In this document: positions 1-24,000 of the stretch, one piece after another
How positions within the stretch are numbered: position 1 is the first letter of the stretch
Layout of the letters: each line of letters opens with the position of its first letter
Assembly: GCF_006376685.1 (NCBI RefSeq)
Contig: NZ_VEWL01000001.1
Span: forward strand, 351,869-375,868
Length of the DNA: 24,000 bases
Direction of reading: 5' to 3'
Source of the DNA: Ochrobactrum teleogrylli
Lineage (GTDB): Bacteria > Pseudomonadota > Alphaproteobacteria > Rhizobiales > Rhizobiaceae
Position numbers and translations under genes: made by a program
Notes under the pieces: model-generated
Seen by the model: only the letters and a program-made list of their open reading frames with translations
The model's database searches: none
What the model was told of the DNA's origin: nothing

Positions 1-344
1 GCCGGATCGGCATCAAGCTCCGCGGCTTCGCGATAGCTCCGCGTGTCGTTCCAGAGAATGCAGGGGCGCAACACCTGATCCGTATCGTCCAGCAATGTCG
101 CACCATGCATCTGGCCGGAAAGGCCGATGCCCTTGATGGCTGCGAATTCTTTCGGATGAGCTTGCCGCAGGGCGTCGATGGCAGTTTCAGTCGCGCTGAT
201 CCATTGGGCGGGGTTCTGCTCGCTCCAGCCTGCATGCGGGCGCGAAACGTCCAACTCGCCATGGGCGGAACCGACAAGTCGCTGATTGTCGTCGATCAGA
301 AGTGCTTTGACGCCGGATGTTCCAAGATCGAGGCCGAGATACAT
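1..344 (-). CDS. xylB: Xylulokinase (FGGY carbohydrate kinase), N-terminal part. The gene runs off the window start.
   Basis: Reverse translation from the ATG at 344-342 gives MYLGLDLGTSGVKALLIDDNQ...HAGWSEQNPAQW...GLSGQMHGATLLD...LRPCILWNDTRS. This is collinear with the E. coli XylB N-terminus as I recall it. AGGAG lies a few nt upstream. The frame is open to position 1. It is absent from the ORF track because it has no stop in the window. Confidence 0.85.
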   Translation of the reverse strand, partial: MYLGLDLGTSGVKALLIDDNQRLVGSAHGELDVSRPHAGWSEQNPAQWISATETAIDALRQAHPKEFAAIKGIGLSGQMHGATLLDDTDQVLRPCILWNDTRSYREAAELDADP

Positions 345-380
345 GGTGGCTCCTGTCGGAATTTCACGATGGCCGATGGT

Positions 381-1412
381 TCAGCAGAACTGCGGCAGGT
401 TATCTTTGAGAAAGATTTCGATGCGGATATGTTCCTGTCCCGCAATGATCGGCAGACGATCTGCGGACGCTTTCAGGATGCGAATGGCGCTGCGGATTTC
501 ATGCCCGGCATCCTGTGCCAGAACGCCATGCACCAGCCCCTGTTCCAGCGCCTGCGAGGTGGCTTCATCGCGTTCATGGGCAATCACCAAAGGGCGTTTT
601 CCCTCATGGGTGGCGAGCGCGCGAAGCAGGCCGCCATTGCCAGCGCCGAGGCTGTAGATGCCTGCAATATCGCTGCGCTCGCGAAGGAGGGTGCGCACCA
701 GATTTTCCACGCGCACATCTTCGTCGAGGCCTTCAAGGGCGGGGAGGATGGAGCGTTCCTGAAAATCGCTTCGCATGGCGGAGGTGAAGCCATCGAAACG
801 TTCGCGATGATCGCGCACTTTCAACGAGCCGGTGAGAATGGCGATGACACCGTCTGTCCCATTCGCAAACAGGCCGAGAAGACGGGCCGCCGTACGTCCC
901 GCTGCAACATTGTCCACGCCGACATAATGTTCACGGGCGGAGTGGCCGAGGTCAGAAACCAGCGTCACGGCATGCACGCCGCTTGCGCGTAGCCGGTCAC
1001 AGGCTGCGCGAACCGGATCCGTATCGAGCGCGACAAAAGCCACACCATCCGGCTTACCAAGGGCGCTGGCGTCAAGTGCTGCGACCAGCGCAAGCTCGTC
1101 AAACGCCGGAACCAGAACGAGATTGATCGAGACACGCTCGGTCAGCGCGCGTTCGCTCGCAACAGCGATCTCTTCGCGAAGGCTGAGCATGAAGGTGTTG
1201 TCATTGTCGGGCACAATGAAATCGAAATGATAGAGTCGGCTGCGGGCCAGATTGGCGGCCCCCACATCGCGGACATAGCCAAGCGTATTCATTGCCTCCA
1301 TCACCCGTTCACGGGTTTTGGACCGGACGCCGGGGCGGTCGTTCAAAACGCGATCAACCGTGGCAAGGCTGACGCCTGCAGTGCGCGCTATATCATGAAC
1401 GGTAGGTTTCAT
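381..1412 (-). CDS. LacI-family transcriptional regulator (343 aa), upstream of and co-oriented with xylB
   Basis: The N-terminal HTH reads MKPTVHDIARTAGVSLATVDRVLNDRPGVRSKTRERV, followed by a periplasmic-binding-protein-like sugar-binding fold. I chose the ATG at 1412 (GGAGG upstream) rather than the track start at 1463, because homologues begin at the MKPT..HTH. Confidence 0.9.
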   Translation of the reverse strand: MKPTVHDIARTAGVSLATVDRVLNDRPGVRSKTRERVMEAMNTLGYVRDVGAANLARSRLYHFDFIVPDNDNTFMLSLREEIAVASERALTERVSINLVLVPAFDELALVAALDASALGKPDGVAFVALDTDPVRAACDRLRASGVHAVTLVSDLGHSAREHYVGVDNVAAGRTAARLLGLFANGTDGVIAILTGSLKVRDHRERFDGFTSAMRSDFQERSILPALEGLDEDVRVENLVRTLLRERSDIAGIYSLGAGNGGLLRALATHEGKRPLVIAHERDEATSQALEQGLVHGVLAQDAGHEIRSAIRILKASADRLPIIAGQEHIRIEIFLKDNLPQFC

Positions 1413-1483
1413 TCCTGCTCCTCCGCGCAAACCATAGGAGCAAAAATGAGGTACGTAAATCAAAAAATTTTAATTTCGATTTT

Positions 1484-1499
1484 TGTTGAGATATCAACA
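1484..1499. promoter_or_regulatory. Imperfect palindrome TGTTGAGATATCAACA, a candidate LacI-family operator
   Basis: 14 of 16 positions are self-complementary (arms TGTTGA/TCAACA). It sits in an AT-rich stretch about 70 nt upstream of the LacI-family gene start. Confidence 0.35.
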
Positions 1500-1560
1500 G
1501 GGTCGGGCGGTAATTTCGCGTTGGGCGAAGCAGATATGACGTAACGTGATGACGCAGATG

Positions 1561-1588
1561 CCAAAGGAAAGGGCGGCTTCAGCCGCCC
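1561..1588 (-). terminator. Rho-independent terminator after the small secreted-protein gene
   Basis: GGGCGGC-ttca-GCCGCCC stem-loop (1571-1588). On the minus strand it is followed by TTTCCTTTGG. It lies about 20 nt downstream of the stop at 1606. Confidence 0.5.
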
Positions 1589-1605
1589 GATCCGGTCTCT
1601 TGGAA

Positions 1606-1938
1606 TCAATCCCAATAGGGGCGCGGTCTGTAATGCCTTGGCCGGTCCCGATATCCGTCGCGCCAGTGATCGCGGCGCCAGTCTCTTGGCGGCGGCCCCC
1701 AGCCCCAGCGTGGTGGTGGCGGGCCCCATCCCCAACCGGGCGGCGGGGGTGGCGGACGGCGATATCGGGGAACACACACGCCGCGACGTGACATGCGCCA
1801 GCCGGGGCCGCACCAGTAATCCGCTTTCTGCACCAGCCCCGATTGCGCGGGCGCTTGCAGATTGCCGACCGGGTTGGCTTCGGCATTAAAGGCGAACACC
1901 GCCAGTGCCGCAGCTAAAGAAAGTACCGACACTCTCAT
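1606..1938 (-). CDS. Small secreted Pro/Trp/Gly/Arg-rich protein (110 aa)
   Basis: Signal peptide MRVSVLSLAAALAVFAFNAEA|NP. A two-Cys motif WCGPGWRMSRRGVCVP. Then RRPPPPPPGWGWGPPPPRWGWGPPPRDWRRD repeats. GGAGA RBS 5 nt upstream and a terminator downstream. It resembles the small CGPG...C.P prefix-plus-repeat secreted proteins of Rhizobiales (recollection, not verified). Confidence 0.6.
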   Translation of the reverse strand: MRVSVLSLAAALAVFAFNAEANPVGNLQAPAQSGLVQKADYWCGPGWRMSRRGVCVPRYRRPPPPPPGWGWGPPPPRWGWGPPPRDWRRDHWRDGYRDRPRHYRPRPYWD

Positions 1939-2057
1939 GTCGTTTCTCCATCTCGTTTAACGGCACCAGTCTGGTCTCCCAATTGGGACTATTCGCGGCA
2001 GCTGAAATCAATTTGCCTGTACGGCGGATATAATCACGCTACCAGTGAGGCACGCCA

Positions 2058-2813
2058 TTATTGCCCGCCCAACCGTTTCATCGTTTTCTTCAAGGTCGAA
2101 ATGCTTTGATATCCCGCTTCGACACTGGCAATGGCAAGCGGTATGCCCTCCGCACGTTTACGCATGACATGCGATACCCGCAGGCGCTGCCGCCATTCGA
2201 CAAAACTCATGCCGGTCTGGAGACGGAACTTGCGCGTCATGGTGCGGCGACTCATGCCGACTTCATCCGCCCAGTCGTCAATCGTGAGATCGAGACCGGG
2301 ATTATCCAGAAGGCTGCGACACAGCTTGCGCAACGGTTTATCGGTCGGCAGCGAAACGACATAGGGCTGTTCTTTCGCCGAGCGAACTTCGTCCAGAATA
2401 AGCGCTGTCAGATGCTGGCCGCGCCCGCGCTCATCATAGAGCACCGGTTCTTCGGCCAGAGCCTGCACGCTGGCGTCCAACAGGGGGGAAACTTTCAAAA
2501 CGCGCGTCGGCTCCCAATGATCGCGCAGGACCGATTCTTCAATAAAGACCGCATGCATTTCGACCGAGCCATAAATATCGACGCTGTGCGGCACATCGGG
2601 CGGCAGAAGCACGGCATAACCGCTCGGCAGCATGAAAGCGCCATCTTCGGTTTGCGCCGTCATATAGCCACTATTGCTATAGAGAAGCTCGCCGCGCCGG
2701 TGACTATGCCAGCCGGACGAGGCGCTTTTCTCATAGTCGCGCCGCATCACCGCCAGAGGGCGTGCGATGTCCTGATAGTCGATGGCATGTTTCGGTCGCG
2801 TGCGAATTTCCAT
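2058..2813 (-). CDS. AraC-family transcriptional regulator (cupin-like N-domain plus C-terminal HTH)
   Basis: 251 aa. N-terminal cupin-like WHSHRRGELLYS...PPDVPHS. C-terminal AraC HTH region LTIDDWADEVGMSRRTMTRKFRLQTGMSFVEWRQRLR. Divergent from a TonB-dependent siderophore receptor. Confidence 0.9.
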   Translation of the reverse strand: MEIRTRPKHAIDYQDIARPLAVMRRDYEKSASSGWHSHRRGELLYSNSGYMTAQTEDGAFMLPSGYAVLLPPDVPHSVDIYGSVEMHAVFIEESVLRDHWEPTRVLKVSPLLDASVQALAEEPVLYDERGRGQHLTALILDEVRSAKEQPYVVSLPTDKPLRKLCRSLLDNPGLDLTIDDWADEVGMSRRTMTRKFRLQTGMSFVEWRQRLRVSHVMRKRAEGIPLAIASVEAGYQSISTLKKTMKRLGGQ

Positions 2814-2825
2814 TTTGGCCCAATT

Positions 2826-2840
2826 TGACTGAAATTGTCA
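2826..2840. promoter_or_regulatory. TGA-N9-TCA element (TGACTGAAATTGTCA), an IRO/RirA-box-like site
   Basis: Matches the TGA-N9-TCA iron-responsive operator pattern described for rhizobial RirA regulons, with extended 4-bp inverted arms TGAC/GTCA. It lies 13 nt upstream of the AraC-family start codon. Confidence 0.3.
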
Positions 2841-2950
2841 TATTTAAATGGAATTGCAAAATTTTGACCCGAATGCAACCAAGATTGGCCTGACTCACCA
2901 AACTGTCCCGAATATATTCGCTCGCGCAACGCATTGATATGTGTGAGTAA

Positions 2951-2974
2951 ATTAGAATTATTCTGAATTCTGAA
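2951..2974. promoter_or_regulatory. ICE/Irr-box-like site ATTAGAA-TTA-TTCTGAA followed by a tandem TTCTGAA
   Basis: 12 of 14 match to the Iron Control Element consensus TTTAGAA-N3-TTCTAAA. The right half-site is directly duplicated (TTCTGAATTCTGAA, 2961-2974). It lies just upstream of a possible -35 TTGCGC, about 90 nt upstream of the receptor start. Confidence 0.4.
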
Positions 2975-3064
2975 CTTGCGCAACAATAAAAAATAATCGC
3001 TATAGCCGCTGCTTTGATGGGCTGCGGACAGTAGCCGTTTTGCAGGAACGGCAGGAGAACAGAG

Positions 3065-5269
3065 TTGAAGACCAGCAGGGACACCGTGCGCAATACAGAT
3101 CGCATTCACAACAGCAGACGCGCCGGATCGCTGCTCAAAACCGTGCTTCTCGCTAGCGTGGCGCTTGGCGCTGTGGCCGTTCCGGCATTGGCCCAGGACA
3201 CGGGCGTCATTCAGCTCAACACCATCGAGGTGCAGACCTCCGGTGACAAAGGGCCACGCGTTCCCGTCGAGGGCTATATTGCTGAATATAGCCGCGCCGC
3301 CACCAAGAGCGACACGCCGATCCGCGAAACACCGCAGTCGATTTCCGTTGTCACGCGCGACAATATGAATGATCGCGCCGTCTCGTCGGTGAGTGAAGCA
3401 CTGTTGTACAGTGCCAATGTGAACGGTCAGCGTTATGGCGCGGATGTGCGCTCGGATTATTATACCATTCGTGGTTTCCCGGCTGATCTCTATCTTGATG
3501 GCATCCGTATTCCGCAGATAGCCAACCAGACCGGCGGTTATTCGGGCTTCGTGGTCGAACCCTATTCGCTCGAAAGCGTGGAAGTTCTGCGCGGTCCAAG
3601 TTCCGCGCTGTTTGGCCAGAGCAATGTCGGCGGTATCGTCAATATGGTCAGCAAGCAGCCGCAGGCCGAGGCATCCAATGAGGTCTATCTGCGTGGCGGC
3701 AGTTTCCAGCGCAAGGAATTCGGCTTCGATCTGACGGGGCCGATCAACAACGACCCGCGTTTCACCTATCGCCTGAACGGCATGATCCGCGATGCCGACA
3801 CGTCCTACGATCTGGGCAAGAACAACCGTATTGCCATCAATCCGAGCTTCGCCTGGCGTCCGGATGCGGATACCAGCCTGATTGTTTCGGGCGGTTATCT
3901 CAAGGATGATTTGGGACAGGCGGGCGTGATCGTTCCGGCCTATGGCAGCGTGCTGCCGAACCCGACCGGCCAGAGTATTCCGCGTGATTTCACCGATGGC
4001 GATCCGCGCATCGCGACCTATAAGAAGGAAATCGGTTACGTTGGCTATCAGTTCGAGCATCGCTTCAACGACACGTTCACGCTGCGCCAGAACTTCCGCT
4101 ATTCGCATCTGAAGACCGATTATCGCAACCTGTTTGCGGGCGTGCTGCCGACCAGTGGCTGGAATGGCAGAACGCTGCCGCGCACCAATTATCTGGCACA
4201 GCCCGAACTCGATTCAATTGCCTTCGACACGCAGCTTGAATCGCGCTTCGATACCGGCCCTCTGGAGCACACTTTGCTGGTCGGCGTTGATCAGCAATGG
4301 CAGCGCCTCGACAATTATACTGGCTCGGCGGCTGGTCCGTCGCAGGACCTGTTCAACCCGACCTTCAATCAGCCGCTGACGCCGGTGAAGGCGACGACGC
4401 GTCTTCTGCAAAACCAGTATCAGACCGGCATTTATGTGCAGGATCAGATCGAAGCAGGCAATCTGCGCGTGACGCTCGGCGGTCGCAAGGACTTTGTGAA
4501 GGTCGATTCCGAACAGACGACGCTCTCGACAGGTCGTAGCGTCGACTATGAGCAGGACCCTGAAAAGTTCACGGGCCGTGCGGGCATAGCCTATGTCTTT
4601 GACAGTGGCTTTGTGCCTTATGCGCTCTATTCGACGTCCTTCCTGCCGACGCTGACGCTGGCGGATACGCCGCTCAAGCCGACCACGGGCACGTTGAAGG
4701 AAGTGGGCATTAAATACGCCCCGGAAGGCGCGAATTACAGCGTTACGCTTTCGGCCTTCGAAGCTGAACAGCAGAATGTCGTCAATCGTATTTCCGGCGT
4801 CTACTATCAGACGGACGAAGTGCGCGTGCGTGGCGTCGAGCTGGAAGGCACGGCCCAATTGTGGGATCGCCTGAACCTGACGGCTGCCATGAGCTTCCAG
4901 GACCCGGAAGTCAGCGAAAGCCAGACGCCTGCCCAGATTGGCAAGCTGCCTTATACCGTGCCGAAGGATCAGCAGTCGTTGTTCGTCAGCTATAATGTGC
5001 CGCTGCCGGATAACCTCAAGGGCGATCTCGTTCTTGGCGGCGGTGTACGACGCATCGGCAAGACCGCTGGCGATACGCTGAACACGTTCTTCGTGCCGTC
5101 CTACACGCTGGTGGATGCCTTCCTGCGCTATGATCTTGGCAACTATCGCCTTCAGGTGAATGCCTATAATCTCGGCGACAAGAAATATGTGGCGGGCTGC
5201 AATTCGACCAGCCAGTGCTATTACGGTCAGGGCCGCTCCATCGTGGCGACAACGAGTGTGAAATGGTAG
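3065..5269 (+). CDS. TonB-dependent siderophore receptor (FhuA/FhuE-like), 734 aa
   Basis: TTG start with AGGAGA RBS. Signal peptide ending ALA|QD. TonB box IQLNTIEVQ. Plug-domain motifs (RETPQSISVVT, VEVLRGPSSALFG). A long beta-barrel ending in the terminal aromatic residue ...TTSVKW. Confidence 0.92.
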   Translation: MKTSRDTVRNTDRIHNSRRAGSLLKTVLLASVALGAVAVPALAQDTGVIQLNTIEVQTSGDKGPRVPVEGYIAEYSRAATKSDTPIRETPQSISVVTRDNMNDRAVSSVSEALLYSANVNGQRYGADVRSDYYTIRGFPADLYLDGIRIPQIANQTGGYSGFVVEPYSLESVEVLRGPSSALFGQSNVGGIVNMVSKQPQAEASNEVYLRGGSFQRKEFGFDLTGPINNDPRFTYRLNGMIRDADTSYDLGKNNRIAINPSFAWRPDADTSLIVSGGYLKDDLGQAGVIVPAYGSVLPNPTGQSIPRDFTDGDPRIATYKKEIGYVGYQFEHRFNDTFTLRQNFRYSHLKTDYRNLFAGVLPTSGWNGRTLPRTNYLAQPELDSIAFDTQLESRFDTGPLEHTLLVGVDQQWQRLDNYTGSAAGPSQDLFNPTFNQPLTPVKATTRLLQNQYQTGIYVQDQIEAGNLRVTLGGRKDFVKVDSEQTTLSTGRSVDYEQDPEKFTGRAGIAYVFDSGFVPYALYSTSFLPTLTLADTPLKPTTGTLKEVGIKYAPEGANYSVTLSAFEAEQQNVVNRISGVYYQTDEVRVRGVELEGTAQLWDRLNLTAAMSFQDPEVSESQTPAQIGKLPYTVPKDQQSLFVSYNVPLPDNLKGDLVLGGGVRRIGKTAGDTLNTFFVPSYTLVDAFLRYDLGNYRLQVNAYNLGDKKYVAGCNSTSQCYYGQGRSIVATTSVKW

Positions 5270-6129
5270 TGAGTTTCTCACGACGTGAATTTTTTGTGGG
5301 GGCGGCTTTGGCCGCCCTTATGTCTTCTGTTCGGGCCGAGACGCCGCGTAAGGTTGTCACGCTCGAATGGGCGGAAACGGAAATTGCTTTGTCGCTCGGC
5401 ATTCGCCCTCTGGGCGTTGCCGATCTGGCGGGCTATCGCCAGTGGGTCAATATCGAGAATGACGGGCTTGCCGATGCGGCCGATGTGGGTGGACGGCAGC
5501 AGCCGAGCCTTGAAGCGCTAACACGGCTGAAACCAGACCTGATCCTCACATCGGCGTTGCGCCATAAGGCGATTGCCGATCGCCTCAAGGCGATTGCACC
5601 GACGGTGCTGCTCGACGGCGCATCCGATAGCGCCGATCTCTTGCAGAATATGAAATCAAATCTTGCTGTTGCCGCAAGTGCTCTGCAATGCGAGGCGGAA
5701 GGCAGGGCCGCGTGGCAATCTTTCGAATACGGCCTGTCGGCAGCGCGGGCGAAACTATCCGGCCCATTGCCTGTCGTGATTGCACAGCCTTTGCCCGGTG
5801 TGGCGCGATTGAGAATATTCACGACCAATTCTGCCGTGATGAAAACGATGGTGCAAGCTGGCTTCTCGGAAGCAGTCGACCGCGGCGTGCAGCCCTTTGG
5901 TTTTACGACATTCGGGTTGGAAGAGCTTGCCACGCTAGCGCCGGAGACACGGCTTTGCCTGTTGGATGATGCGACGCCGAAGGAACTGACGGAAAGCGCA
6001 ATCTGGCCGGTCCTGCCTGTGGTCAGCGCTGGTCATATTTATCATCTCGGAGGCGATATTTGGCCTTTTGGCTCGACACGCTCCATGACGCGGCTGGTTG
6101 AGCGGACGTTAGCGGCGTTAACTGCCTGA
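5263..6129 (+). CDS. Periplasmic iron-siderophore ABC substrate-binding protein (FhuD/FecB-like) with a Tat-type signal
   Basis: I chose the start ATG at 5263 (MVVSFSRREFFVGAALAALMSSVRA|ETP, twin-arginine motif). It overlaps the receptor stop (ATGGTAG). PRKVVTLEWAETEIALSLGIRPLGVAD and KPDLILTS are typical of cluster-8 siderophore-binding proteins. Confidence 0.8.
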   Translation: MVVSFSRREFFVGAALAALMSSVRAETPRKVVTLEWAETEIALSLGIRPLGVADLAGYRQWVNIENDGLADAADVGGRQQPSLEALTRLKPDLILTSALRHKAIADRLKAIAPTVLLDGASDSADLLQNMKSNLAVAASALQCEAEGRAAWQSFEYGLSAARAKLSGPLPVVIAQPLPGVARLRIFTTNSAVMKTMVQAGFSEAVDRGVQPFGFTTFGLEELATLAPETRLCLLDDATPKELTESAIWPVLPVVSAGHIYHLGGDIWPFGSTRSMTRLVERTLAALTA

Positions 6130-6138
6130 CATATGAGA

Positions 6139-6163
6139 AAAGCCCCGGTTGAACCGGGGCTTT
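6139..6163. terminator. Bidirectional rho-independent terminator between convergent genes
   Basis: AAAGCCCCGG-ttgaa-CCGGGGCTTT perfect 10-bp stem. T-run on the plus strand (TTTGTTGTTT) and A-run on the other side. It lies between the binding-protein stop (6129) and the acoC-like stop (6170). Confidence 0.7.
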
Positions 6164-6169
6164 GTTGTT

Positions 6170-7531
6170 TCAGGCAACGGCGCGGATGCATTCGCCAAGA
6201 ATACGCAGTACTTCGGCGCGTTCCTCGATTTGCGGCATATGTCCGCAACGCTGGAAGATATGCACGCCGACTTTTCCGGGCAGCCCATGGGCGTGGCTGA
6301 CGGGAATGATCCGATCTTCCGCACCGAAGATCAGCCGCACAGGGATCGGCAATCCGGCTATGGTTGACCGCAGATCGAAGGTCTGCGTGCCATCGGTGAA
6401 GAACCGTTCCGCAATCGCGCTTTGCGCGGCGCGCAATTCGGTATCAGCGGCTTGGGCAACCGTGGCATTGATGAAAGGCCGCGTGAGCAGGCTTTCGTCG
6501 CTGACCAGCAGTTTCAGCCAAGGGATGATGCTCGCTTCGCTTTTGGCGGCGATCAGGCCCTTGGTGAAGGCGCCGTTGATTTCAGGGCCGAGACCGGCGG
6601 ACGAAATCAGCACCAGCGAGCGCACATCCACGATGCCGCGTGCGGCAACGGTCGCCGCAACGCCACCACCAAAGGAATGACCGCCAAGCACGCAGGCGTT
6701 CACGCCAACGGCGGCAAGTGTGGCTTCAACGGCCTCGGCGATCACATCGACGCTCTCCGGCACCGTGCGCGTGGAAGCACCGTGTCCGGGAAGGTCAAGC
6801 GCCAGAACCGGATGGCCGAGTGTTGCCCCTGCGAACAGGCCGCGCCATGAATTGAGGTCGGCGGCGAAACCGTGAATTAGGACAACAGGCAGTTTTCCGG
6901 CTTCACCCTCACGCAGCCAGACTGCATTGAGCGGTGCAGCGGAACCGGCGGTAGGTCTTCGTGCGGGGGGTGCAACCGGTTGGCTTACAGCGCCAGCCGC
7001 AACCGCAGCTTGGGCAGAGCCAATCTTCGCCTCGACATCCTTTTTCTGGACGCGTCCCTTGGGGCCGGAACCTGCAATCGCCTCAAGATCGATGCCAGCC
7101 TCCCGGGCCAGCCGGCGTGCAAGCGGCGTTGCACGCACGGCTGTGTCCTGAGCGGTAGCAGCTTGGGAGGTAGAAACGACCGGTTCGACAGGTGGGGGGC
7201 CATCCTCCCGAACCGGTACTGGCGCGCTCTGCGAGGGAGCAGGCTGCGCATCGGCGGGGCGCTCAACGGATGGTGGTGCTTTGCGCTCTTCGCCTTCTTC
7301 GTAAATCCACGCGACAGCCTGACCGACTGGCACAACAGTGCCCTCGGCGGCGCTCACATCTGCAAGAATGCCGCTGGCCGGTGCGTCCACTTCCATGGCC
7401 GCCTTGTCGGTTTCGATTTCGAACAGGAGCTGACCCTTCGTGACGGTATCGCCATCCTTGGCATACCAGCGCGAAATCTGGCCGGTCTCCATATCCATGT
7501 CGACTTTCGGCAGGATGACTTCCACTGCCAT
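6170..7531 (-). CDS. acoC: AcoC-type E2 component: lipoyl domain, E3-binding (PSBD) domain and alpha/beta-hydrolase domain
   Basis: Lipoyl domain [55 protein letters not shown]. The C-terminus is not a 2-oxoacid acyltransferase domain. It is an alpha/beta hydrolase ([13 protein letters not shown], nucleophile elbow GHSFGG, C-terminal GHMPQ), as in AcoC of acetoin dehydrogenase systems. Confidence 0.85.
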
Positions 7532-7533
7532 GG

Positions 7534-8532
7534 TCAGCGCACTCCCCTGGCAAGATCGCGGGCGCTTTTGAGAATGTCCGGCACCTGCGGCACGGTCGCG
7601 CGTTCAAGATCGGGATTGTAAGGGATCGGCGTCTCGGCGCCGCCAAGGCGGACAATCGGGGCGTCGAGATAATCGAAAGCATCGCTTTCGGCGACGATTG
7701 CAGAGATTTCCGCGCCGATGCCGAGTGTTTTCACAGCTTCATAGACGCAAAGCAGCTTCGAGGTTTTCTTGACGCTTCTGATGATCGTGTCGCGATCAAT
7801 TGGGCGCACGGTGCGCAGATCGATGACTTCGACGTCGATGCCTTCCTTGGCCAGTTCTGCCGCCGCATCCAGCGCCTTGTGCACCATAATTGCGGTCGCG
7901 ACGATGGTGAGATCACGGCCCTCGCGCACCACATCGGCCTTGCCGATGGGAACGGTATAATAGCCTTCCGGCACTGGCCCCTTCATCTTGTAGAGCAGCT
8001 TGTGCTCAAAAATCATCACCGGGTCGGGGTCTTCGACGGCTGCAAGCAACATGCCCTTGGCGTCATGCGGGGTGGAAGGCTGCAGGACCTTCAGGCCGGG
8101 CACATGGCCGAGCCAGGCTTCAAGGCTCTGGCTGTGCTGTGCGGCGGCGCCCGTGCCGGAACCGGCAGGAAAGCGCATGACCAGCGGCACCGAAACCGCG
8201 CCACCCAGCATATAGCGGATTTTTGCGGCCTGATTGACGATCTGCTCCATGGCGAGCGCAGCAAAATCGGAAAACTGGAATTCGAAAATCGGGCGCATGC
8301 CGGTCAGCGCTGCACCGACGGCGACGCCCGCACCGCCCAGTTCAGAAATCGGCGTGTCCATGACGCGGTCTTCGCCGAAGCGATGCACGAGATCGCCGGT
8401 TACCTGAAACGCGCCGCCATAGACGCCGATGTCCTCGCCCATCAGGAAAACACGGTCGTCGCGCTCCATGGCAATCGCCATGGCTTCCTGAATGGCTTGC
8501 GAATAGCTCAACTCGCGGATGGTGGTGTCCAT
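7534..8532 (-). CDS. acoB: Thiamine-diphosphate-dependent dehydrogenase E1 beta subunit (AcoB-like)
   Basis: 332 aa. Transketolase-like pyrimidine-binding and C-terminal domains ([31 protein letters not shown]). A 2-nt gap to both neighbours indicates an operon. Confidence 0.9.
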
Positions 8533-8534
8533 GA

Positions 8535-9569
8535 TCAGATTTCGTCCGTATATACGTCGCGGGTCAGATTGGTGAGGTCGGGAGAAGGGCTGTTGCGGGC
8601 ATACTCAATCGCGTCGGCGATTTCCTTCTCGACATTGGCCCGGATGGCTTCGATCTCGTTGTCGTCGATCACGCCATAAGCCTTCAGATCGGCCTCGAAA
8701 TGCGCGATGGGGTCGCGATTATTGGCCCAATCCTCGATCTCTTCCTTGGTGCGATAACGGTTGCGGTCGCTCTTGGAATGACCGCGAAGGCGATAGGTCT
8801 TGTTCTCGATCAGCGACGGGCCTTCCCCGCGCCGCGCACGCTCCACGGCCTCGTTGATGGCTTCGGCAACGTCGGAAAGGTTGTTGCCGTCCACGACCTT
8901 GCCGGGCATAGCATAGGCCGATGCGCGGTCCGCGACATTCACCACCGCCGTTGAACGCTTGGTTGAAGTAGACATGCCGTAGCCATTGTTTTCGCAAACG
9001 AAAACGACCGGCAACTTCCAGACGGAAGCCATGTTGAGCGCTTCATGGAAAGCGCCTTCATTGTTGGCGCCATCGCCGAAGAAGGACACAACAACCTTGT
9101 TGCTCTTCTGCTTCTTGGCGGAAAGCGCAGCACCCACTGCAATCGGAATGCCACCGCCGACAATGCCATTTGCGCCGAGATTGCCTTTGGATACATCAGC
9201 AATGTGCATGGAGCCGCCGCGACCCTTGCAATAGCCGGTTTCCTTGCCGAAGAACTCGGCAAACATGCGCTTCACATCGGCACCCTTGGCGATGCAATGA
9301 CCATGGCCGCGATGGGTAGAGGTGATCATGTCATCTTCGGTCAAAGGCAGGCAGGAACCCATGGCGCTTGCTTCCTGTCCGATGGACAGGTGCATCGTGC
9401 CGTGAATAAACCCCCGCGTGTAACTTTCTTCCGCGCCTTCTTCGAAGCGGCGGATGAGATACATCTTGTGCAGCGCTTCCTTCAGCTGTTCGGGAGAATA
9501 GGTGCGGAAAGCGAAGGGCAGGTTGTGGCGATCTGCGGCCTGCGCGTCAATCTTTCTGGCCTGAACCAT
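8535..9569 (-). CDS. acoA: Thiamine-diphosphate-dependent dehydrogenase E1 alpha subunit (AcoA-like)
   Basis: 344 aa. ThDP motif [43 protein letters not shown]. Immediately downstream of the COG4091 oxidoreductase gene. Confidence 0.9.
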
Positions 9570-9580
9570 GGTGCGGCTCC

Positions 9581-10900
9581 TTATGCTCCGTAAACGAGCT
9601 TGTCCTGGCGGGCGCGCAGTTCGGCGATCTTCGATCCCGGCGCGACGGCAGCATTGTCATAGGTGATGAGTTCGCCCTTCCTGATCGGCTTTGTCACGCT
9701 GCCGCCCTGAAGAAGACCGCAGGGGATGGCATGCGCTGTACGCGCTTCGCCAGACGTCATGATCCAGGCGCGGTAGCAATATTCGCCAATGGCATCGAGC
9801 TTTTCGCCCGGCTGCATATCCTTCTTGGCCACAGCGCAGACTTCGGCCACCGGCTTTGCCAGGGGCACCATGTCCGGCTTGCCGTAAAGCACGACACGGG
9901 CGCAGGTGAGGGGAACTTCGAGCGAGGTCAGGTGATAAGGGCGGTGGAAGGTGAAGTAAGGGCCTTTGCCCATTTTCAGATCTTCCATGCGTTCCGAAAC
10001 ACGCGGATGCGACATGTCGGCCACAACGAAGACGCCGGGCGCAACACCCTTGCCGATGGAGTAATCCACGACGCCGACTTTCGAAAGCACACCGCCGTCC
10101 TTTTCAGGAATCAGCGTCTTGTTGAGCTGGTCGAGCGTTGCGGCAGGGCCGTGCATGCCCGGCTTGTCCGGCACCAGACCCGTGGCATTGGCGATGGCTG
10201 CCATTTCCACCATGGTCTTGGAGCCATCGACGAACTCCACCAGCATACGCACATTCATGTTGCGGCGTTTGGCTTCTTCCAGATAATCGTCGGGAATGGC
10301 GTCGATATTGAGCGGGTTGTTCTTGCCCTTGCCAGCGGCAACGATGGGATGCCCCATGGCTGAAACGAACTCGATCAGTTCCATGCAGGACGATGGTTCG
10401 TCGCCGGCACCCAGCGAATAGGTGACGCCCAGACGGTCGGCTTCTGCCTTGAGGTAGGCACCGATGGTGACATCGGCTTCGACATTCATCATGACGAGAT
10501 GCTTGCCATGTTCCATGGCGCGCAGGCCGATTTCCGCGCCGACAGCCGGAACGCCGGTGGCGTCGATGACCACATCGATCAAATCATTTTCGAGGATCAG
10601 ACTGGCATTGTCCGTAACGGCGACCTTGCCGCCTTCCATGGCGGAGGTCAGGTCGGAAGCGTTTGAAACTTGCCTGCCGTGGCCTTCTTCCTGATAGGCG
10701 ATATCAACCGCTTTCAAAGCGTTCGGAACACGCAGTTCGGAAATGGCGCCGATTTCGATGCCGGGCATATGCGCCACGCGGGTCACGATGTCGGTGCCCA
10801 TTTCGCCGGAGCCGATCAGCCCGATACGGATCGGCCGTCCGCTGTCAGCACGCGCTTGCATATCACGTGCCAAGCCCGTCAACGCCACATTCGTCGCCAT
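9581..10900 (-). CDS. NAD(P)-dependent oxidoreductase of the COG4091 / homoserine-dehydrogenase-like plus SAF-domain family (DRL/DXR-II-type), 439 aa
   Basis: Rossmann motif IRIGLIGSGEMGTD near the N-terminus. GAGDEPSSCMELIEF and GKGKNNP motifs. A C-terminal SAF-like beta-clip (AVAKKDMQPGEKLD..., KPIRKGELITYDN). AGGAGG RBS. First gene of the operon. Its size and architecture match the family that contains Brucella abortus DRL. Orthology is not verified. Confidence 0.8.
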   Translation of the reverse strand: MATNVALTGLARDMQARADSGRPIRIGLIGSGEMGTDIVTRVAHMPGIEIGAISELRVPNALKAVDIAYQEEGHGRQVSNASDLTSAMEGGKVAVTDNASLILENDLIDVVIDATGVPAVGAEIGLRAMEHGKHLVMMNVEADVTIGAYLKAEADRLGVTYSLGAGDEPSSCMELIEFVSAMGHPIVAAGKGKNNPLNIDAIPDDYLEEAKRRNMNVRMLVEFVDGSKTMVEMAAIANATGLVPDKPGMHGPAATLDQLNKTLIPEKDGGVLSKVGVVDYSIGKGVAPGVFVVADMSHPRVSERMEDLKMGKGPYFTFHRPYHLTSLEVPLTCARVVLYGKPDMVPLAKPVAEVCAVAKKDMQPGEKLDAIGEYCYRAWIMTSGEARTAHAIPCGLLQGGSVTKPIRKGELITYDNAAVAPGSKIAELRARQDKLVYGA

Positions 10901-10958
10901 CTTTTCCTCCTGATGTTCCTCCAGACGCCTTCGCGCCTCTCTTCCCTTACCCGATAAT

Positions 10959-10970
10959 GAACATTTGTTT
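10959..10970 (-). promoter_or_regulatory. Shared operator-like motif, copy 1 (reads AAACAAATGTTC toward the DRL-like/aco operon)
   Basis: Exact 12-mer GAACATTTGTTT on the plus strand, 58 nt upstream of the start at 10900. In the minus orientation it sits 3 nt downstream of a -35-like TTGACT (10979-10974). The same 12-mer recurs at 11066-11077 and 20306-20317. Confidence 0.6.
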
Positions 10971-11064
10971 CCAAGTCAATACGAGTGTACATTTATCACG
11001 CGCCCCAGACCTGTTATTCCTTACCGTGCTTTATCGCTTGTGAACAAACATTGGTCTGCTATAA

Positions 11065-11079
11065 AAAACAAATGTTCTG
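11065..11079 (+). promoter_or_regulatory. Shared operator-like motif, copy 2 (AAAACAAATGTTCTG toward the gat-type PTS operon)
   Basis: This 15-mer is the exact reverse complement of 20304-20318. It lies 118 nt upstream of the IIC start at 11198. It forms an inverted pair with copy 1, about 107 bp centre to centre, in the divergent intergenic region. Confidence 0.6.
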
Positions 11080-11197
11080 CCCGGTGTTTCAAAATGCAAC
11101 ACAACAAAATCTTGTGGGGGCATGCGGCGCGGAACTTGATACAAGCGTTCAAACGGCCTGGCATTCGTTGGAGGATGGCCGGGGGGAGGAGAAAACT

Positions 11198-12607
11198 ATG
11201 GACGCATTTCTAAGCGGCCTGAAATCGGCCATCGATACATTGGGAGCGACGGTCCTGCTCCCTATCGTCATTTTCATTATAGCCGTGGTTCTTGGCGCTA
11301 AGGTGGGCAAAGCCTTCCGCGCTGCCGTGACCATCGGCGTCGCCTTCATCGGTATCAACCTCGTATTGGGGCTGATGTTCACCTCCATTGGCGAGGTGGC
11401 TCAGGCGATTGTTACCAATACGGGCATCAAGCGCGATATCGTCGATGTGGGCTGGCCTTCGGCTGCGGCCATCGCTTTCGGTTCGTCCGTGGGGCTTTGG
11501 GTCATTCCGGTCGGCATTCTGGTCAACATCGCGCTGCTTTTGATGCGCTGGACCCGCACGCTCAATGTCGATGTTTGGAACTTCTGGCACTTTGCCTTTG
11601 TCGGCTCGCTTGTCGTCGCCGCAACGGACAATCTCGCCTATGGCATTATCGTTGCAGCTCTTGTTGCGGCTCTGTCGCTGCTGTTCGCTGACTGGTCGGC
11701 ACGCGCCGTACAGCAGTTCTATGGCGTTCCGGGCGTTTCCGTTCCGCATCTGGCATCGGCGCAAATTCTGCCGATTGCCATCGTGCTCAACTGGATCATG
11801 GATCGCATTCCTGGCATCAACAAGATCCACATCAGCACCGAAACCATCGAACGCCGTTTCGGCGTCTTCGGCGAGCCGGTGGTTCTGGGCCTGATTATCG
11901 GTCTCGTGCTTGGTCTCATCGCTTTCTACAATTCAGGCGATTTCGGCCATGTGCTGGCCAAGGTGCTGGGCACCGGCATGACGCTTGCCGCCGTGATGCT
12001 GCTTCTGCCGCGCATGGTCAAAATCCTGATGGAAGGCCTGCTGCCGGTTTCTGATGCCGCACAGGAATTCGTGCGCAAGCGCACCGGCGACCGCGAATTG
12101 CTGGTCGGTCTCGATTCGGCAATCCTGATCGGCCATCCGGCTGCGATCTCGTCGTCGCTGATCCTCGTGCCGATTGCGATCATCCTGTCGGTGATACTGC
12201 CGGGCAACCGCGTCATCCTGTTTGCCGATCTTGCGGTTATTCCGTTCATCGTCGCCATGACTGCGCCGCTGTTGAAGGGCAACGTGTTCCGCATGGTTGT
12301 CGTCGGCACGGTGACGCTCGCCATCGGCTTCTATGTGGCCAATGCGCTGGCTCCGCTCTTCACGAGCGCTGCCGTGTCATCTGGCTTCAAGTTGCCGGAA
12401 AACGCGTTGCAGATCACTTCGGTGGTCGACGGCTTCCTGTGGGTGCCTTATGTCATCATCGCCGCAATCCAGTGGTTAGGCGTTGTTGGAATCGCAGTTC
12501 TTGCAGTCGTCATCGCCGCAGCGTTCATTCTCTATCGTCGCAACACCGACGGTTGGGAACGCGCTGCCGGTGCGGAAGACGAACCAGCCGAGCAGAACAA
12601 CTGGTAA
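11198..12607 (+). CDS. PTS galactitol-family EIIC permease (GatC-like), 469 aa
   Basis: I chose the start ATG at 11198 (GGAGGA RBS 7 nt upstream). MDAFLSGLKSAIDTLGATVLLPIVIFI..., VDVGWP, NVDVWNFWHF, FGEPVVLG and GLDSAILIGHPA are collinear with E. coli GatC as I recall it. Multiple TM segments. The upstream 71 codons of the track ORF lack any RBS or homology. Confidence 0.88.
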   Translation: MDAFLSGLKSAIDTLGATVLLPIVIFIIAVVLGAKVGKAFRAAVTIGVAFIGINLVLGLMFTSIGEVAQAIVTNTGIKRDIVDVGWPSAAAIAFGSSVGLWVIPVGILVNIALLLMRWTRTLNVDVWNFWHFAFVGSLVVAATDNLAYGIIVAALVAALSLLFADWSARAVQQFYGVPGVSVPHLASAQILPIAIVLNWIMDRIPGINKIHISTETIERRFGVFGEPVVLGLIIGLVLGLIAFYNSGDFGHVLAKVLGTGMTLAAVMLLLPRMVKILMEGLLPVSDAAQEFVRKRTGDRELLVGLDSAILIGHPAAISSSLILVPIAIILSVILPGNRVILFADLAVIPFIVAMTAPLLKGNVFRMVVVGTVTLAIGFYVANALAPLFTSAAVSSGFKLPENALQITSVVDGFLWVPYVIIAAIQWLGVVGIAVLAVVIAAAFILYRRNTDGWERAAGAEDEPAEQNNW

Positions 12608-12670
12608 GGCGCAAAAGCAATATTGGCCGCATACCGGAGAGGTATGCGGCTATCTGCAATGGAGGATGGA

Positions 12671-13132
12671 ATGGCGAACGGCCTGACGGCTTTTCTCGAC
12701 CCTGAAGCGATTGAGCTGCAGAGCGAGGCCAAAACCAATGAGGAAATTATCCGTATTCTGGCGGCGAAGCTGGAACGGCTCGGCTATGTAAAGCCCAGCT
12801 ATGCGGATGCGGTCGTGAAGCGGGAACAGACCATGCCAACCGGTCTGCCGCTGGAGCGCGAAGAAAACGTTGCCGTTCCGCATACCGACCCCGAGCATGT
12901 CCTGAAAGCGGGCATCGCTTTTGCGACGCTGAAAACCCCCGTCATCTTCGCCAATATGGAAGATCCGGAAGAGGACGTTCCCGTCGGATTTGTCTTCCTG
13001 CTTGCCATCAATGACAAGGACAAACAGATCGAGACCTTGCAACAGGTGATGGCGACCATTCAAAATGAGGACGCGCTCGAGAATCTCAAGAAATCGCGCA
13101 CATTGAGTGACGTGGAAGCTGCGCTCGGTTAA
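12671..13132 (+). CDS. PTS EIIA component, type 2 (GatA/mannitol-fructose family)
   Basis: About 153 aa from the ATG at 12671 (GGAGG 5 nt upstream). Candidate phosphorylatable His in NVAVPHTDPEHV. Length and layout are like GatA. The start is ambiguous (alternatives 12623, 12644, 12659). Confidence 0.8.
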   Translation: MANGLTAFLDPEAIELQSEAKTNEEIIRILAAKLERLGYVKPSYADAVVKREQTMPTGLPLEREENVAVPHTDPEHVLKAGIAFATLKTPVIFANMEDPEEDVPVGFVFLLAINDKDKQIETLQQVMATIQNEDALENLKKSRTLSDVEAALG

Positions 13133-13146
13133 TCGGAGGAAACAAA

Positions 13147-13434
13147 ATGGCCAAAATGAAAACGATTCTCTTTGCCTGCGGCACCGGCGTCGCAACATCC
13201 ACTGCCGTGAATGCTGCCGTCACCGAAGAGATGAAAAAGCGCGGGCTGACCTTCAACGCCCAGCAGGCCAAGGCGACCGAAGTGCCGTCTCTGGCTGACA
13301 ATGTGGATTTCATCGTTTCCACGACGCCTATTTCCGCCGCAGTCGAGAAGCGGGTCATCAAGGGCCTCGCATTCCTGACCGGCATCGGCAAGGACAAGGT
13401 TCTGGACGAAATCGAAGCCGAATTGCGCAAGTAA
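13147..13434 (+). CDS. PTS EIIB component (GatB-like, Cys-phosphorylated)
   Basis: 95 aa. MAKMKTILFACGTGVATST contains the active-site Cys loop typical of GatB / lactose-family IIB. GGAGGA RBS upstream. Confidence 0.85.
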   Translation: MAKMKTILFACGTGVATSTAVNAAVTEEMKKRGLTFNAQQAKATEVPSLADNVDFIVSTTPISAAVEKRVIKGLAFLTGIGKDKVLDEIEAELRK

Positions 13435-13450
13435 TTTCGGCCCATTTCAA

Positions 13451-13484
13451 AGGGCGCTTTCGTGCAGGATCACGAAAGCGCCCT
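13451..13484. terminator. Bidirectional terminator hairpin between the gat-type operon and the SorC-family gene
   Basis: Perfect 14-bp stem AGGGCGCTTTCGTG-caggat-CACGAAAGCGCCCT, followed by a T-rich tract on the plus strand. It lies between convergent stops at 13434 and 13514. Confidence 0.75.
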
Positions 13485-13513
13485 AACTATTTGTATTCTC
13501 ACTACTGAGCGGT

Positions 13514-14548
13514 TCAGTTCGGAACGGAATGTCCGATGCGCCGGAGCATTTCGGCGGCACTTTCCTCGTCGGTGATGAACACCGTTGGACGCAGAAGTTT
13601 CATCGCGCCGAGAAGCGCTTCGATCTTTTCCTTGCCGCCGGATGTCAGGATGCGTTGCGGCGTGTTCTGCAAGCTTTCGATGCTGGCCGACATGACGCGC
13701 TCATGCACCGGATCATCGACGATACGGCCATCGGCATTGTAGAAATGGAACAGAACGTCGCCGACCGCACCATTGGCGCGCAGCGATTGTTTCTGCTCTT
13801 CATCGACGAGCCCCACGCGGTAGGACGTGCTGCTGGCGGTCTCGATGCCACCAATGCTGAGCAACACCATGTCGAGATCTTCCGCCATGTCCAGCACTGT
13901 GTTCAGGCCACAACGTTCAATCAGGGCTGTGCGAGTCTCCTTGCTGTCCACGAGGGCGGGCGCGGGGATAAGGTAGCCTTCGCCTTGCAGCATCTGCGCG
14001 AATTGCCAGGCAAATTCGGGCGGGTTGGAGCGTCGTGGCTGCACAATGCCGCCGAGAAGCGAAATGACCTTAAGATCGTTCACCGGACGCGAGCCGATAT
14101 GCTGCAAGGTGCTGGATAAAGTGCGGCCCCAGCCGACACCAATGCGCATGCCGTGCTGGATTTTTTCCGACAGATAAGCGCCGGTCGCAGCACTTATCGG
14201 AGGAATCGGATCGGTCTCGGCAGAGGAGAGGGGCGCGACAATGGCCTGTTCCAGCCTGAACGCCTTTTCAAGCGCCGCTTCCAGCGCGGTCAAAGCCGAA
14301 AGCTTACCTTCAATGGTGATCTTCACCTCGTTGCGGGCGCGGGCATCGGCAAGAAGACGCACAATGGTCACGCGGCCAACACCCAGCGCATCGGCAATAT
14401 CGCTCTGGGTCATCTGCTCGACATAATACATCCACGCCGCACGGGTTCTGAGGCGGCTGGTGCGGTTTTCCGCTGCAACGCCTTCGGAGCCCACCAGAAG
14501 GTCGTTGGTTTCAGCTGCGTTCCGTTTCCCCTTGGCGGTCTTTCTCAA
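13514..14548 (-). CDS. SorC/DeoR-type sugar-binding transcriptional regulator
   Basis: HTH region RAAWMYYVEQMTQSDIADALGVGRVTIVRLLADAR, followed by a SorC sugar-phosphate-binding domain (IGVGWGRTL, VISLLGG, VLLSIGG, GDVLFHFYN). TTG start at 14548 (GGGGA upstream). The start is uncertain. Confidence 0.85.
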   Translation of the reverse strand: MRKTAKGKRNAAETNDLLVGSEGVAAENRTSRLRTRAAWMYYVEQMTQSDIADALGVGRVTIVRLLADARARNEVKITIEGKLSALTALEAALEKAFRLEQAIVAPLSSAETDPIPPISAATGAYLSEKIQHGMRIGVGWGRTLSSTLQHIGSRPVNDLKVISLLGGIVQPRRSNPPEFAWQFAQMLQGEGYLIPAPALVDSKETRTALIERCGLNTVLDMAEDLDMVLLSIGGIETASSTSYRVGLVDEEQKQSLRANGAVGDVLFHFYNADGRIVDDPVHERVMSASIESLQNTPQRILTSGGKEKIEALLGAMKLLRPTVFITDEESAAEMLRRIGHSVPN

Positions 14549-14684
14549 ATCGATTCCCCAAAATTCTTGCAGTTTGCGTCTTTGTGATATGGACCCTATT
14601 GCTTTTCCGGGACGAGGAAAACAATACTTCTTTTGTATCGGTTAAGATACGATTGTTGGCCTCGCTAGGAGGAAGAGATCGATC

Positions 14685-15422
14685 ATGCTGCGCACACTTT
14701 CCGATGAAATCGCCGTCAATCTGAAAGACCGTCTGCGTGACGTGCGTTACGTGATCAGACGCGCCCGGCAAAGTTCGCGTGCGCCCGAAACCAGCCTGCC
14801 CGCACCGGAAGCGCTTCTGGGCCATGCCGCAGGCGTGATGGATACGGCGCTGACCGCCGCCGAGGCGATCTCAATCTCGATTATTTCGTCTGAACCGGCC
14901 AAACATCATGGCGCGCCACAGATGCGCAGCCTATCCTTTTATTTCGGCACCGGTGCGGAAGGTGCGCGCGGTTTCCGCAGCGATATGTATTATTTCCTCA
15001 AGGGAACGATGCGGCGCTACGGACTTGAAAACGCACTTATCCACGAAGCGGCTTTTTCGGTCATCCACGGGCGTCTGTTGCGCAAGCACGCGGAACTTCT
15101 GCGCGATCCTCGAAAGGTTGCACAGGCGCTGGCCGCGCTTTATCTGGAATATCTGGCTGAAAGCCCTGTCCGCTTGACGTCGTTGGAAGTCTCGTGCGAC
15201 CCGGAAAATCTGCGCAAGGCGGAAGTGGTCGGGCTTGCCGCTACTTGCCTCGCTTGCGGGCTGGCGACCGTAAAGCCTGCCGATCTCGCCGATATCGATC
15301 CGCTGGAAAGCGTGTTTATGGTGCTGGAAGCACGCTATGAACGGCTGGTGGATGCGGCAGAGACCCGCGACGCGAAGAAGCTCGAAACCCTCTTCGCGAC
15401 GCTGATTGCCCACCTACCTTAA
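14685..15422 (+). CDS. Hypothetical protein (245 aa), no family recognised
   Basis: ATG with AGGAGG upstream. Codon usage looks native. Mostly helical, with no TM segment or signal peptide seen. It is divergent from the SorC-family gene. Its 3' end overlaps the HPr-EI gene 3' end by 9 nt. Confidence 0.55.
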   Translation: MLRTLSDEIAVNLKDRLRDVRYVIRRARQSSRAPETSLPAPEALLGHAAGVMDTALTAAEAISISIISSEPAKHHGAPQMRSLSFYFGTGAEGARGFRSDMYYFLKGTMRRYGLENALIHEAAFSVIHGRLLRKHAELLRDPRKVAQALAALYLEYLAESPVRLTSLEVSCDPENLRKAEVVGLAATCLACGLATVKPADLADIDPLESVFMVLEARYERLVDAAETRDAKKLETLFATLIAHLP

Positions 15423-17414
15423 GTCGCCAAACAGATCGGCGATGATCTTCTTGGCGCGGGGAATGGAAGCCGGGCTCATGCTGAGCTCGGTCAGTCCCAT
15501 GCGGATAAATTCCGGGATCAAATCCGGCTTGCCTGCCGCTTCTCCGCACATGCCGACCATGATGCCCGCTGTCGTGGCTGCTTTCGCGGTCATTTCAATG
15601 GCCGCCATTACAGCTGGATGATGCACGTCGTTGAGCCTCGCGACCGTCGGGTTGAGACGGTCTGCCGCCATGACATATTGCGTCAGATCATTGGTGCCGA
15701 TGGAGAAGAAGGCGGATTCCTTGGCCAGCTGATCGGCTGCGAAAACCGCTGCCGGTGTTTCGATCATAACACCCAGTTCAAACGTGCCGTAAGGCTTGCC
15801 TTCTGCTGTCAACTCGCGCTCGCATTCGGCAATCAGGCTTTTTGTCGCCCGGATCTCCTCGATATCGGAAACCATCGGCAACATGACCTTCAGTTTGCCG
15901 TGCACTGAGGCGCGAAGCAGGGCGCGCAATTGCGGCTTAAACACCTCCGGGCGGTCAAGGCACATGCGGATGCCGCGCCAGCCGAGGAACGGGTTTTCCT
16001 CCTCGGGAAACTCGATGCCGGCGACGGGCTTGTCACCGCCGATATCGAGTGTGCGGACAATGACAGACTGGGGGGCGAAAGCGCGCAGAAGTGATGCATA
16101 GGTTTCCATCTGCATGTCTTCGGACGGCAAATGGATATGCTTCATGAACAGAAGCTCGGTGCGGAACAGGCCGACGCCCATCGCGCCTGCGGTCTGGGCC
16201 GCTTCGATTTCCTCCAAAGCGCCGAGATTGGCCGCAACCTCAATCACCACGCCATCGGCGCGGCGCGGCGTATAGTCACGATACTTGTCCAGCGCACGCT
16301 GTTCTTCCGTGGCCTTGGCAATGCGGCTTTCGATTTCGGCCAGAACGGTGGCATTCGGGTCGTGATGGACAATGCCCGCACTGCCATCGACGGCAACCTG
16401 TCGCGCTGTCTTCAGTCTATGAACAGCGTCGCCAAGTCCAAGCACTGCCGGGATTCCGTGCGTGCGCGCGATGATCGCGACATGCGAGGTCGCGCCGCCA
16501 TGGCCGCAAACCACGCCGCGAATGCGCTTCAGCGGTGCGCGGGCCAAGTCCCAAGCGCCGATGTCTTCGGCGATCAGAATGGCACCGTCCGGTAGTCCGT
16601 CGAGATTGAGGTCTTCCTGACCGAGCAAGGCGAGACAAATCTGGCGGCTGATTGCGTGCACATCGTCGGCGCGGGCATTGAGATAGGGATCGTCGAGGTT
16701 GGCGAATTGCTGCGCGACCGTCGAGGCAGCGCCGAGCGTTGCGGAGACCGCATCCATGCCGCCGCGAATAAGGGCGTGTGCTTCGTCCCGCAGGCTGTCG
16801 TCGGAGGCAATATCCTTCAATGCAGCAACGATGCCGCGATCACTTTCGGCGAGATCGTCGCGCGCGAGCGAATGTTCCATCCGCTCTTGAACAGTTGCGA
16901 CAGCGGCCTCGTAACGGCTGATTTCCGGTGCGATTTCGTGAGGTGCCAGCTTGCCGGTGCCGGGCGTGATTTCGGCAGGGAAAAACGGAAATGCCTCGCC
17001 AAGCGAAAGACCTTCACTGGCGGCAACGCCCTTGATCTGGCCTTCCGGCAACGCTGCAATCGCAACACTCGCGACCGGGGCGGTGACGGGAGCAGTCTCC
17101 ACCACCGCGGCAACGGCTGCGCCGTCATTTTCCTCAAGCCCCGCGCGCGGGTTTTCGAGATAGCCGATCAGCGCTTCCAGTGCTTCAATCGCGTCAGCCC
17201 CTTCGGCGCTGACGGTGACTTCGTCATTTTCCTTCACGCCAAGCAGCATGAGCTTAACGGAGCTTTTCGCGCTGACGCTTTTGCCGCTCTTTGCGATCTC
17301 GATATTACACTCGAACCCCTTGGCGAGCTTGACGAAACGAGTGGCGGGGCGCGCATGCAGCCCTTCATGCACCCGGACGATGGTGGAGCGTTCCATTTGA
17401 GAGCCTTGGATCAT
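15414..17414 (-). CDS. Fused HPr - Enzyme I (phosphoenolpyruvate-protein phosphotransferase), 666 aa
   Basis: N-terminal HPr domain (VHEGLHARPATRFV, GKSVSAKSSVKLMLLG). An Ala/Val-rich linker. Then EI with active-site GGATSHVAIIARTHGIPAV and C-terminal PEP-binding motifs FFSIGTNDLTQY and GMCGEAAG. The start is either 17414 or the ATG at 17396. Confidence 0.9.
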   Translation of the reverse strand: MIQGSQMERSTIVRVHEGLHARPATRFVKLAKGFECNIEIAKSGKSVSAKSSVKLMLLGVKENDEVTVSAEGADAIEALEALIGYLENPRAGLEENDGAAVAAVVETAPVTAPVASVAIAALPEGQIKGVAASEGLSLGEAFPFFPAEITPGTGKLAPHEIAPEISRYEAAVATVQERMEHSLARDDLAESDRGIVAALKDIASDDSLRDEAHALIRGGMDAVSATLGAASTVAQQFANLDDPYLNARADDVHAISRQICLALLGQEDLNLDGLPDGAILIAEDIGAWDLARAPLKRIRGVVCGHGGATSHVAIIARTHGIPAVLGLGDAVHRLKTARQVAVDGSAGIVHHDPNATVLAEIESRIAKATEEQRALDKYRDYTPRRADGVVIEVAANLGALEEIEAAQTAGAMGVGLFRTELLFMKHIHLPSEDMQMETYASLLRAFAPQSVIVRTLDIGGDKPVAGIEFPEEENPFLGWRGIRMCLDRPEVFKPQLRALLRASVHGKLKVMLPMVSDIEEIRATKSLIAECERELTAEGKPYGTFELGVMIETPAAVFAADQLAKESAFFSIGTNDLTQYVMAADRLNPTVARLNDVHHPAVMAAIEMTAKAATTAGIMVGMCGEAAGKPDLIPEFIRMGLTELSMSPASIPRAKKIIADLFGDLR

Positions 17415-17429
17415 GAATGCTTCTTGAGA

Positions 17430-17810
17430 TCAGTCGCTGATGACGATCATATGTCCTTCGCGCAGAACGGCAACCAAAGCGGCGCCGTCAACTTCGCTGG
17501 CACAGATTTCGCCCGGACGGTCGGTCGAGTCGGCCCCGGTAAACGATATCACCACATGGCCGATGTCACGCACTTTCTGCCAGGCGCTTGCTCCAACAGC
17601 GGTAATGTTTGCCGTTATGTCGCCAATGGTGATGAGCGCGCCAACCGGCGGCGCAGCTTCCTGCGGACCGTCTTCGACTGCATGCATCACCGAGACTTCC
17701 GCGAGTTCGGGCGGAGAGCCCTCTGCAAACAGGATCAGAACGCCGCCTTCGGCGAGATCAGCCACTTCGGGACCAATTGCGGTGATCCGTGTCTTGAGAT
17801 GTATCGGCAT
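17430..17810 (-). CDS. srlB: PTS glucitol/sorbitol-family EIIA (SrlB-like)
   Basis: MPIHLKTRITAIGPEVADLAEGGVLILFAEGSPPELAEVSVMH... is collinear with E. coli SrlB (MTVIYQTTITRIG...). I chose the ATG at 17810 (AAAGGA RBS) over the GTG at 17834 on the basis of homology. Confidence 0.85.
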   Translation of the reverse strand: MPIHLKTRITAIGPEVADLAEGGVLILFAEGSPPELAEVSVMHAVEDGPQEAAPPVGALITIGDITANITAVGASAWQKVRDIGHVVISFTGADSTDRPGEICASEVDGAALVAVLREGHMIVISD

Positions 17811-17839
17811 GGCGGCAGTCCTTTTCAATTTCACTCAAT

Positions 17840-17876
17840 CGGCATCCTCCAAAAATTGGGGAGATGAGGATGCCGA
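17840..17876 (-). other. Intercistronic stem-loop between srlE and srlB
   Basis: 10-bp perfect arms CGGCATCCTC / GAGGATGCCG with a 17-nt loop, inside the 127-nt srlE-srlB spacer. Confidence 0.35.
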
Positions 17877-17937
17877 AAATTAAAGGCAGAGATTGGGAGG
17901 AGCGGCCCGCCGCTTTGATGCGACGAGCCAGTTTGCG

Positions 17938-18942
17938 TCAAAGCACGGCGAGGCTGACGAGCCAGGCGATGAGCACCGAGACAGGGCCCATGATCTGGCG
18001 GCTGATCAGGATCGCAGGCACGCCGATTTCAATCGTCTTCGGTTTGGCTTCACCGAGCGCCAGACCCACTGGCACGAAGTCGCAACCGACCTGCGTGTTA
18101 TAGGCGAAGAGCGCGGGCAGGGCCATTGCCGGAGCGATGGTGCCATTGGCAATCTGCGGGCCGATAATGGCCACACCCACTACCTGCGCGATGACTGCGC
18201 CCGGTCCAAGGATCGGAGAAAGAAACGGCAAGCCGCAGATAGCCGACAGCACAAGCAGGCCAATGATATTGTTGGCGAGTGGTCCCATCGGCTGGGCAAG
18301 AATATCGCCGATGCCGGTGTAAAGAATGAGACCGATCAGCATCGTCACGAAAGCCATGAATGGCAGAACGTTGCGGATGACCTGATCGATGGTGCGGCGA
18401 CCGGCGTTGAAGAAAATGCCGACGACACGGCCCATGACGCGGCCGATCCGGCTGATCAGCCCGACAAGGCCGCCATCATTCGATGTATCGATTGGCGCTG
18501 CTGGCTTTTCGTCGGCCTTTGGGGCTGCGGCTGCAAAGGACGCGGTGGCGGCAGGAGCCTCGGAGCCATCGGCAGGAACGACATTTTCGGGCTTCACGCC
18601 GGAGACATAAATGTCTTCGGTAATAAACTGCGCAAGCGGGCCGGACTGGCCCACGGGCGTGAGATTGACGGTCGGGATGCGCTTGCGCGGATAGACGCCG
18701 CAACGGGCGGTGCCGCCGCAATCGACCACGACGACAGCCATTTCGCTTTCAATGGGCGGAGCGCGGAAACCGTCTACGGCTTCGCCTCCGGTCATTTCCG
18801 CGATCTGTCTGGCGAGCGGATGGATGCCGCCGCCGGTCACGGATACGATCTTGCTACGCTGTTCGGTGGGCTGGATGACAAGCGGTCCGCCCCAGCCACC
18901 GGAGCCGTGGGAAATTCTAACGGATTTGTAGGTTTTGGCCAT
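17938..18942 (-). CDS. srlE: PTS glucitol/sorbitol-family EIIBC (SrlE-like), 334 aa
   Basis: SHGSGGWGGPL, VVDCGGTARCGVYPRKRIPTVN, SGPLAQFITEDIYVSGVK, ILPFMAFV and LSPILGPGAVIAQV are collinear with E. coli SrlE. GGGAGG RBS. Confidence 0.9.
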   Translation of the reverse strand: MAKTYKSVRISHGSGGWGGPLVIQPTEQRSKIVSVTGGGIHPLARQIAEMTGGEAVDGFRAPPIESEMAVVVVDCGGTARCGVYPRKRIPTVNLTPVGQSGPLAQFITEDIYVSGVKPENVVPADGSEAPAATASFAAAAPKADEKPAAPIDTSNDGGLVGLISRIGRVMGRVVGIFFNAGRRTIDQVIRNVLPFMAFVTMLIGLILYTGIGDILAQPMGPLANNIIGLLVLSAICGLPFLSPILGPGAVIAQVVGVAIIGPQIANGTIAPAMALPALFAYNTQVGCDFVPVGLALGEAKPKTIEIGVPAILISRQIMGPVSVLIAWLVSLAVL

Positions 18943-18960
18943 GATGTCCTCCCGCGCGCC

Positions 18961-19737
18961 TTAAAGCTCGATGCCCTGACGGCGCGCCATGATGGCGGTG
19001 ATGCGTTCGGTGAGCATGCCTTTGAGCAGGATCACGACGAGGCCGACGATGGCGTACCAGATGGCCACATTGATGTGATAGCCATTGGCGACAGCGCCTT
19101 TCTTTTCCAGTTCAAGCAGCGCCACGAGTACGCCACCCCAGACGAAATATTCGCCGGGATTGATATGCGGGAAGAGGCCAAGTGGCGGATGCACATAGGA
19201 CACTGCCGCGTCGTAAAAGGCAGGCTTGTGCTTTTCCTCAAGGAACGAACCGAAGGTATAGGCCATCGGATTGGTCAGGAAGAACACCGACAGCACCGGC
19301 AGAACCGTATAACGGGTTAGCGCGATGCGGCCCGCCCCCTGTGCCAAACCGTGCACGCGCTTTTCGCCGACGAGTTCGGTGATTGCGTAGAAGGCGGTCA
19401 TCAGAACCACCAGGGTCGGAATGATGCCGGTCACGAAACCGGAAAACACTTCGCCACCCTTTTGGAAAATACCGATGAAGTGCTTGCCGATCGAGGCCAG
19501 CCAGCCCAGCTGTTCTTCCTGCGTGACGTTTTGCAGTCGTTCCTTGAACTGATCGACAGTCAGATTGTCCGTGCCGGTTGCCTGTGCAAGTTGCACAAGG
19601 TTATCGCTACCGTGTTCGACGGCTAGCTTGCCGTGAAACACCGCGTCCGTTGCTATGTTGGCGGCCATCTGGCTCGCCACATGCAAGGACTGTAAGGTCG
19701 TATCGGCGCCTTGCGCCAGCATTGCAGCTATAGACAT
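18961..19737 (-). CDS. srlA: PTS glucitol/sorbitol-family EIIC (SrlA-like) with an extra N-terminal region of about 75 aa
   Basis: The C-terminal ~180 aa (FIGIFQKGGEVFSGFVTGIIP..., LFPHINPGEYF) match E. coli SrlA end to end. I chose the start ATG at 19737 with a strong GGAGGAGGAG RBS, the same RBS as gutM. No in-frame ATG lies near the SrlA-homologous start. Confidence 0.85.
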   Translation of the reverse strand: MSIAAMLAQGADTTLQSLHVASQMAANIATDAVFHGKLAVEHGSDNLVQLAQATGTDNLTVDQFKERLQNVTQEEQLGWLASIGKHFIGIFQKGGEVFSGFVTGIIPTLVVLMTAFYAITELVGEKRVHGLAQGAGRIALTRYTVLPVLSVFFLTNPMAYTFGSFLEEKHKPAFYDAAVSYVHPPLGLFPHINPGEYFVWGGVLVALLELEKKGAVANGYHINVAIWYAIVGLVVILLKGMLTERITAIMARRQGIEL

Positions 19738-19813
19738 TTCTCCTCCTCCACGCCCGTCCTCGTCGGGCGATACCCCTTGAACATTGCCACCCAGTTCACG
19801 GTTGGACACACGC

Positions 19814-20242
19814 TCAGGCGTGCGCCAGCTTCAGTCCTTCGAGAGACGTGCCGTCGGATTGTTCGCGGATGCGGTCGATCTGGTCCATCGCCTGCTTTGC
19901 GGCAGCATTGACAGGTGACTTTTCGAGCGCTTCCTGTTCACGCCGCAAGGCATTGAGCGGCATGCCCTCATAGGCTTCCTGCCGCTTGAACTTCGCGAAC
20001 ACGGTTCGTCCGCTCATTTCGAGAAAGCGCCGGACCTTCAGGTCGCGGTCAACCACGATCATGACAATGACGCCTTTGCCGAAGCGCCCGCGTACATGGC
20101 CTGCACCCACGAATCCGTCAGAGTAGCGGGATGTGACGCCTTTCAGCACGTCGGAGTAATGGCGCATCTGAAACCAGACGCCCAGCGACTGGACCCCCCA
20201 TAAAAGAGCCAAAGCCAGTAAAGCCCATTGCCAGATAGCCAT
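19814..20242 (-). CDS. gutM: GutM-like glucitol operon activator (142 aa)
   Basis: N-terminal TM helix MAIWQWALLALALLWGV. Then VGAGHVRGRFGKGVIVMIVVD...LEMSGRTVFAKF, which matches the GutM pattern of E. coli (GRSSGRF...VVV...MKGLTVFA). ATG at 20242 with a GGAGGAGGAG RBS. Confidence 0.75.
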   Translation of the reverse strand: MAIWQWALLALALLWGVQSLGVWFQMRHYSDVLKGVTSRYSDGFVGAGHVRGRFGKGVIVMIVVDRDLKVRRFLEMSGRTVFAKFKRQEAYEGMPLNALRREQEALEKSPVNAAAKQAMDQIDRIREQSDGTSLEGLKLAHA

Positions 20243-20303
20243 TTTCTCCTCCTCCACCGGAGGCTTCGTGCGTCTTTGAGCGCCGCCAGTCTCCGTCTCT
20301 TCA

Positions 20304-20318
20304 CAGAACATTTGTTTT
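20304..20318 (-). promoter_or_regulatory. Shared operator-like motif, copy 3 (reads AAAACAAATGTTCTG toward gutM-srlAEB-HPr/EI)
   Basis: CAGAACATTTGTTTT on the plus strand is the exact reverse complement of 11065-11079. It lies 61 nt upstream of the gutM ATG. In the minus orientation it sits 6 nt downstream of a perfect -35 hexamer TTGACA (20330-20325), so it overlaps the promoter spacer and -10 region. Confidence 0.6.
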
Positions 20319-20422
20319 CTTAAATGTCAATATGTATAATTATGAGGTGAAGATTGCGGGAAGGACAAGCTGACAACGGTAGCGGTTTCGCATATGGTCT
20401 GTCGGCATTGGAGGCGTGGAAT

Positions 20423-21055
20423 ATGGATTTGCTTTTGAAGAACCAGATGACATCGATGCCGGACTTGCGGCGTCGCTTGCGGCAGTTGCGCTGGTTCAGG
20501 GCGACGTTTCGCAAACACGCCAGTCTTCTCCATGATGTCTATGGTGTCGATTATGAGATCGACGAGCAGAAACTGACGGAAGCTTTTCTGAACTGGGTAG
20601 AACTGGTCGAGCAGAACAAGCGTTATGCCAAGGTGGACCGCAAGGATTTCATCACCTTTGCCGCCGGGCTGGTTCTGCGTGAACTGATCCGCCTGTCGCC
20701 TGCCCGGGGGTTATTGATCCCGAAGGCGAACGAGGGCGAGAATACGCCGCAACACGACATTATCGCCTTCTGGCCGGAGGGGTTCCTCTATACCAATTAC
20801 TGCATTTGCGCGATTGCCGCCGTGCAGGAGCAGGAATTCGGCGTGGCACAGGATATCGACGCCTGTGCGGACGATTTGCGAACCTGGTGGTCTTACCGGG
20901 AAAACGTGGCCGACATGCCGGGCTATGCGATAGCCTTCCTCGACAAGTTTCTGGGTGGCGAGCCGAACTGGGTCATGCCCGATCTCGCCTCGGCCCGCGT
21001 GGCGGTGCAAAGGGCGCTCGGCGCGCAAAATCCGTCAGGCGCGATAAAGGGTTAG
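20423..21055 (+). CDS. Hypothetical protein (210 aa), no family recognised
   Basis: I chose the ATG at 20423 (GGAGG 8 nt upstream). MDLLLKNQMTSMPDLRRRLRQLRWF... No TM segment or signal peptide seen. It is divergent from gutM and convergent with acvB. Confidence 0.55.
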   Translation: MDLLLKNQMTSMPDLRRRLRQLRWFRATFRKHASLLHDVYGVDYEIDEQKLTEAFLNWVELVEQNKRYAKVDRKDFITFAAGLVLRELIRLSPARGLLIPKANEGENTPQHDIIAFWPEGFLYTNYCICAIAAVQEQEFGVAQDIDACADDLRTWWSYRENVADMPGYAIAFLDKFLGGEPNWVMPDLASARVAVQRALGAQNPSGAIKG

Positions 21056-21077
21056 CGCCTTTACCGGAAGTCGCCCG

Positions 21078-22490
21078 TCAGCTTGACGGGCGCGGCGGCA
21101 GACCGGCGCGTGCGCGCATTTTGTCGAGCAGGGCGGCTGCAATCGGCTCGTAGTTTTCGTCGAAGTGGTGGCCACCCGCCAGTTTCATGACGTCCATGCC
21201 CTTCAACTCGCTTGCCGTGCAGGCGGTGTCGTCTTCCTCCTCGCCATAGACGCAGACGACGCGGTCGAGCGGAATGCTGGAAATTGCCGGAACGACATCC
21301 TTGTCGCCATCCATGCCAAGCCAGCCTTCGATAGAGACCTGAAAGGTTGTCGTGGTTTCGACACCAAGCAGCCCGATCATTTTTGTGCGGTCCTGAATGG
21401 CTGGATCGAGATATTTCCACGCGAAGGGGAAAGTATCGGCCCCGAAGGAATAGCCAAGCACCGTAACAGGCAATTTCCCTGTCGGATCGGCCTTCCTGAT
21501 CATTGCCGTGGTGTCTTTGGCGATTTCTTCCGGTGTGCGCTCCGACCAGAAATAGCGCAGAGAATCGACGCCGATGACATGCACGCCATGCGCTTGCAGC
21601 CATTCGCCGATGGATTTGTCGAGATCGCGCCAGCCGCCGTCACCGGAATAGAAGACCGCGACCATCTCCGCATTGCCGCCCTTGGCGGGAAGATCGACAA
21701 TCGGCAGGGCTTCATTCTTGGCGTCCTGATCAGCCATGGCGACAATGTTATCAACCGCCATTTTCATGCGCGCCGGGAAATCCTTGGCGCTCTGGAGAAC
21801 GGCGATATTTTGTTGCCGTGCTTCGACCGGGTTGTTGGTCTCCGTTCCGGGAGGGGCGACCACCAGAGCAGGTGCTGGTATCTGGGCGCCAAAAGCATAG
21901 GTAAATGCACCATCCGGTGTTTTCGTCGCAGCCGCCTTTTCTGTACAGGAGGGCAGGCGGGTTTTCGCCGGGGCAGGGTCGAGCGAGACAGCGCCCGCAA
22001 TGGTCGCATCGGGCGAATCCGACGCCGCGGCATAGGCAATCGTCGCACCCTGGCCGATGCCGGTCAGCACCGGATGGAAATAGACATCGAGATCAAGCCC
22101 GCGCAGCGCTTCCTTGGCGATGGCCTCAAAATCGGAGTCGAGATAGTTGCACTCGCCGTCTTCCTTATCGAGCGAAGCACGCCATGGGCCGAGTTCAACC
22201 GGCAAAACGATCATGTTTTTCGCAAGCAACGCGTCCATATAGGCGCGCTCCTTCTCGCCGATGCCCGCCTCGTCGCTGAGAAGGATGGTAAGTCCGACCG
22301 GGTCACCGTTCGGCATATAGACCGGGATGTTCGACAGCCGTTCGGCGCTTGCATGAATGACCGGCTCCTCGGAGCCTGTAAGTTTGGTCCACATGCGGGC
22401 GATCTTGCCAGTATGCAGCGACGCGTAAACGCCCGCCGCTCCAAGCAGCACAAGCCCGACCACGGTAAAGAGGACGCGTTCTTTCTTCAT
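21078..22490 (-). CDS. acvB: AcvB/VirJ-family periplasmic protein (lysyl-phosphatidylglycerol hydrolase family)
   Basis: 470 aa. N-terminal signal/anchor [23 protein letters not shown]. The VirJ-type C-terminal region contains [13 protein letters not shown]...GYSFGAD. Its start overlaps the lpiA/mprF stop (ATGA), the classic lpiA-acvB arrangement of Rhizobiales. Confidence 0.85.
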
Positions 22491-24000
22491 TTACGGATGA
22501 ACTCCAGTGGGCTGCCGTTGATCAGGGTTGTGGCGTCGAGAAGGGCGCGCGGTGTTTCCAGTCCGCCGGGGCAGACCATGTAATGCGGGGTCCAGACAGG
22601 ATCGAATTTTTCCTTGAAGGCTTTCAATCCGTCGAAATGATAGAGGTCCGCACCGCGCTTGTAGATGAAGGAGCCGAGCCGGTTCCAGCGCGAGGCGAGC
22701 CTGCTGCCGCTCAGTCCGGCAAGCGGGGCCGCGCCGAGATTGAACCACTGGTAGCCTTCGTTTTTGCTATACATGAGCAGCTTGGCGAAAAGCGCATCCA
22801 TCAGCAGCTTGTGCACATTGGGCATATAGCGCATCAGGTCCACGGTGATCTCGTATTTGTTTGCGCCGCGCCACAGATTGGCAAAGGCCACGATCTCGCC
22901 TTCGCTTTTCAGCACGGCGACATCGAAGCGCTGCATATAGTCGTCGTCAAAATAGCCGAGCGAAAATCCCTTTTCGCTGCCTGACTTGAAATCGAGCCAG
23001 GCGTCGGAAATTTCACGCAGGCGCGGGAGGGTCGGTGGAATGTCAGCGGCCCGAATAATTTCGAAGGTGAGGCCGTCCTTGTCGACCTTGCGGTCGGCAT
23101 AGCGGAATGGCTGGCGACGCGGCCCTTCCAGTGAAAAGTCCGTCAGGTTCACGCGGGCCACTTCGCCCAGTTTCAGCGCGACAAGCCCCATGTCGAGAAA
23201 CAGCGGCAGGCTTTGCGGGCCAACGCCGTAGAAAACCGTGCGCAGCGCTAATCTGTCCGCAAGCGCGTGAAACGACCATGCCGTTTCCTTGCCGGTTTCG
23301 GGGTTGCCGATCGGCTCGCCGAGCGCGATCAGGCTGCCACCGGATTGGGCATACATGATGAAGGCGCTGTTATCCGGTGCGAGCAGAAACTGCTTGTCGC
23401 CCAGCATGGCCAGCGCCGCGTCCGTATGCGGACATTCCGCCACCAGAGGAGGCACTGCTTCGGGGATTGAATAATCGACCTTTCGCCTGCGATGGCTGTT
23501 GCGGTTGATGATCGAATGCAGGCCGACAGCGGCGACCACTGCAAAAACCAGCACGGTCGCCCGCAGGAAGCGTGGCGCATTACCGCTCCATGCGAAATCC
23601 CACCACAGATCGCTCGAATATTCGACGTGCCGGTAAACGAAGAAGCCAAGCCATGTGGAAACAAGCACCGTGGTGCCGACTGTGGTGATCCAGTTCCAGC
23701 TCAGTTCGAAAGGTCCGGATATCGGGCGGCGATAGAAGGAATCACGAAAATTCCAGAGCGTTGAAGCGAAGATGCAGAGAATGACGGCTTCTTCCCAGTC
23801 GAGGCCCTTGGCGAGTGAAAACACCGCTCCGCTGAGAAGCAGCGTCATCGCCGCAACCCAAGCCCGTTCCAGACGCTTGGAAAGGCCACGCGCAACGATG
23901 AGCAGCGCGACGCCCACGAGGCTTGCCGCCAGATGCGACATTTCCATCAGGAATTCAGGCACGATGTCGGACAAAAGCTCAACGCGATAGCGCAAATTGG
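22487..24000 (-). CDS. lpiA: MprF/LpiA phosphatidylglycerol lysyltransferase, C-terminal ~500 aa. The 5' end lies beyond the window.
   Basis: TM segments are followed by the cytoplasmic aminoacyl-PG synthase domain ([40 protein letters not shown]). The frame is open to position 24000. The track start at 23995 is only an in-frame TTG. Confidence 0.88.

Follow-up and report, generated by a model that had tools for sequence, protein, structure and literature searches.

The window analysed here, a 24,000-nucleotide stretch of an Ochrobactrum teleogrylli contig, carries a block of three operons that we consider probably a single regulon for the catabolism of 2-C-methyl-D-erythritol (ME) to acetyl-CoA and glyceraldehyde-3-phosphate (GAP). 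Pfam and NCBIfam profile searches of the window recovered every gene named in the original prediction, and the observation is confirmed and holds well beyond the window. The overall interpretation is also supported by the sequence comparisons, with the amendments described below: both computational checks put forward with it, alignment to B. abortus DRL and gene-neighborhood analysis, gave favourable results.

The catabolic operon lies on the reverse strand and begins with the gene for a DRL_cat domain (Pfam) oxidoreductase, 9581..10900. Alignment with the crystallised Brucella abortus DRL (PDB 3UPL/3UPY) gives ~80% identity over residues 1-435 (E=3e-218), and K191, K193, T229, H250, R320 and Y322 are all kept, the substrate-anchoring residues among them (roles taken from PMC3847144). 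Given this full-length identity and residue conservation, the enzyme can be assigned as a true, bona fide DXR-II (DRL) and not merely a DRL-like protein. The gene is 1320 nt long, a length it shares with the second O. anthropi paralog but not with paralog 1 or Brucella DRL, both of 1317 nt; the window enzyme appears to be an ortholog of the second paralog. [quoted passage not shown] At the end of beta2 the window enzyme has Glu55, in contrast to the Ala-Arg-Arg of B. abortus DRL. An acidic residue, Glu or Asp, occupies this place in 72 of 72 DXR-II proteins linked to aco-type genes, while Ala-Arg-Arg is found in B. abortus DRL and in lone Ochrobactrum paralogs. The cofactor of the window enzyme is probably NAD+. 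In a neighbor-joining tree, B. abortus DRL clusters with separate lone copies from related Ochrobactrum and Brucella species, and these copies bear an NADPH-type signature.

Downstream of DXR-II, the same operon encodes a ThDP-dependent E1 alpha (8535..9569, reverse strand; E1_dh domain, E=2.6e-91), an E1 beta (7534..8532, reverse strand; Transket_pyr and Transketolase_C domains) and an AcoC-type E2 (6170..7531, reverse strand). E1 alpha scores 387.6 against TIGR03182, slightly under the cutoff of 393.85. E1 beta matches only profile positions 137-460 of PRK11892-type PdhB, lacking its N-terminal lipoyl domain, and is 84-87% identical to its counterparts in related loci. The E2 combines lipoyl, E3-binding and alpha/beta-hydrolase-fold acyltransferase domains, bears the motifs ETDK43A, PLARRLA, HGF, GHSFGG and CGHMP, and scores 433 bits against NF011457, the NCBI acetoin-dehydrogenase E2 model (cutoff, 307). 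A strong hairpin (6139..6163; 11-bp stem, 7 G-C pairs) marks the 3' end of the operon. Aco-type E1/E2 complexes cleave acyloins; we found no solved acetoin E1 structure for comparison.

The Gat-type PTS operon, on the forward strand, comprises a Gat-family IIC permease (GatC, 11198..12607; EIIC-GAT domain, E=2.4e-86), an EIIA_2-type IIA (12623..13132; PF00359, E=1.4e-35) and a Gat/Lac-type IIB (13147..13434; PF02302), the last being 89% identical to its copy in locus L001. GatC scores 440 against TIGR00827, under the cutoff of 542. Between this operon and the regulator gene lies a terminator-like bidirectional hairpin (13451..13484; 14-bp stem, 9 G-C pairs). The SorC-family sugar-phosphate-sensing regulator (13514..14548, reverse strand; Sugar-bind domain, E=4e-58), presumably a repressor working at the shared operator, has homologs of 46-96% identity in both PTS-type and kinase-type related loci. 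On the reverse strand, the Gut operon opens with a GutM activator-like protein (19814..20242; PF06923), and the Gut-family proteins are the IIC SrlA (18961..19809; PF03608 match at residues 105-277, with the true start probably internal to this ORF), the IIBC SrlE (17938..18942; PF03612 and PF07663) and the IIA SrlB (17430..17834; PF03829). A dedicated fused HPr-Enzyme I (15414..17414, reverse strand) contains PTS-HPr, PEP-utilisers_N, PEP-utilizers and PEP-utilizers_C domains and bears GLHARPA and TSHVAIIAR.

The longest ORFs of GatC (from 10985) and GutM extend into promoter regions; the likely true starts are 11198 and 20242, each with a ribosome-binding site and ATG. Domain searches found no gene for SrlD, GatD, GatYZ or PfkB in the window, in agreement with the prediction. 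Contrary to the original claim, the cluster is not fully self-contained, because the window has no E3 (Lpd) gene, and this absence counts against ME catabolism. The range first given, 6170-20318, leaves out hypB (20423..21055, forward strand, divergent from GutM). Both hypB and hypA (14685..15422, forward strand) are conserved all-helical proteins that are part of the system. The hypA protein is without a Pfam or NCBIfam match and has 77 homologs, of which the organism-named ones are all from Hyphomicrobiales except one record labelled Bacillus sp. PR5. None of the 497 hypB homologs has a Pfam domain, and hypB adjoins only aco-linked DXR-II (25 aco-linked loci, 0 lone loci). AF2 models of hypA (pLDDT 79) and hypB (pLDDT 73) returned no PDB fold match. 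The ME pathway does not account for either protein, which also counts against it.

The three operons share an exact repeat, as originally noted. The window contains just three exact copies of the 12-mer GAACATTTGTTT, at 10959(+), 11066(-) and 20306(+), against 0 expected (no copy in any of 100 dinucleotide-preserving shuffles). Their distances upstream of the start codons of DXR-II, GatC and GutM are 59, 121 and 64 nt, respectively, and all three have an identical orientation relative to the gene. The first (10959-10970) belongs to an operator/promoter element at 10955..10983 (+) that reads TTGAC-N-ACAAATGTTCATTA in the direction of DXR-II; the second (11066..11077, -) precedes the Gat-type PTS operon, and the third (20306..20317, +) sits between GutM and the divergent hypB. 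A relaxed form of the motif precedes the corresponding operons in dozens of species. It occurs 88 times in 1.6 Mb, and 77 of the 88 copies lie upstream of cluster genes at a distance of no more than 350 nt. A related element precedes DXR-II by 39-88 nt in 46 loci but precedes none of the lone copies, and the relaxed motif was found upstream of GatC 6 times and of GutM 19 times across loci, the window copy counted in each. The repeat common to the three operons is a conserved, operator-like sequence.

The gene neighborhood is likewise conserved. DXR-II is followed by genes for E1 alpha, E1 beta and E2 in 64 of 80 species loci, and in 62 of these 64, E1 alpha comes directly after DXR-II on the same strand. 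Of the 36 linked loci with full flanks, 26 encode a Gut PTS, a PfkB kinase or both. For uptake and phosphorylation, loci have a Gut-type PTS or else an ABC transporter with a PfkB kinase, non-orthologous alternatives whose alternation fits import and phosphorylation of a substrate feeding DXR-II. Hyphomicrobiales and Paracoccus keep the linkage of DXR-II, E1/E2 and transport/phosphorylation genes, and so do unrelated lineages of low and high G+C. Equivalent gene sets, mostly on one strand, occur in L089, L094, L102, L103, L110, L113, L118 and L140 (metagenome contigs among them), with DXR-II proteins only 39-46% identical to that of the window and a G+C content ranging from 0.39 to 0.71. Loci from Mesorhizobium (L095) and Terrarubrum (L097) also have an equivalent gene set. 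The C-terminal domain of E2 is freely swapped for a CAT-type domain in related loci while the linkage stays.

We propose that the Gut-type Enzyme II would import ME and phosphorylate it to MEP, with the dedicated HPr-EI supplying the phosphate relay. DXR-II, running in reverse, would then oxidize MEP to DXP, probably with NAD+. The DXR equilibrium favours MEP, so reverse flux must be pulled by the cleavage step, a point against the scheme. E1 alpha/beta would cut the methyl-ketone acyloin DXP at C2-C3, freeing GAP, and the lipoyl arm of the AcoC-type E2 would receive the two-carbon unit and hand it on to CoA, giving acetyl-CoA, while a host E3 would reoxidize the lipoamide. The SorC-family regulator, probably responsive to MEP or DXP, and GutM would control the three operons via the shared operator, and the Gat-type PTS may be an accessory second entry route for some related substrate. 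Four points are our inference: the direction in which DXR-II works in vivo, the use of DXP by E1, the regulator effector and the role of the Gat PTS. The scheme is parsimonious: conversion of ME to acetyl-CoA and GAP needs the cluster's own enzymes and E3, nothing more. Exogenous ME sustains a Salmonella dxr mutant (PMC3994034), and a work cited there (Testa et al. 2004) names the sorbitol PTS as the Salmonella ME transporter in its title. The searched literature held no record of growth of these bacteria on ME and no publication describing an ME catabolic pathway, and we found no experiment tying any Aco-type E1 to DXP.

The original prediction held a MEP/DXP route and a deoxy-alditol route to be equally consistent. 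The former stands and is now favoured, since the oxidoreductase is a bona fide DXR-II; the parity does not. It is still conceivable, if unlikely, that the PTS delivers another polyol phosphate, for instance that of a terminal-deoxy alditol such as L-fucitol or rhamnitol or of a common hexitol or pentitol, with DRL acting as a plain dehydrogenase and E1/E2 cleaving a 1-deoxy-ketose phosphate to acetyl-CoA and an aldose phosphate. In some distant loci (L120, L119), the operon has only SorC, DRL, GutM and SrlAEB and lacks E1/E2 (none within 17 kb of the L120 operon), and DRL stands where a classical gut operon has SrlD. Nothing in such operons would be dedicated to consuming DXP, and a simpler role for DRL, as a polyol-phosphate dehydrogenase, stays in play. 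Hexitols are the usual cargo of Gat- and Gut-family permeases, although the NCBIfam matches here fall below galactitol cutoffs, and any polyol phosphate would require the phosphate-anchoring residues. Against this, the enzyme closely resembles a DXR of defined structure and biochemistry and keeps every active-site residue listed above. Both O. anthropi paralogs complement dxr mutants, as do Firmicutes and Chloroflexi family members, while the DLO1 and DLO2 relatives fail to do so. An acetyl-CoA yield also demands a methyl-ketone, and the common 1-deoxy-ketose phosphate in nature is DXP.

Less probable is a salvage or biosynthetic role, in which imported ME or 1-deoxyxylulose would be phosphorylated and then interconverted by DXR-II, so that isoprenoid synthesis gains MEP, and thiamin and pyridoxal synthesis DXP, with E1 alpha/beta being DXS-like or a minor overflow valve. 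DXR-II is the sole DXR of Brucella, and Ochrobactrum and Mesorhizobium also appear to be without DXR-I, judging by the layout of Table S3. In E. coli, DXP can reportedly come from a mutated PDH E1 (PMC3424233); PTS and DRL operons without E1 exist, and the L001 cluster adjoins a thi operon. However, co-transcription of a lipoyl-E2 is invariable, and L003, L005, L103 and L110 carry lpdA and lipA in addition, which points to oxidative acyl transfer rather than synthesis. The clusters are located on accessory plasmids under a sugar-type repressor, B. abortus DRL groups with the lone NADPH-signature copies instead, and PTS-derived MEP could join the MEP pathway without DXR-II. Finally, an ordinary acetoin/2,3-butanediol dehydrogenase system merely beside unrelated PTS operons and a DXR-II paralog would explain the E2 score above the NF011457 cutoff but is very improbable, given a window without sigma54 AcoR, acoX or butanediol dehydrogenase, the tight and deeply conserved DXR-II link that survives exchange of the E2 C-terminal domain, and the operator that it shares with both PTS operons.

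Four known systems come closest to the proposed ME pathway. [quoted passage not shown] The acetoin system AcoA/AcoB/AcoC[/AcoL] of Cupriavidus necator, Pseudomonas putida and Bacillus subtilis has the same heteromeric ThDP E1, E2 domain architecture and chemistry (CH3-CO-CHOH-R acyloin to acetyl-CoA and aldehyde); its substrate is acetoin rather than the phosphorylated sugar DXP proposed here, and the window lacks its AcoR or sigma54 control, acoX and E3, the complex being in every case transcribed together with DXR-II and under common regulation with PTS or kinase genes. To our knowledge, alphaproteobacteria normally lack sugar-transporting PTS permeases. The enterobacterial glucitol (gut/srl) operon shares SrlA, SrlE, SrlB and GutM with this alphaproteobacterial cluster, which has its own fused HPr-EI and SorC-family regulator but no SrlD, GutQ or DeoR-type SrlR; ME uptake that rescues a dxr mutant is documented for this PTS family in Salmonella (Testa et al. 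2004, by its title). As in the ery pathway by which Brucella and Rhizobium, of the same bacterial order, break down erythritol, a polyol would be phosphorylated first and then oxidized under a SorC-family regulator (EryD), but the enzymes and logic differ, with a reversed reductoisomerase and ThDP/lipoyl cleavage instead of isomerase steps to erythrose-4-phosphate. An EryB-like G3P-dehydrogenase homolog lies near the kinase-type relatives L003 and L005.

ME is a plant and microbial polyol. DXR-II is known to occur redundantly with DXR-I and also in organisms without the MEP pathway, and both puzzles fit ME catabolism. If true, the ME pathway would explain the odd scattering of DXR-II among bacteria.

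Pfam and NCBIfam scans recovered every gene named in the original prediction. The DRL-type oxidoreductase (9581-10900), E1alpha (8535-9569), E1beta (7534-8532), and AcoC-type E2 (6170-7531) form a minus-strand operon running from 10900 to 6170, which ends in a strong hairpin at 6139-6163. The Gat-type PTS operon is divergent, with IIC starting at 11198 and followed by IIA and IIB, and it ends in a hairpin at 13451-13484. These two long hairpins alone were retained from a sigma70 and terminator scan that stood at background level overall. A SorC-family regulator (13514-14548, minus strand) and a minus-strand Gut operon encoding GutM, SrlA, SrlE, SrlB, and a fused HPr-EI (20242 to 15414) complete these assignments. 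The G+C content of the window is about 0.59, and Rfam and tRNA scans of the window returned no match. The left flank (381-6129) carries a LacI-type regulator, an AraC-type regulator, a TonB-dependent receptor (3065-5269), and a Peripla_BP_2 binding protein (5215-6129), a set that looks like siderophore or haem uptake unrelated to the island. The right flank (21078-23995, minus strand) directly adjoins the island and holds an acvB/VirJ-like gene and an LPG-synthase C-terminal-domain gene, an lpiA-like lysyl-phosphatidylglycerol pair.

SrlA, SrlE, SrlB, and GutM (PF03608, PF03612, PF07663, PF03829, and PF06923) are shared with the glucitol/sorbitol gut/srl operon, but sorbitol-6-phosphate dehydrogenase (SrlD), SrlR, and GutQ are absent among the window ORFs. 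The Gat-type IIC, IIA, and IIB carry family-level domains, with NCBIfam galactitol scores of 440, 61, and 39 against cut-offs of 542, 139, and 95, respectively. Unlike the galactitol gat operon, the window lacks the GatD dehydrogenase and the GatYZ aldolase. Domain scans of the window agree with the earlier claim that SrlD, GatD, GatYZ, and PfkB are all missing.

The three operons had been noted to share an upstream motif, and exact copies were confirmed. Exactly three copies of GAACATTTGTTT are present in the window, against none in 100 shuffles; they precede the start codons of DXR-II (DRL family), GatC, and GutM by 59, 121, and 64 nt, respectively, each in the same orientation relative to its gene. 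We surveyed a relaxed form, GAACA[TA][CTA]TGT, across 85 related loci (1.6 Mb, window included), where the motif proved to be conserved: 77 of its 88 occurrences fall in the 350 nt that precede a cluster gene. The genes concerned are DXR-II (46 occurrences), GutM (19), GatC (6), PfkB (3), an ABC binding protein (2), and hypA (1); in this survey the motif precedes no lone DXR-II copy, that is, one without adjoining E1/E2 genes. In gene direction, the element reads TTGAC(A)-N-ACAnATGTTCAATA, with a -35-like hexamer ahead of a conserved box, and by the usual layout it would be a promoter overlapped by a repressor operator. We class the island as a probable polyol PTS catabolic regulon, all of whose component families are known.

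To assess how far this gene arrangement extends, we scanned one genome per species, which yielded 577 loci with relatives, and analyzed the best 80. E1alpha or E1beta is present in 64 of these 80 loci, and in 62 of the 64 linked loci E1alpha starts within 100 nt downstream of DXR-II on the same strand. Among the 36 linked loci with full 10-kb flanks, a Gut PTS occurs in 16 and a PfkB kinase in 11, with one locus carrying both, so that at least one of the two is found in 26; several of the other 10 have a PTS just past the 10-kb flank (L009 and L018; compare L095 from Mesorhizobium). Two versions of the cluster are clear on annotated plasmid loci. The PTS type, found in Rhizobium sp. B230/85, Nitratireductor, and Terrarubrum, is a reshuffled form of the window gene set, often with an added HAD-family sugar-phosphatase. 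The kinase type, found on Sinorhizobium meliloti Rm41 pRM41A and on an Agrobacterium pAt plasmid, comprises DXR-II, E1alpha, E1beta, E2, lpdA, lipA, a SorC regulator, an ABC transporter, and a PfkB kinase. That a phosphorylating transporter has given way to a separate transporter and kinase argues strongly that the substrate of the operon is a carbohydrate which is imported and phosphorylated.

The linkage reaches well beyond close relatives. DXR-II proteins only 44-46% identical to that of the window are flanked by SrlE-SrlB upstream and E1alpha-E1beta downstream (L089, G+C 0.54; L094, G+C 0.69). Starting from distant sequences, a scan of metagenomes retained 80 loci with G+C contents from 0.27 to 0.71; a Gut PTS is present in 24 and E1 in 16, and the two occur together in 8. 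Several of these loci hold single-strand operons, such as GatC-SorC-GutM-SrlA-SrlE-SrlB-DXRII-E1alpha-E1beta-E2-Lpd in L103 (G+C 0.40), which L113 (G+C 0.71) and L118 (G+C 0.64) resemble, and the Gat-type IIC recurs in such metagenome operons. The association of DXR-II, E1/E2, and transport genes recurs both among the species loci and in distant metagenome operons, and a coincidental juxtaposition is rejected because the linkage holds across phyla. Judged by this distribution, the module probably predates the alphaproteobacteria.

Two conserved genes accompany the module. The products of hypA (14685-15422, plus strand; about 245 amino acids) and hypB (20423-21055, plus strand; about 210 amino acids) are all-helical proteins without a family or fold match, and both are conserved in Hyphomicrobiales. 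The hypB gene stands beside aco-linked DXR-II only (25 linked loci versus 0 lone loci), and hypA is fast evolving, with 16-27% identity between genera. The two genes lie apart in the window and form an adjacent pair in relatives (Rhizobium sp. B230/85 L001, 5359-6841; the kinase-type loci L003, 4899-6353 and 21064-22342, and L005, 4643-6188).

Other neighbors vary between loci. Many PTS-type clusters contain a HAD-family sugar-phosphatase, with YieH/HxpB-like as the best match (L001, 17846-18526; L002, 13459-14145; L004, 1936-2604; L095, 16168-16842); it is missing from the window and may serve as a relief valve for 2-C-methyl-D-erythritol phosphate (MEP) or 1-deoxyxylulose phosphate (DXP). 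Kinase-type and some PTS-type clusters have a Zn-dependent dehydrogenase and an EryB-like glycerol-3-phosphate dehydrogenase homolog close to a second sugar ABC transporter (L003, 2164-4868; L005, 1847-4604; also L037, L040, L056, L075, L078, and L079), which hints at extra polyol substrates feeding the system. In many Mesorhizobium assemblies (L014, L017, L019, L021, L024, and L042), the contig stops some 3-4 kb past the end of the DXR-II operon, suggesting that repeated or mobile sequence breaks the assemblies there. The Rhizobium sp. B230/85 cluster adjoins a thiC-thiO-thiS-thiG-thiE-thiD operon (L001, 1-4794); DXP is a thiamin precursor, and this adjacency may be coincidental.

The oxidoreductase matches Brucella abortus DRL (3UPL/3UPY) over residues 1-435 with about 80% identity (phmmer against PDB, E=3e-218), and the DRL catalytic domain PF21135 scores 228 bits. 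This full-length alignment bears out the predicted family assignment, since the substrate-anchoring residues are kept: K191, K193, T229, H250, R320, and Y322 are all conserved relative to 3UPL. The first three anchor fosmidomycin or substrate, and the last three are typical of the clade (PMC3847144). The protein is 99% identical to those of O. haematophilum and of locus L006 (strain CCUG 38531) and 95% identical to those of Brucella anthropi and B. intermedia. A neighbor-joining tree groups it with B. abortus DRL and Rhizobiales DXR-II. On these sequence grounds it belongs to the DXR-II clade rather than to DLO1 or DLO2 and is a genuine DXR-II. At finer resolution, lone Ochrobactrum copies (L080, L081, L083, and L085) join B. 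abortus DRL, and the window gene falls within a large aco-linked clade, in which the E1/E2 genes adjoin DXR-II. O. anthropi and M. loti are each reported to possess two functional DXR-II paralogs, and both O. anthropi paralogs reportedly complement a dxr mutant (PMC3847144). O. anthropi paralog 1 and Brucella DRL are both 1317 nt long, and paralog 2 is 1320 nt long (PMC3847144, Table S4). Its matching length of 1320 nt leads us to regard the window gene as orthologous to paralog 2, and the tree agrees.

The sequence at the end of strand beta2, 20 residues past the GxGxxG loop, separates the aco-linked enzymes from the Brucella type. Under the general rule for Rossmann folds, the residue type at this position tells NAD(H) from NADP(H) use. 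All 72 aco-linked DXR-II proteins, distant ones included, have Glu or Asp there (codon 55 in the window gene, 10736-10738), versus Ala-Arg-Arg in B. abortus DRL and the lone Ochrobactrum copies L080, L081, and L085, Thr-Arg-Arg in protein P0241, and Ser-Arg-Arg in protein P0242. This pattern suggests that aco-linked DXR-II proteins use NAD(H) and the Brucella-type enzyme NADP(H), as would be expected if the former are catabolic and the latter is anabolic. Glu is retained in some lone copies (Aminobacter, L020, L048, L059, and L068), which seem to have arisen recently by duplication of linked copies. Lone copies recur across the tree (L050, L053, L041, L046-L048, L059, and L080-L085), and in Aminobacter aminovorans BE290 (L050 and L053) the lone copy is nearly identical to the linked one. 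The tree suggests that the operon enzyme was repeatedly recruited as a stand-alone biosynthetic DXR.

The E1 subunits carry E1_dh, Transket_pyr, and Transketolase_C domains and are of the ThDP-dependent type without a 2-oxo-acid-specific E2 core. The E2 combines lipoyl, E3-binding, and alpha/beta-hydrolase-fold domains, with motifs visible in the sequence (NF011457, 433 bits against a cut-off of 307). We rejected an alphaproteobacterial PdhABC: E1alpha scores 387.6, just under the 393.85 cut-off of the PDH equivalog TIGR03182, E1beta has no N-terminal lipoyl domain and matches the PRK11892 profile only at positions 137-460, and the E2 C terminus is an alpha/beta hydrolase. The complex thus resembles the acetoin dehydrogenase system AcoABC in its ThDP-dependent E1alpha and E1beta and its AcoC-type E2. 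Unlike AcoABC/L, however, it comes without an E3 (AcoL/Lpd) gene within the window, although relatives carry one (L003, L005, L103, and metagenome-type L110). It also differs from an acetoin regulon in lacking the sigma54-dependent AcoR, its regulators being SorC-family and GutM only, and in having an operator common to the window's PTS operons. The PDB holds no acetoin E1 structure, its E1 entries being PDH and BCKDH only. The C. difficile acoRABCL genes (preprint) were set aside as a parallel, having no link to DXR-II. Across orthologous operons, the E2 catalytic domain is swapped between the AcoC alpha/beta-hydrolase type (15 loci) and a CAT-like 2-oxoacid_dh type (32 loci); homology is kept in all of them across the lipoyl and E3-binding domains (window C terminus, 6170-6934, compared with L001, L002, L003, L005, and L095).

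The best-supported explanation, which we hold with moderate confidence, is the originally predicted conversion of 2-C-methyl-D-erythritol (ME) through MEP and DXP to acetyl-CoA and glyceraldehyde-3-phosphate (GAP), with DXP cleavage by E1 proposed by analogy. The Gut-type EII would take up and phosphorylate ME, powered by the dedicated HPr-EI. Precedent for uptake comes from a Salmonella dxr mutant kept alive by exogenous ME (PMC3994034), and the same paper cites Testa et al. 2004, in whose title ME transport is ascribed to the sorbitol PTS. DXR-II would then oxidize MEP to DXP, an activity known for the family in a direction that we infer here. The Aco-like E1 would split DXP (CH3-CO-CHOH-R) into GAP and a hydroxyethyl-ThDP unit, and following acetoin dehydrogenase chemistry, the lipoyl-E2 would hand the two-carbon unit to CoA, with the host Lpd closing the cycle. 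So drawn, the pathway is complete with the island enzymes and the host Lpd, and no further enzyme is required. The DXR equilibrium favors MEP, so flux must be pulled by the cleavage step. Full-text literature searches turned up no account of the breakdown of ME or DXP.

Two alternatives draw on operons that lack the cleavage complex. In a spore-forming Firmicute (L120, 1.9-Mb contig), the operon at 6821-11648 consists only of SorC-DRL-GutM-SrlA-SrlE-SrlB, without E1/E2 and without SrlD. It adjoins spoIIGA, sigE, and sigG, and L119 also has such an operon. The layout in Listeria is probably the same, with the sorbitol PTS at lmo0542-0544 and DXR-II presumably at lmo0545 or lmo0546 by accession numbering. 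In L120, DRL occupies the place of SrlD in classical gut operons and there is no dedicated DXP sink. In view of such PTS-DRL operons, DRL may instead be a plain polyol-phosphate dehydrogenase, or it may have a salvage role and supply MEP and DXP. A further DRL-family branch, 38-47% identical, occurs with an FGGY kinase, a SIS-domain protein, and a Zn-ADH and never with a PTS (L086-L088 and 18 metagenome loci, e.g., L127, L129, L169, and L173); this branch may do something else.

The ME route, if true, would be new in its pathway logic, in its DXP-cleaving complex, and in the origin that it implies for DXR-II. It would be the first catabolic route for methylerythritol, which is supplied by plants, by release from bacteria with stressed MEP pathways, and by isoprene oxidation. 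A lipoyl-dependent E1/E2 that cleaves the sugar phosphate DXP would be an oxidative mirror image of DXP synthase and a new substrate class for such complexes. According to the DXR-II literature, the enzyme is redundant with DXR-I in many Firmicutes, and active DXR-II also occurs in Chloroflexus, an organism dependent on the mevalonate pathway, and in Finegoldia, which has neither isoprenoid pathway; a 2026 review still finds no defining distribution pattern. We tentatively propose, as a possibility that we rate below the pathway itself, that DXR-II is not a redundant isoprenoid enzyme by origin but the signature of a widespread, horizontally mobile ME-catabolic module (PTS or kinase to MEP, DXP, and acetyl-CoA plus GAP), of which a duplicated copy, switched to NADPH, later replaced a lost DXR-I in Brucella, Bartonella, and Ochrobactrum. 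This origin would answer why DXR-II is patchy, often redundant with DXR-I, and found even in organisms without the MEP pathway. The ME route, if correct, would also bear on the design of fosmidomycin-type drugs against Brucella and on metabolic engineering, where a drain on DXP/MEP or a reversible entry point for ME might be put to use or might have to be eliminated.

Follow-up and report, generated by a model that had tools for sequence, protein, structure and literature searches.

A DXR-II-linked, acetoin dehydrogenase-like gene set in Ochrobactrum teleogrylli belongs to a conserved module with a possible role in methylerythritol breakdown

The Ochrobactrum teleogrylli DNA analysed here (24,000 nucleotides in all, called the window below) carries genes for the E1alpha, E1beta and E2 subunits of an acetoin dehydrogenase-like complex in one operon with a DXR-II gene. 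As the substrate of the complex, an initial annotation proposed a phosphorylated methyl-ketone acyloin, such as DXP, in place of acetoin. DXP is a methyl-ketone acyloin, as acetoin is. The three reading frames were found where that annotation had placed them, at 6170–9569 on the minus strand (Table 1).

Table 1. Features of the window, with positions counted from its first nucleotide.
Feature	Position	Strand	Basis or remark
Hairpin terminator	6139–6163		11-bp stem with 7 G-C pairs, AAAGCCCCGG...CCGGGGCTTT
E2, 453 aa	6170–7531	minus	lipoyl domain, PSBD and AcoC-type alpha/beta-hydrolase domain
E1beta, 332 aa	7534–8532	minus	PF02779 and PF02780
E1alpha, 344 aa	8535–9569	minus	PF00676, E 2.6e-91; thiamine-diphosphate-binding subunit; member of the DXR-II-linked E1 clade
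DXR-II (DRL), first operon gene, 439 aa	9581–10900	minus	PF21135, DRL catalytic domain
Putative operator copy A, GAACATTTGTTT	10959–10970	+	60 nt upstream of DXR-II
Putative operator copy B, inverted	11066–11077	-	divergent DXR-II/Gat-PTS promoter region
Gat-family PTS EIIC	11198–12607	+	PF03611, TIGR00827
PTS EIIA, EIIA_2 type	12623–13132	+	family models
PTS EIIB	13147–13434	+	PF02302
SorC/DeoR-family sugar-phosphate-binding regulator	13514–14548	-	PF04198; co-occurrence with the module in other loci
unk245, conserved protein of unknown function	14685–15422	+	55% identity to Ochrobactrum homologue
HPr-Enzyme I fusion, general PTS proteins brought by the module	15414–17414	-	domain scan
Gut-type PTS EIIA	17430–17834	-	PF03829
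Gut-type PTS EIIBC, SrlE-like	17938–18942	-	PF03612, PF07663
Gut-type PTS EIIC, SrlA-like	18961–19809	-	PF03608 at residues 105–277
GutM-like activator, heads the Gut-PTS operon	19814–20311	-	PF06923
Putative operator copy C	20306–20317	+	start of GutM gene, GutM/unk210 divergent region
unk210, conserved all-helical protein	20423–21055	+	accompanies the module in Alphaproteobacteria

The E2 had been assigned to the AcoC type, and domain scans and an alignment to AcoC bore this out. A lipoyl domain (Biotin_lipoyl, residues 4–75, with the lipoyl-lysine K43 in the motif IETDKAAM) is followed by an E3_binding domain (PSBD, 132–167) and an alpha/beta-hydrolase domain (Abhydrolase_6/1, 215–442) with the sequence GHSFGG at residues 284–289. 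The hydrolase triad's Asp and His both have aligned counterparts in a bona fide AcoC from Burkholderia, and the protein scored 433 bits against the NCBIfam 'acetoin dehydrogenase E2' model NF011457 (cut-off 307). A Pfam scan of the window E2 found no 2-oxoacid_dh domain (PF00198). The claim that E3, AcoR, AcoX and butanediol dehydrogenase are missing from the window also held: tblastn against the window (E ≤ 1e-3) gave no match to Lpd, AcoR, another sigma-54 regulator, AcoX, SDR, LipA or LplA.

By family models, the two E1 subunits look like those of PDH. E1alpha scored 387.6 bits against TIGR03182 (PDH E1alpha), about 6 bits under the cut-off of 393.85, while E1beta passed the NCBIfam PDH E1beta subfamily model (401 bits, threshold 321) and scored 391.8 bits against NF008854, under the cut-off of 454 and over profile positions 137–460 only. 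The N-terminal lipoyl domain typical of alphaproteobacterial PdhB is absent from E1beta. The closest solved structures to the window E1 are those of PDH E1. With the model scores given above, the sequence is compatible with 2-oxo-acid activity, which we count against DXP as the substrate. When compared within the family, the window E1alpha was 55–61% identical to the DXR-II-linked E1alpha proteins of Firmicutes and Chloroflexi, 46% identical to AcoA of an acoR-acoX-acoABC cluster and about 40–42% identical to PdhA. The DXR-II-linked E1s formed a clade of their own, apart from AcoA and PdhA, with 100/100 bootstrap support in a neighbour-joining tree in which the Klebsiella acoA ('plasmid' record) was a 162-aa fragment and a weak outgroup. 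Clade-specific changes were seen in the active-site motifs of E1alpha, where a Phe is replaced by Thr58 and Lys266 lies two residues past the GHS histidine.

The gene at the head of the operon had been described as a 'DRL-like' dehydrogenase. Its position was confirmed, but the description proved too weak. The protein is a full-length DXR-II that aligns over residues 1–435 with residues 1–435 of Brucella abortus DRL (PDB 3UPL; E 2.8e-218; 75% identity to the crystal structure), and all residues on a checklist of signature, substrate-binding and dimer positions taken from PMC3847144 are present (G121, E174, F178, K191, K193, T229, H250, R320, Y322 and V351). Judged by sequence, the operon starts with a genuine DXR-II, whose predicted reaction is the interconversion of DXP and MEP. 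Two functional DXR-II paralogs apiece have been described, at species level, in O. anthropi and M. loti (PMC3847144). Our locus survey distinguished two kinds of DXR-II copy in Brucellaceae, one standing alone and one linked to the module; it is the stand-alone Ochrobactrum copy that is orthologous to B. abortus DRL (87–95% identity, compared with 75% for the window copy).

Within the operon, the gaps between DXR-II, E1alpha, E1beta and E2 are 11, 2 and 2 nt, and the terminator separates the end of the E2 gene from a convergent FhuD-like gene. A sigma-70 consensus scan of 5900–11300 found no promoter. The initial annotation had the operon sharing an operator with PTS operons, and an exact 12-mer at three sites substantiates this: in the window, GAACATTTGTTT has no occurrences beyond those at 10959(+), 11066(-) and 20306(+), and 100 shuffles produced 0 matches. 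Only three operons, those of DXR-II, the Gat PTS and the Gut PTS, have these putative operator copies upstream, and 22 related loci share the 10-mer core, in every case no more than 131 bp from the starts of those genes. The SorC/DeoR-family regulator probably binds the 12-mer. The Gat EIIC likely starts at the ATG at 11198, inside an ORF spanning 10985–12607, and the true start of the Gut-type EIIC may be further downstream than listed. For unk210 there was no Pfam match, all 497 homologues are annotated 'hypothetical', and its AlphaFold model (pLDDT 78) gave no Foldseek match in the PDB (best E 0.35, TM < 0.25).

The association of DXR-II with an acetoin dehydrogenase-like set and sugar-alcohol uptake is an arrangement conserved over three bacterial phyla. 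A locus search with a 9-sequence DXR-II alignment returned Alphaproteobacteria only; more distant taxa were reached by homologous-protein searches and the contigs encoding the hits. Of 77 species loci that could be evaluated in Alphaproteobacteria, 60 have DXR-II followed directly by E1alpha, E1beta and E2, with E1alpha no more than 300 bp downstream. This linkage persists although the catalytic domain of E2 is exchanged among loci (22 AcoC-type, 22 canonical) and the uptake system may be either a Gut PTS or an ABC transporter plus kinase. Eight of nine Firmicute/Chloroflexi loci have GutM-EIIC-EIIBC-EIIA-DXR-II together with E1alpha-E1beta-E2 and SorC, DXR-II coming immediately after EIIA; Lpd, LplA, HPr and EI are variably present, and no other enzyme is found in these eight. 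The minimal operons hold the PTS, DXR-II and the E1/E2(/E3) complex, and nothing else. Since many orthologous modules elsewhere encode an Lpd of their own along with an E2 of the canonical acetyltransferase type, the missing E3 and the AcoC-type E2 of the window are, as far as sequence comparison goes, lineage details and not the essence of the module. Other loci add a Zn-dehydrogenase, a G3P-dehydrogenase-like gene and a kinase.

We propose that the E1/E2 set catalyzes the last step of a SorC-regulated, self-contained module for the catabolism of 2-C-methyl-D-erythritol (ME), a reading drawn from gene context to which we assign a probability of roughly 0.6. The same module might possibly also take 1-deoxy-D-xylulose (DX). 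The Gut-type PTS, together with the Gat-type PTS in Brucellaceae, would import ME and phosphorylate it to MEP, fed by the module's own HPr-EI. DXR-II would run in reverse of biosynthesis, oxidising and rearranging MEP to DXP with NADP+ as acceptor. The ThDP of E1 would then attack the C2 carbonyl of DXP and break the C2–C3 bond, releasing glyceraldehyde-3-phosphate (GAP) and leaving hydroxyethylidene-ThDP, from which the two-carbon unit would pass to the lipoyl arm of E2 as acetyl and on to CoA through the AcoC-type hydrolase-fold domain. A housekeeping Lpd, recruited via the PSBD, would reoxidise the lipoamide. The net reaction would be ME + PEP + NADP+ + NAD+ + CoA → acetyl-CoA + GAP + pyruvate + NADPH + NADH. 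It is from the conserved gene context that we infer which substrates are used, that DXR-II runs in reverse and that a host E3 takes part.

The case for DXP over acetoin is strengthened by the genuine DXR-II at the head of the operon, by the conserved linkage of DXR-II to E1alpha-E1beta-E2 (with a Gut-type PTS in the Firmicute/Chloroflexi loci) and by the separation of the linked E1 clade from AcoA and PdhA. Because the minimal operons hold only the PTS, DXR-II and the complex, cleavage of DXP to acetyl-CoA and GAP would close the pathway. The close packing of the operon, the clade-specific active-site substitutions and the operator common to the DXR-II, Gat and Gut operons also speak for the scheme. 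On the other side, the DXR equilibrium lies towards MEP (Keq about 45), so that a reverse DXR-II would need to be pulled by the E1 step, which we count against the scheme. We also count against it what the scheme leaves out, namely the presence of two PTS systems in the window, a HAD phosphatase and the two conserved unknown proteins; the additional dehydrogenases and kinase of other loci likewise fall outside it. The literature offers precedents for the scheme: the title of Testa et al. (2004; cited in PMC3994034) describes transport of ME into Salmonella by the sorbitol PTS, and Yokota and Sasajima (1986), as cited in PMC3424233, reported formation of 1-deoxyketoses by acetoin dehydrogenase. 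We found no description of the module in the literature on methylerythritol catabolism, on DXP and acetoin dehydrogenase, or in recent work on DXR-II.

The same layout could serve another phosphorylated polyol, with DXR-II acting as a polyol-phosphate dehydrogenase of different specificity (hexitol, pentitol, or branched or deoxy) and E1 cleaving the resulting 1-deoxyketose phosphate, or a 2-ketose phosphate with glycolyl transfer, to an acyl-CoA and a shorter aldose phosphate. Hexitols are the usual cargo of the Gut and Gat PTS families. One operator is common to two PTS systems, the extra dehydrogenases and kinases of many loci suggest several substrates, and the substrates of the DXR-II relatives DLO1 and DLO2 are unknown (PMC3847144). 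We nevertheless consider this explanation unlikely, because the gene falls in the DXR-II clade proper, with its signature residues complete, and members of that clade complement dxr mutants (PMC3847144). Furthermore, oxidised sorbitol-6-P or galactitol-1-P would be central metabolites, making E1/E2 superfluous, and for the minimal operons to form a closed route, their product must be split straight into central metabolites. That the complex is a pyruvate or 2-oxo-acid dehydrogenase co-expressed with the PTS, oxidising PEP-derived pyruvate for example, with DXR-II functionally unrelated, strikes us as quite improbable. It would account for the E1alpha and E1beta model scores, the nearest solved structures, and the canonical E2 and Lpd of many orthologous modules; however, the linked E1s are distinct from PdhA, E1beta lacks the PdhB lipoyl domain and falls under the NF008854 cut-off, AcoC-type E2s are known from acyloin-cleaving systems only, and DXP or MEP would be left without an outlet. 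The module is also present in the strict anaerobes Halanaerobium, Thermosediminibacter and Thermanaeromonas, and such organisms typically oxidise pyruvate without PDH complexes.

An ordinary acetoin or methylacetoin dehydrogenase (AcoABC), adjoining DXR-II by chance and using the housekeeping E3, would fit an E2 that passes the acetoin dehydrogenase equivalog cut-off and whose hydrolase domain, catalytic motifs included, aligns with Burkholderia AcoC. We judge it very improbable given the absence of AcoR, AcoX, AcoL and butanediol dehydrogenase, the sugar-phosphate type of the SorC regulator, the operator common to PTS operons, the retention of the DXR-II linkage across phyla and through the E2 swap, and the placement of E1alpha in a different clade from the AcoA of an acoR-acoX cluster. 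Finally, the module might be biosynthetic, with E1 as an alternative DXP synthase that draws hydroxyethyl-ThDP from pyruvate or acetoin, adds it to GAP and so supplies DXR-II, which would make MEP for isoprenoids. A mutant PDH E1 is able to supply DXP in E. coli (PMC3424233), the 1-deoxyketose synthesis by acetoin dehydrogenase cited in that paper points the same way, and DXR-II is a biosynthetic enzyme in Brucella (PMC3847144). However, carboligation has no use for a lipoyl-E2, nor for the E3 of many loci; the module comes with uptake systems and with a SorC repressor of catabolic type, and is carried by organisms without the MEP pathway; and the Brucella biosynthetic DRL is orthologous to the stand-alone copy, not the module copy. 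We find a biosynthetic module hardly credible.

If ME breakdown is indeed the function, a phosphorylated acyloin would be a new class of substrate for acetoin/2-oxo-acid dehydrogenase complexes. A sink for methylerythritol would also be defined, and there would be a natural drain of MEP and DXP into central metabolism, relevant to isoprenoid engineering. Methylerythritol is supplied by plants, by overflow of bacterial MEcPP and by isoprene-derived atmospheric 2-methyltetrols. Since 2010, DXR-II has figured solely as an 'alternative' enzyme of biosynthesis, and its scattered distribution is a puzzle: DXR-I makes it redundant, it is also present and functional where the MEP pathway is missing or mevalonate (MVA) is the only route (PMC3847144), and a 2026 review still saw no pattern (PMC13001223). 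A catabolic module would solve this puzzle by giving DXR-II a purpose in bacteria whose biosynthesis can do without it, such as Finegoldia, which has a functional DXR-II and neither MEP nor MVA pathway, and the MVA-only Chloroflexus, whose DXR-II is also functional (PMC3847144). We lean slightly towards the broader view of a new cross-phylum ME pathway (a Gut PTS, or an ABC transporter with a kinase, yielding MEP; reverse DXR-II to DXP; a dedicated E1/E2(/E3) complex to acetyl-CoA and GAP) in which DXR-II is catabolic by ancestry and in its primary role. In Brucella and Bartonella, the biosynthetic DRL would then go back to a duplicate of the catabolic gene that was recruited later, once DXR-I had been lost. 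The module would also matter for targeting Brucella, Listeria and relatives of C. difficile with drugs of the fosmidomycin type.

Several known systems resemble parts of the module. A hydroxyethyl-ThDP intermediate is common to PDH and DXP synthase (DXS), and the proposed E1 half-reaction is the second half of the DXS reaction reversed. The set differs from PDH in that E1alpha and E1beta score under the TIGR03182 and NF008854 cut-offs, a lipoyl domain is missing from E1beta and a 2-oxoacid_dh domain from E2, and the proposed reaction proceeds without decarboxylation. The enterobacterial srl/gut operon (srlAEBD-gutM-srlR) shares the Gut-family GutM, EIIC, EIIBC and EIIA. However, sorbitol-6-phosphate dehydrogenase (SrlD) is absent, tblastn and Pfam scans having found no SDR in the window, and the window module supplies its own HPr-EI. 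In the enterobacterial operon srlD sits after EIIA, the slot taken by DXR-II in the Firmicute/Chloroflexi operons. The window DXR-II belongs to the same family as B. abortus DXR-II/DRL (PDB 3UPL/3UPY; Sangari 2010; Perez-Gil 2012; Carretero-Paulet 2013), with the same catalytic and fosmidomycin-binding residues, but the window copy heads a catabolic-looking operon and its proposed direction is from MEP to DXP. The acetoin dehydrogenase system (acoR-acoX-acoABC of Burkholderia sp. YI23) likewise has a heteromeric ThDP-dependent E1, and an E2 with a lipoyl domain and an alpha/beta-hydrolase fold bearing the GHSxGG, Asp and His motifs; presumably, both cleave a C–C bond in a methyl-ketone acyloin and transfer acetyl to CoA. 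Compared with AcoABCL, the window has no AcoL, AcoR or AcoX, its E2 has a PSBD that the Burkholderia AcoC lacks, its E1alpha is in a separate clade from AcoA, and its regulator is SorC instead of a sigma-54 activator. The window set is linked to DXR-II and sugar-alcohol uptake, and its proposed substrate is the phosphorylated acyloin DXP.

The DXR-II (DRL) gene and the E1α, E1β and E2 genes that follow it are spaced by 11, 2 and 2 nt and are a four-gene operon, with a strong hairpin 3′ of E2 (see the table). A scan of positions 5900–11300 found no sigma-70 consensus promoter. The initial annotation had described an acetoin-dehydrogenase-like E1α/E1β/E2 set, and both the coordinates and the domain matches agree with that description. 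The E2 is, as had been proposed, of the AcoC type: it combines lipoyl, PSBD and alpha/beta-hydrolase domains, scores 433 bits against the NCBIfam equivalog model for acetoin-dehydrogenase E2 (cut-off 307), keeps the lipoyl lysine K43 (IETDKAAM) and the GHSFGG elbow (284–289), and has a hydrolase-triad Asp and His that align with those of genuine AcoC. The reported absence of E3, AcoR and AcoX also held, since tblastn with Lpd, two sigma-54 regulators (AcoR included), AcoX, SDR, LipA and LplA gave no match within the 24-kb window. The label "DRL-like" for the first gene of the operon was correct, if too weak: the protein is a full-length DXR-II that matches the B. abortus DRL structure 3UPL without gaps over residues 1–435 (E 2.8e-218, 75% identity) and keeps all of the function and family residues listed in PMC3847144 (G121, E174, F178, K191, K193, T229, H250, R320, Y322 and V351).

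Features of the module and its flanks (window positions unless a locus is named)
Feature	Position	Strand	Remarks
Flank	2058-6129		ordinary genes: AraC regulator, TonB-dependent siderophore receptor, FhuD-like binding protein
Hairpin	6139-6163		
E2	6170-7531	minus	453 aa; lipoyl 4-75, PSBD 132-167, alpha/beta-hydrolase domain 215-442
E1β	7534-8532	minus	332 aa; PF02779 + PF02780
E1α	8535-9569	minus	344 aa; PF00676, E 2.6e-91
DXR-II	9581-10900	minus	439 aa, ahead of E1α
Gat-family PTS EIIC	about 11198-12607		divergent from DXR-II operon
Gat-family PTS EIIA	12623-13132		divergent from DXR-II operon
Gat-family PTS EIIB	13147-13434		divergent from DXR-II operon
SorC/DeoR-type sugar-phosphate regulator	13514-14548		
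unk245	14685-15422	plus	245 aa, between SorC gene and HPr-EI
HPr-Enzyme I fusion	15414-17414	minus	
Complete Gut-family PTS with GutM	17430-20311	minus	
unk210	20423-21055	plus	210 aa
Flank	21078-23995		ordinary genes: AcvB/VirJ-like, MprF (lysyl-phosphatidylglycerol synthase-like); MprF ORF reaches near window end
Zinc-ribbon-like ORF, Firmicute loci	L088 11417-11758; L089 16271-16585; L093 11460-11774		unnamed ORFs of about this size also in L100-L102

Neither a sorbitol-6-P dehydrogenase nor any further enzyme was found in the window module. The module behaves as an island, because it is flanked by siderophore uptake genes and acvB/mprF in the window, but by peptidase S41 and msrPQ-like genes in another Ochrobactrum locus (L004). 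Its own HPr–EI fusion and its complete PTS permeases come along with it, in a genome of the Rhizobiales, an order that usually lacks sugar-transporting PTS permeases.

Scanning one genome per GTDB species yielded 80 alphaproteobacterial loci with a DXR-II of at least 72% identity. In 60 of the 77 with room downstream, E1α started less than 300 bp 3′ of DXR-II and was followed by E1β and E2. The other parts varied. Of the E2 catalytic domains in the linked loci, 22 were of the AcoC type, 22 were canonical 2-oxoacid_dh domains and 16 were cut off. Uptake relied either on a Gut PTS, sometimes joined by a Gat PTS and HPr–EI, or on an ABC transporter and a sugar kinase. SorC, unk210 and a HAD phosphatase were recurring partners, and in some loci, such as S. 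meliloti Rm41 pRM41A, Lpd and LipA lay 3′ of E2. The linkage thus outlasts swaps of other parts, so that the window's lack of an E3 and its AcoC-type E2 are details specific to its lineage. The catalytic-domain swap can be seen between orthologous modules by comparing the window E2 with 7955–9244 of two related loci (L001 and L002). Many modules of the ABC type (L002 1164–3868 and 19050–20048; L031, L034, L043, L053, L060, L061 and others) add three genes, encoding a Zn-dehydrogenase, an FAD-dependent glycerol-3-phosphate-dehydrogenase-like protein (EryB of the erythritol pathway is of this family) and a PfkB-type kinase. Such a set may form a branch that handles a related polyol.

The same module, comprising GutM-EIIC-EIIBC-EIIA(Gut)-DXR-II, E1α-E1β-E2 and SorC, was present in eight of nine DXR-II loci compared from Firmicutes and Chloroflexi: Halalkalibacterium halodurans (BH0774), Thermosediminibacter oceani, Priestia megaterium, Chloroflexus sp., Halanaerobium sp., Brevibacillus humidisoli, Jeotgalibacillus malaysiensis and Thermanaeromonas toyohensis. 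Lpd, LplA, HPr and EI were often added, and stop and start codons of adjacent genes frequently overlapped. DXR-II lay immediately 3′ of EIIA, the place that srlD occupies in the enterobacterial srl operon. In the ninth locus, from Thermoanaerobacterium thermosaccharolyticum (L092 3762–11290), the Gut PTS and DXR-II were split by two transposases (IS elements) and E1/E2 were absent; this appears to be a module copy in decay. Since several of the operons encode no enzymes besides DXR-II and the complex, whatever DXR-II produces must be cleaved to central metabolites in a single direct step.

The linked E1 is a family of its own, and its subunits are better conserved than DXR-II itself. Window E1α and E1β are 55–61% and 52–66% identical, respectively, to the linked Firmicute and Chloroflexi subunits, compared to 42–46% for DXR-II. 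E1α is only 46% identical to AcoA of the acoR-acoX-acoABC cluster of Burkholderia sp. YI23 (L096) and about 40–42% identical to PdhA. In an NJ tree, the linked E1α sequences formed one clade (100/100 bootstraps), apart from PdhA and from AcoA of Burkholderia, Enterococcus, Klebsiella and Thermus. This clade also took in a SorC-linked E1α from C. difficile plasmid pZ1322HCD0102-3, which had no DXR-II within the 19 kb examined. The plasmid locus (L094 8058–19008) encodes SorC, E1α, E1β, E2, LpdA, a sigma-54/PRD-type regulator and PTS IIA-IIB-IIC. Residues conserved in at least 95% of 66 linked E1α sequences and absent from four outgroups were located in active-site motifs: Thr58 in the GxxHLxxGQEA motif (Phe in the outgroups and human PDH), Ser62 and Asn130 in place of Tyr and Met/Phe, and Lys266-Ser267 directly after the GHS histidine loop. 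In E1β, the clade-specific S125, T127 and G128 lie just ahead of the AAQHS histidine. By analogy with human PDH E1, these substitutions would widen the pocket and make it more polar and cationic, fit for a phosphorylated substrate. The window E2 also differs from the Burkholderia YI23 AcoC (L096 9007–10131) in having a PSBD insert.

The operator that the initial annotation had placed in common between the DXR-II and PTS operons was confirmed. The window has just three exact copies of the 12-mer GAACATTTGTTT: two, inverted, in the region that separates the Gat operon from the DRL operon (10959 and 11066) and a third at the start of GutM (20306), with no matches in shuffled sequences. Its 10-mer core was found again in 22 related loci, never more than 131 bp from a gene start, which was that of DRL, GutM, GatC or, in one case, a Zn-dehydrogenase. 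The 12-mer is probably the site through which the SorC protein represses the three operons, with MEP or DXP as the probable signal.

We propose, with a probability of roughly 0.6, that the module serves catabolism of 2-C-methyl-D-erythritol (ME). ME would be taken up by the Gut-type PTS and arrive as MEP; a precedent is the Salmonella sorbitol PTS, which transports ME according to the title of Testa et al. (2004) as cited in PMC3994034. DXR-II, whose activity is established for the family, would then act in the direction MEP + NADP+ → DXP + NADPH. The DXR reaction is reversible, with an equilibrium that favors MEP. DXP would be cut by E1 at C2–C3, as acetoin is, freeing GAP and acetylating the lipoyl arm; acetoin dehydrogenase runs the reverse condensation, as PMC3424233 cites from Yokota and Sasajima (1986). 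E2 would move the acetyl group to CoA, and a housekeeping Lpd docked on the PSBD would complete the cycle. The Gat PTS is perhaps a second uptake route, for deoxyxylulose or another methyltetrol.

That another polyol phosphate is the true substrate of the window DXR-II and E1 is unlikely, conflicting with both the clear placement of the gene in the functional DXR-II clade and the minimal operons. The scores against family models agree with a PDH that oxidizes the pyruvate produced by the PTS, but the separate E1 clade, the AcoC-type E2, the presence of the module in strict anaerobes and the need of DXP for an outlet make this very improbable. We see scarcely any chance that the complex is an ordinary acetoin dehydrogenase, as four tests of membership came out negative. 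Hardly tenable at all is a biosynthetic alternative DXS, which would leave the lipoyl-E2/E3 and the uptake genes unexplained and is at odds with the finding of the module in organisms that lack the MEP pathway.

Two kinds of DXR-II are present in Brucellaceae, a stand-alone copy adjoining a HAD gene and a module-linked copy. Module-linked copies are 95–99% identical to the window DXR-II. The biosynthetic B. abortus DRL (3UPL) looks like a paralog of the proposed catabolic enzyme, since it is 87–95% identical to stand-alone copies, as against 75% for the window's module-linked copy. The stand-alone lineage was seen beside a HAD hydrolase in the Brucella/Ochrobactrum loci L073, L063, L062, L069 and L065 (DXR-II at 10001–11310). 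Carretero-Paulet et al. (PMC3847144) record a pair of functional DXR-II paralogs in O. anthropi ATCC 49188 and another pair in M. loti; the module-linked copy is most probably one of these paralogs.

Two unnamed proteins travel with the module. The all-helical unk210 is present in 29 of the 60 linked alphaproteobacterial loci, with two paralogs on S. meliloti pRM41A. It matched no Pfam family and no Foldseek structural neighbor, and its 497 homologues carry no informative name, nearly all being "hypothetical" and one bearing a UniRef DUF1266 label. Modules of Brucellaceae and Phyllobacterium conserve unk245 at 46–56% identity; the last 9 nt of its gene are shared with the 3′ end of the HPr–EI gene, which is convergent with it. 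In Firmicute modules, a conserved ORF of 104–113 aa with a CxxC...CxxC (zinc-ribbon-like) pattern directly follows DXR-II or the complex, and is unrelated to the alphaproteobacterial unk proteins.

The retention of DXR-II beside DXR-I was called a puzzle in a 2013 study (PMC3847144), which describes functional DXR-II in Finegoldia, with neither MEP nor MVA pathway, and in the MVA-only Chloroflexus; a 2026 review (PMC13001223) reports no pattern in its distribution. The DXR-II literature searched treats the enzyme as a biosynthetic alternative only and does not discuss gene context. Nothing relevant on methylerythritol catabolism, or on DXP together with acetoin dehydrogenase, was found in the literature searched, the coverage of which was incomplete, and a description may exist. 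Compared with known systems within that coverage, the components of the module are all of known kinds; what appears to be new is the way they are combined, together with the substrate proposed for the complex and a catabolic function of DXR-II.

Follow-up and report, generated by a model that had tools for sequence, protein, structure and literature searches.

The window, a stretch of 24,000 nucleotides of the Ochrobactrum teleogrylli genome, carries an operon that begins with the gene of a DXR-II/DRL-family oxidoreductase (DRL) and continues with genes encoding the E1alpha, E1beta, and E2 components of a complex resembling acetoin dehydrogenase (Table 1). Upstream of the operon lies an island with genes of two PTS permeases, a regulator, and two conserved hypothetical proteins.

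The DRL operon and the adjoining PTS island

The DRL gene is an open reading frame of 1320 nucleotides running from ATG to TAA, and the same gene call is present on nine public contigs. The sequence GLIGSGEMG occupies residues 27–35 of its product, with the GxGxxG motif at residues 30–35. The Pfam models NAD_binding_3 and DRL_cat (6e-68 over residues 166–329) are both matched above their cut-offs. The closest solved structure is that of DRL from Brucella abortus (3UPL/3UPY, E = 3e-218), which aligns without gaps over residues 1–435, and the two proteins are 75–78% identical. The family membership and the Rossmann motif named in the original prediction are therefore confirmed. The C-terminal SAF-like module, which it also named, is matched only at a borderline 20.6 bits against the Pfam cut-off of 21, and with this reservation the protein has the three-domain build of Rossmann, DRL catalytic, and SAF-like parts. 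In the alignment, all ten key residues of DXR-II are retained with the same numbering: K191, K193, and T229 that anchor the substrate and fosmidomycin, E174, F178, R320, and Y322 of the dimer, and the clade-specific G121, H250, and V351. The NCBIfam search assigned the protein to no family. The AF2 model of DRL is derived from a shallow alignment and has a pLDDT below 50 in the catalytic domain; only its N-terminal secondary structure was used.

The three downstream genes follow tightly, E1alpha after the gap of 11 nucleotides given in the original prediction, and E1beta and E2 each after two nucleotides. The domains E1_dh, Transket_pyr, and Transketolase_C confirm a heteromeric ThDP-dependent E1 composed of alpha and beta subunits. 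The E1alpha score on TIGR03182 is 387.6, slightly below the cut-off of 393.85, and its closest solved structure is human PDH E1alpha; the E1 model matches are of the PDH type, in a library that contains no AcoA-specific model. The E2 scores 433 on NF011457 (acetoin dehydrogenase E2), for which the cut-off is 307, and its sequence includes the lipoyl-lysine motif ETDKA and the nucleophile motif GHSFG.

Table 1 Genes and regulatory features of the DRL operon and the PTS island, with positions in the window.
Feature	Position	Strand	Evidence or remark
GC-rich hairpin, terminator-like operon end	6139..6163		6 nt past E2 stop, between convergent genes
AcoC-type E2	6170..7531	minus	Biotin_lipoyl, E3_binding, Abhydrolase (Pfam)
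E1 beta	7534..8532	minus	Transket_pyr and Transketolase_C; NF006667 401, cut-off 321
TPP-dependent E1 alpha	8535..9569	minus	PF00676 2.6e-91; GDG...NN ThDP motif
DRL-E1alpha spacer GGAGCCGCACC, 11 nt	9570..9580	minus	GGAG ribosome-binding site for E1alpha, read from sequence
Type-2 DXR-II/DRL oxidoreductase	9581..10900	minus	439 aa, first gene of operon; ORF, 3UPL/3UPY match, PF21135
Operator copy 1, AACAAATGTTC	10959..10969	minus	promoter spacer, 69 nt upstream of DRL ATG
-35-like hexamer TTGACT, DRL promoter	10974..10979	minus	comparison of loci
Operator copy 2	11067..11077	plus	faces GAT-PTS genes; paired with copy 1 in a perfect 12-nt inverted repeat
PTS EIIC, galactitol (GAT) family	11198..12607	plus	PF03611 2.4e-86; TIGR00827 440, below cut-off 542
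PTS EIIA (type 2)	12671..13132	plus	PF00359
PTS EIIB	13147..13434	plus	PF02302
Strong terminator	13451..13484		after PTS EIIB
SorC/DeoR-family sugar-phosphate-sensing regulator	13514..14548	minus	PF04198 4e-58
Conserved hyp2-like protein	14685..15422	plus	no Pfam match
HPr-Enzyme I fusion, PTS energy coupling of the cluster itself	15414..17396	minus	TIGR01417 475, cut-off 342; HPr domain
PTS EIIA, glucitol (GUT) family	17430..17810	minus	PF03829; TIGR00849 sub-threshold
PTS EIIBC, GUT family (SrlE-like)	17938..18942	minus	NF049924 453, cut-off 400
PTS EIIC, GUT family (SrlA-like)	18961..19737	minus	NF049923 184, cut-off 150
GutM-like activator	19814..20242	minus	PF06923; NF007592 sub-threshold
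Operator copy 3	20306..20316	minus	8 nt after TTGACA (20325..20330), upstream of gutM
Conserved hyp1	20423..21055	plus	divergent from gutM

The GAT PTS, with its IIC, IIA, and IIB components, is transcribed divergently from the DRL operon, and a complete GUT PTS with GutM and the HPr-Enzyme I fusion spans positions 15414..20242. A short-chain dehydrogenase (SrlD) is not among the genes of the island. The SorC-family regulator, which accompanies the cluster in other genera, has sub-threshold matches to models of B. subtilis DeoR and of LsrR. In the Agrobacterium cluster, the product of the second hypothetical gene is a weak homologue of the hyp2-like protein. Of the 35 E1-linked loci whose flanks are complete, 21 contain the hyp1 gene, which is missing from all 19 stand-alone loci. 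No Pfam family matches hyp1, and the homologue search returned only hypothetical proteins. Its AF2 model is all-alpha with a pLDDT of 78, for which a fold search of the PDB gave nothing better than E = 1.6.

DRL paralogues and their cofactor site

In a neighbour-joining tree, from which DLO sequences were left out, the DRL of the window is placed within the alphaproteobacterial DXR-II group, and DRL of Brucella clusters with stand-alone copies (type 1). The type-1 copies are monocistronic and flanked by a HAD hydrolase gene and pntAB. Ochrobactrum has two DRL paralogues, the stand-alone, Brucella-like type 1 and the type 2 of the window, and both types are present in B. tritici. The phylogeny proposed as a check on the family assignment thus places the window gene among DXR-II sequences, and the comparison indicates that it is a distinct paralogue of Brucella DRL rather than its orthologue. 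An expectation that DRL of Brucella adjoins acoABC was refuted by the monocistronic arrangement of the Brucella-type copy next to the HAD hydrolase gene and pntAB; its orthologues in Ochrobactrum are also stand-alone.

Two DXR-II paralogues of O. anthropi are cited as functional, and the one denoted "(2)" is reported to be DXR-active and able to complement an E. coli dxr mutant. The gene of paralogue "(2)" is 1320 nucleotides long with GC values of 65.68/42.5/60/56.06, and the B. tritici type-2 gene is 1320 nucleotides long with GC values of 65.0/42.7/60.5/56.06. The window gene is 95% identical to type-2 genes. Matching by gene length and GC profile, the type-2 orthologue group appears to correspond to paralogue "(2)". 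Complementation results exist for eleven members of the DXR-II clade of Carretero-Paulet et al. (2013), and all eleven are functional; Brucella DRL is therefore not the only defined member, as had been assumed. The accompanying statement that many family members lack the activity holds for the sister clades DLO1 and DLO2, for which failed dxr complementation has been published, but not for the DXR-II clade itself. Active DXR-II has also been described from organisms in which, according to reports, the MEP pathway is missing. DXR-I is absent from O. anthropi and Mesorhizobium and present in S. fredii NGR234, which also has a type-2 operon.

The genomic context and residue 55 were inspected for 80 of at least 593 DXR-II loci detected in species genomes. 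The second strand of the Rossmann domain, beta2, comprises residues 48–54 in the AF2 model of DRL and is directly followed by Glu55. Residue 55 is glutamate or aspartate in all 64 of the 64 linked DRLs, and Glu55 is kept by some stand-alone copies too. Residues 55–57 are Glu-Leu-Arg in the DRL of the window and Ala-Arg-Arg in that of Brucella; in the six enzymes of the Brucella type, the triplet at this site is Ala-Arg-Arg or Ala-Leu-Arg. An acidic residue after beta2 is the classical signature of NAD binding, a rule that has exceptions. The linked DRLs are therefore predicted from their sequences to use NAD+ rather than NADP.

Operator, linkage, and uptake modules across genomes

The 11-nucleotide sequence AACAAATGTTC occurs in three exact copies in the window, a number that was reached in none of 100 shuffles. 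It precedes DRL in many genera, at conserved positions from -47 to -90 relative to the gene, and recurs before gutM and GAT genes. In 30 loci from several families, TTGAC(A/T) is kept four nucleotides upstream of it. A generic promoter scan overlooked the DRL promoter, which only the comparison across loci revealed. Judged from these sequences, the architecture upstream of DRL is probably that of an inducible promoter, and the shared operator appears to link the promoter of DRL with those of the PTS genes. The SorC/DeoR regulator is presumed to bind the operator. The operator was found neither at stand-alone DRLs nor in P. versutus or the distant contigs L094 and L099; it is confined to Hyphomicrobiales. 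The E1-linked DRL of Mesorhizobium lacks it as well.

Genes for E1alpha, E1beta, and E2 are positioned directly downstream of the type-2 gene in 58 of 77 species loci, and the gap between DRL and E1alpha is mostly -4 to about 50 nucleotides. The linkage is found in Terrarubrum at a DRL identity of 57%, and in P. versutus, where DRL is 52%, E1alpha 75%, and E1beta 83% identical. Contigs with DRL identities of 46% and 44% have the GUT PTS, DRL, and E1 genes on a single strand. Accessory plasmids carry type-2 operons as well, with 33 records at an identity of at least 80%. The modules for uptake and phosphorylation are interchangeable among the loci: a GUT PTS, a GAT PTS, a PfkB kinase together with a polyol-type CUT1 ABC transporter, or an ABC transporter resembling AfuA. 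The binding protein of the CUT1 transporter is closest to solved polyol binders. In Mesorhizobium, the binding protein of the ABC transporter is AfuA/P5PA-like, and a kinase is lacking. The NCBIfam search yielded no family for either the PfkB kinase or the binding protein of the ABC transporter. Among E1-linked loci with full flanks, 27 of 35 include a GUT PTS, GAT PTS, CUT1 ABC transporter, or PfkB kinase; a GUT PTS or CUT1 ABC transporter is present in none of the 19 stand-alone loci, and a PfkB kinase in one. The catabolic character claimed for the context at the outset is supported by its conservation across families, by the variety of modules, each of which provides a phosphorylated substrate, and by an operator common to the DRL and PTS promoters.

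This conservation bears on the possibility that an ordinary biosynthetic DXR-II came by chance to lie beside an unrelated acetoin dehydrogenase operon and a PTS island. Such an explanation would suit O. anthropi, from which DXR-I is missing, and Mesorhizobium, which has E1-linked copies without the operator but no DXR-I. It is nevertheless very improbable, because Ochrobactrum species possess, apart from the type-2 gene, a copy of the Brucella type in a housekeeping neighbourhood, because the linkage, short gaps, and shared operator are kept across families, with the linkage extending to 44% identity, and because the operons are also found on plasmids and in hosts with DXR-I.

Among orthologous operons, the catalytic domain of E2 varies: it is of the AcoC type in some and that of a canonical acyltransferase in many others, often together with LpdA and LipA, which are restricted to the Rhizobiaceae versions of the cluster. 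The swap of E2 domains argues for lipoyl-dependent formation of an acyl-CoA. It is very improbable that the operon genuinely serves acetoin or 2,3-butanediol catabolism, with DRL taking the part of butanediol dehydrogenase. That E2 scores above the cut-off of the acetoin dehydrogenase E2 equivalog model of NCBIfam agrees with that assignment, as does the frequent presence of a diol dehydrogenase in classical aco operons. However, acetoin and butanediol require neither a PTS nor a kinase, acoR, acoX, acoL, and a butanediol dehydrogenase gene are not among the called genes of the window, many orthologous operons use the canonical acyltransferase E2, and the phosphate anchors K191, K193, and T229 of DRL are retained. 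The context of PTS or kinase and DRL argues that the physiological substrate of E1 is a phosphorylated acyloin rather than acetoin.

Proposed route of methylerythritol degradation

The regulon is probably catabolic and repressor-controlled, and would serve the use of a branched polyol of five carbons. The likeliest candidate is 2-C-methyl-D-erythritol (ME), which is suggested by the known DXR-II reaction together with chemical logic. The route proposed here, which is given an even chance of being correct, would lead from ME through MEP and DXP to acetyl-CoA and glyceraldehyde-3-phosphate (GAP). ME would be taken up and phosphorylated to MEP by the PTS of the cluster, in which the HPr-Enzyme I fusion would serve the GUT permease, the GAT permease, or both. 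DRL would then reverse the DXR reaction and convert MEP to DXP, probably with NAD+. The ThDP enzyme formed by E1alpha and E1beta would split DXP between C2 and C3 in the manner of acetoin dehydrogenase acting on acetoin, and would thereby free GAP and place the hydroxyethyl group on the lipoyl arm of E2. The AcoC-type E2 would hand the acetyl group to CoA, and a housekeeping dihydrolipoyl dehydrogenase would reoxidise the lipoamide, so that the net yield would be acetyl-CoA and GAP. Acting through the operator, the SorC-family regulator would keep the DRL, GAT, and GUT promoters shut until a phosphorylated intermediate builds up.

Individual steps of the route have precedents. The sorbitol PTS is reported to transport ME into Salmonella (Testa et al., 2004), and acetoin and pyruvate dehydrogenases are reported to produce 1-deoxyketoses (Yokota and Sasajima, 1986). 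ME, ME-glucosides, and exported MEcDP are found in plants and bacteria. Full-text literature searches turned up no account of methylerythritol catabolism, of DXR-II in combination with acetoin dehydrogenase, or of what lmo0546 does, and no publication describing the proposed pathway was found. A point against the route is that the equilibrium of the DXR reaction, as known for DXR-I, favours MEP; reverse flux would need the pull of an irreversible cleavage. Mesorhizobium, with an E1-linked DRL that lacks the operator and with no DXR-I, may use its copy for biosynthesis as well.

The original prediction offered two readings, a DRL that runs in the catabolic direction, or a paralogue whose substrate is some other polyol phosphate, from which it would generate an acyloin for E1. 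The former, in which an acyloin would likewise pass to E1, is favoured by the signature residues and by the orthologue reported to be functional. The latter, with DRL as a plain dehydrogenase of another PTS-derived polyol phosphate (1-deoxy-hexitol-phosphate, tetritol-phosphate, or sorbitol-6-phosphate) and E1/E2 cleaving a keto-sugar phosphate, is unlikely. The GUT and GAT families of PTS carry hexitol names. In relatives from Firmicutes (Listeria, L. salivarius, and E. raffinosus), DRL adjoins a GUT PTS in gut-like operons without SrlD, in the place of sorbitol-6-phosphate dehydrogenase, and E1/E2 genes are absent; the proposed route does not account for these loci. Relatives with identities of 39–47% are located in other sugar clusters (FGGY-SIS-ADH and ABC-lactonase), and a module of PfkB, Zn-ADH, and a GlpD-like protein lies alongside many clusters. 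These observations suit the dehydrogenase reading, yet every DXR-II-specific residue is retained, a close orthologue is reported to complement dxr, and the DXR reaction, for which all eleven members with complementation results were functional, is too elaborate for an accidental side activity throughout a clade. Cleavage of a tetrulose or hexulose phosphate would give products that are not central metabolites. Replacement of sorbitol-6-phosphate dehydrogenase by DRL was rejected for the operon in the window, because fructose-6-phosphate, the product from sorbitol-6-phosphate, requires no E1/E2/E3 complex and would leave the conserved complex pointless; it is possible for Firmicutes.

DXP is the node common to DRL and E1, and gene order is blind to direction. 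The regulon could thus be one for 1-deoxy-D-xylulose, in which a PTS or kinase would make DXP, E1/E2 would burn it, and DRL in the forward direction would divert a part to MEP and isoprenoids. The DRL orthologue reportedly works forward in E. coli. This arrangement is quite improbable: DRL would be dispensable for the catabolism, yet it is the first and tightly coupled gene in the 58 of 77 loci, including those on accessory plasmids and in hosts with DXR-I. Furthermore, the NAD-type signature suits an oxidative role, and the GUT PTS and the closest solved binding proteins take polyols rather than ketoses.

The proposed degradation of ME combines features of several known systems. DRL of the window shares family, fold, the residues K191, K193, and T229, and the dimer residues with the enzyme from B. 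abortus; however, it heads an operator-controlled, putatively catabolic operon, whereas the Brucella-type gene is monocistronic in a housekeeping setting. With AcoA/AcoB/AcoC(/AcoL) the system has in common the heteromeric ThDP E1, an E2 built from a lipoyl, an E3-binding, and an alpha/beta-hydrolase domain, and, as proposed, the conversion of a methyl-ketone acyloin to acetyl-CoA and an aldehyde. Unlike acetoin dehydrogenase, it is always coupled to DRL and modules for phosphorylated substrates, and its substrate would be DXP. The IIC, IIBC, and IIA components of the GUT family and GutM resemble those of enterobacterial gut/srl. By contrast, the cluster lacks SrlD and GutQ, has its own HPr-Enzyme I fusion and a SorC-type regulator, and contains DRL and the E1/E2 complex where gut/srl has a single dehydrogenase step.

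In the Lsr pathway of autoinducer-2, cells import a C5 1-deoxy compound and phosphorylate it; isomerisation and cleavage to acetyl-CoA and a triose phosphate follow, and the repressor, of the SorC family, senses a phosphorylated intermediate. The pathway logic proposed here is similar to that of LsrK, LsrG, LsrF, and LsrR by analogy only, the LsrR match of the window regulator being sub-threshold. The Lsr enzymes are unrelated and include no DRL, and a thiolase-type cleavage to DHAP takes place without a ThDP/lipoyl complex. PDH variants are able to supply DXP in E. coli. DXS and these variants of PDH E1 act on the same C2-C3 bond through a hydroxyethyl-ThDP intermediate, in the direction opposite to that proposed for E1. 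DXS is a single-chain, non-oxidative, decarboxylating synthase, unlike the E1/E2 of the window, which has a two-subunit E1 and a lipoyl-bearing E2 and for which oxidative cleavage is proposed.

So far, DXR-II has been known solely for replacing DXR in isoprenoid synthesis and, in Brucella, as a drug target, and its patchy distribution, which includes bacteria that hold DXR and some reported to lack the MEP pathway, has been unexplained. It is tentatively suggested, at somewhat less than even probability, that DXR-II is at its root a catabolic, NAD+-linked MEP dehydrogenase (isomerising), which together with a ThDP/lipoyl "DXP dehydrogenase complex" would form an undescribed pathway, disseminated by plasmids among soil bacteria and those associated with plants. 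In Brucella and Bartonella, the biosynthetic DRL would be a later recruit from the catabolic enzyme that switched to NADPH. If so, a catabolic origin would account for the presence of DXR-II in bacteria with DXR-I or without the MEP pathway. A degradation route would be added for methylerythritol, which accumulates in plants, partly as glucosides, and derives from exported MEcDP, and complexes resembling acetoin dehydrogenase would gain a new class of substrates. The annotations "acetoin dehydrogenase" and "NAD(P)H-dependent oxidoreductase" would then probably be misleading in hundreds of genomes and plasmids of Rhizobiales. The type-2 operons on accessory plasmids and in S. fredii NGR234, a host with DXR-I, constitute a redundancy with DXR-I that was counted in favour of the proposed route of ME degradation.

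The DRL gene, its family and its operon

The gene under study encodes a DXR-II-type oxidoreductase (DRL), and genomes resembling Brucella (Ochrobactrum) haematophila carry the same gene call on nine public contigs. The protein matches the DRL catalytic domain PF21135 of Pfam at 6e-68, together with the NAD-binding domain. The original prediction described the gene and its surroundings, including the phosphotransferase (PTS) genes, correctly. The Rossmann motif GLIGSGEMG is located at residues 27–35; the SAF-like module assigned to the C-terminus is only a borderline match in Pfam.

DRL is followed on the same strand by genes for E1alpha, E1beta and E2. The 11-nt spacer between DRL and E1alpha contains GGAG, the gaps before E1beta and E2 are 2 nt each, and a GC-rich hairpin after E2 marks the operon end. 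E2 has lipoyl, E3-binding and alpha/beta-hydrolase domains and scores above the cut-off of the NCBI acetoin dehydrogenase E2 model; the genes downstream of DRL resemble the acetoin dehydrogenase system, but without its companion genes. Upstream of DRL lies a divergently oriented GAT-family PTS (IIC, IIA, IIB), and beyond it a SorC-family regulator, an HPr–Enzyme I fusion, a complete GUT-family PTS and GutM. The PTS resembles that of the gut operon, but SrlD is missing.

A published survey of the family distinguishes DXR-II from the sister clades DLO1 and DLO2. An Escherichia coli dxr mutant is complemented by eleven members of the DXR-II clade but not by the DLO1 and DLO2 members that were tested. 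The window protein retains all residues highlighted by the survey: the fosmidomycin anchors K191, K193 and T229, the dimer-interface residues E174, F178, R320 and Y322, and G121, H250 and V351. Both crystal structures of DRL from Brucella abortus align to its residues 1–435 without a gap (E = 3e-218). The window gene is thus a clear DXR-II member, as had been proposed.

The window gene is not, however, the orthologue of Brucella DRL. Eighty alphaproteobacterial loci from one scan of species-representative genomes were annotated with 26 query proteins. In a neighbour-joining tree, Brucella DRL clusters with stand-alone Ochrobactrum copies, and the window gene falls in another, much larger clade. 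Type 1, the Brucella-type copy, forms a monocistronic unit flanked by a HAD hydrolase gene and pntAB; B. tritici has both this copy and the operon-linked type 2. A paralogue "(2)" from O. anthropi, reported as functional in the literature, is 1320 nt long, and its codon-position GC profile reads 65.68/42.5/60/56.06. Because the B. tritici type-2 gene has the same length and a matching profile (65.0/42.7/60.5/56.06), paralogue "(2)" is probably the orthologue of the window gene, at 95% identity. Classical DXR is absent from O. anthropi. The NCBI name of the Brucella-type paralogue (protein P0271 and relatives), "1-deoxy-D-ribulose 5-phosphate reductoisomerase", contains an odd substrate; the operon-linked paralogue is named only "NAD(P)H-dependent oxidoreductase" or "homoserine dehydrogenase". 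One 625-residue match (P0002, on a 6.8-kb JGI contig) scores near the best matches with a query coverage of only 82%; a fused protein or a gene-calling error may explain it.

Coordinates of features in the window and in compared DRL loci (L-numbers)
Feature	Sequence	Coordinates	Strand	Remark
DRL ORF, ATG to TAA (1320 nt, 439 aa)	window	9581–10900	−	read from the sequence
E2	window	6170–7531	−	
E2 of an orthologous operon	L005	15364–16665		example of the E2 domain swap relative to the window
Self-contained sugar PTS: HPr–Enzyme I fusion, GUT and GAT permeases	window	15414–20242 and 11198–13434		
hyp1	window	20423–21055	+	
Second conserved protein (hyp2-like)	window	14685–15422	+	
Siderophore-uptake unit	window	2058–6129		includes an AraC-family regulator
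TonB-dependent receptor	window	3065–5269		
Periplasmic binding protein	window	5215–6129		
Long ORFs antisense to the receptor gene	window	2747–4108 and 4214–5281		
AcvB/VirJ-like and MprF/LpiA-like genes	window	21078–23995	−	overlapping
ABC transporter after DRL–E1–E2	L021 (Mesorhizobium sangaii)	15020–18846		also L029, L031, L032, L040
GlpD-like, Zn-ADH, PfkB and SorC module	L005	19345–23686		also L009, L038, L053, L065, L073, L074, others
Two tandem DRL-family genes	L096	9001–12114		

Conservation and regulation of the operon

E1alpha directly follows DRL in 58 of the 77 loci with enough downstream sequence, mostly with a gap of −4 to about 50 nt. The linkage extends well past close relatives: it is found in Terrarubrum at 57% DRL identity and in Paracoccus versutus (DRL 52%, E1alpha 75%, E1beta 83%). 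Two metagenomic contigs (DRL 46% and 44%) carry overlapping GUT-PTS, DRL and E1 genes on one strand. Many of the operons are located on accessory plasmids, and such operons are also present in S. fredii NGR234, a host with classical DXR. Otherwise orthologous operons differ by a domain swap in the catalytic half of E2, which is of the AcoC type in 14 of 41 loci with enough sequence and a canonical acyltransferase in 26; in the Rhizobiaceae, LpdA and lipoyl synthase are present in addition. Therefore, the conserved function of the complex is probably lipoyl-dependent acyl-CoA formation.

The upstream half varies, yet it always supplies a phosphorylated compound. The variants are a GUT PTS with its own HPr–Enzyme I; a GAT PTS, restricted to Ochrobactrum; a CUT1 ABC transporter, paired with a PfkB kinase and having a binding protein closest to solved polyol binders; and, in Mesorhizobium, an ABC system without a kinase. 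GUT PTS, GAT PTS, CUT1 ABC or PfkB genes occur in 27 of 35 E1-linked loci with full flanks; among 19 stand-alone loci, neither the GUT PTS nor the CUT1 transporter is found, and PfkB occurs once. Alphaproteobacteria usually lack sugar PTS permeases, and the window encodes a self-contained system. In Mesorhizobium and Aquamicrobium, the ABC transporter following the operon has a binding protein closest to AfuA (4R72-75), which binds sugar phosphates, and to a protein that binds pyridoxal phosphate (6WCE). Because neither a kinase nor a PTS is encoded nearby, the substrate may enter the cell in phosphorylated form. Many DRL–E1 operons adjoin genes for a GlpD-like FAD dehydrogenase, a Zn-dependent alcohol dehydrogenase, a PfkB kinase and a second SorC regulator; this module may provide another way into the pathway or handle a related substrate.

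The window contains exactly three copies of the 11-mer AACAAATGTTC, a number reached in none of 100 shuffles. Two copies form a perfect inverted pair in the divergent DRL/GAT region, and the third lies upstream of gutM, 8 nt after TTGACA. Upstream of DRL, a conserved TTGAC(A/T) precedes the motif by 4 nt, and the motif lies at a distance of 47 to 90 nt from the ATG; this arrangement is shared by Ochrobactrum, Phyllobacterium, Terrarubrum, Agrobacterium, Sinorhizobium, Shinella, Ensifer and Bosea, with a variant form in Chelativorans and Nitratireductor. In Phyllobacterium, Mesorhizobium and Shinella the motif is found in front of gutM as well; stand-alone DRL genes lack it. An operator within a promoter is a hallmark of a repressible catabolic operon, and the neighbouring SorC-family protein probably binds this putative operator. 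The E1 linkage, the varied uptake modules and the promoter operator bear out the catabolic context originally claimed for DRL, and that context is conserved.

A candidate route for methylerythritol

DRL is a DXR-II within a catabolic regulon; all steps proposed beyond that point are inferred. Running in reverse, DRL would convert 2-C-methyl-D-erythritol phosphate (MEP) and NAD+ to DXP. Because DXP is, like acetoin, a methyl-ketone acyloin, the acetoin-dehydrogenase-like E1 could cleave its C2–C3 bond, freeing glyceraldehyde-3-phosphate, and the hydroxyethyl group would pass to lipoyl-E2 and on to CoA. Methylerythritol is the sole known natural MEP precursor that needs both a transporter and a phosphorylation step. 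The literature records uptake of methylerythritol by a sorbitol PTS of Salmonella and formation of 1-deoxyketoses by acetoin and pyruvate dehydrogenases. Furthermore, a mutant pyruvate dehydrogenase E1 can supply DXP in vivo, and plants and bacteria are sources of methylerythritol, its glucosides and MEcDP in exported form. By our reasoning, DXS and the proposed complex would sum to the pyruvate dehydrogenase reaction, and leakage would therefore cost nothing. Full-text searches of the literature returned no description of DRL–E1 linkage or methylerythritol catabolism, and the family survey does not mention genomic context. If confirmed, the pathway would account for the distribution of DXR-II, which has been puzzling.

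Residue 55, 20 residues past the glycine-rich loop, directly follows strand beta2 (residues 48–54) in the AF2 model (local pLDDT about 86). All 64 DRLs linked to E1, GUT PTS or both, including Firmicute and metagenomic ones, carry Glu or Asp at this position. The position is occupied by Ala in Brucella DRL and its five stand-alone orthologues, with Arg-Arg or Leu-Arg as the next two residues, and by Thr, Ser or Asn ahead of basic residues in other stand-alone DRLs. Read by the classical Rossmann-fold rule, this pattern predicts NAD(H) for operon-linked and NADP(H) for biosynthetic DRLs; the signal is suggestive rather than decisive because some stand-alone copies retain Glu.

Misfits and neighbouring genes

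Listeria, L. salivarius and E. raffinosus have SorC–DRL–GutM–GUT PTS operons without E1/E2, which do not fit the proposed route; their DRL may instead act on a hexitol phosphate. The methylerythritol route also does not account for the second PTS in Ochrobactrum. In Mesorhizobium there is no classical DXR, and the E1-linked DRL gene is not preceded by the operator; this copy may therefore serve both biosynthesis and catabolism. The wider DRL family is found in several other sugar clusters: a distant relative (39% identity), present as two tandem genes, follows an ABC transporter and a phosphotriesterase-family gene in L096, and another (47%, L092) follows FGGY kinase, SIS and Zn-ADH genes.

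Two conserved proteins, hyp1 and the hyp2-like protein, occur only with E1-linked clusters and accompany PTS and ABC versions alike; hyp1 is present in 21 of 35 linked versus 0 of 19 stand-alone loci. It is all-alpha, without a match in Pfam or in a PDB fold comparison, and its family has about 500 database members, the named matches being Rhizobiales. A siderophore-uptake unit adjoins the operon, and the long ORFs antisense to its receptor gene look like high-GC artefacts. The AcvB/VirJ-like gene and the MprF/LpiA-like lysyl-phosphatidylglycerol synthase gene, named from reading their translations rather than by family search, form a pair typical of Rhizobiales.

Follow-up and report, generated by a model that had tools for sequence, protein, structure and literature searches.

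A conserved bipartite 34-bp site as the predicted SorC-family operator of a DXR-II/acetoin-dehydrogenase-like operon and two polyol-type PTS operons in Ochrobactrum teleogrylli

Our analysis of a 24-kb stretch of DNA from Ochrobactrum teleogrylli (the window) identified a 34-bp inverted repeat, TGnACA-N22-TGTnCA, with a 12-mer as its strong half, in the control regions of three operons that are very probably switched together. We put the probability at about 0.75 that this site is the operator for a tetrameric repressor of the SorC/DeoR subfamily, most probably the product of the gene at 13514-14548 (minus strand), and that DRL(DXR-II)-acoABC, the gat-type PTS operon, gutM with the gut-type PTS and HPr-EI, and the gene for a 213-aa protein form one regulon. 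The first target operon (6170-10900, minus strand) consists of DRL (9581-10900), a member of the DXR-II family, and of acoA-like (8535-9569), acoB-like (7534-8532) and acoC-like (6170-7531) genes. According to family matches, the second (11198-13434, plus strand) encodes the IIC, IIA and IIB components of a gat-type PTS, and the third (15414-20245, minus strand) encodes GutM, gut-type EIIC, EIIBC and EIIA, and an HPr-EI fusion. The ORF for the 213-aa protein (20414-21055, plus strand) is divergent from gutM and has the operator O_gutM in common with it; this gene adjoins gutM in most gut-cassette loci, and is found elsewhere in the locus in Shinella (L049, L069) and in L078.

A sequence-only reading of this DNA had drawn attention to three exact copies of the 12-mer GAACATTTGTTT, and we recovered all three where it had placed them, at 10959-10970 (plus strand), 11066-11077 (minus strand) and 20306-20317 (plus strand). 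As it had claimed, all are intergenic, the first two lying between DRL (start 10900, minus strand) and gatC (start 11198, plus strand) and the third between gutM (start 20245, minus strand) and the 213-aa ORF (start 20414, plus strand), and all have the same orientation relative to the operon they precede, each reading AAACAAATGTTC in the direction of that operon (minus, plus and minus strand, respectively). The DRL-proximal edge of copy 1 (10959) is 59 bp upstream of the DRL start codon, the distal (5') end of copy 2 about 130 bp upstream of the gatC start, and the distal end of copy 3 72 bp upstream of the gutM start codon. Other details of that reading also held: copies 2 and 3 extend to a common 15-mer, CAGAACATTTGTTTT (11065-11079 on the minus strand and 20304-20318 on the plus strand), the core contains the dyad AACA-N2-TGTT, and the minus strand reads TTGACT-TGG just before copy 1, which places a -35-like TTGACT 3 nt away from it. 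In the window, a 16-bp weight matrix found only these three sites, scoring 23.3, 28.5 and 28.0 bits for copies 1, 2 and 3; the runner-up scored 9.5 bits, and the best score from 50 shuffles was 15.6 bits. That such a recurrence is unlikely to arise by chance was borne out for the exact word (3 copies versus 0 in 100 dinucleotide shuffles), but triple occurrence by itself is weak evidence, since two further 12-mers, both GC-rich and within genes, are also present three times in the window. When up to two mismatches were allowed, the 12-mer count in the window showed no significant excess (3 versus 1.42 expected). The significance of the motif follows from its conservation among related loci and from the specificity of the weight matrix.

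A pattern search for ACA-N22-TGTWCA on both strands found the larger site, in which copy 1 reads as the strong, palindromic right half-operator of O_DRL (5'-TGTACA-N22-TGTTCA-3', 10958-10991, minus strand), the full 34-bp operator upstream of DRL(DXR-II)-acoABC. Anchored alignments of 55 DRL and 19 gutM promoters place (T)(G/A)nACA exactly 22 nt ahead of TGT(T/A)C, and this geometry is fixed, the N22 between the outer arms (20 bp from centre to centre) being found in 55/55 DRL and 19/19 gutM promoters. The right arm is TGT(T/A)CA. The left ACA is present at N22 in all 55 DRL operators, which come from distinct orthologous promoters, and the complete left arm is TG(G/A/C/T)ACA in 46 of them and AGAACA, CGAACA, GCTACA or GGCACA in the other nine. 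The right half, AnACA-NA-TGTTC, is common to all three promoter classes (DRL, gutM and gat), and the left half is a degenerate ACA-tt-nGT seen in the DRL class only. The consensus is TGnACAttnGTcTTGACa.aaAnACAnATGTTCAaTA for the DRL class (55 distinct orthologous promoters) and ATtATACATaTTGACATt..AgaAAACAAATGTTCT for the gutM class (19 distinct promoters from several genera, in loci where the GutM matches are 54 to 99% identical); in Shinella, the TGTAC and TGTTC variants of the motif occur together in one genome.

The phylogenetic footprint that the sequence-only reading had proposed covered 1,572,804 bp from about 90 related Rhizobiales loci and yielded 24 exact copies of the 12-mer and 48 with at most one mismatch, versus 0 and 5, respectively, for each of three permuted control words in the same DNA. 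Forty-six of the 48 lie upstream of DRL, gutM or gatC, at orthologous positions in many genera, nearly all of the copies being 36-91 bp upstream of DRL-acoAB or gutM, or about 120-134 bp upstream of gatC. With the weight matrix, 85 of 115 matches in the related loci are upstream of DRL (56), gutM (24) or gatC (5). A dispersed intergenic (REP-like) repeat was considered and rejected on the basis of this confinement to three gene classes in the related loci covered and of the presence of only three sites in the 24-kb window. Since the motif is not a dispersed repeat, the proposal that the aco-like, gat-like and gut-like operons belong to one regulon stands, a conserved element being common to all three control regions. 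The operator is moreover specific to one genetic context: it is present at 55 of the 64 DRL genes that are followed by acoA, and at none of the 15 without acoA. The 12-mer and its variants were absent from the bacterial papers searched.

The operators are predicted to overlap core promoters, on the basis of a conserved -35-like hexamer and of weak -10 candidates. The hexamer, TTGACA, lies between the two half-operators. In O_DRL it takes the form TTGACT (10974-10979, minus strand), of which TTGAC is near-invariant in the 55 DRL promoters, and would act as the -35 box. In O_gutM (5'-TATACA-N22-TGTTCT-3', 20305-20338, minus strand), between gutM and the divergent 213-aa gene, the -35-like TTGACA (20325-20330, minus strand) is offset by 3 nt from its position relative to the half-sites in the DRL promoter. 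The same DNA holds a candidate promoter for the 213-aa gene, read from the sequence as TTGTTT-N17-TATAAT (20312-20340, plus strand), with TTGTTT inside the 12-mer and TATAAT (20335-20340) overlapping the left half-site of O_gutM; TAT(A/G/T)(A/T)T is conserved on the plus strand in the gutM-class alignment. O_gat (11046-11078, plus strand), upstream of the gat-like PTS operon and assigned from the sequence and the gat-class alignment, is composed of the left half-site AAACA (11046-11050), N22 and TGTTC (11073-11077). Conservation is weakest for this operator, whose left half-site is absent from relatives of the L003 type and which is lost as a whole in L011. It is possible that TTGTGA-N16-TATAAA (11038-11065) is the gat promoter, with copy 2 directly downstream. 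A scan of both control regions for E. coli-type promoters and terminators made no call at the three sites, and an Rfam scan of the whole window found no RNA family.

On the model of DeoR, CggR and LsrR, a first dimer of DNA-binding domains would occupy the right half, the palindrome A(A/T)ACA-NA-TGTTC(A), and a second dimer would sit 20 bp away, from centre to centre, on the weaker left half, which keeps the outer TGnACA only. At the DRL-aco and gutM promoters, the two dimers would cover the -35-like TTGACA and the spacer to the -10 region, and at gutM they would also cover the promoter of the divergent 213-aa gene. In the gat control region, the likely -10 would be followed directly by the strong half. 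With its operator occupied, a promoter would be closed to RNA polymerase until a phosphorylated intermediate derived from PTS uptake bound to the sugar-binding domain and released the repressor.

Among the proteins encoded in the window, the predicted repressor of the three operators is the SorC/DeoR-subfamily regulator at 13514-14548, assigned from Pfam and alignments. Its ORF matches Pfam Sugar-bind (4e-58), with weak HTH_23 and Sigma70_r4 matches, and in its product a homeodomain-like HTH at the N-terminus is combined with a SorC sugar-binding domain at the C-terminus. The protein can be aligned from end to end with DeoR (8r7y, E 5.5e-33), LsrR (4go1) and SorC (2w48), its best solved relatives being those of B. 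subtilis, E. coli and K. pneumoniae, respectively. Both arginines of the recognition region are kept (VGRVTIVRLL here, ISRPTVSRLL in DeoR, LTRLKVSRLL in LsrR), their mapping to R34 and R39 of the DeoR paper assuming five extra N-terminal residues in the deposited chain. The protein falls below the NCBIfam equivalog cut-offs for both DeoR (187.9 versus 420 bits) and LsrR (134.3 versus 486 bits), and is a family member that is an orthologue of neither. Of the 19 loci with an orthologue, 16 have it (57-99% identity) near gut and/or DRL promoters that carry the motif, in most cases joined to the gut-PTS cassette, and such linked orthologues occur in Brucella/Ochrobactrum, Phyllobacterium, Mesorhizobium, Shinella and Limoniibacter. 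No target operon lies within 10 kb of the 89%-identical orthologue in L001 and L002. Both activation and repression have been reported for K. pneumoniae SorC, so the direction of control is not certain.

The earlier proposal of a SorC-family binder therefore remains the most likely one, the half-site, the dyad spacing and the bipartite layout matching those of the DeoR operator and the lsr repeats. We consider it rather improbable that the site is a genuine shared operator bound by another protein, whether GutM, the 213-aa protein, a 245-aa protein whose gene is always found with that of the SorC regulator, a SorC paralogue or an unlinked global regulator. The control region of the regulator gene itself (14548-14685) scored no motif with the weight matrix and has a different conserved inverted repeat, so that there is no autoregulatory site tying the protein to the motif. 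Many operator-bearing DRL loci have no close SorC orthologue within their 10-kb flanks. SorC paralogues (33-51% identity) are found beside DRL-aco in many genomes, including some DRL loci without a close orthologue, where a 33-37% paralogue adjoins aco and could be the binder; sites of the same type also occur near a paralogue in L001. The gene for the 213-aa protein is itself beside a motif-bearing promoter in most gut-cassette loci. Against these candidates stands the match of half-site sequence and layout to two characterised systems of the SorC subfamily. Nothing points to GutM, which the sequence-only reading had also named for binding assays, and GutM is missing from the flanks of many operator-bearing DRL loci. 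The 213-aa and 245-aa proteins were examined as hidden DNA binders and judged unlikely: neither has an HTH, Pfam or NCBIfam family match, and their AF2 models (pLDDT 80 and 91, the former all-alpha) gave no significant fold match in the PDB (best E-values 1.9 and 0.8), with TetR-like folds reaching a TM-score of only about 0.2. The two proteins show no homology to each other (hhalign probability 2%).

The sequence-only reading had noted that the spacing of the inverted pair of 12-mers in the DRL/gatC region would allow looping by an oligomeric regulator. In such a mechanism the pair would be the functional unit, bridged by the regulator to shut both divergent promoters. Looping between copies 107 bp apart is possible: the distance corresponds to about 10.2 helical turns, four relatives have 95-97 bp, or about 9.1 turns, so that the helical phase is roughly kept, and proteins of the SorC family are tetramers (PMC11229326). 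We nevertheless hold this to be an improbable account of the 12-mers, because each reads as the strong half of a separate 34-bp operator at its own promoter, with a partner half-site 22 nt away that suffices for a tetramer, as in DeoR, and because relatives do not preserve the pair as such, both its spacing and its gat copy varying among them (the latter is lost in L011 and mutated in L013, both of which keep an intact DRL operator). Together these observations make looping unnecessary. The gutM site is in addition a single operator with no second copy nearby, and a gat copy is missing at most DRL operators from other genera.

It is far less probable again that the 12-mer, instead of binding a regulator, is a promoter element, such as a -35 or -10 box, an UP-like element or a site for an alternative sigma factor. 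Its position inside presumed core promoters would agree with such a role, as would the TTGTTT within it, which could be the -35 of the divergent 213-aa gene. However, TTGAC occupies alignment positions 20-24 in gutM promoters and 23-27 in DRL promoters with the half-sites in register, and a hexamer that shifts by 3 nt between classes while the half-sites stay fixed indicates that the half-sites are not promoter elements; the gat copy, moreover, is placed after the likely -10, the spacing does not fit the GG-N10-GC of sigma-54, and a dyad with a partner at fixed distance is typical of a dimeric or tetrameric regulator. Chance recurrence or a functionless dispersed repeat, for which only the other triplicate 12-mers and the unremarkable count at two mismatches might speak, is effectively refuted by the absence of exact copies from the shuffles, the footprint, the alignments, the confinement to a few promoter classes and the specificity for aco-linked DRL genes.

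The content of the predicted regulon is more intriguing than its control logic. Its only enzymes are the DXR-II (DRL) reductoisomerase and the acetoin-dehydrogenase-like TPP/lipoyl complex, and its transport functions are two polyol-type PTS transporters with their own HPr-EI. To our knowledge, sugar-type PTS permeases with their own HPr-EI are rare in alphaproteobacteria, and the operator now ties together genes that are rarely found together: such a PTS, a DXR-II paralogue and an acetoin-dehydrogenase-like complex. One reading, which we offer as a speculation and think unlikely, is that these genes make up a complete catabolic route that uses the first step of the MEP pathway in reverse. The PTS would take up and phosphorylate 2-C-methyl-D-erythritol or 1-deoxy-D-xylulose, DXR-II would convert MEP to DXP, and the Aco-like complex would cleave DXP oxidatively to acetyl-CoA and glyceraldehyde-3-phosphate, with the LsrR-like repressor sensing DXP or MEP. 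Both compounds are close analogues of phospho-DPD, the ligand of LsrR. A literature search on the catabolism of methylerythritol and DXP found nothing relevant. If true, this route would give DXR-II an original catabolic role and answer the question, raised in PMC3847144, of why a 'redundant' DXR evolved. The presence of the operator at 55/64 aco-linked and 0/15 stand-alone DXR-II genes points to two functional classes of this enzyme. DXR-II has been studied as an antibacterial target in Brucella. Whatever the substrate, the 34-bp operator model gives this SorC-family regulator, which is uncharacterised and occurs widely in Rhizobiales, a testable regulon.

Several known elements were compared with the three copies. 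The alphaproteobacterial LexA box, GAAC-N7-GAAC, was rejected; GAAC is present here, and the second GAAC is absent at N7 in 3/3 copies, which form a dyad and not a direct repeat. By eye, sigma-54 sites, the CcpA cre and Clr/CRP-type TGTT-N8-AACA sites misfit all three copies in spacing or orientation. The closest likeness is to the DeoR operator of B. subtilis, ATTGAACAAAATTTCAATTACCAATTTACATATGTTCAA, which reads TGAACA-N24-TGTTCA and overlaps the -35, and on which DeoR sits as a tetramer on two half-operators, making base-specific contacts to TTGAACA (PMC11229326). Both systems have TGAACA ... TGTTCA as outer inverted half-sites, half-operators about two helical turns apart (22 bp in DeoR, 20 bp here) that suit a dimer of dimers, an operator that spans the -35 region (a predicted one here), and right halves with a similar ACA-N2-TGTTCA core (ACA-TA-TGTTCA in DeoR, ACA-AA-TGTTC here), and the regulators have the same domain layout and recognition arginines. 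They differ in outer spacing (N24 versus N22), in the better palindrome, which is the left half in DeoR and the right half here, and in the distance of our regulator from DeoR (188 bits versus the NCBIfam cut-off of 420). DeoR targets nucleoside catabolism, whereas the genes here are those of polyol PTSs and DXR-II/aco.

The E. coli K-12 lsrR-lsrA intergenic region contains, on our reading of the sequence, two TGAACA-N21-TGTTCA repeats, which we take to be the footprinted LsrR boxes. LsrR is a tetrameric repressor that senses a phosphorylated C5 keto-sugar. As here, the inverted repeats lie in a divergent control region, and one lsr right half, ATACATTTGTTCA, differs from our ATACAAATGTTC variant in the two central bases only; the spacing is N21 compared to N22. 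LsrR also has a site upstream of its own gene, through which it is autoregulated, whereas the promoter of the 13514-14548 gene has no such site. The CggR protein of B. subtilis is likewise a SorC-family tetramer on two half-operators, arranged in tandem, and is released by a sugar phosphate (PMC11229326). It differs in having a winged-helix DNA-binding domain, in an operator (CGGGAC-N6-TGTC) that is unrelated in sequence, and in the location of this operator downstream of the start site, at +32 to +77. Lastly, the E. coli gut (srl) operon shares with the third target operon a gutM at the head of a gut-type PTS operon; no sorbitol-6-phosphate dehydrogenase gene was found in the cluster. The predicted repressor is of the SorC type here, compared to the DeoR-type GutR/SrlR in E. 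coli, and the operator here also serves operons unrelated to gut. The control logic that emerges from these comparisons is conventional, and it is the controlled genes that are unusual.

Our analysis showed that the AT-rich 12-mer GAACATTTGTTT occurs exactly at 10959-10970 (plus strand), 11066-11077 (minus strand) and 20306-20317 (plus strand), that the second and third copies extend to a common 15-mer, CAGAACATTTGTTTT, and that all three are intergenic, with AAACAAATGTTC as the reading toward the downstream operon in each, just as the sequence-only reading had described. Its argument that such recurrence could hardly be due to chance stood only in part: 100 dinucleotide-preserving shuffles gave no exact match against three in the window, but two further 12-mers, GC-rich and intragenic, also occur three times each, so that recurrence by itself is not compelling. 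Copies with up to two mismatches were not above chance in the window. The element had been described as a 12-mer, and here promoter alignments anchored on it (55 distinct DRL and 19 distinct gutM promoters) led to a redefinition. The consensus is TGnACAttnGTcTTGACa.aaAnACAnATGTTCAaTA for the DRL class and ATtATACATaTTGACATt..AgaAAACAAATGTTCT for the non-orthologous gutM class; common to both are the 12-mer and a (T)(G/A)nACA hexamer that precedes TGT(T/A)C by exactly 22 nt, and the left 6-mer of the DRL operators terminates in ACA in 55 of 55. Given these shared parts, their fixed spacing and the invariant ACA, the predicted unit is a bipartite 34-bp inverted repeat, TGnACA-N22-TGTnCA. The TTGACA between the half-sites is offset by 3 nt between the two classes, and the half-site register is thus independent of this -35-like hexamer. 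The right half-operator, which contains the 12-mer, is a good dyad (ACA-N2-TGT within AnACAnATGTTCA), the left is weaker, and their centres are separated by 20 bp. The predicted operators are O_DRL (10958-10991, pattern found on both strands), O_gat (11046-11078) and O_gutM (20305-20338).

For comparison, the window proteins were mapped onto loci around regulator orthologues and 80 loci around DRL orthologues (one genome per species), 1,572,804 bp in all. This DNA holds 24 exact copies of the 12-mer and 48 with at most one mismatch, against none and five, respectively, for each of three permuted control words; 46 of the 48 fall upstream of one of three genes, at 36-91 bp from DRL or gutM or 119-134 bp from gatC. 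A 16-bp weight matrix (cut-off at least 14 bits) found 115 matches in the related loci, 85 of them upstream of DRL (56), gutM (24) or gatC (5), and in the window only the three known sites (23.3-28.5 bits; next best 9.5, null maximum 15.6). Copy counts, promoter placing and matrix scores therefore make the element a conserved cis-element within these 1.6 Mb of related DNA, rather than the dispersed repeat that would have undone the earlier proposal.

Comparative evidence also supports the proposals of a single regulon and a SorC-type regulator, and we put at about three in four the probability that the 34-bp element is a SorC-subfamily operator; the most likely binder is the SorC-family protein encoded at 13514-14548 (minus strand). 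Orthologues of this regulator (57-99% identity) occur in Brucella/Ochrobactrum, Phyllobacterium, Mesorhizobium, Shinella and Limoniibacter, and in all five the gutM promoter has the operator. The first three share a cassette in which a 213-aa gene stands back to back with gutM-EIIC-EIIBC-EIIA-HPrEI and a 245-aa gene with SorC; in Shinella and Limoniibacter, SorC directly follows HPr-EI, and the 213-aa gene is elsewhere or not mapped. The aco and gat modules are rearranged around the gut cassette, yet stay close by. In Ensifer, Rhizobium and Allorhizobium, a homologue of 49-51% identity sits immediately 5' of DRL, where TAACAAATGTAC is the variant of the site. Two loci (L001, L002) are exceptions: they hold an orthologue of 89% identity together with the 245-aa gene, and no target operons within 10 kb. 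In Mesorhizobium, an extra operator-like site, GCACA...AAAGTCA(A/G)ATGTTCAA (L090 3312-3327, L091 3315-3330, also L024, L029, L031, L032 and L035), precedes a HAD-family hydrolase gene adjoining the 213-aa gene, which suggests a further regulon member there.

A different protein may bind the shared operator, since the regulator's own promoter lacks the 12-mer motif and SorC paralogues are numerous; the neighbouring 213-aa and 245-aa proteins show no DNA-binding signature in family searches, AF2 models or fold comparison. Between an ABC-transporter operon and a SorC paralogue of 35% identity (L001 16920-16960, L002 9520-9560) there is a related site, TGTTCA-N20-TGAACA, which includes AAACAAATGAAC and TTGACA, and similar sites near other genes were seen in L053, L067, L073 and L084; SorC paralogues of Rhizobiales apparently share this type of operator. 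The region between SorC and the 245-aa gene has a distinct conserved inverted repeat (14596-14627, CTATTGCTTTTCC ... GGAAAACAATA), with arms kept in four genera and a variable spacer, which may serve as promoter of the regulator itself (TTGTTT-N17-CAATAG) or as a site for another factor.

If the SorC-family protein is the binder, a tetramer bound to TGnACA-N22-TGTnCA would, at the DRL and gutM promoters, span the -35-like hexamer and the spacer, and a phosphorylated effector would release it, as judged from the family. O_gutM would overlap a candidate divergent promoter of the 213-aa gene (TTGTTT-N17-TATAAT, its first hexamer being part of the 12-mer), and at gat the strong half would lie just 3' of a candidate TTGTGA-N16-TATAAA promoter; a consensus promoter scan of the control regions called none at the operator sites. 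The regulator may also loop between the two divergent 12-mers, as had been suggested from their 107-bp spacing, which we confirmed in the window and found again in L010; elsewhere it is 96 (L003, L013), 97 (L012) or 95 bp (L014), so that helical phase is roughly kept. Looping is not required, however, since every 12-mer is paired with a half-site of its own, L011 has lost the gat copy, L013 has a mutated one, and DRL operators elsewhere are mostly without a gat counterpart. Explanations by a promoter element or by chance are contradicted by geometry and conservation.

The interest of the predicted regulon comes mainly from its gene content. The DRL-family oxidoreductase gene (9581-10900, minus strand) leads an operon with acoA- (8535-9569), acoB- (7534-8532) and acoC-like (6170-7531) genes on the same strand. 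Its product is 99% identical to its counterpart in Brucella (Ochrobactrum) haematophila CCUG 38531 and, from end to end, about 79% identical to Brucella abortus DXR-II (PDB 3UPL/3UPY), and it keeps all the DXR-II signature residues G121, T229, H250, R320 and V351 (PMC3847144); by sequence, DRL genuinely belongs to the DXR-II family. Two classes of DXR-II gene can be told apart: the 200 bp upstream of DRL (L010-L089) hold the operator in 55 of 64 genes with acoA next and in 0 of 15 stand-alone copies. In the stand-alone Aminobacter type (L050, L055, L057, L058, L061, L072), the left ACA and TTGACA are kept and GCCATAATTC stands in place of the right half. No sorbitol-6-phosphate dehydrogenase, kinase or aldolase is present in the cluster, which, with the DXR-II-acoABC-like operon, suggests a hypothetical PTS-fed catabolic route from MEP through DXP to acetyl-CoA and GAP.

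The locus has a complete sugar-type PTS, conserved in Brucella/Ochrobactrum, Phyllobacterium, Mesorhizobium and Shinella: gat-type IIC (11198-12607), IIA (12623-13132) and IIB (13147-13434) on the plus strand and, on the minus strand, gutM (19814-20245) with gut-type EIIC (18961-19809), EIIBC (17938-18942), EIIA (17430-17834) and a dedicated HPr-EI fusion (15414-17414). To our knowledge, alphaproteobacteria usually have regulatory PTS proteins only. The 245-aa (14685-15422) and 213-aa (20414-21055) proteins, both plus-strand and assigned to no family, are conserved, with confident, all-alpha AF2 models (pLDDT 91 and 80) that gave no significant match in PDB fold comparison, and we found no homology between them. 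The 245-aa gene is always divergently paired with SorC, the 213-aa gene with gutM in most loci; the former family is tiny (77 clusters among 1.8 billion representatives), and the latter gave 467 matches, the source-named ones all from Rhizobiales or unclassified alpha-/Proteobacteria MAGs. Short GC-rich inverted repeats at the convergent gatB/SorC junction (13451-13484, AGGGCGCTTTCG / CGAAAGCGCCCT) and 3' of acoC (6139-6163) are likely terminators. VirJ/AcvB-like and LpiA-like lysyl-phosphatidylglycerol synthase genes (21078-23995, minus strand), overlapping by 4 bp, are presumably the lpiA-acvB pair typical of Rhizobiales, with no connection to the operator.

The regulator is not an equivalog of DeoR or LsrR. 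DeoR (E = 5.5e-33), LsrR (2.2e-31) and Klebsiella pneumoniae SorC (4.5e-28) all match it over the full length, and both recognition-region arginines are kept in the alignment. Two sequences from SorC-family systems resemble the predicted operator. B. subtilis DeoR binds its operator, ATTGAACAAAATTTCAATTACCAATTTACATATGTTCAA (positions -60 to -21), as a tetramer whose two DNA-binding-domain dimers each occupy one half-operator, with base-specific contacts to TTGAACA (PMC11229326). That operator can be read as TGAACA-N24-TGTTCA, its right half being ACA-TA-TGTTCA, and the E. coli K-12 lsrR-lsrA intergenic region has two TGAACA-N21-TGTTCA repeats, one with ATACATTTGTTCA as its right half.
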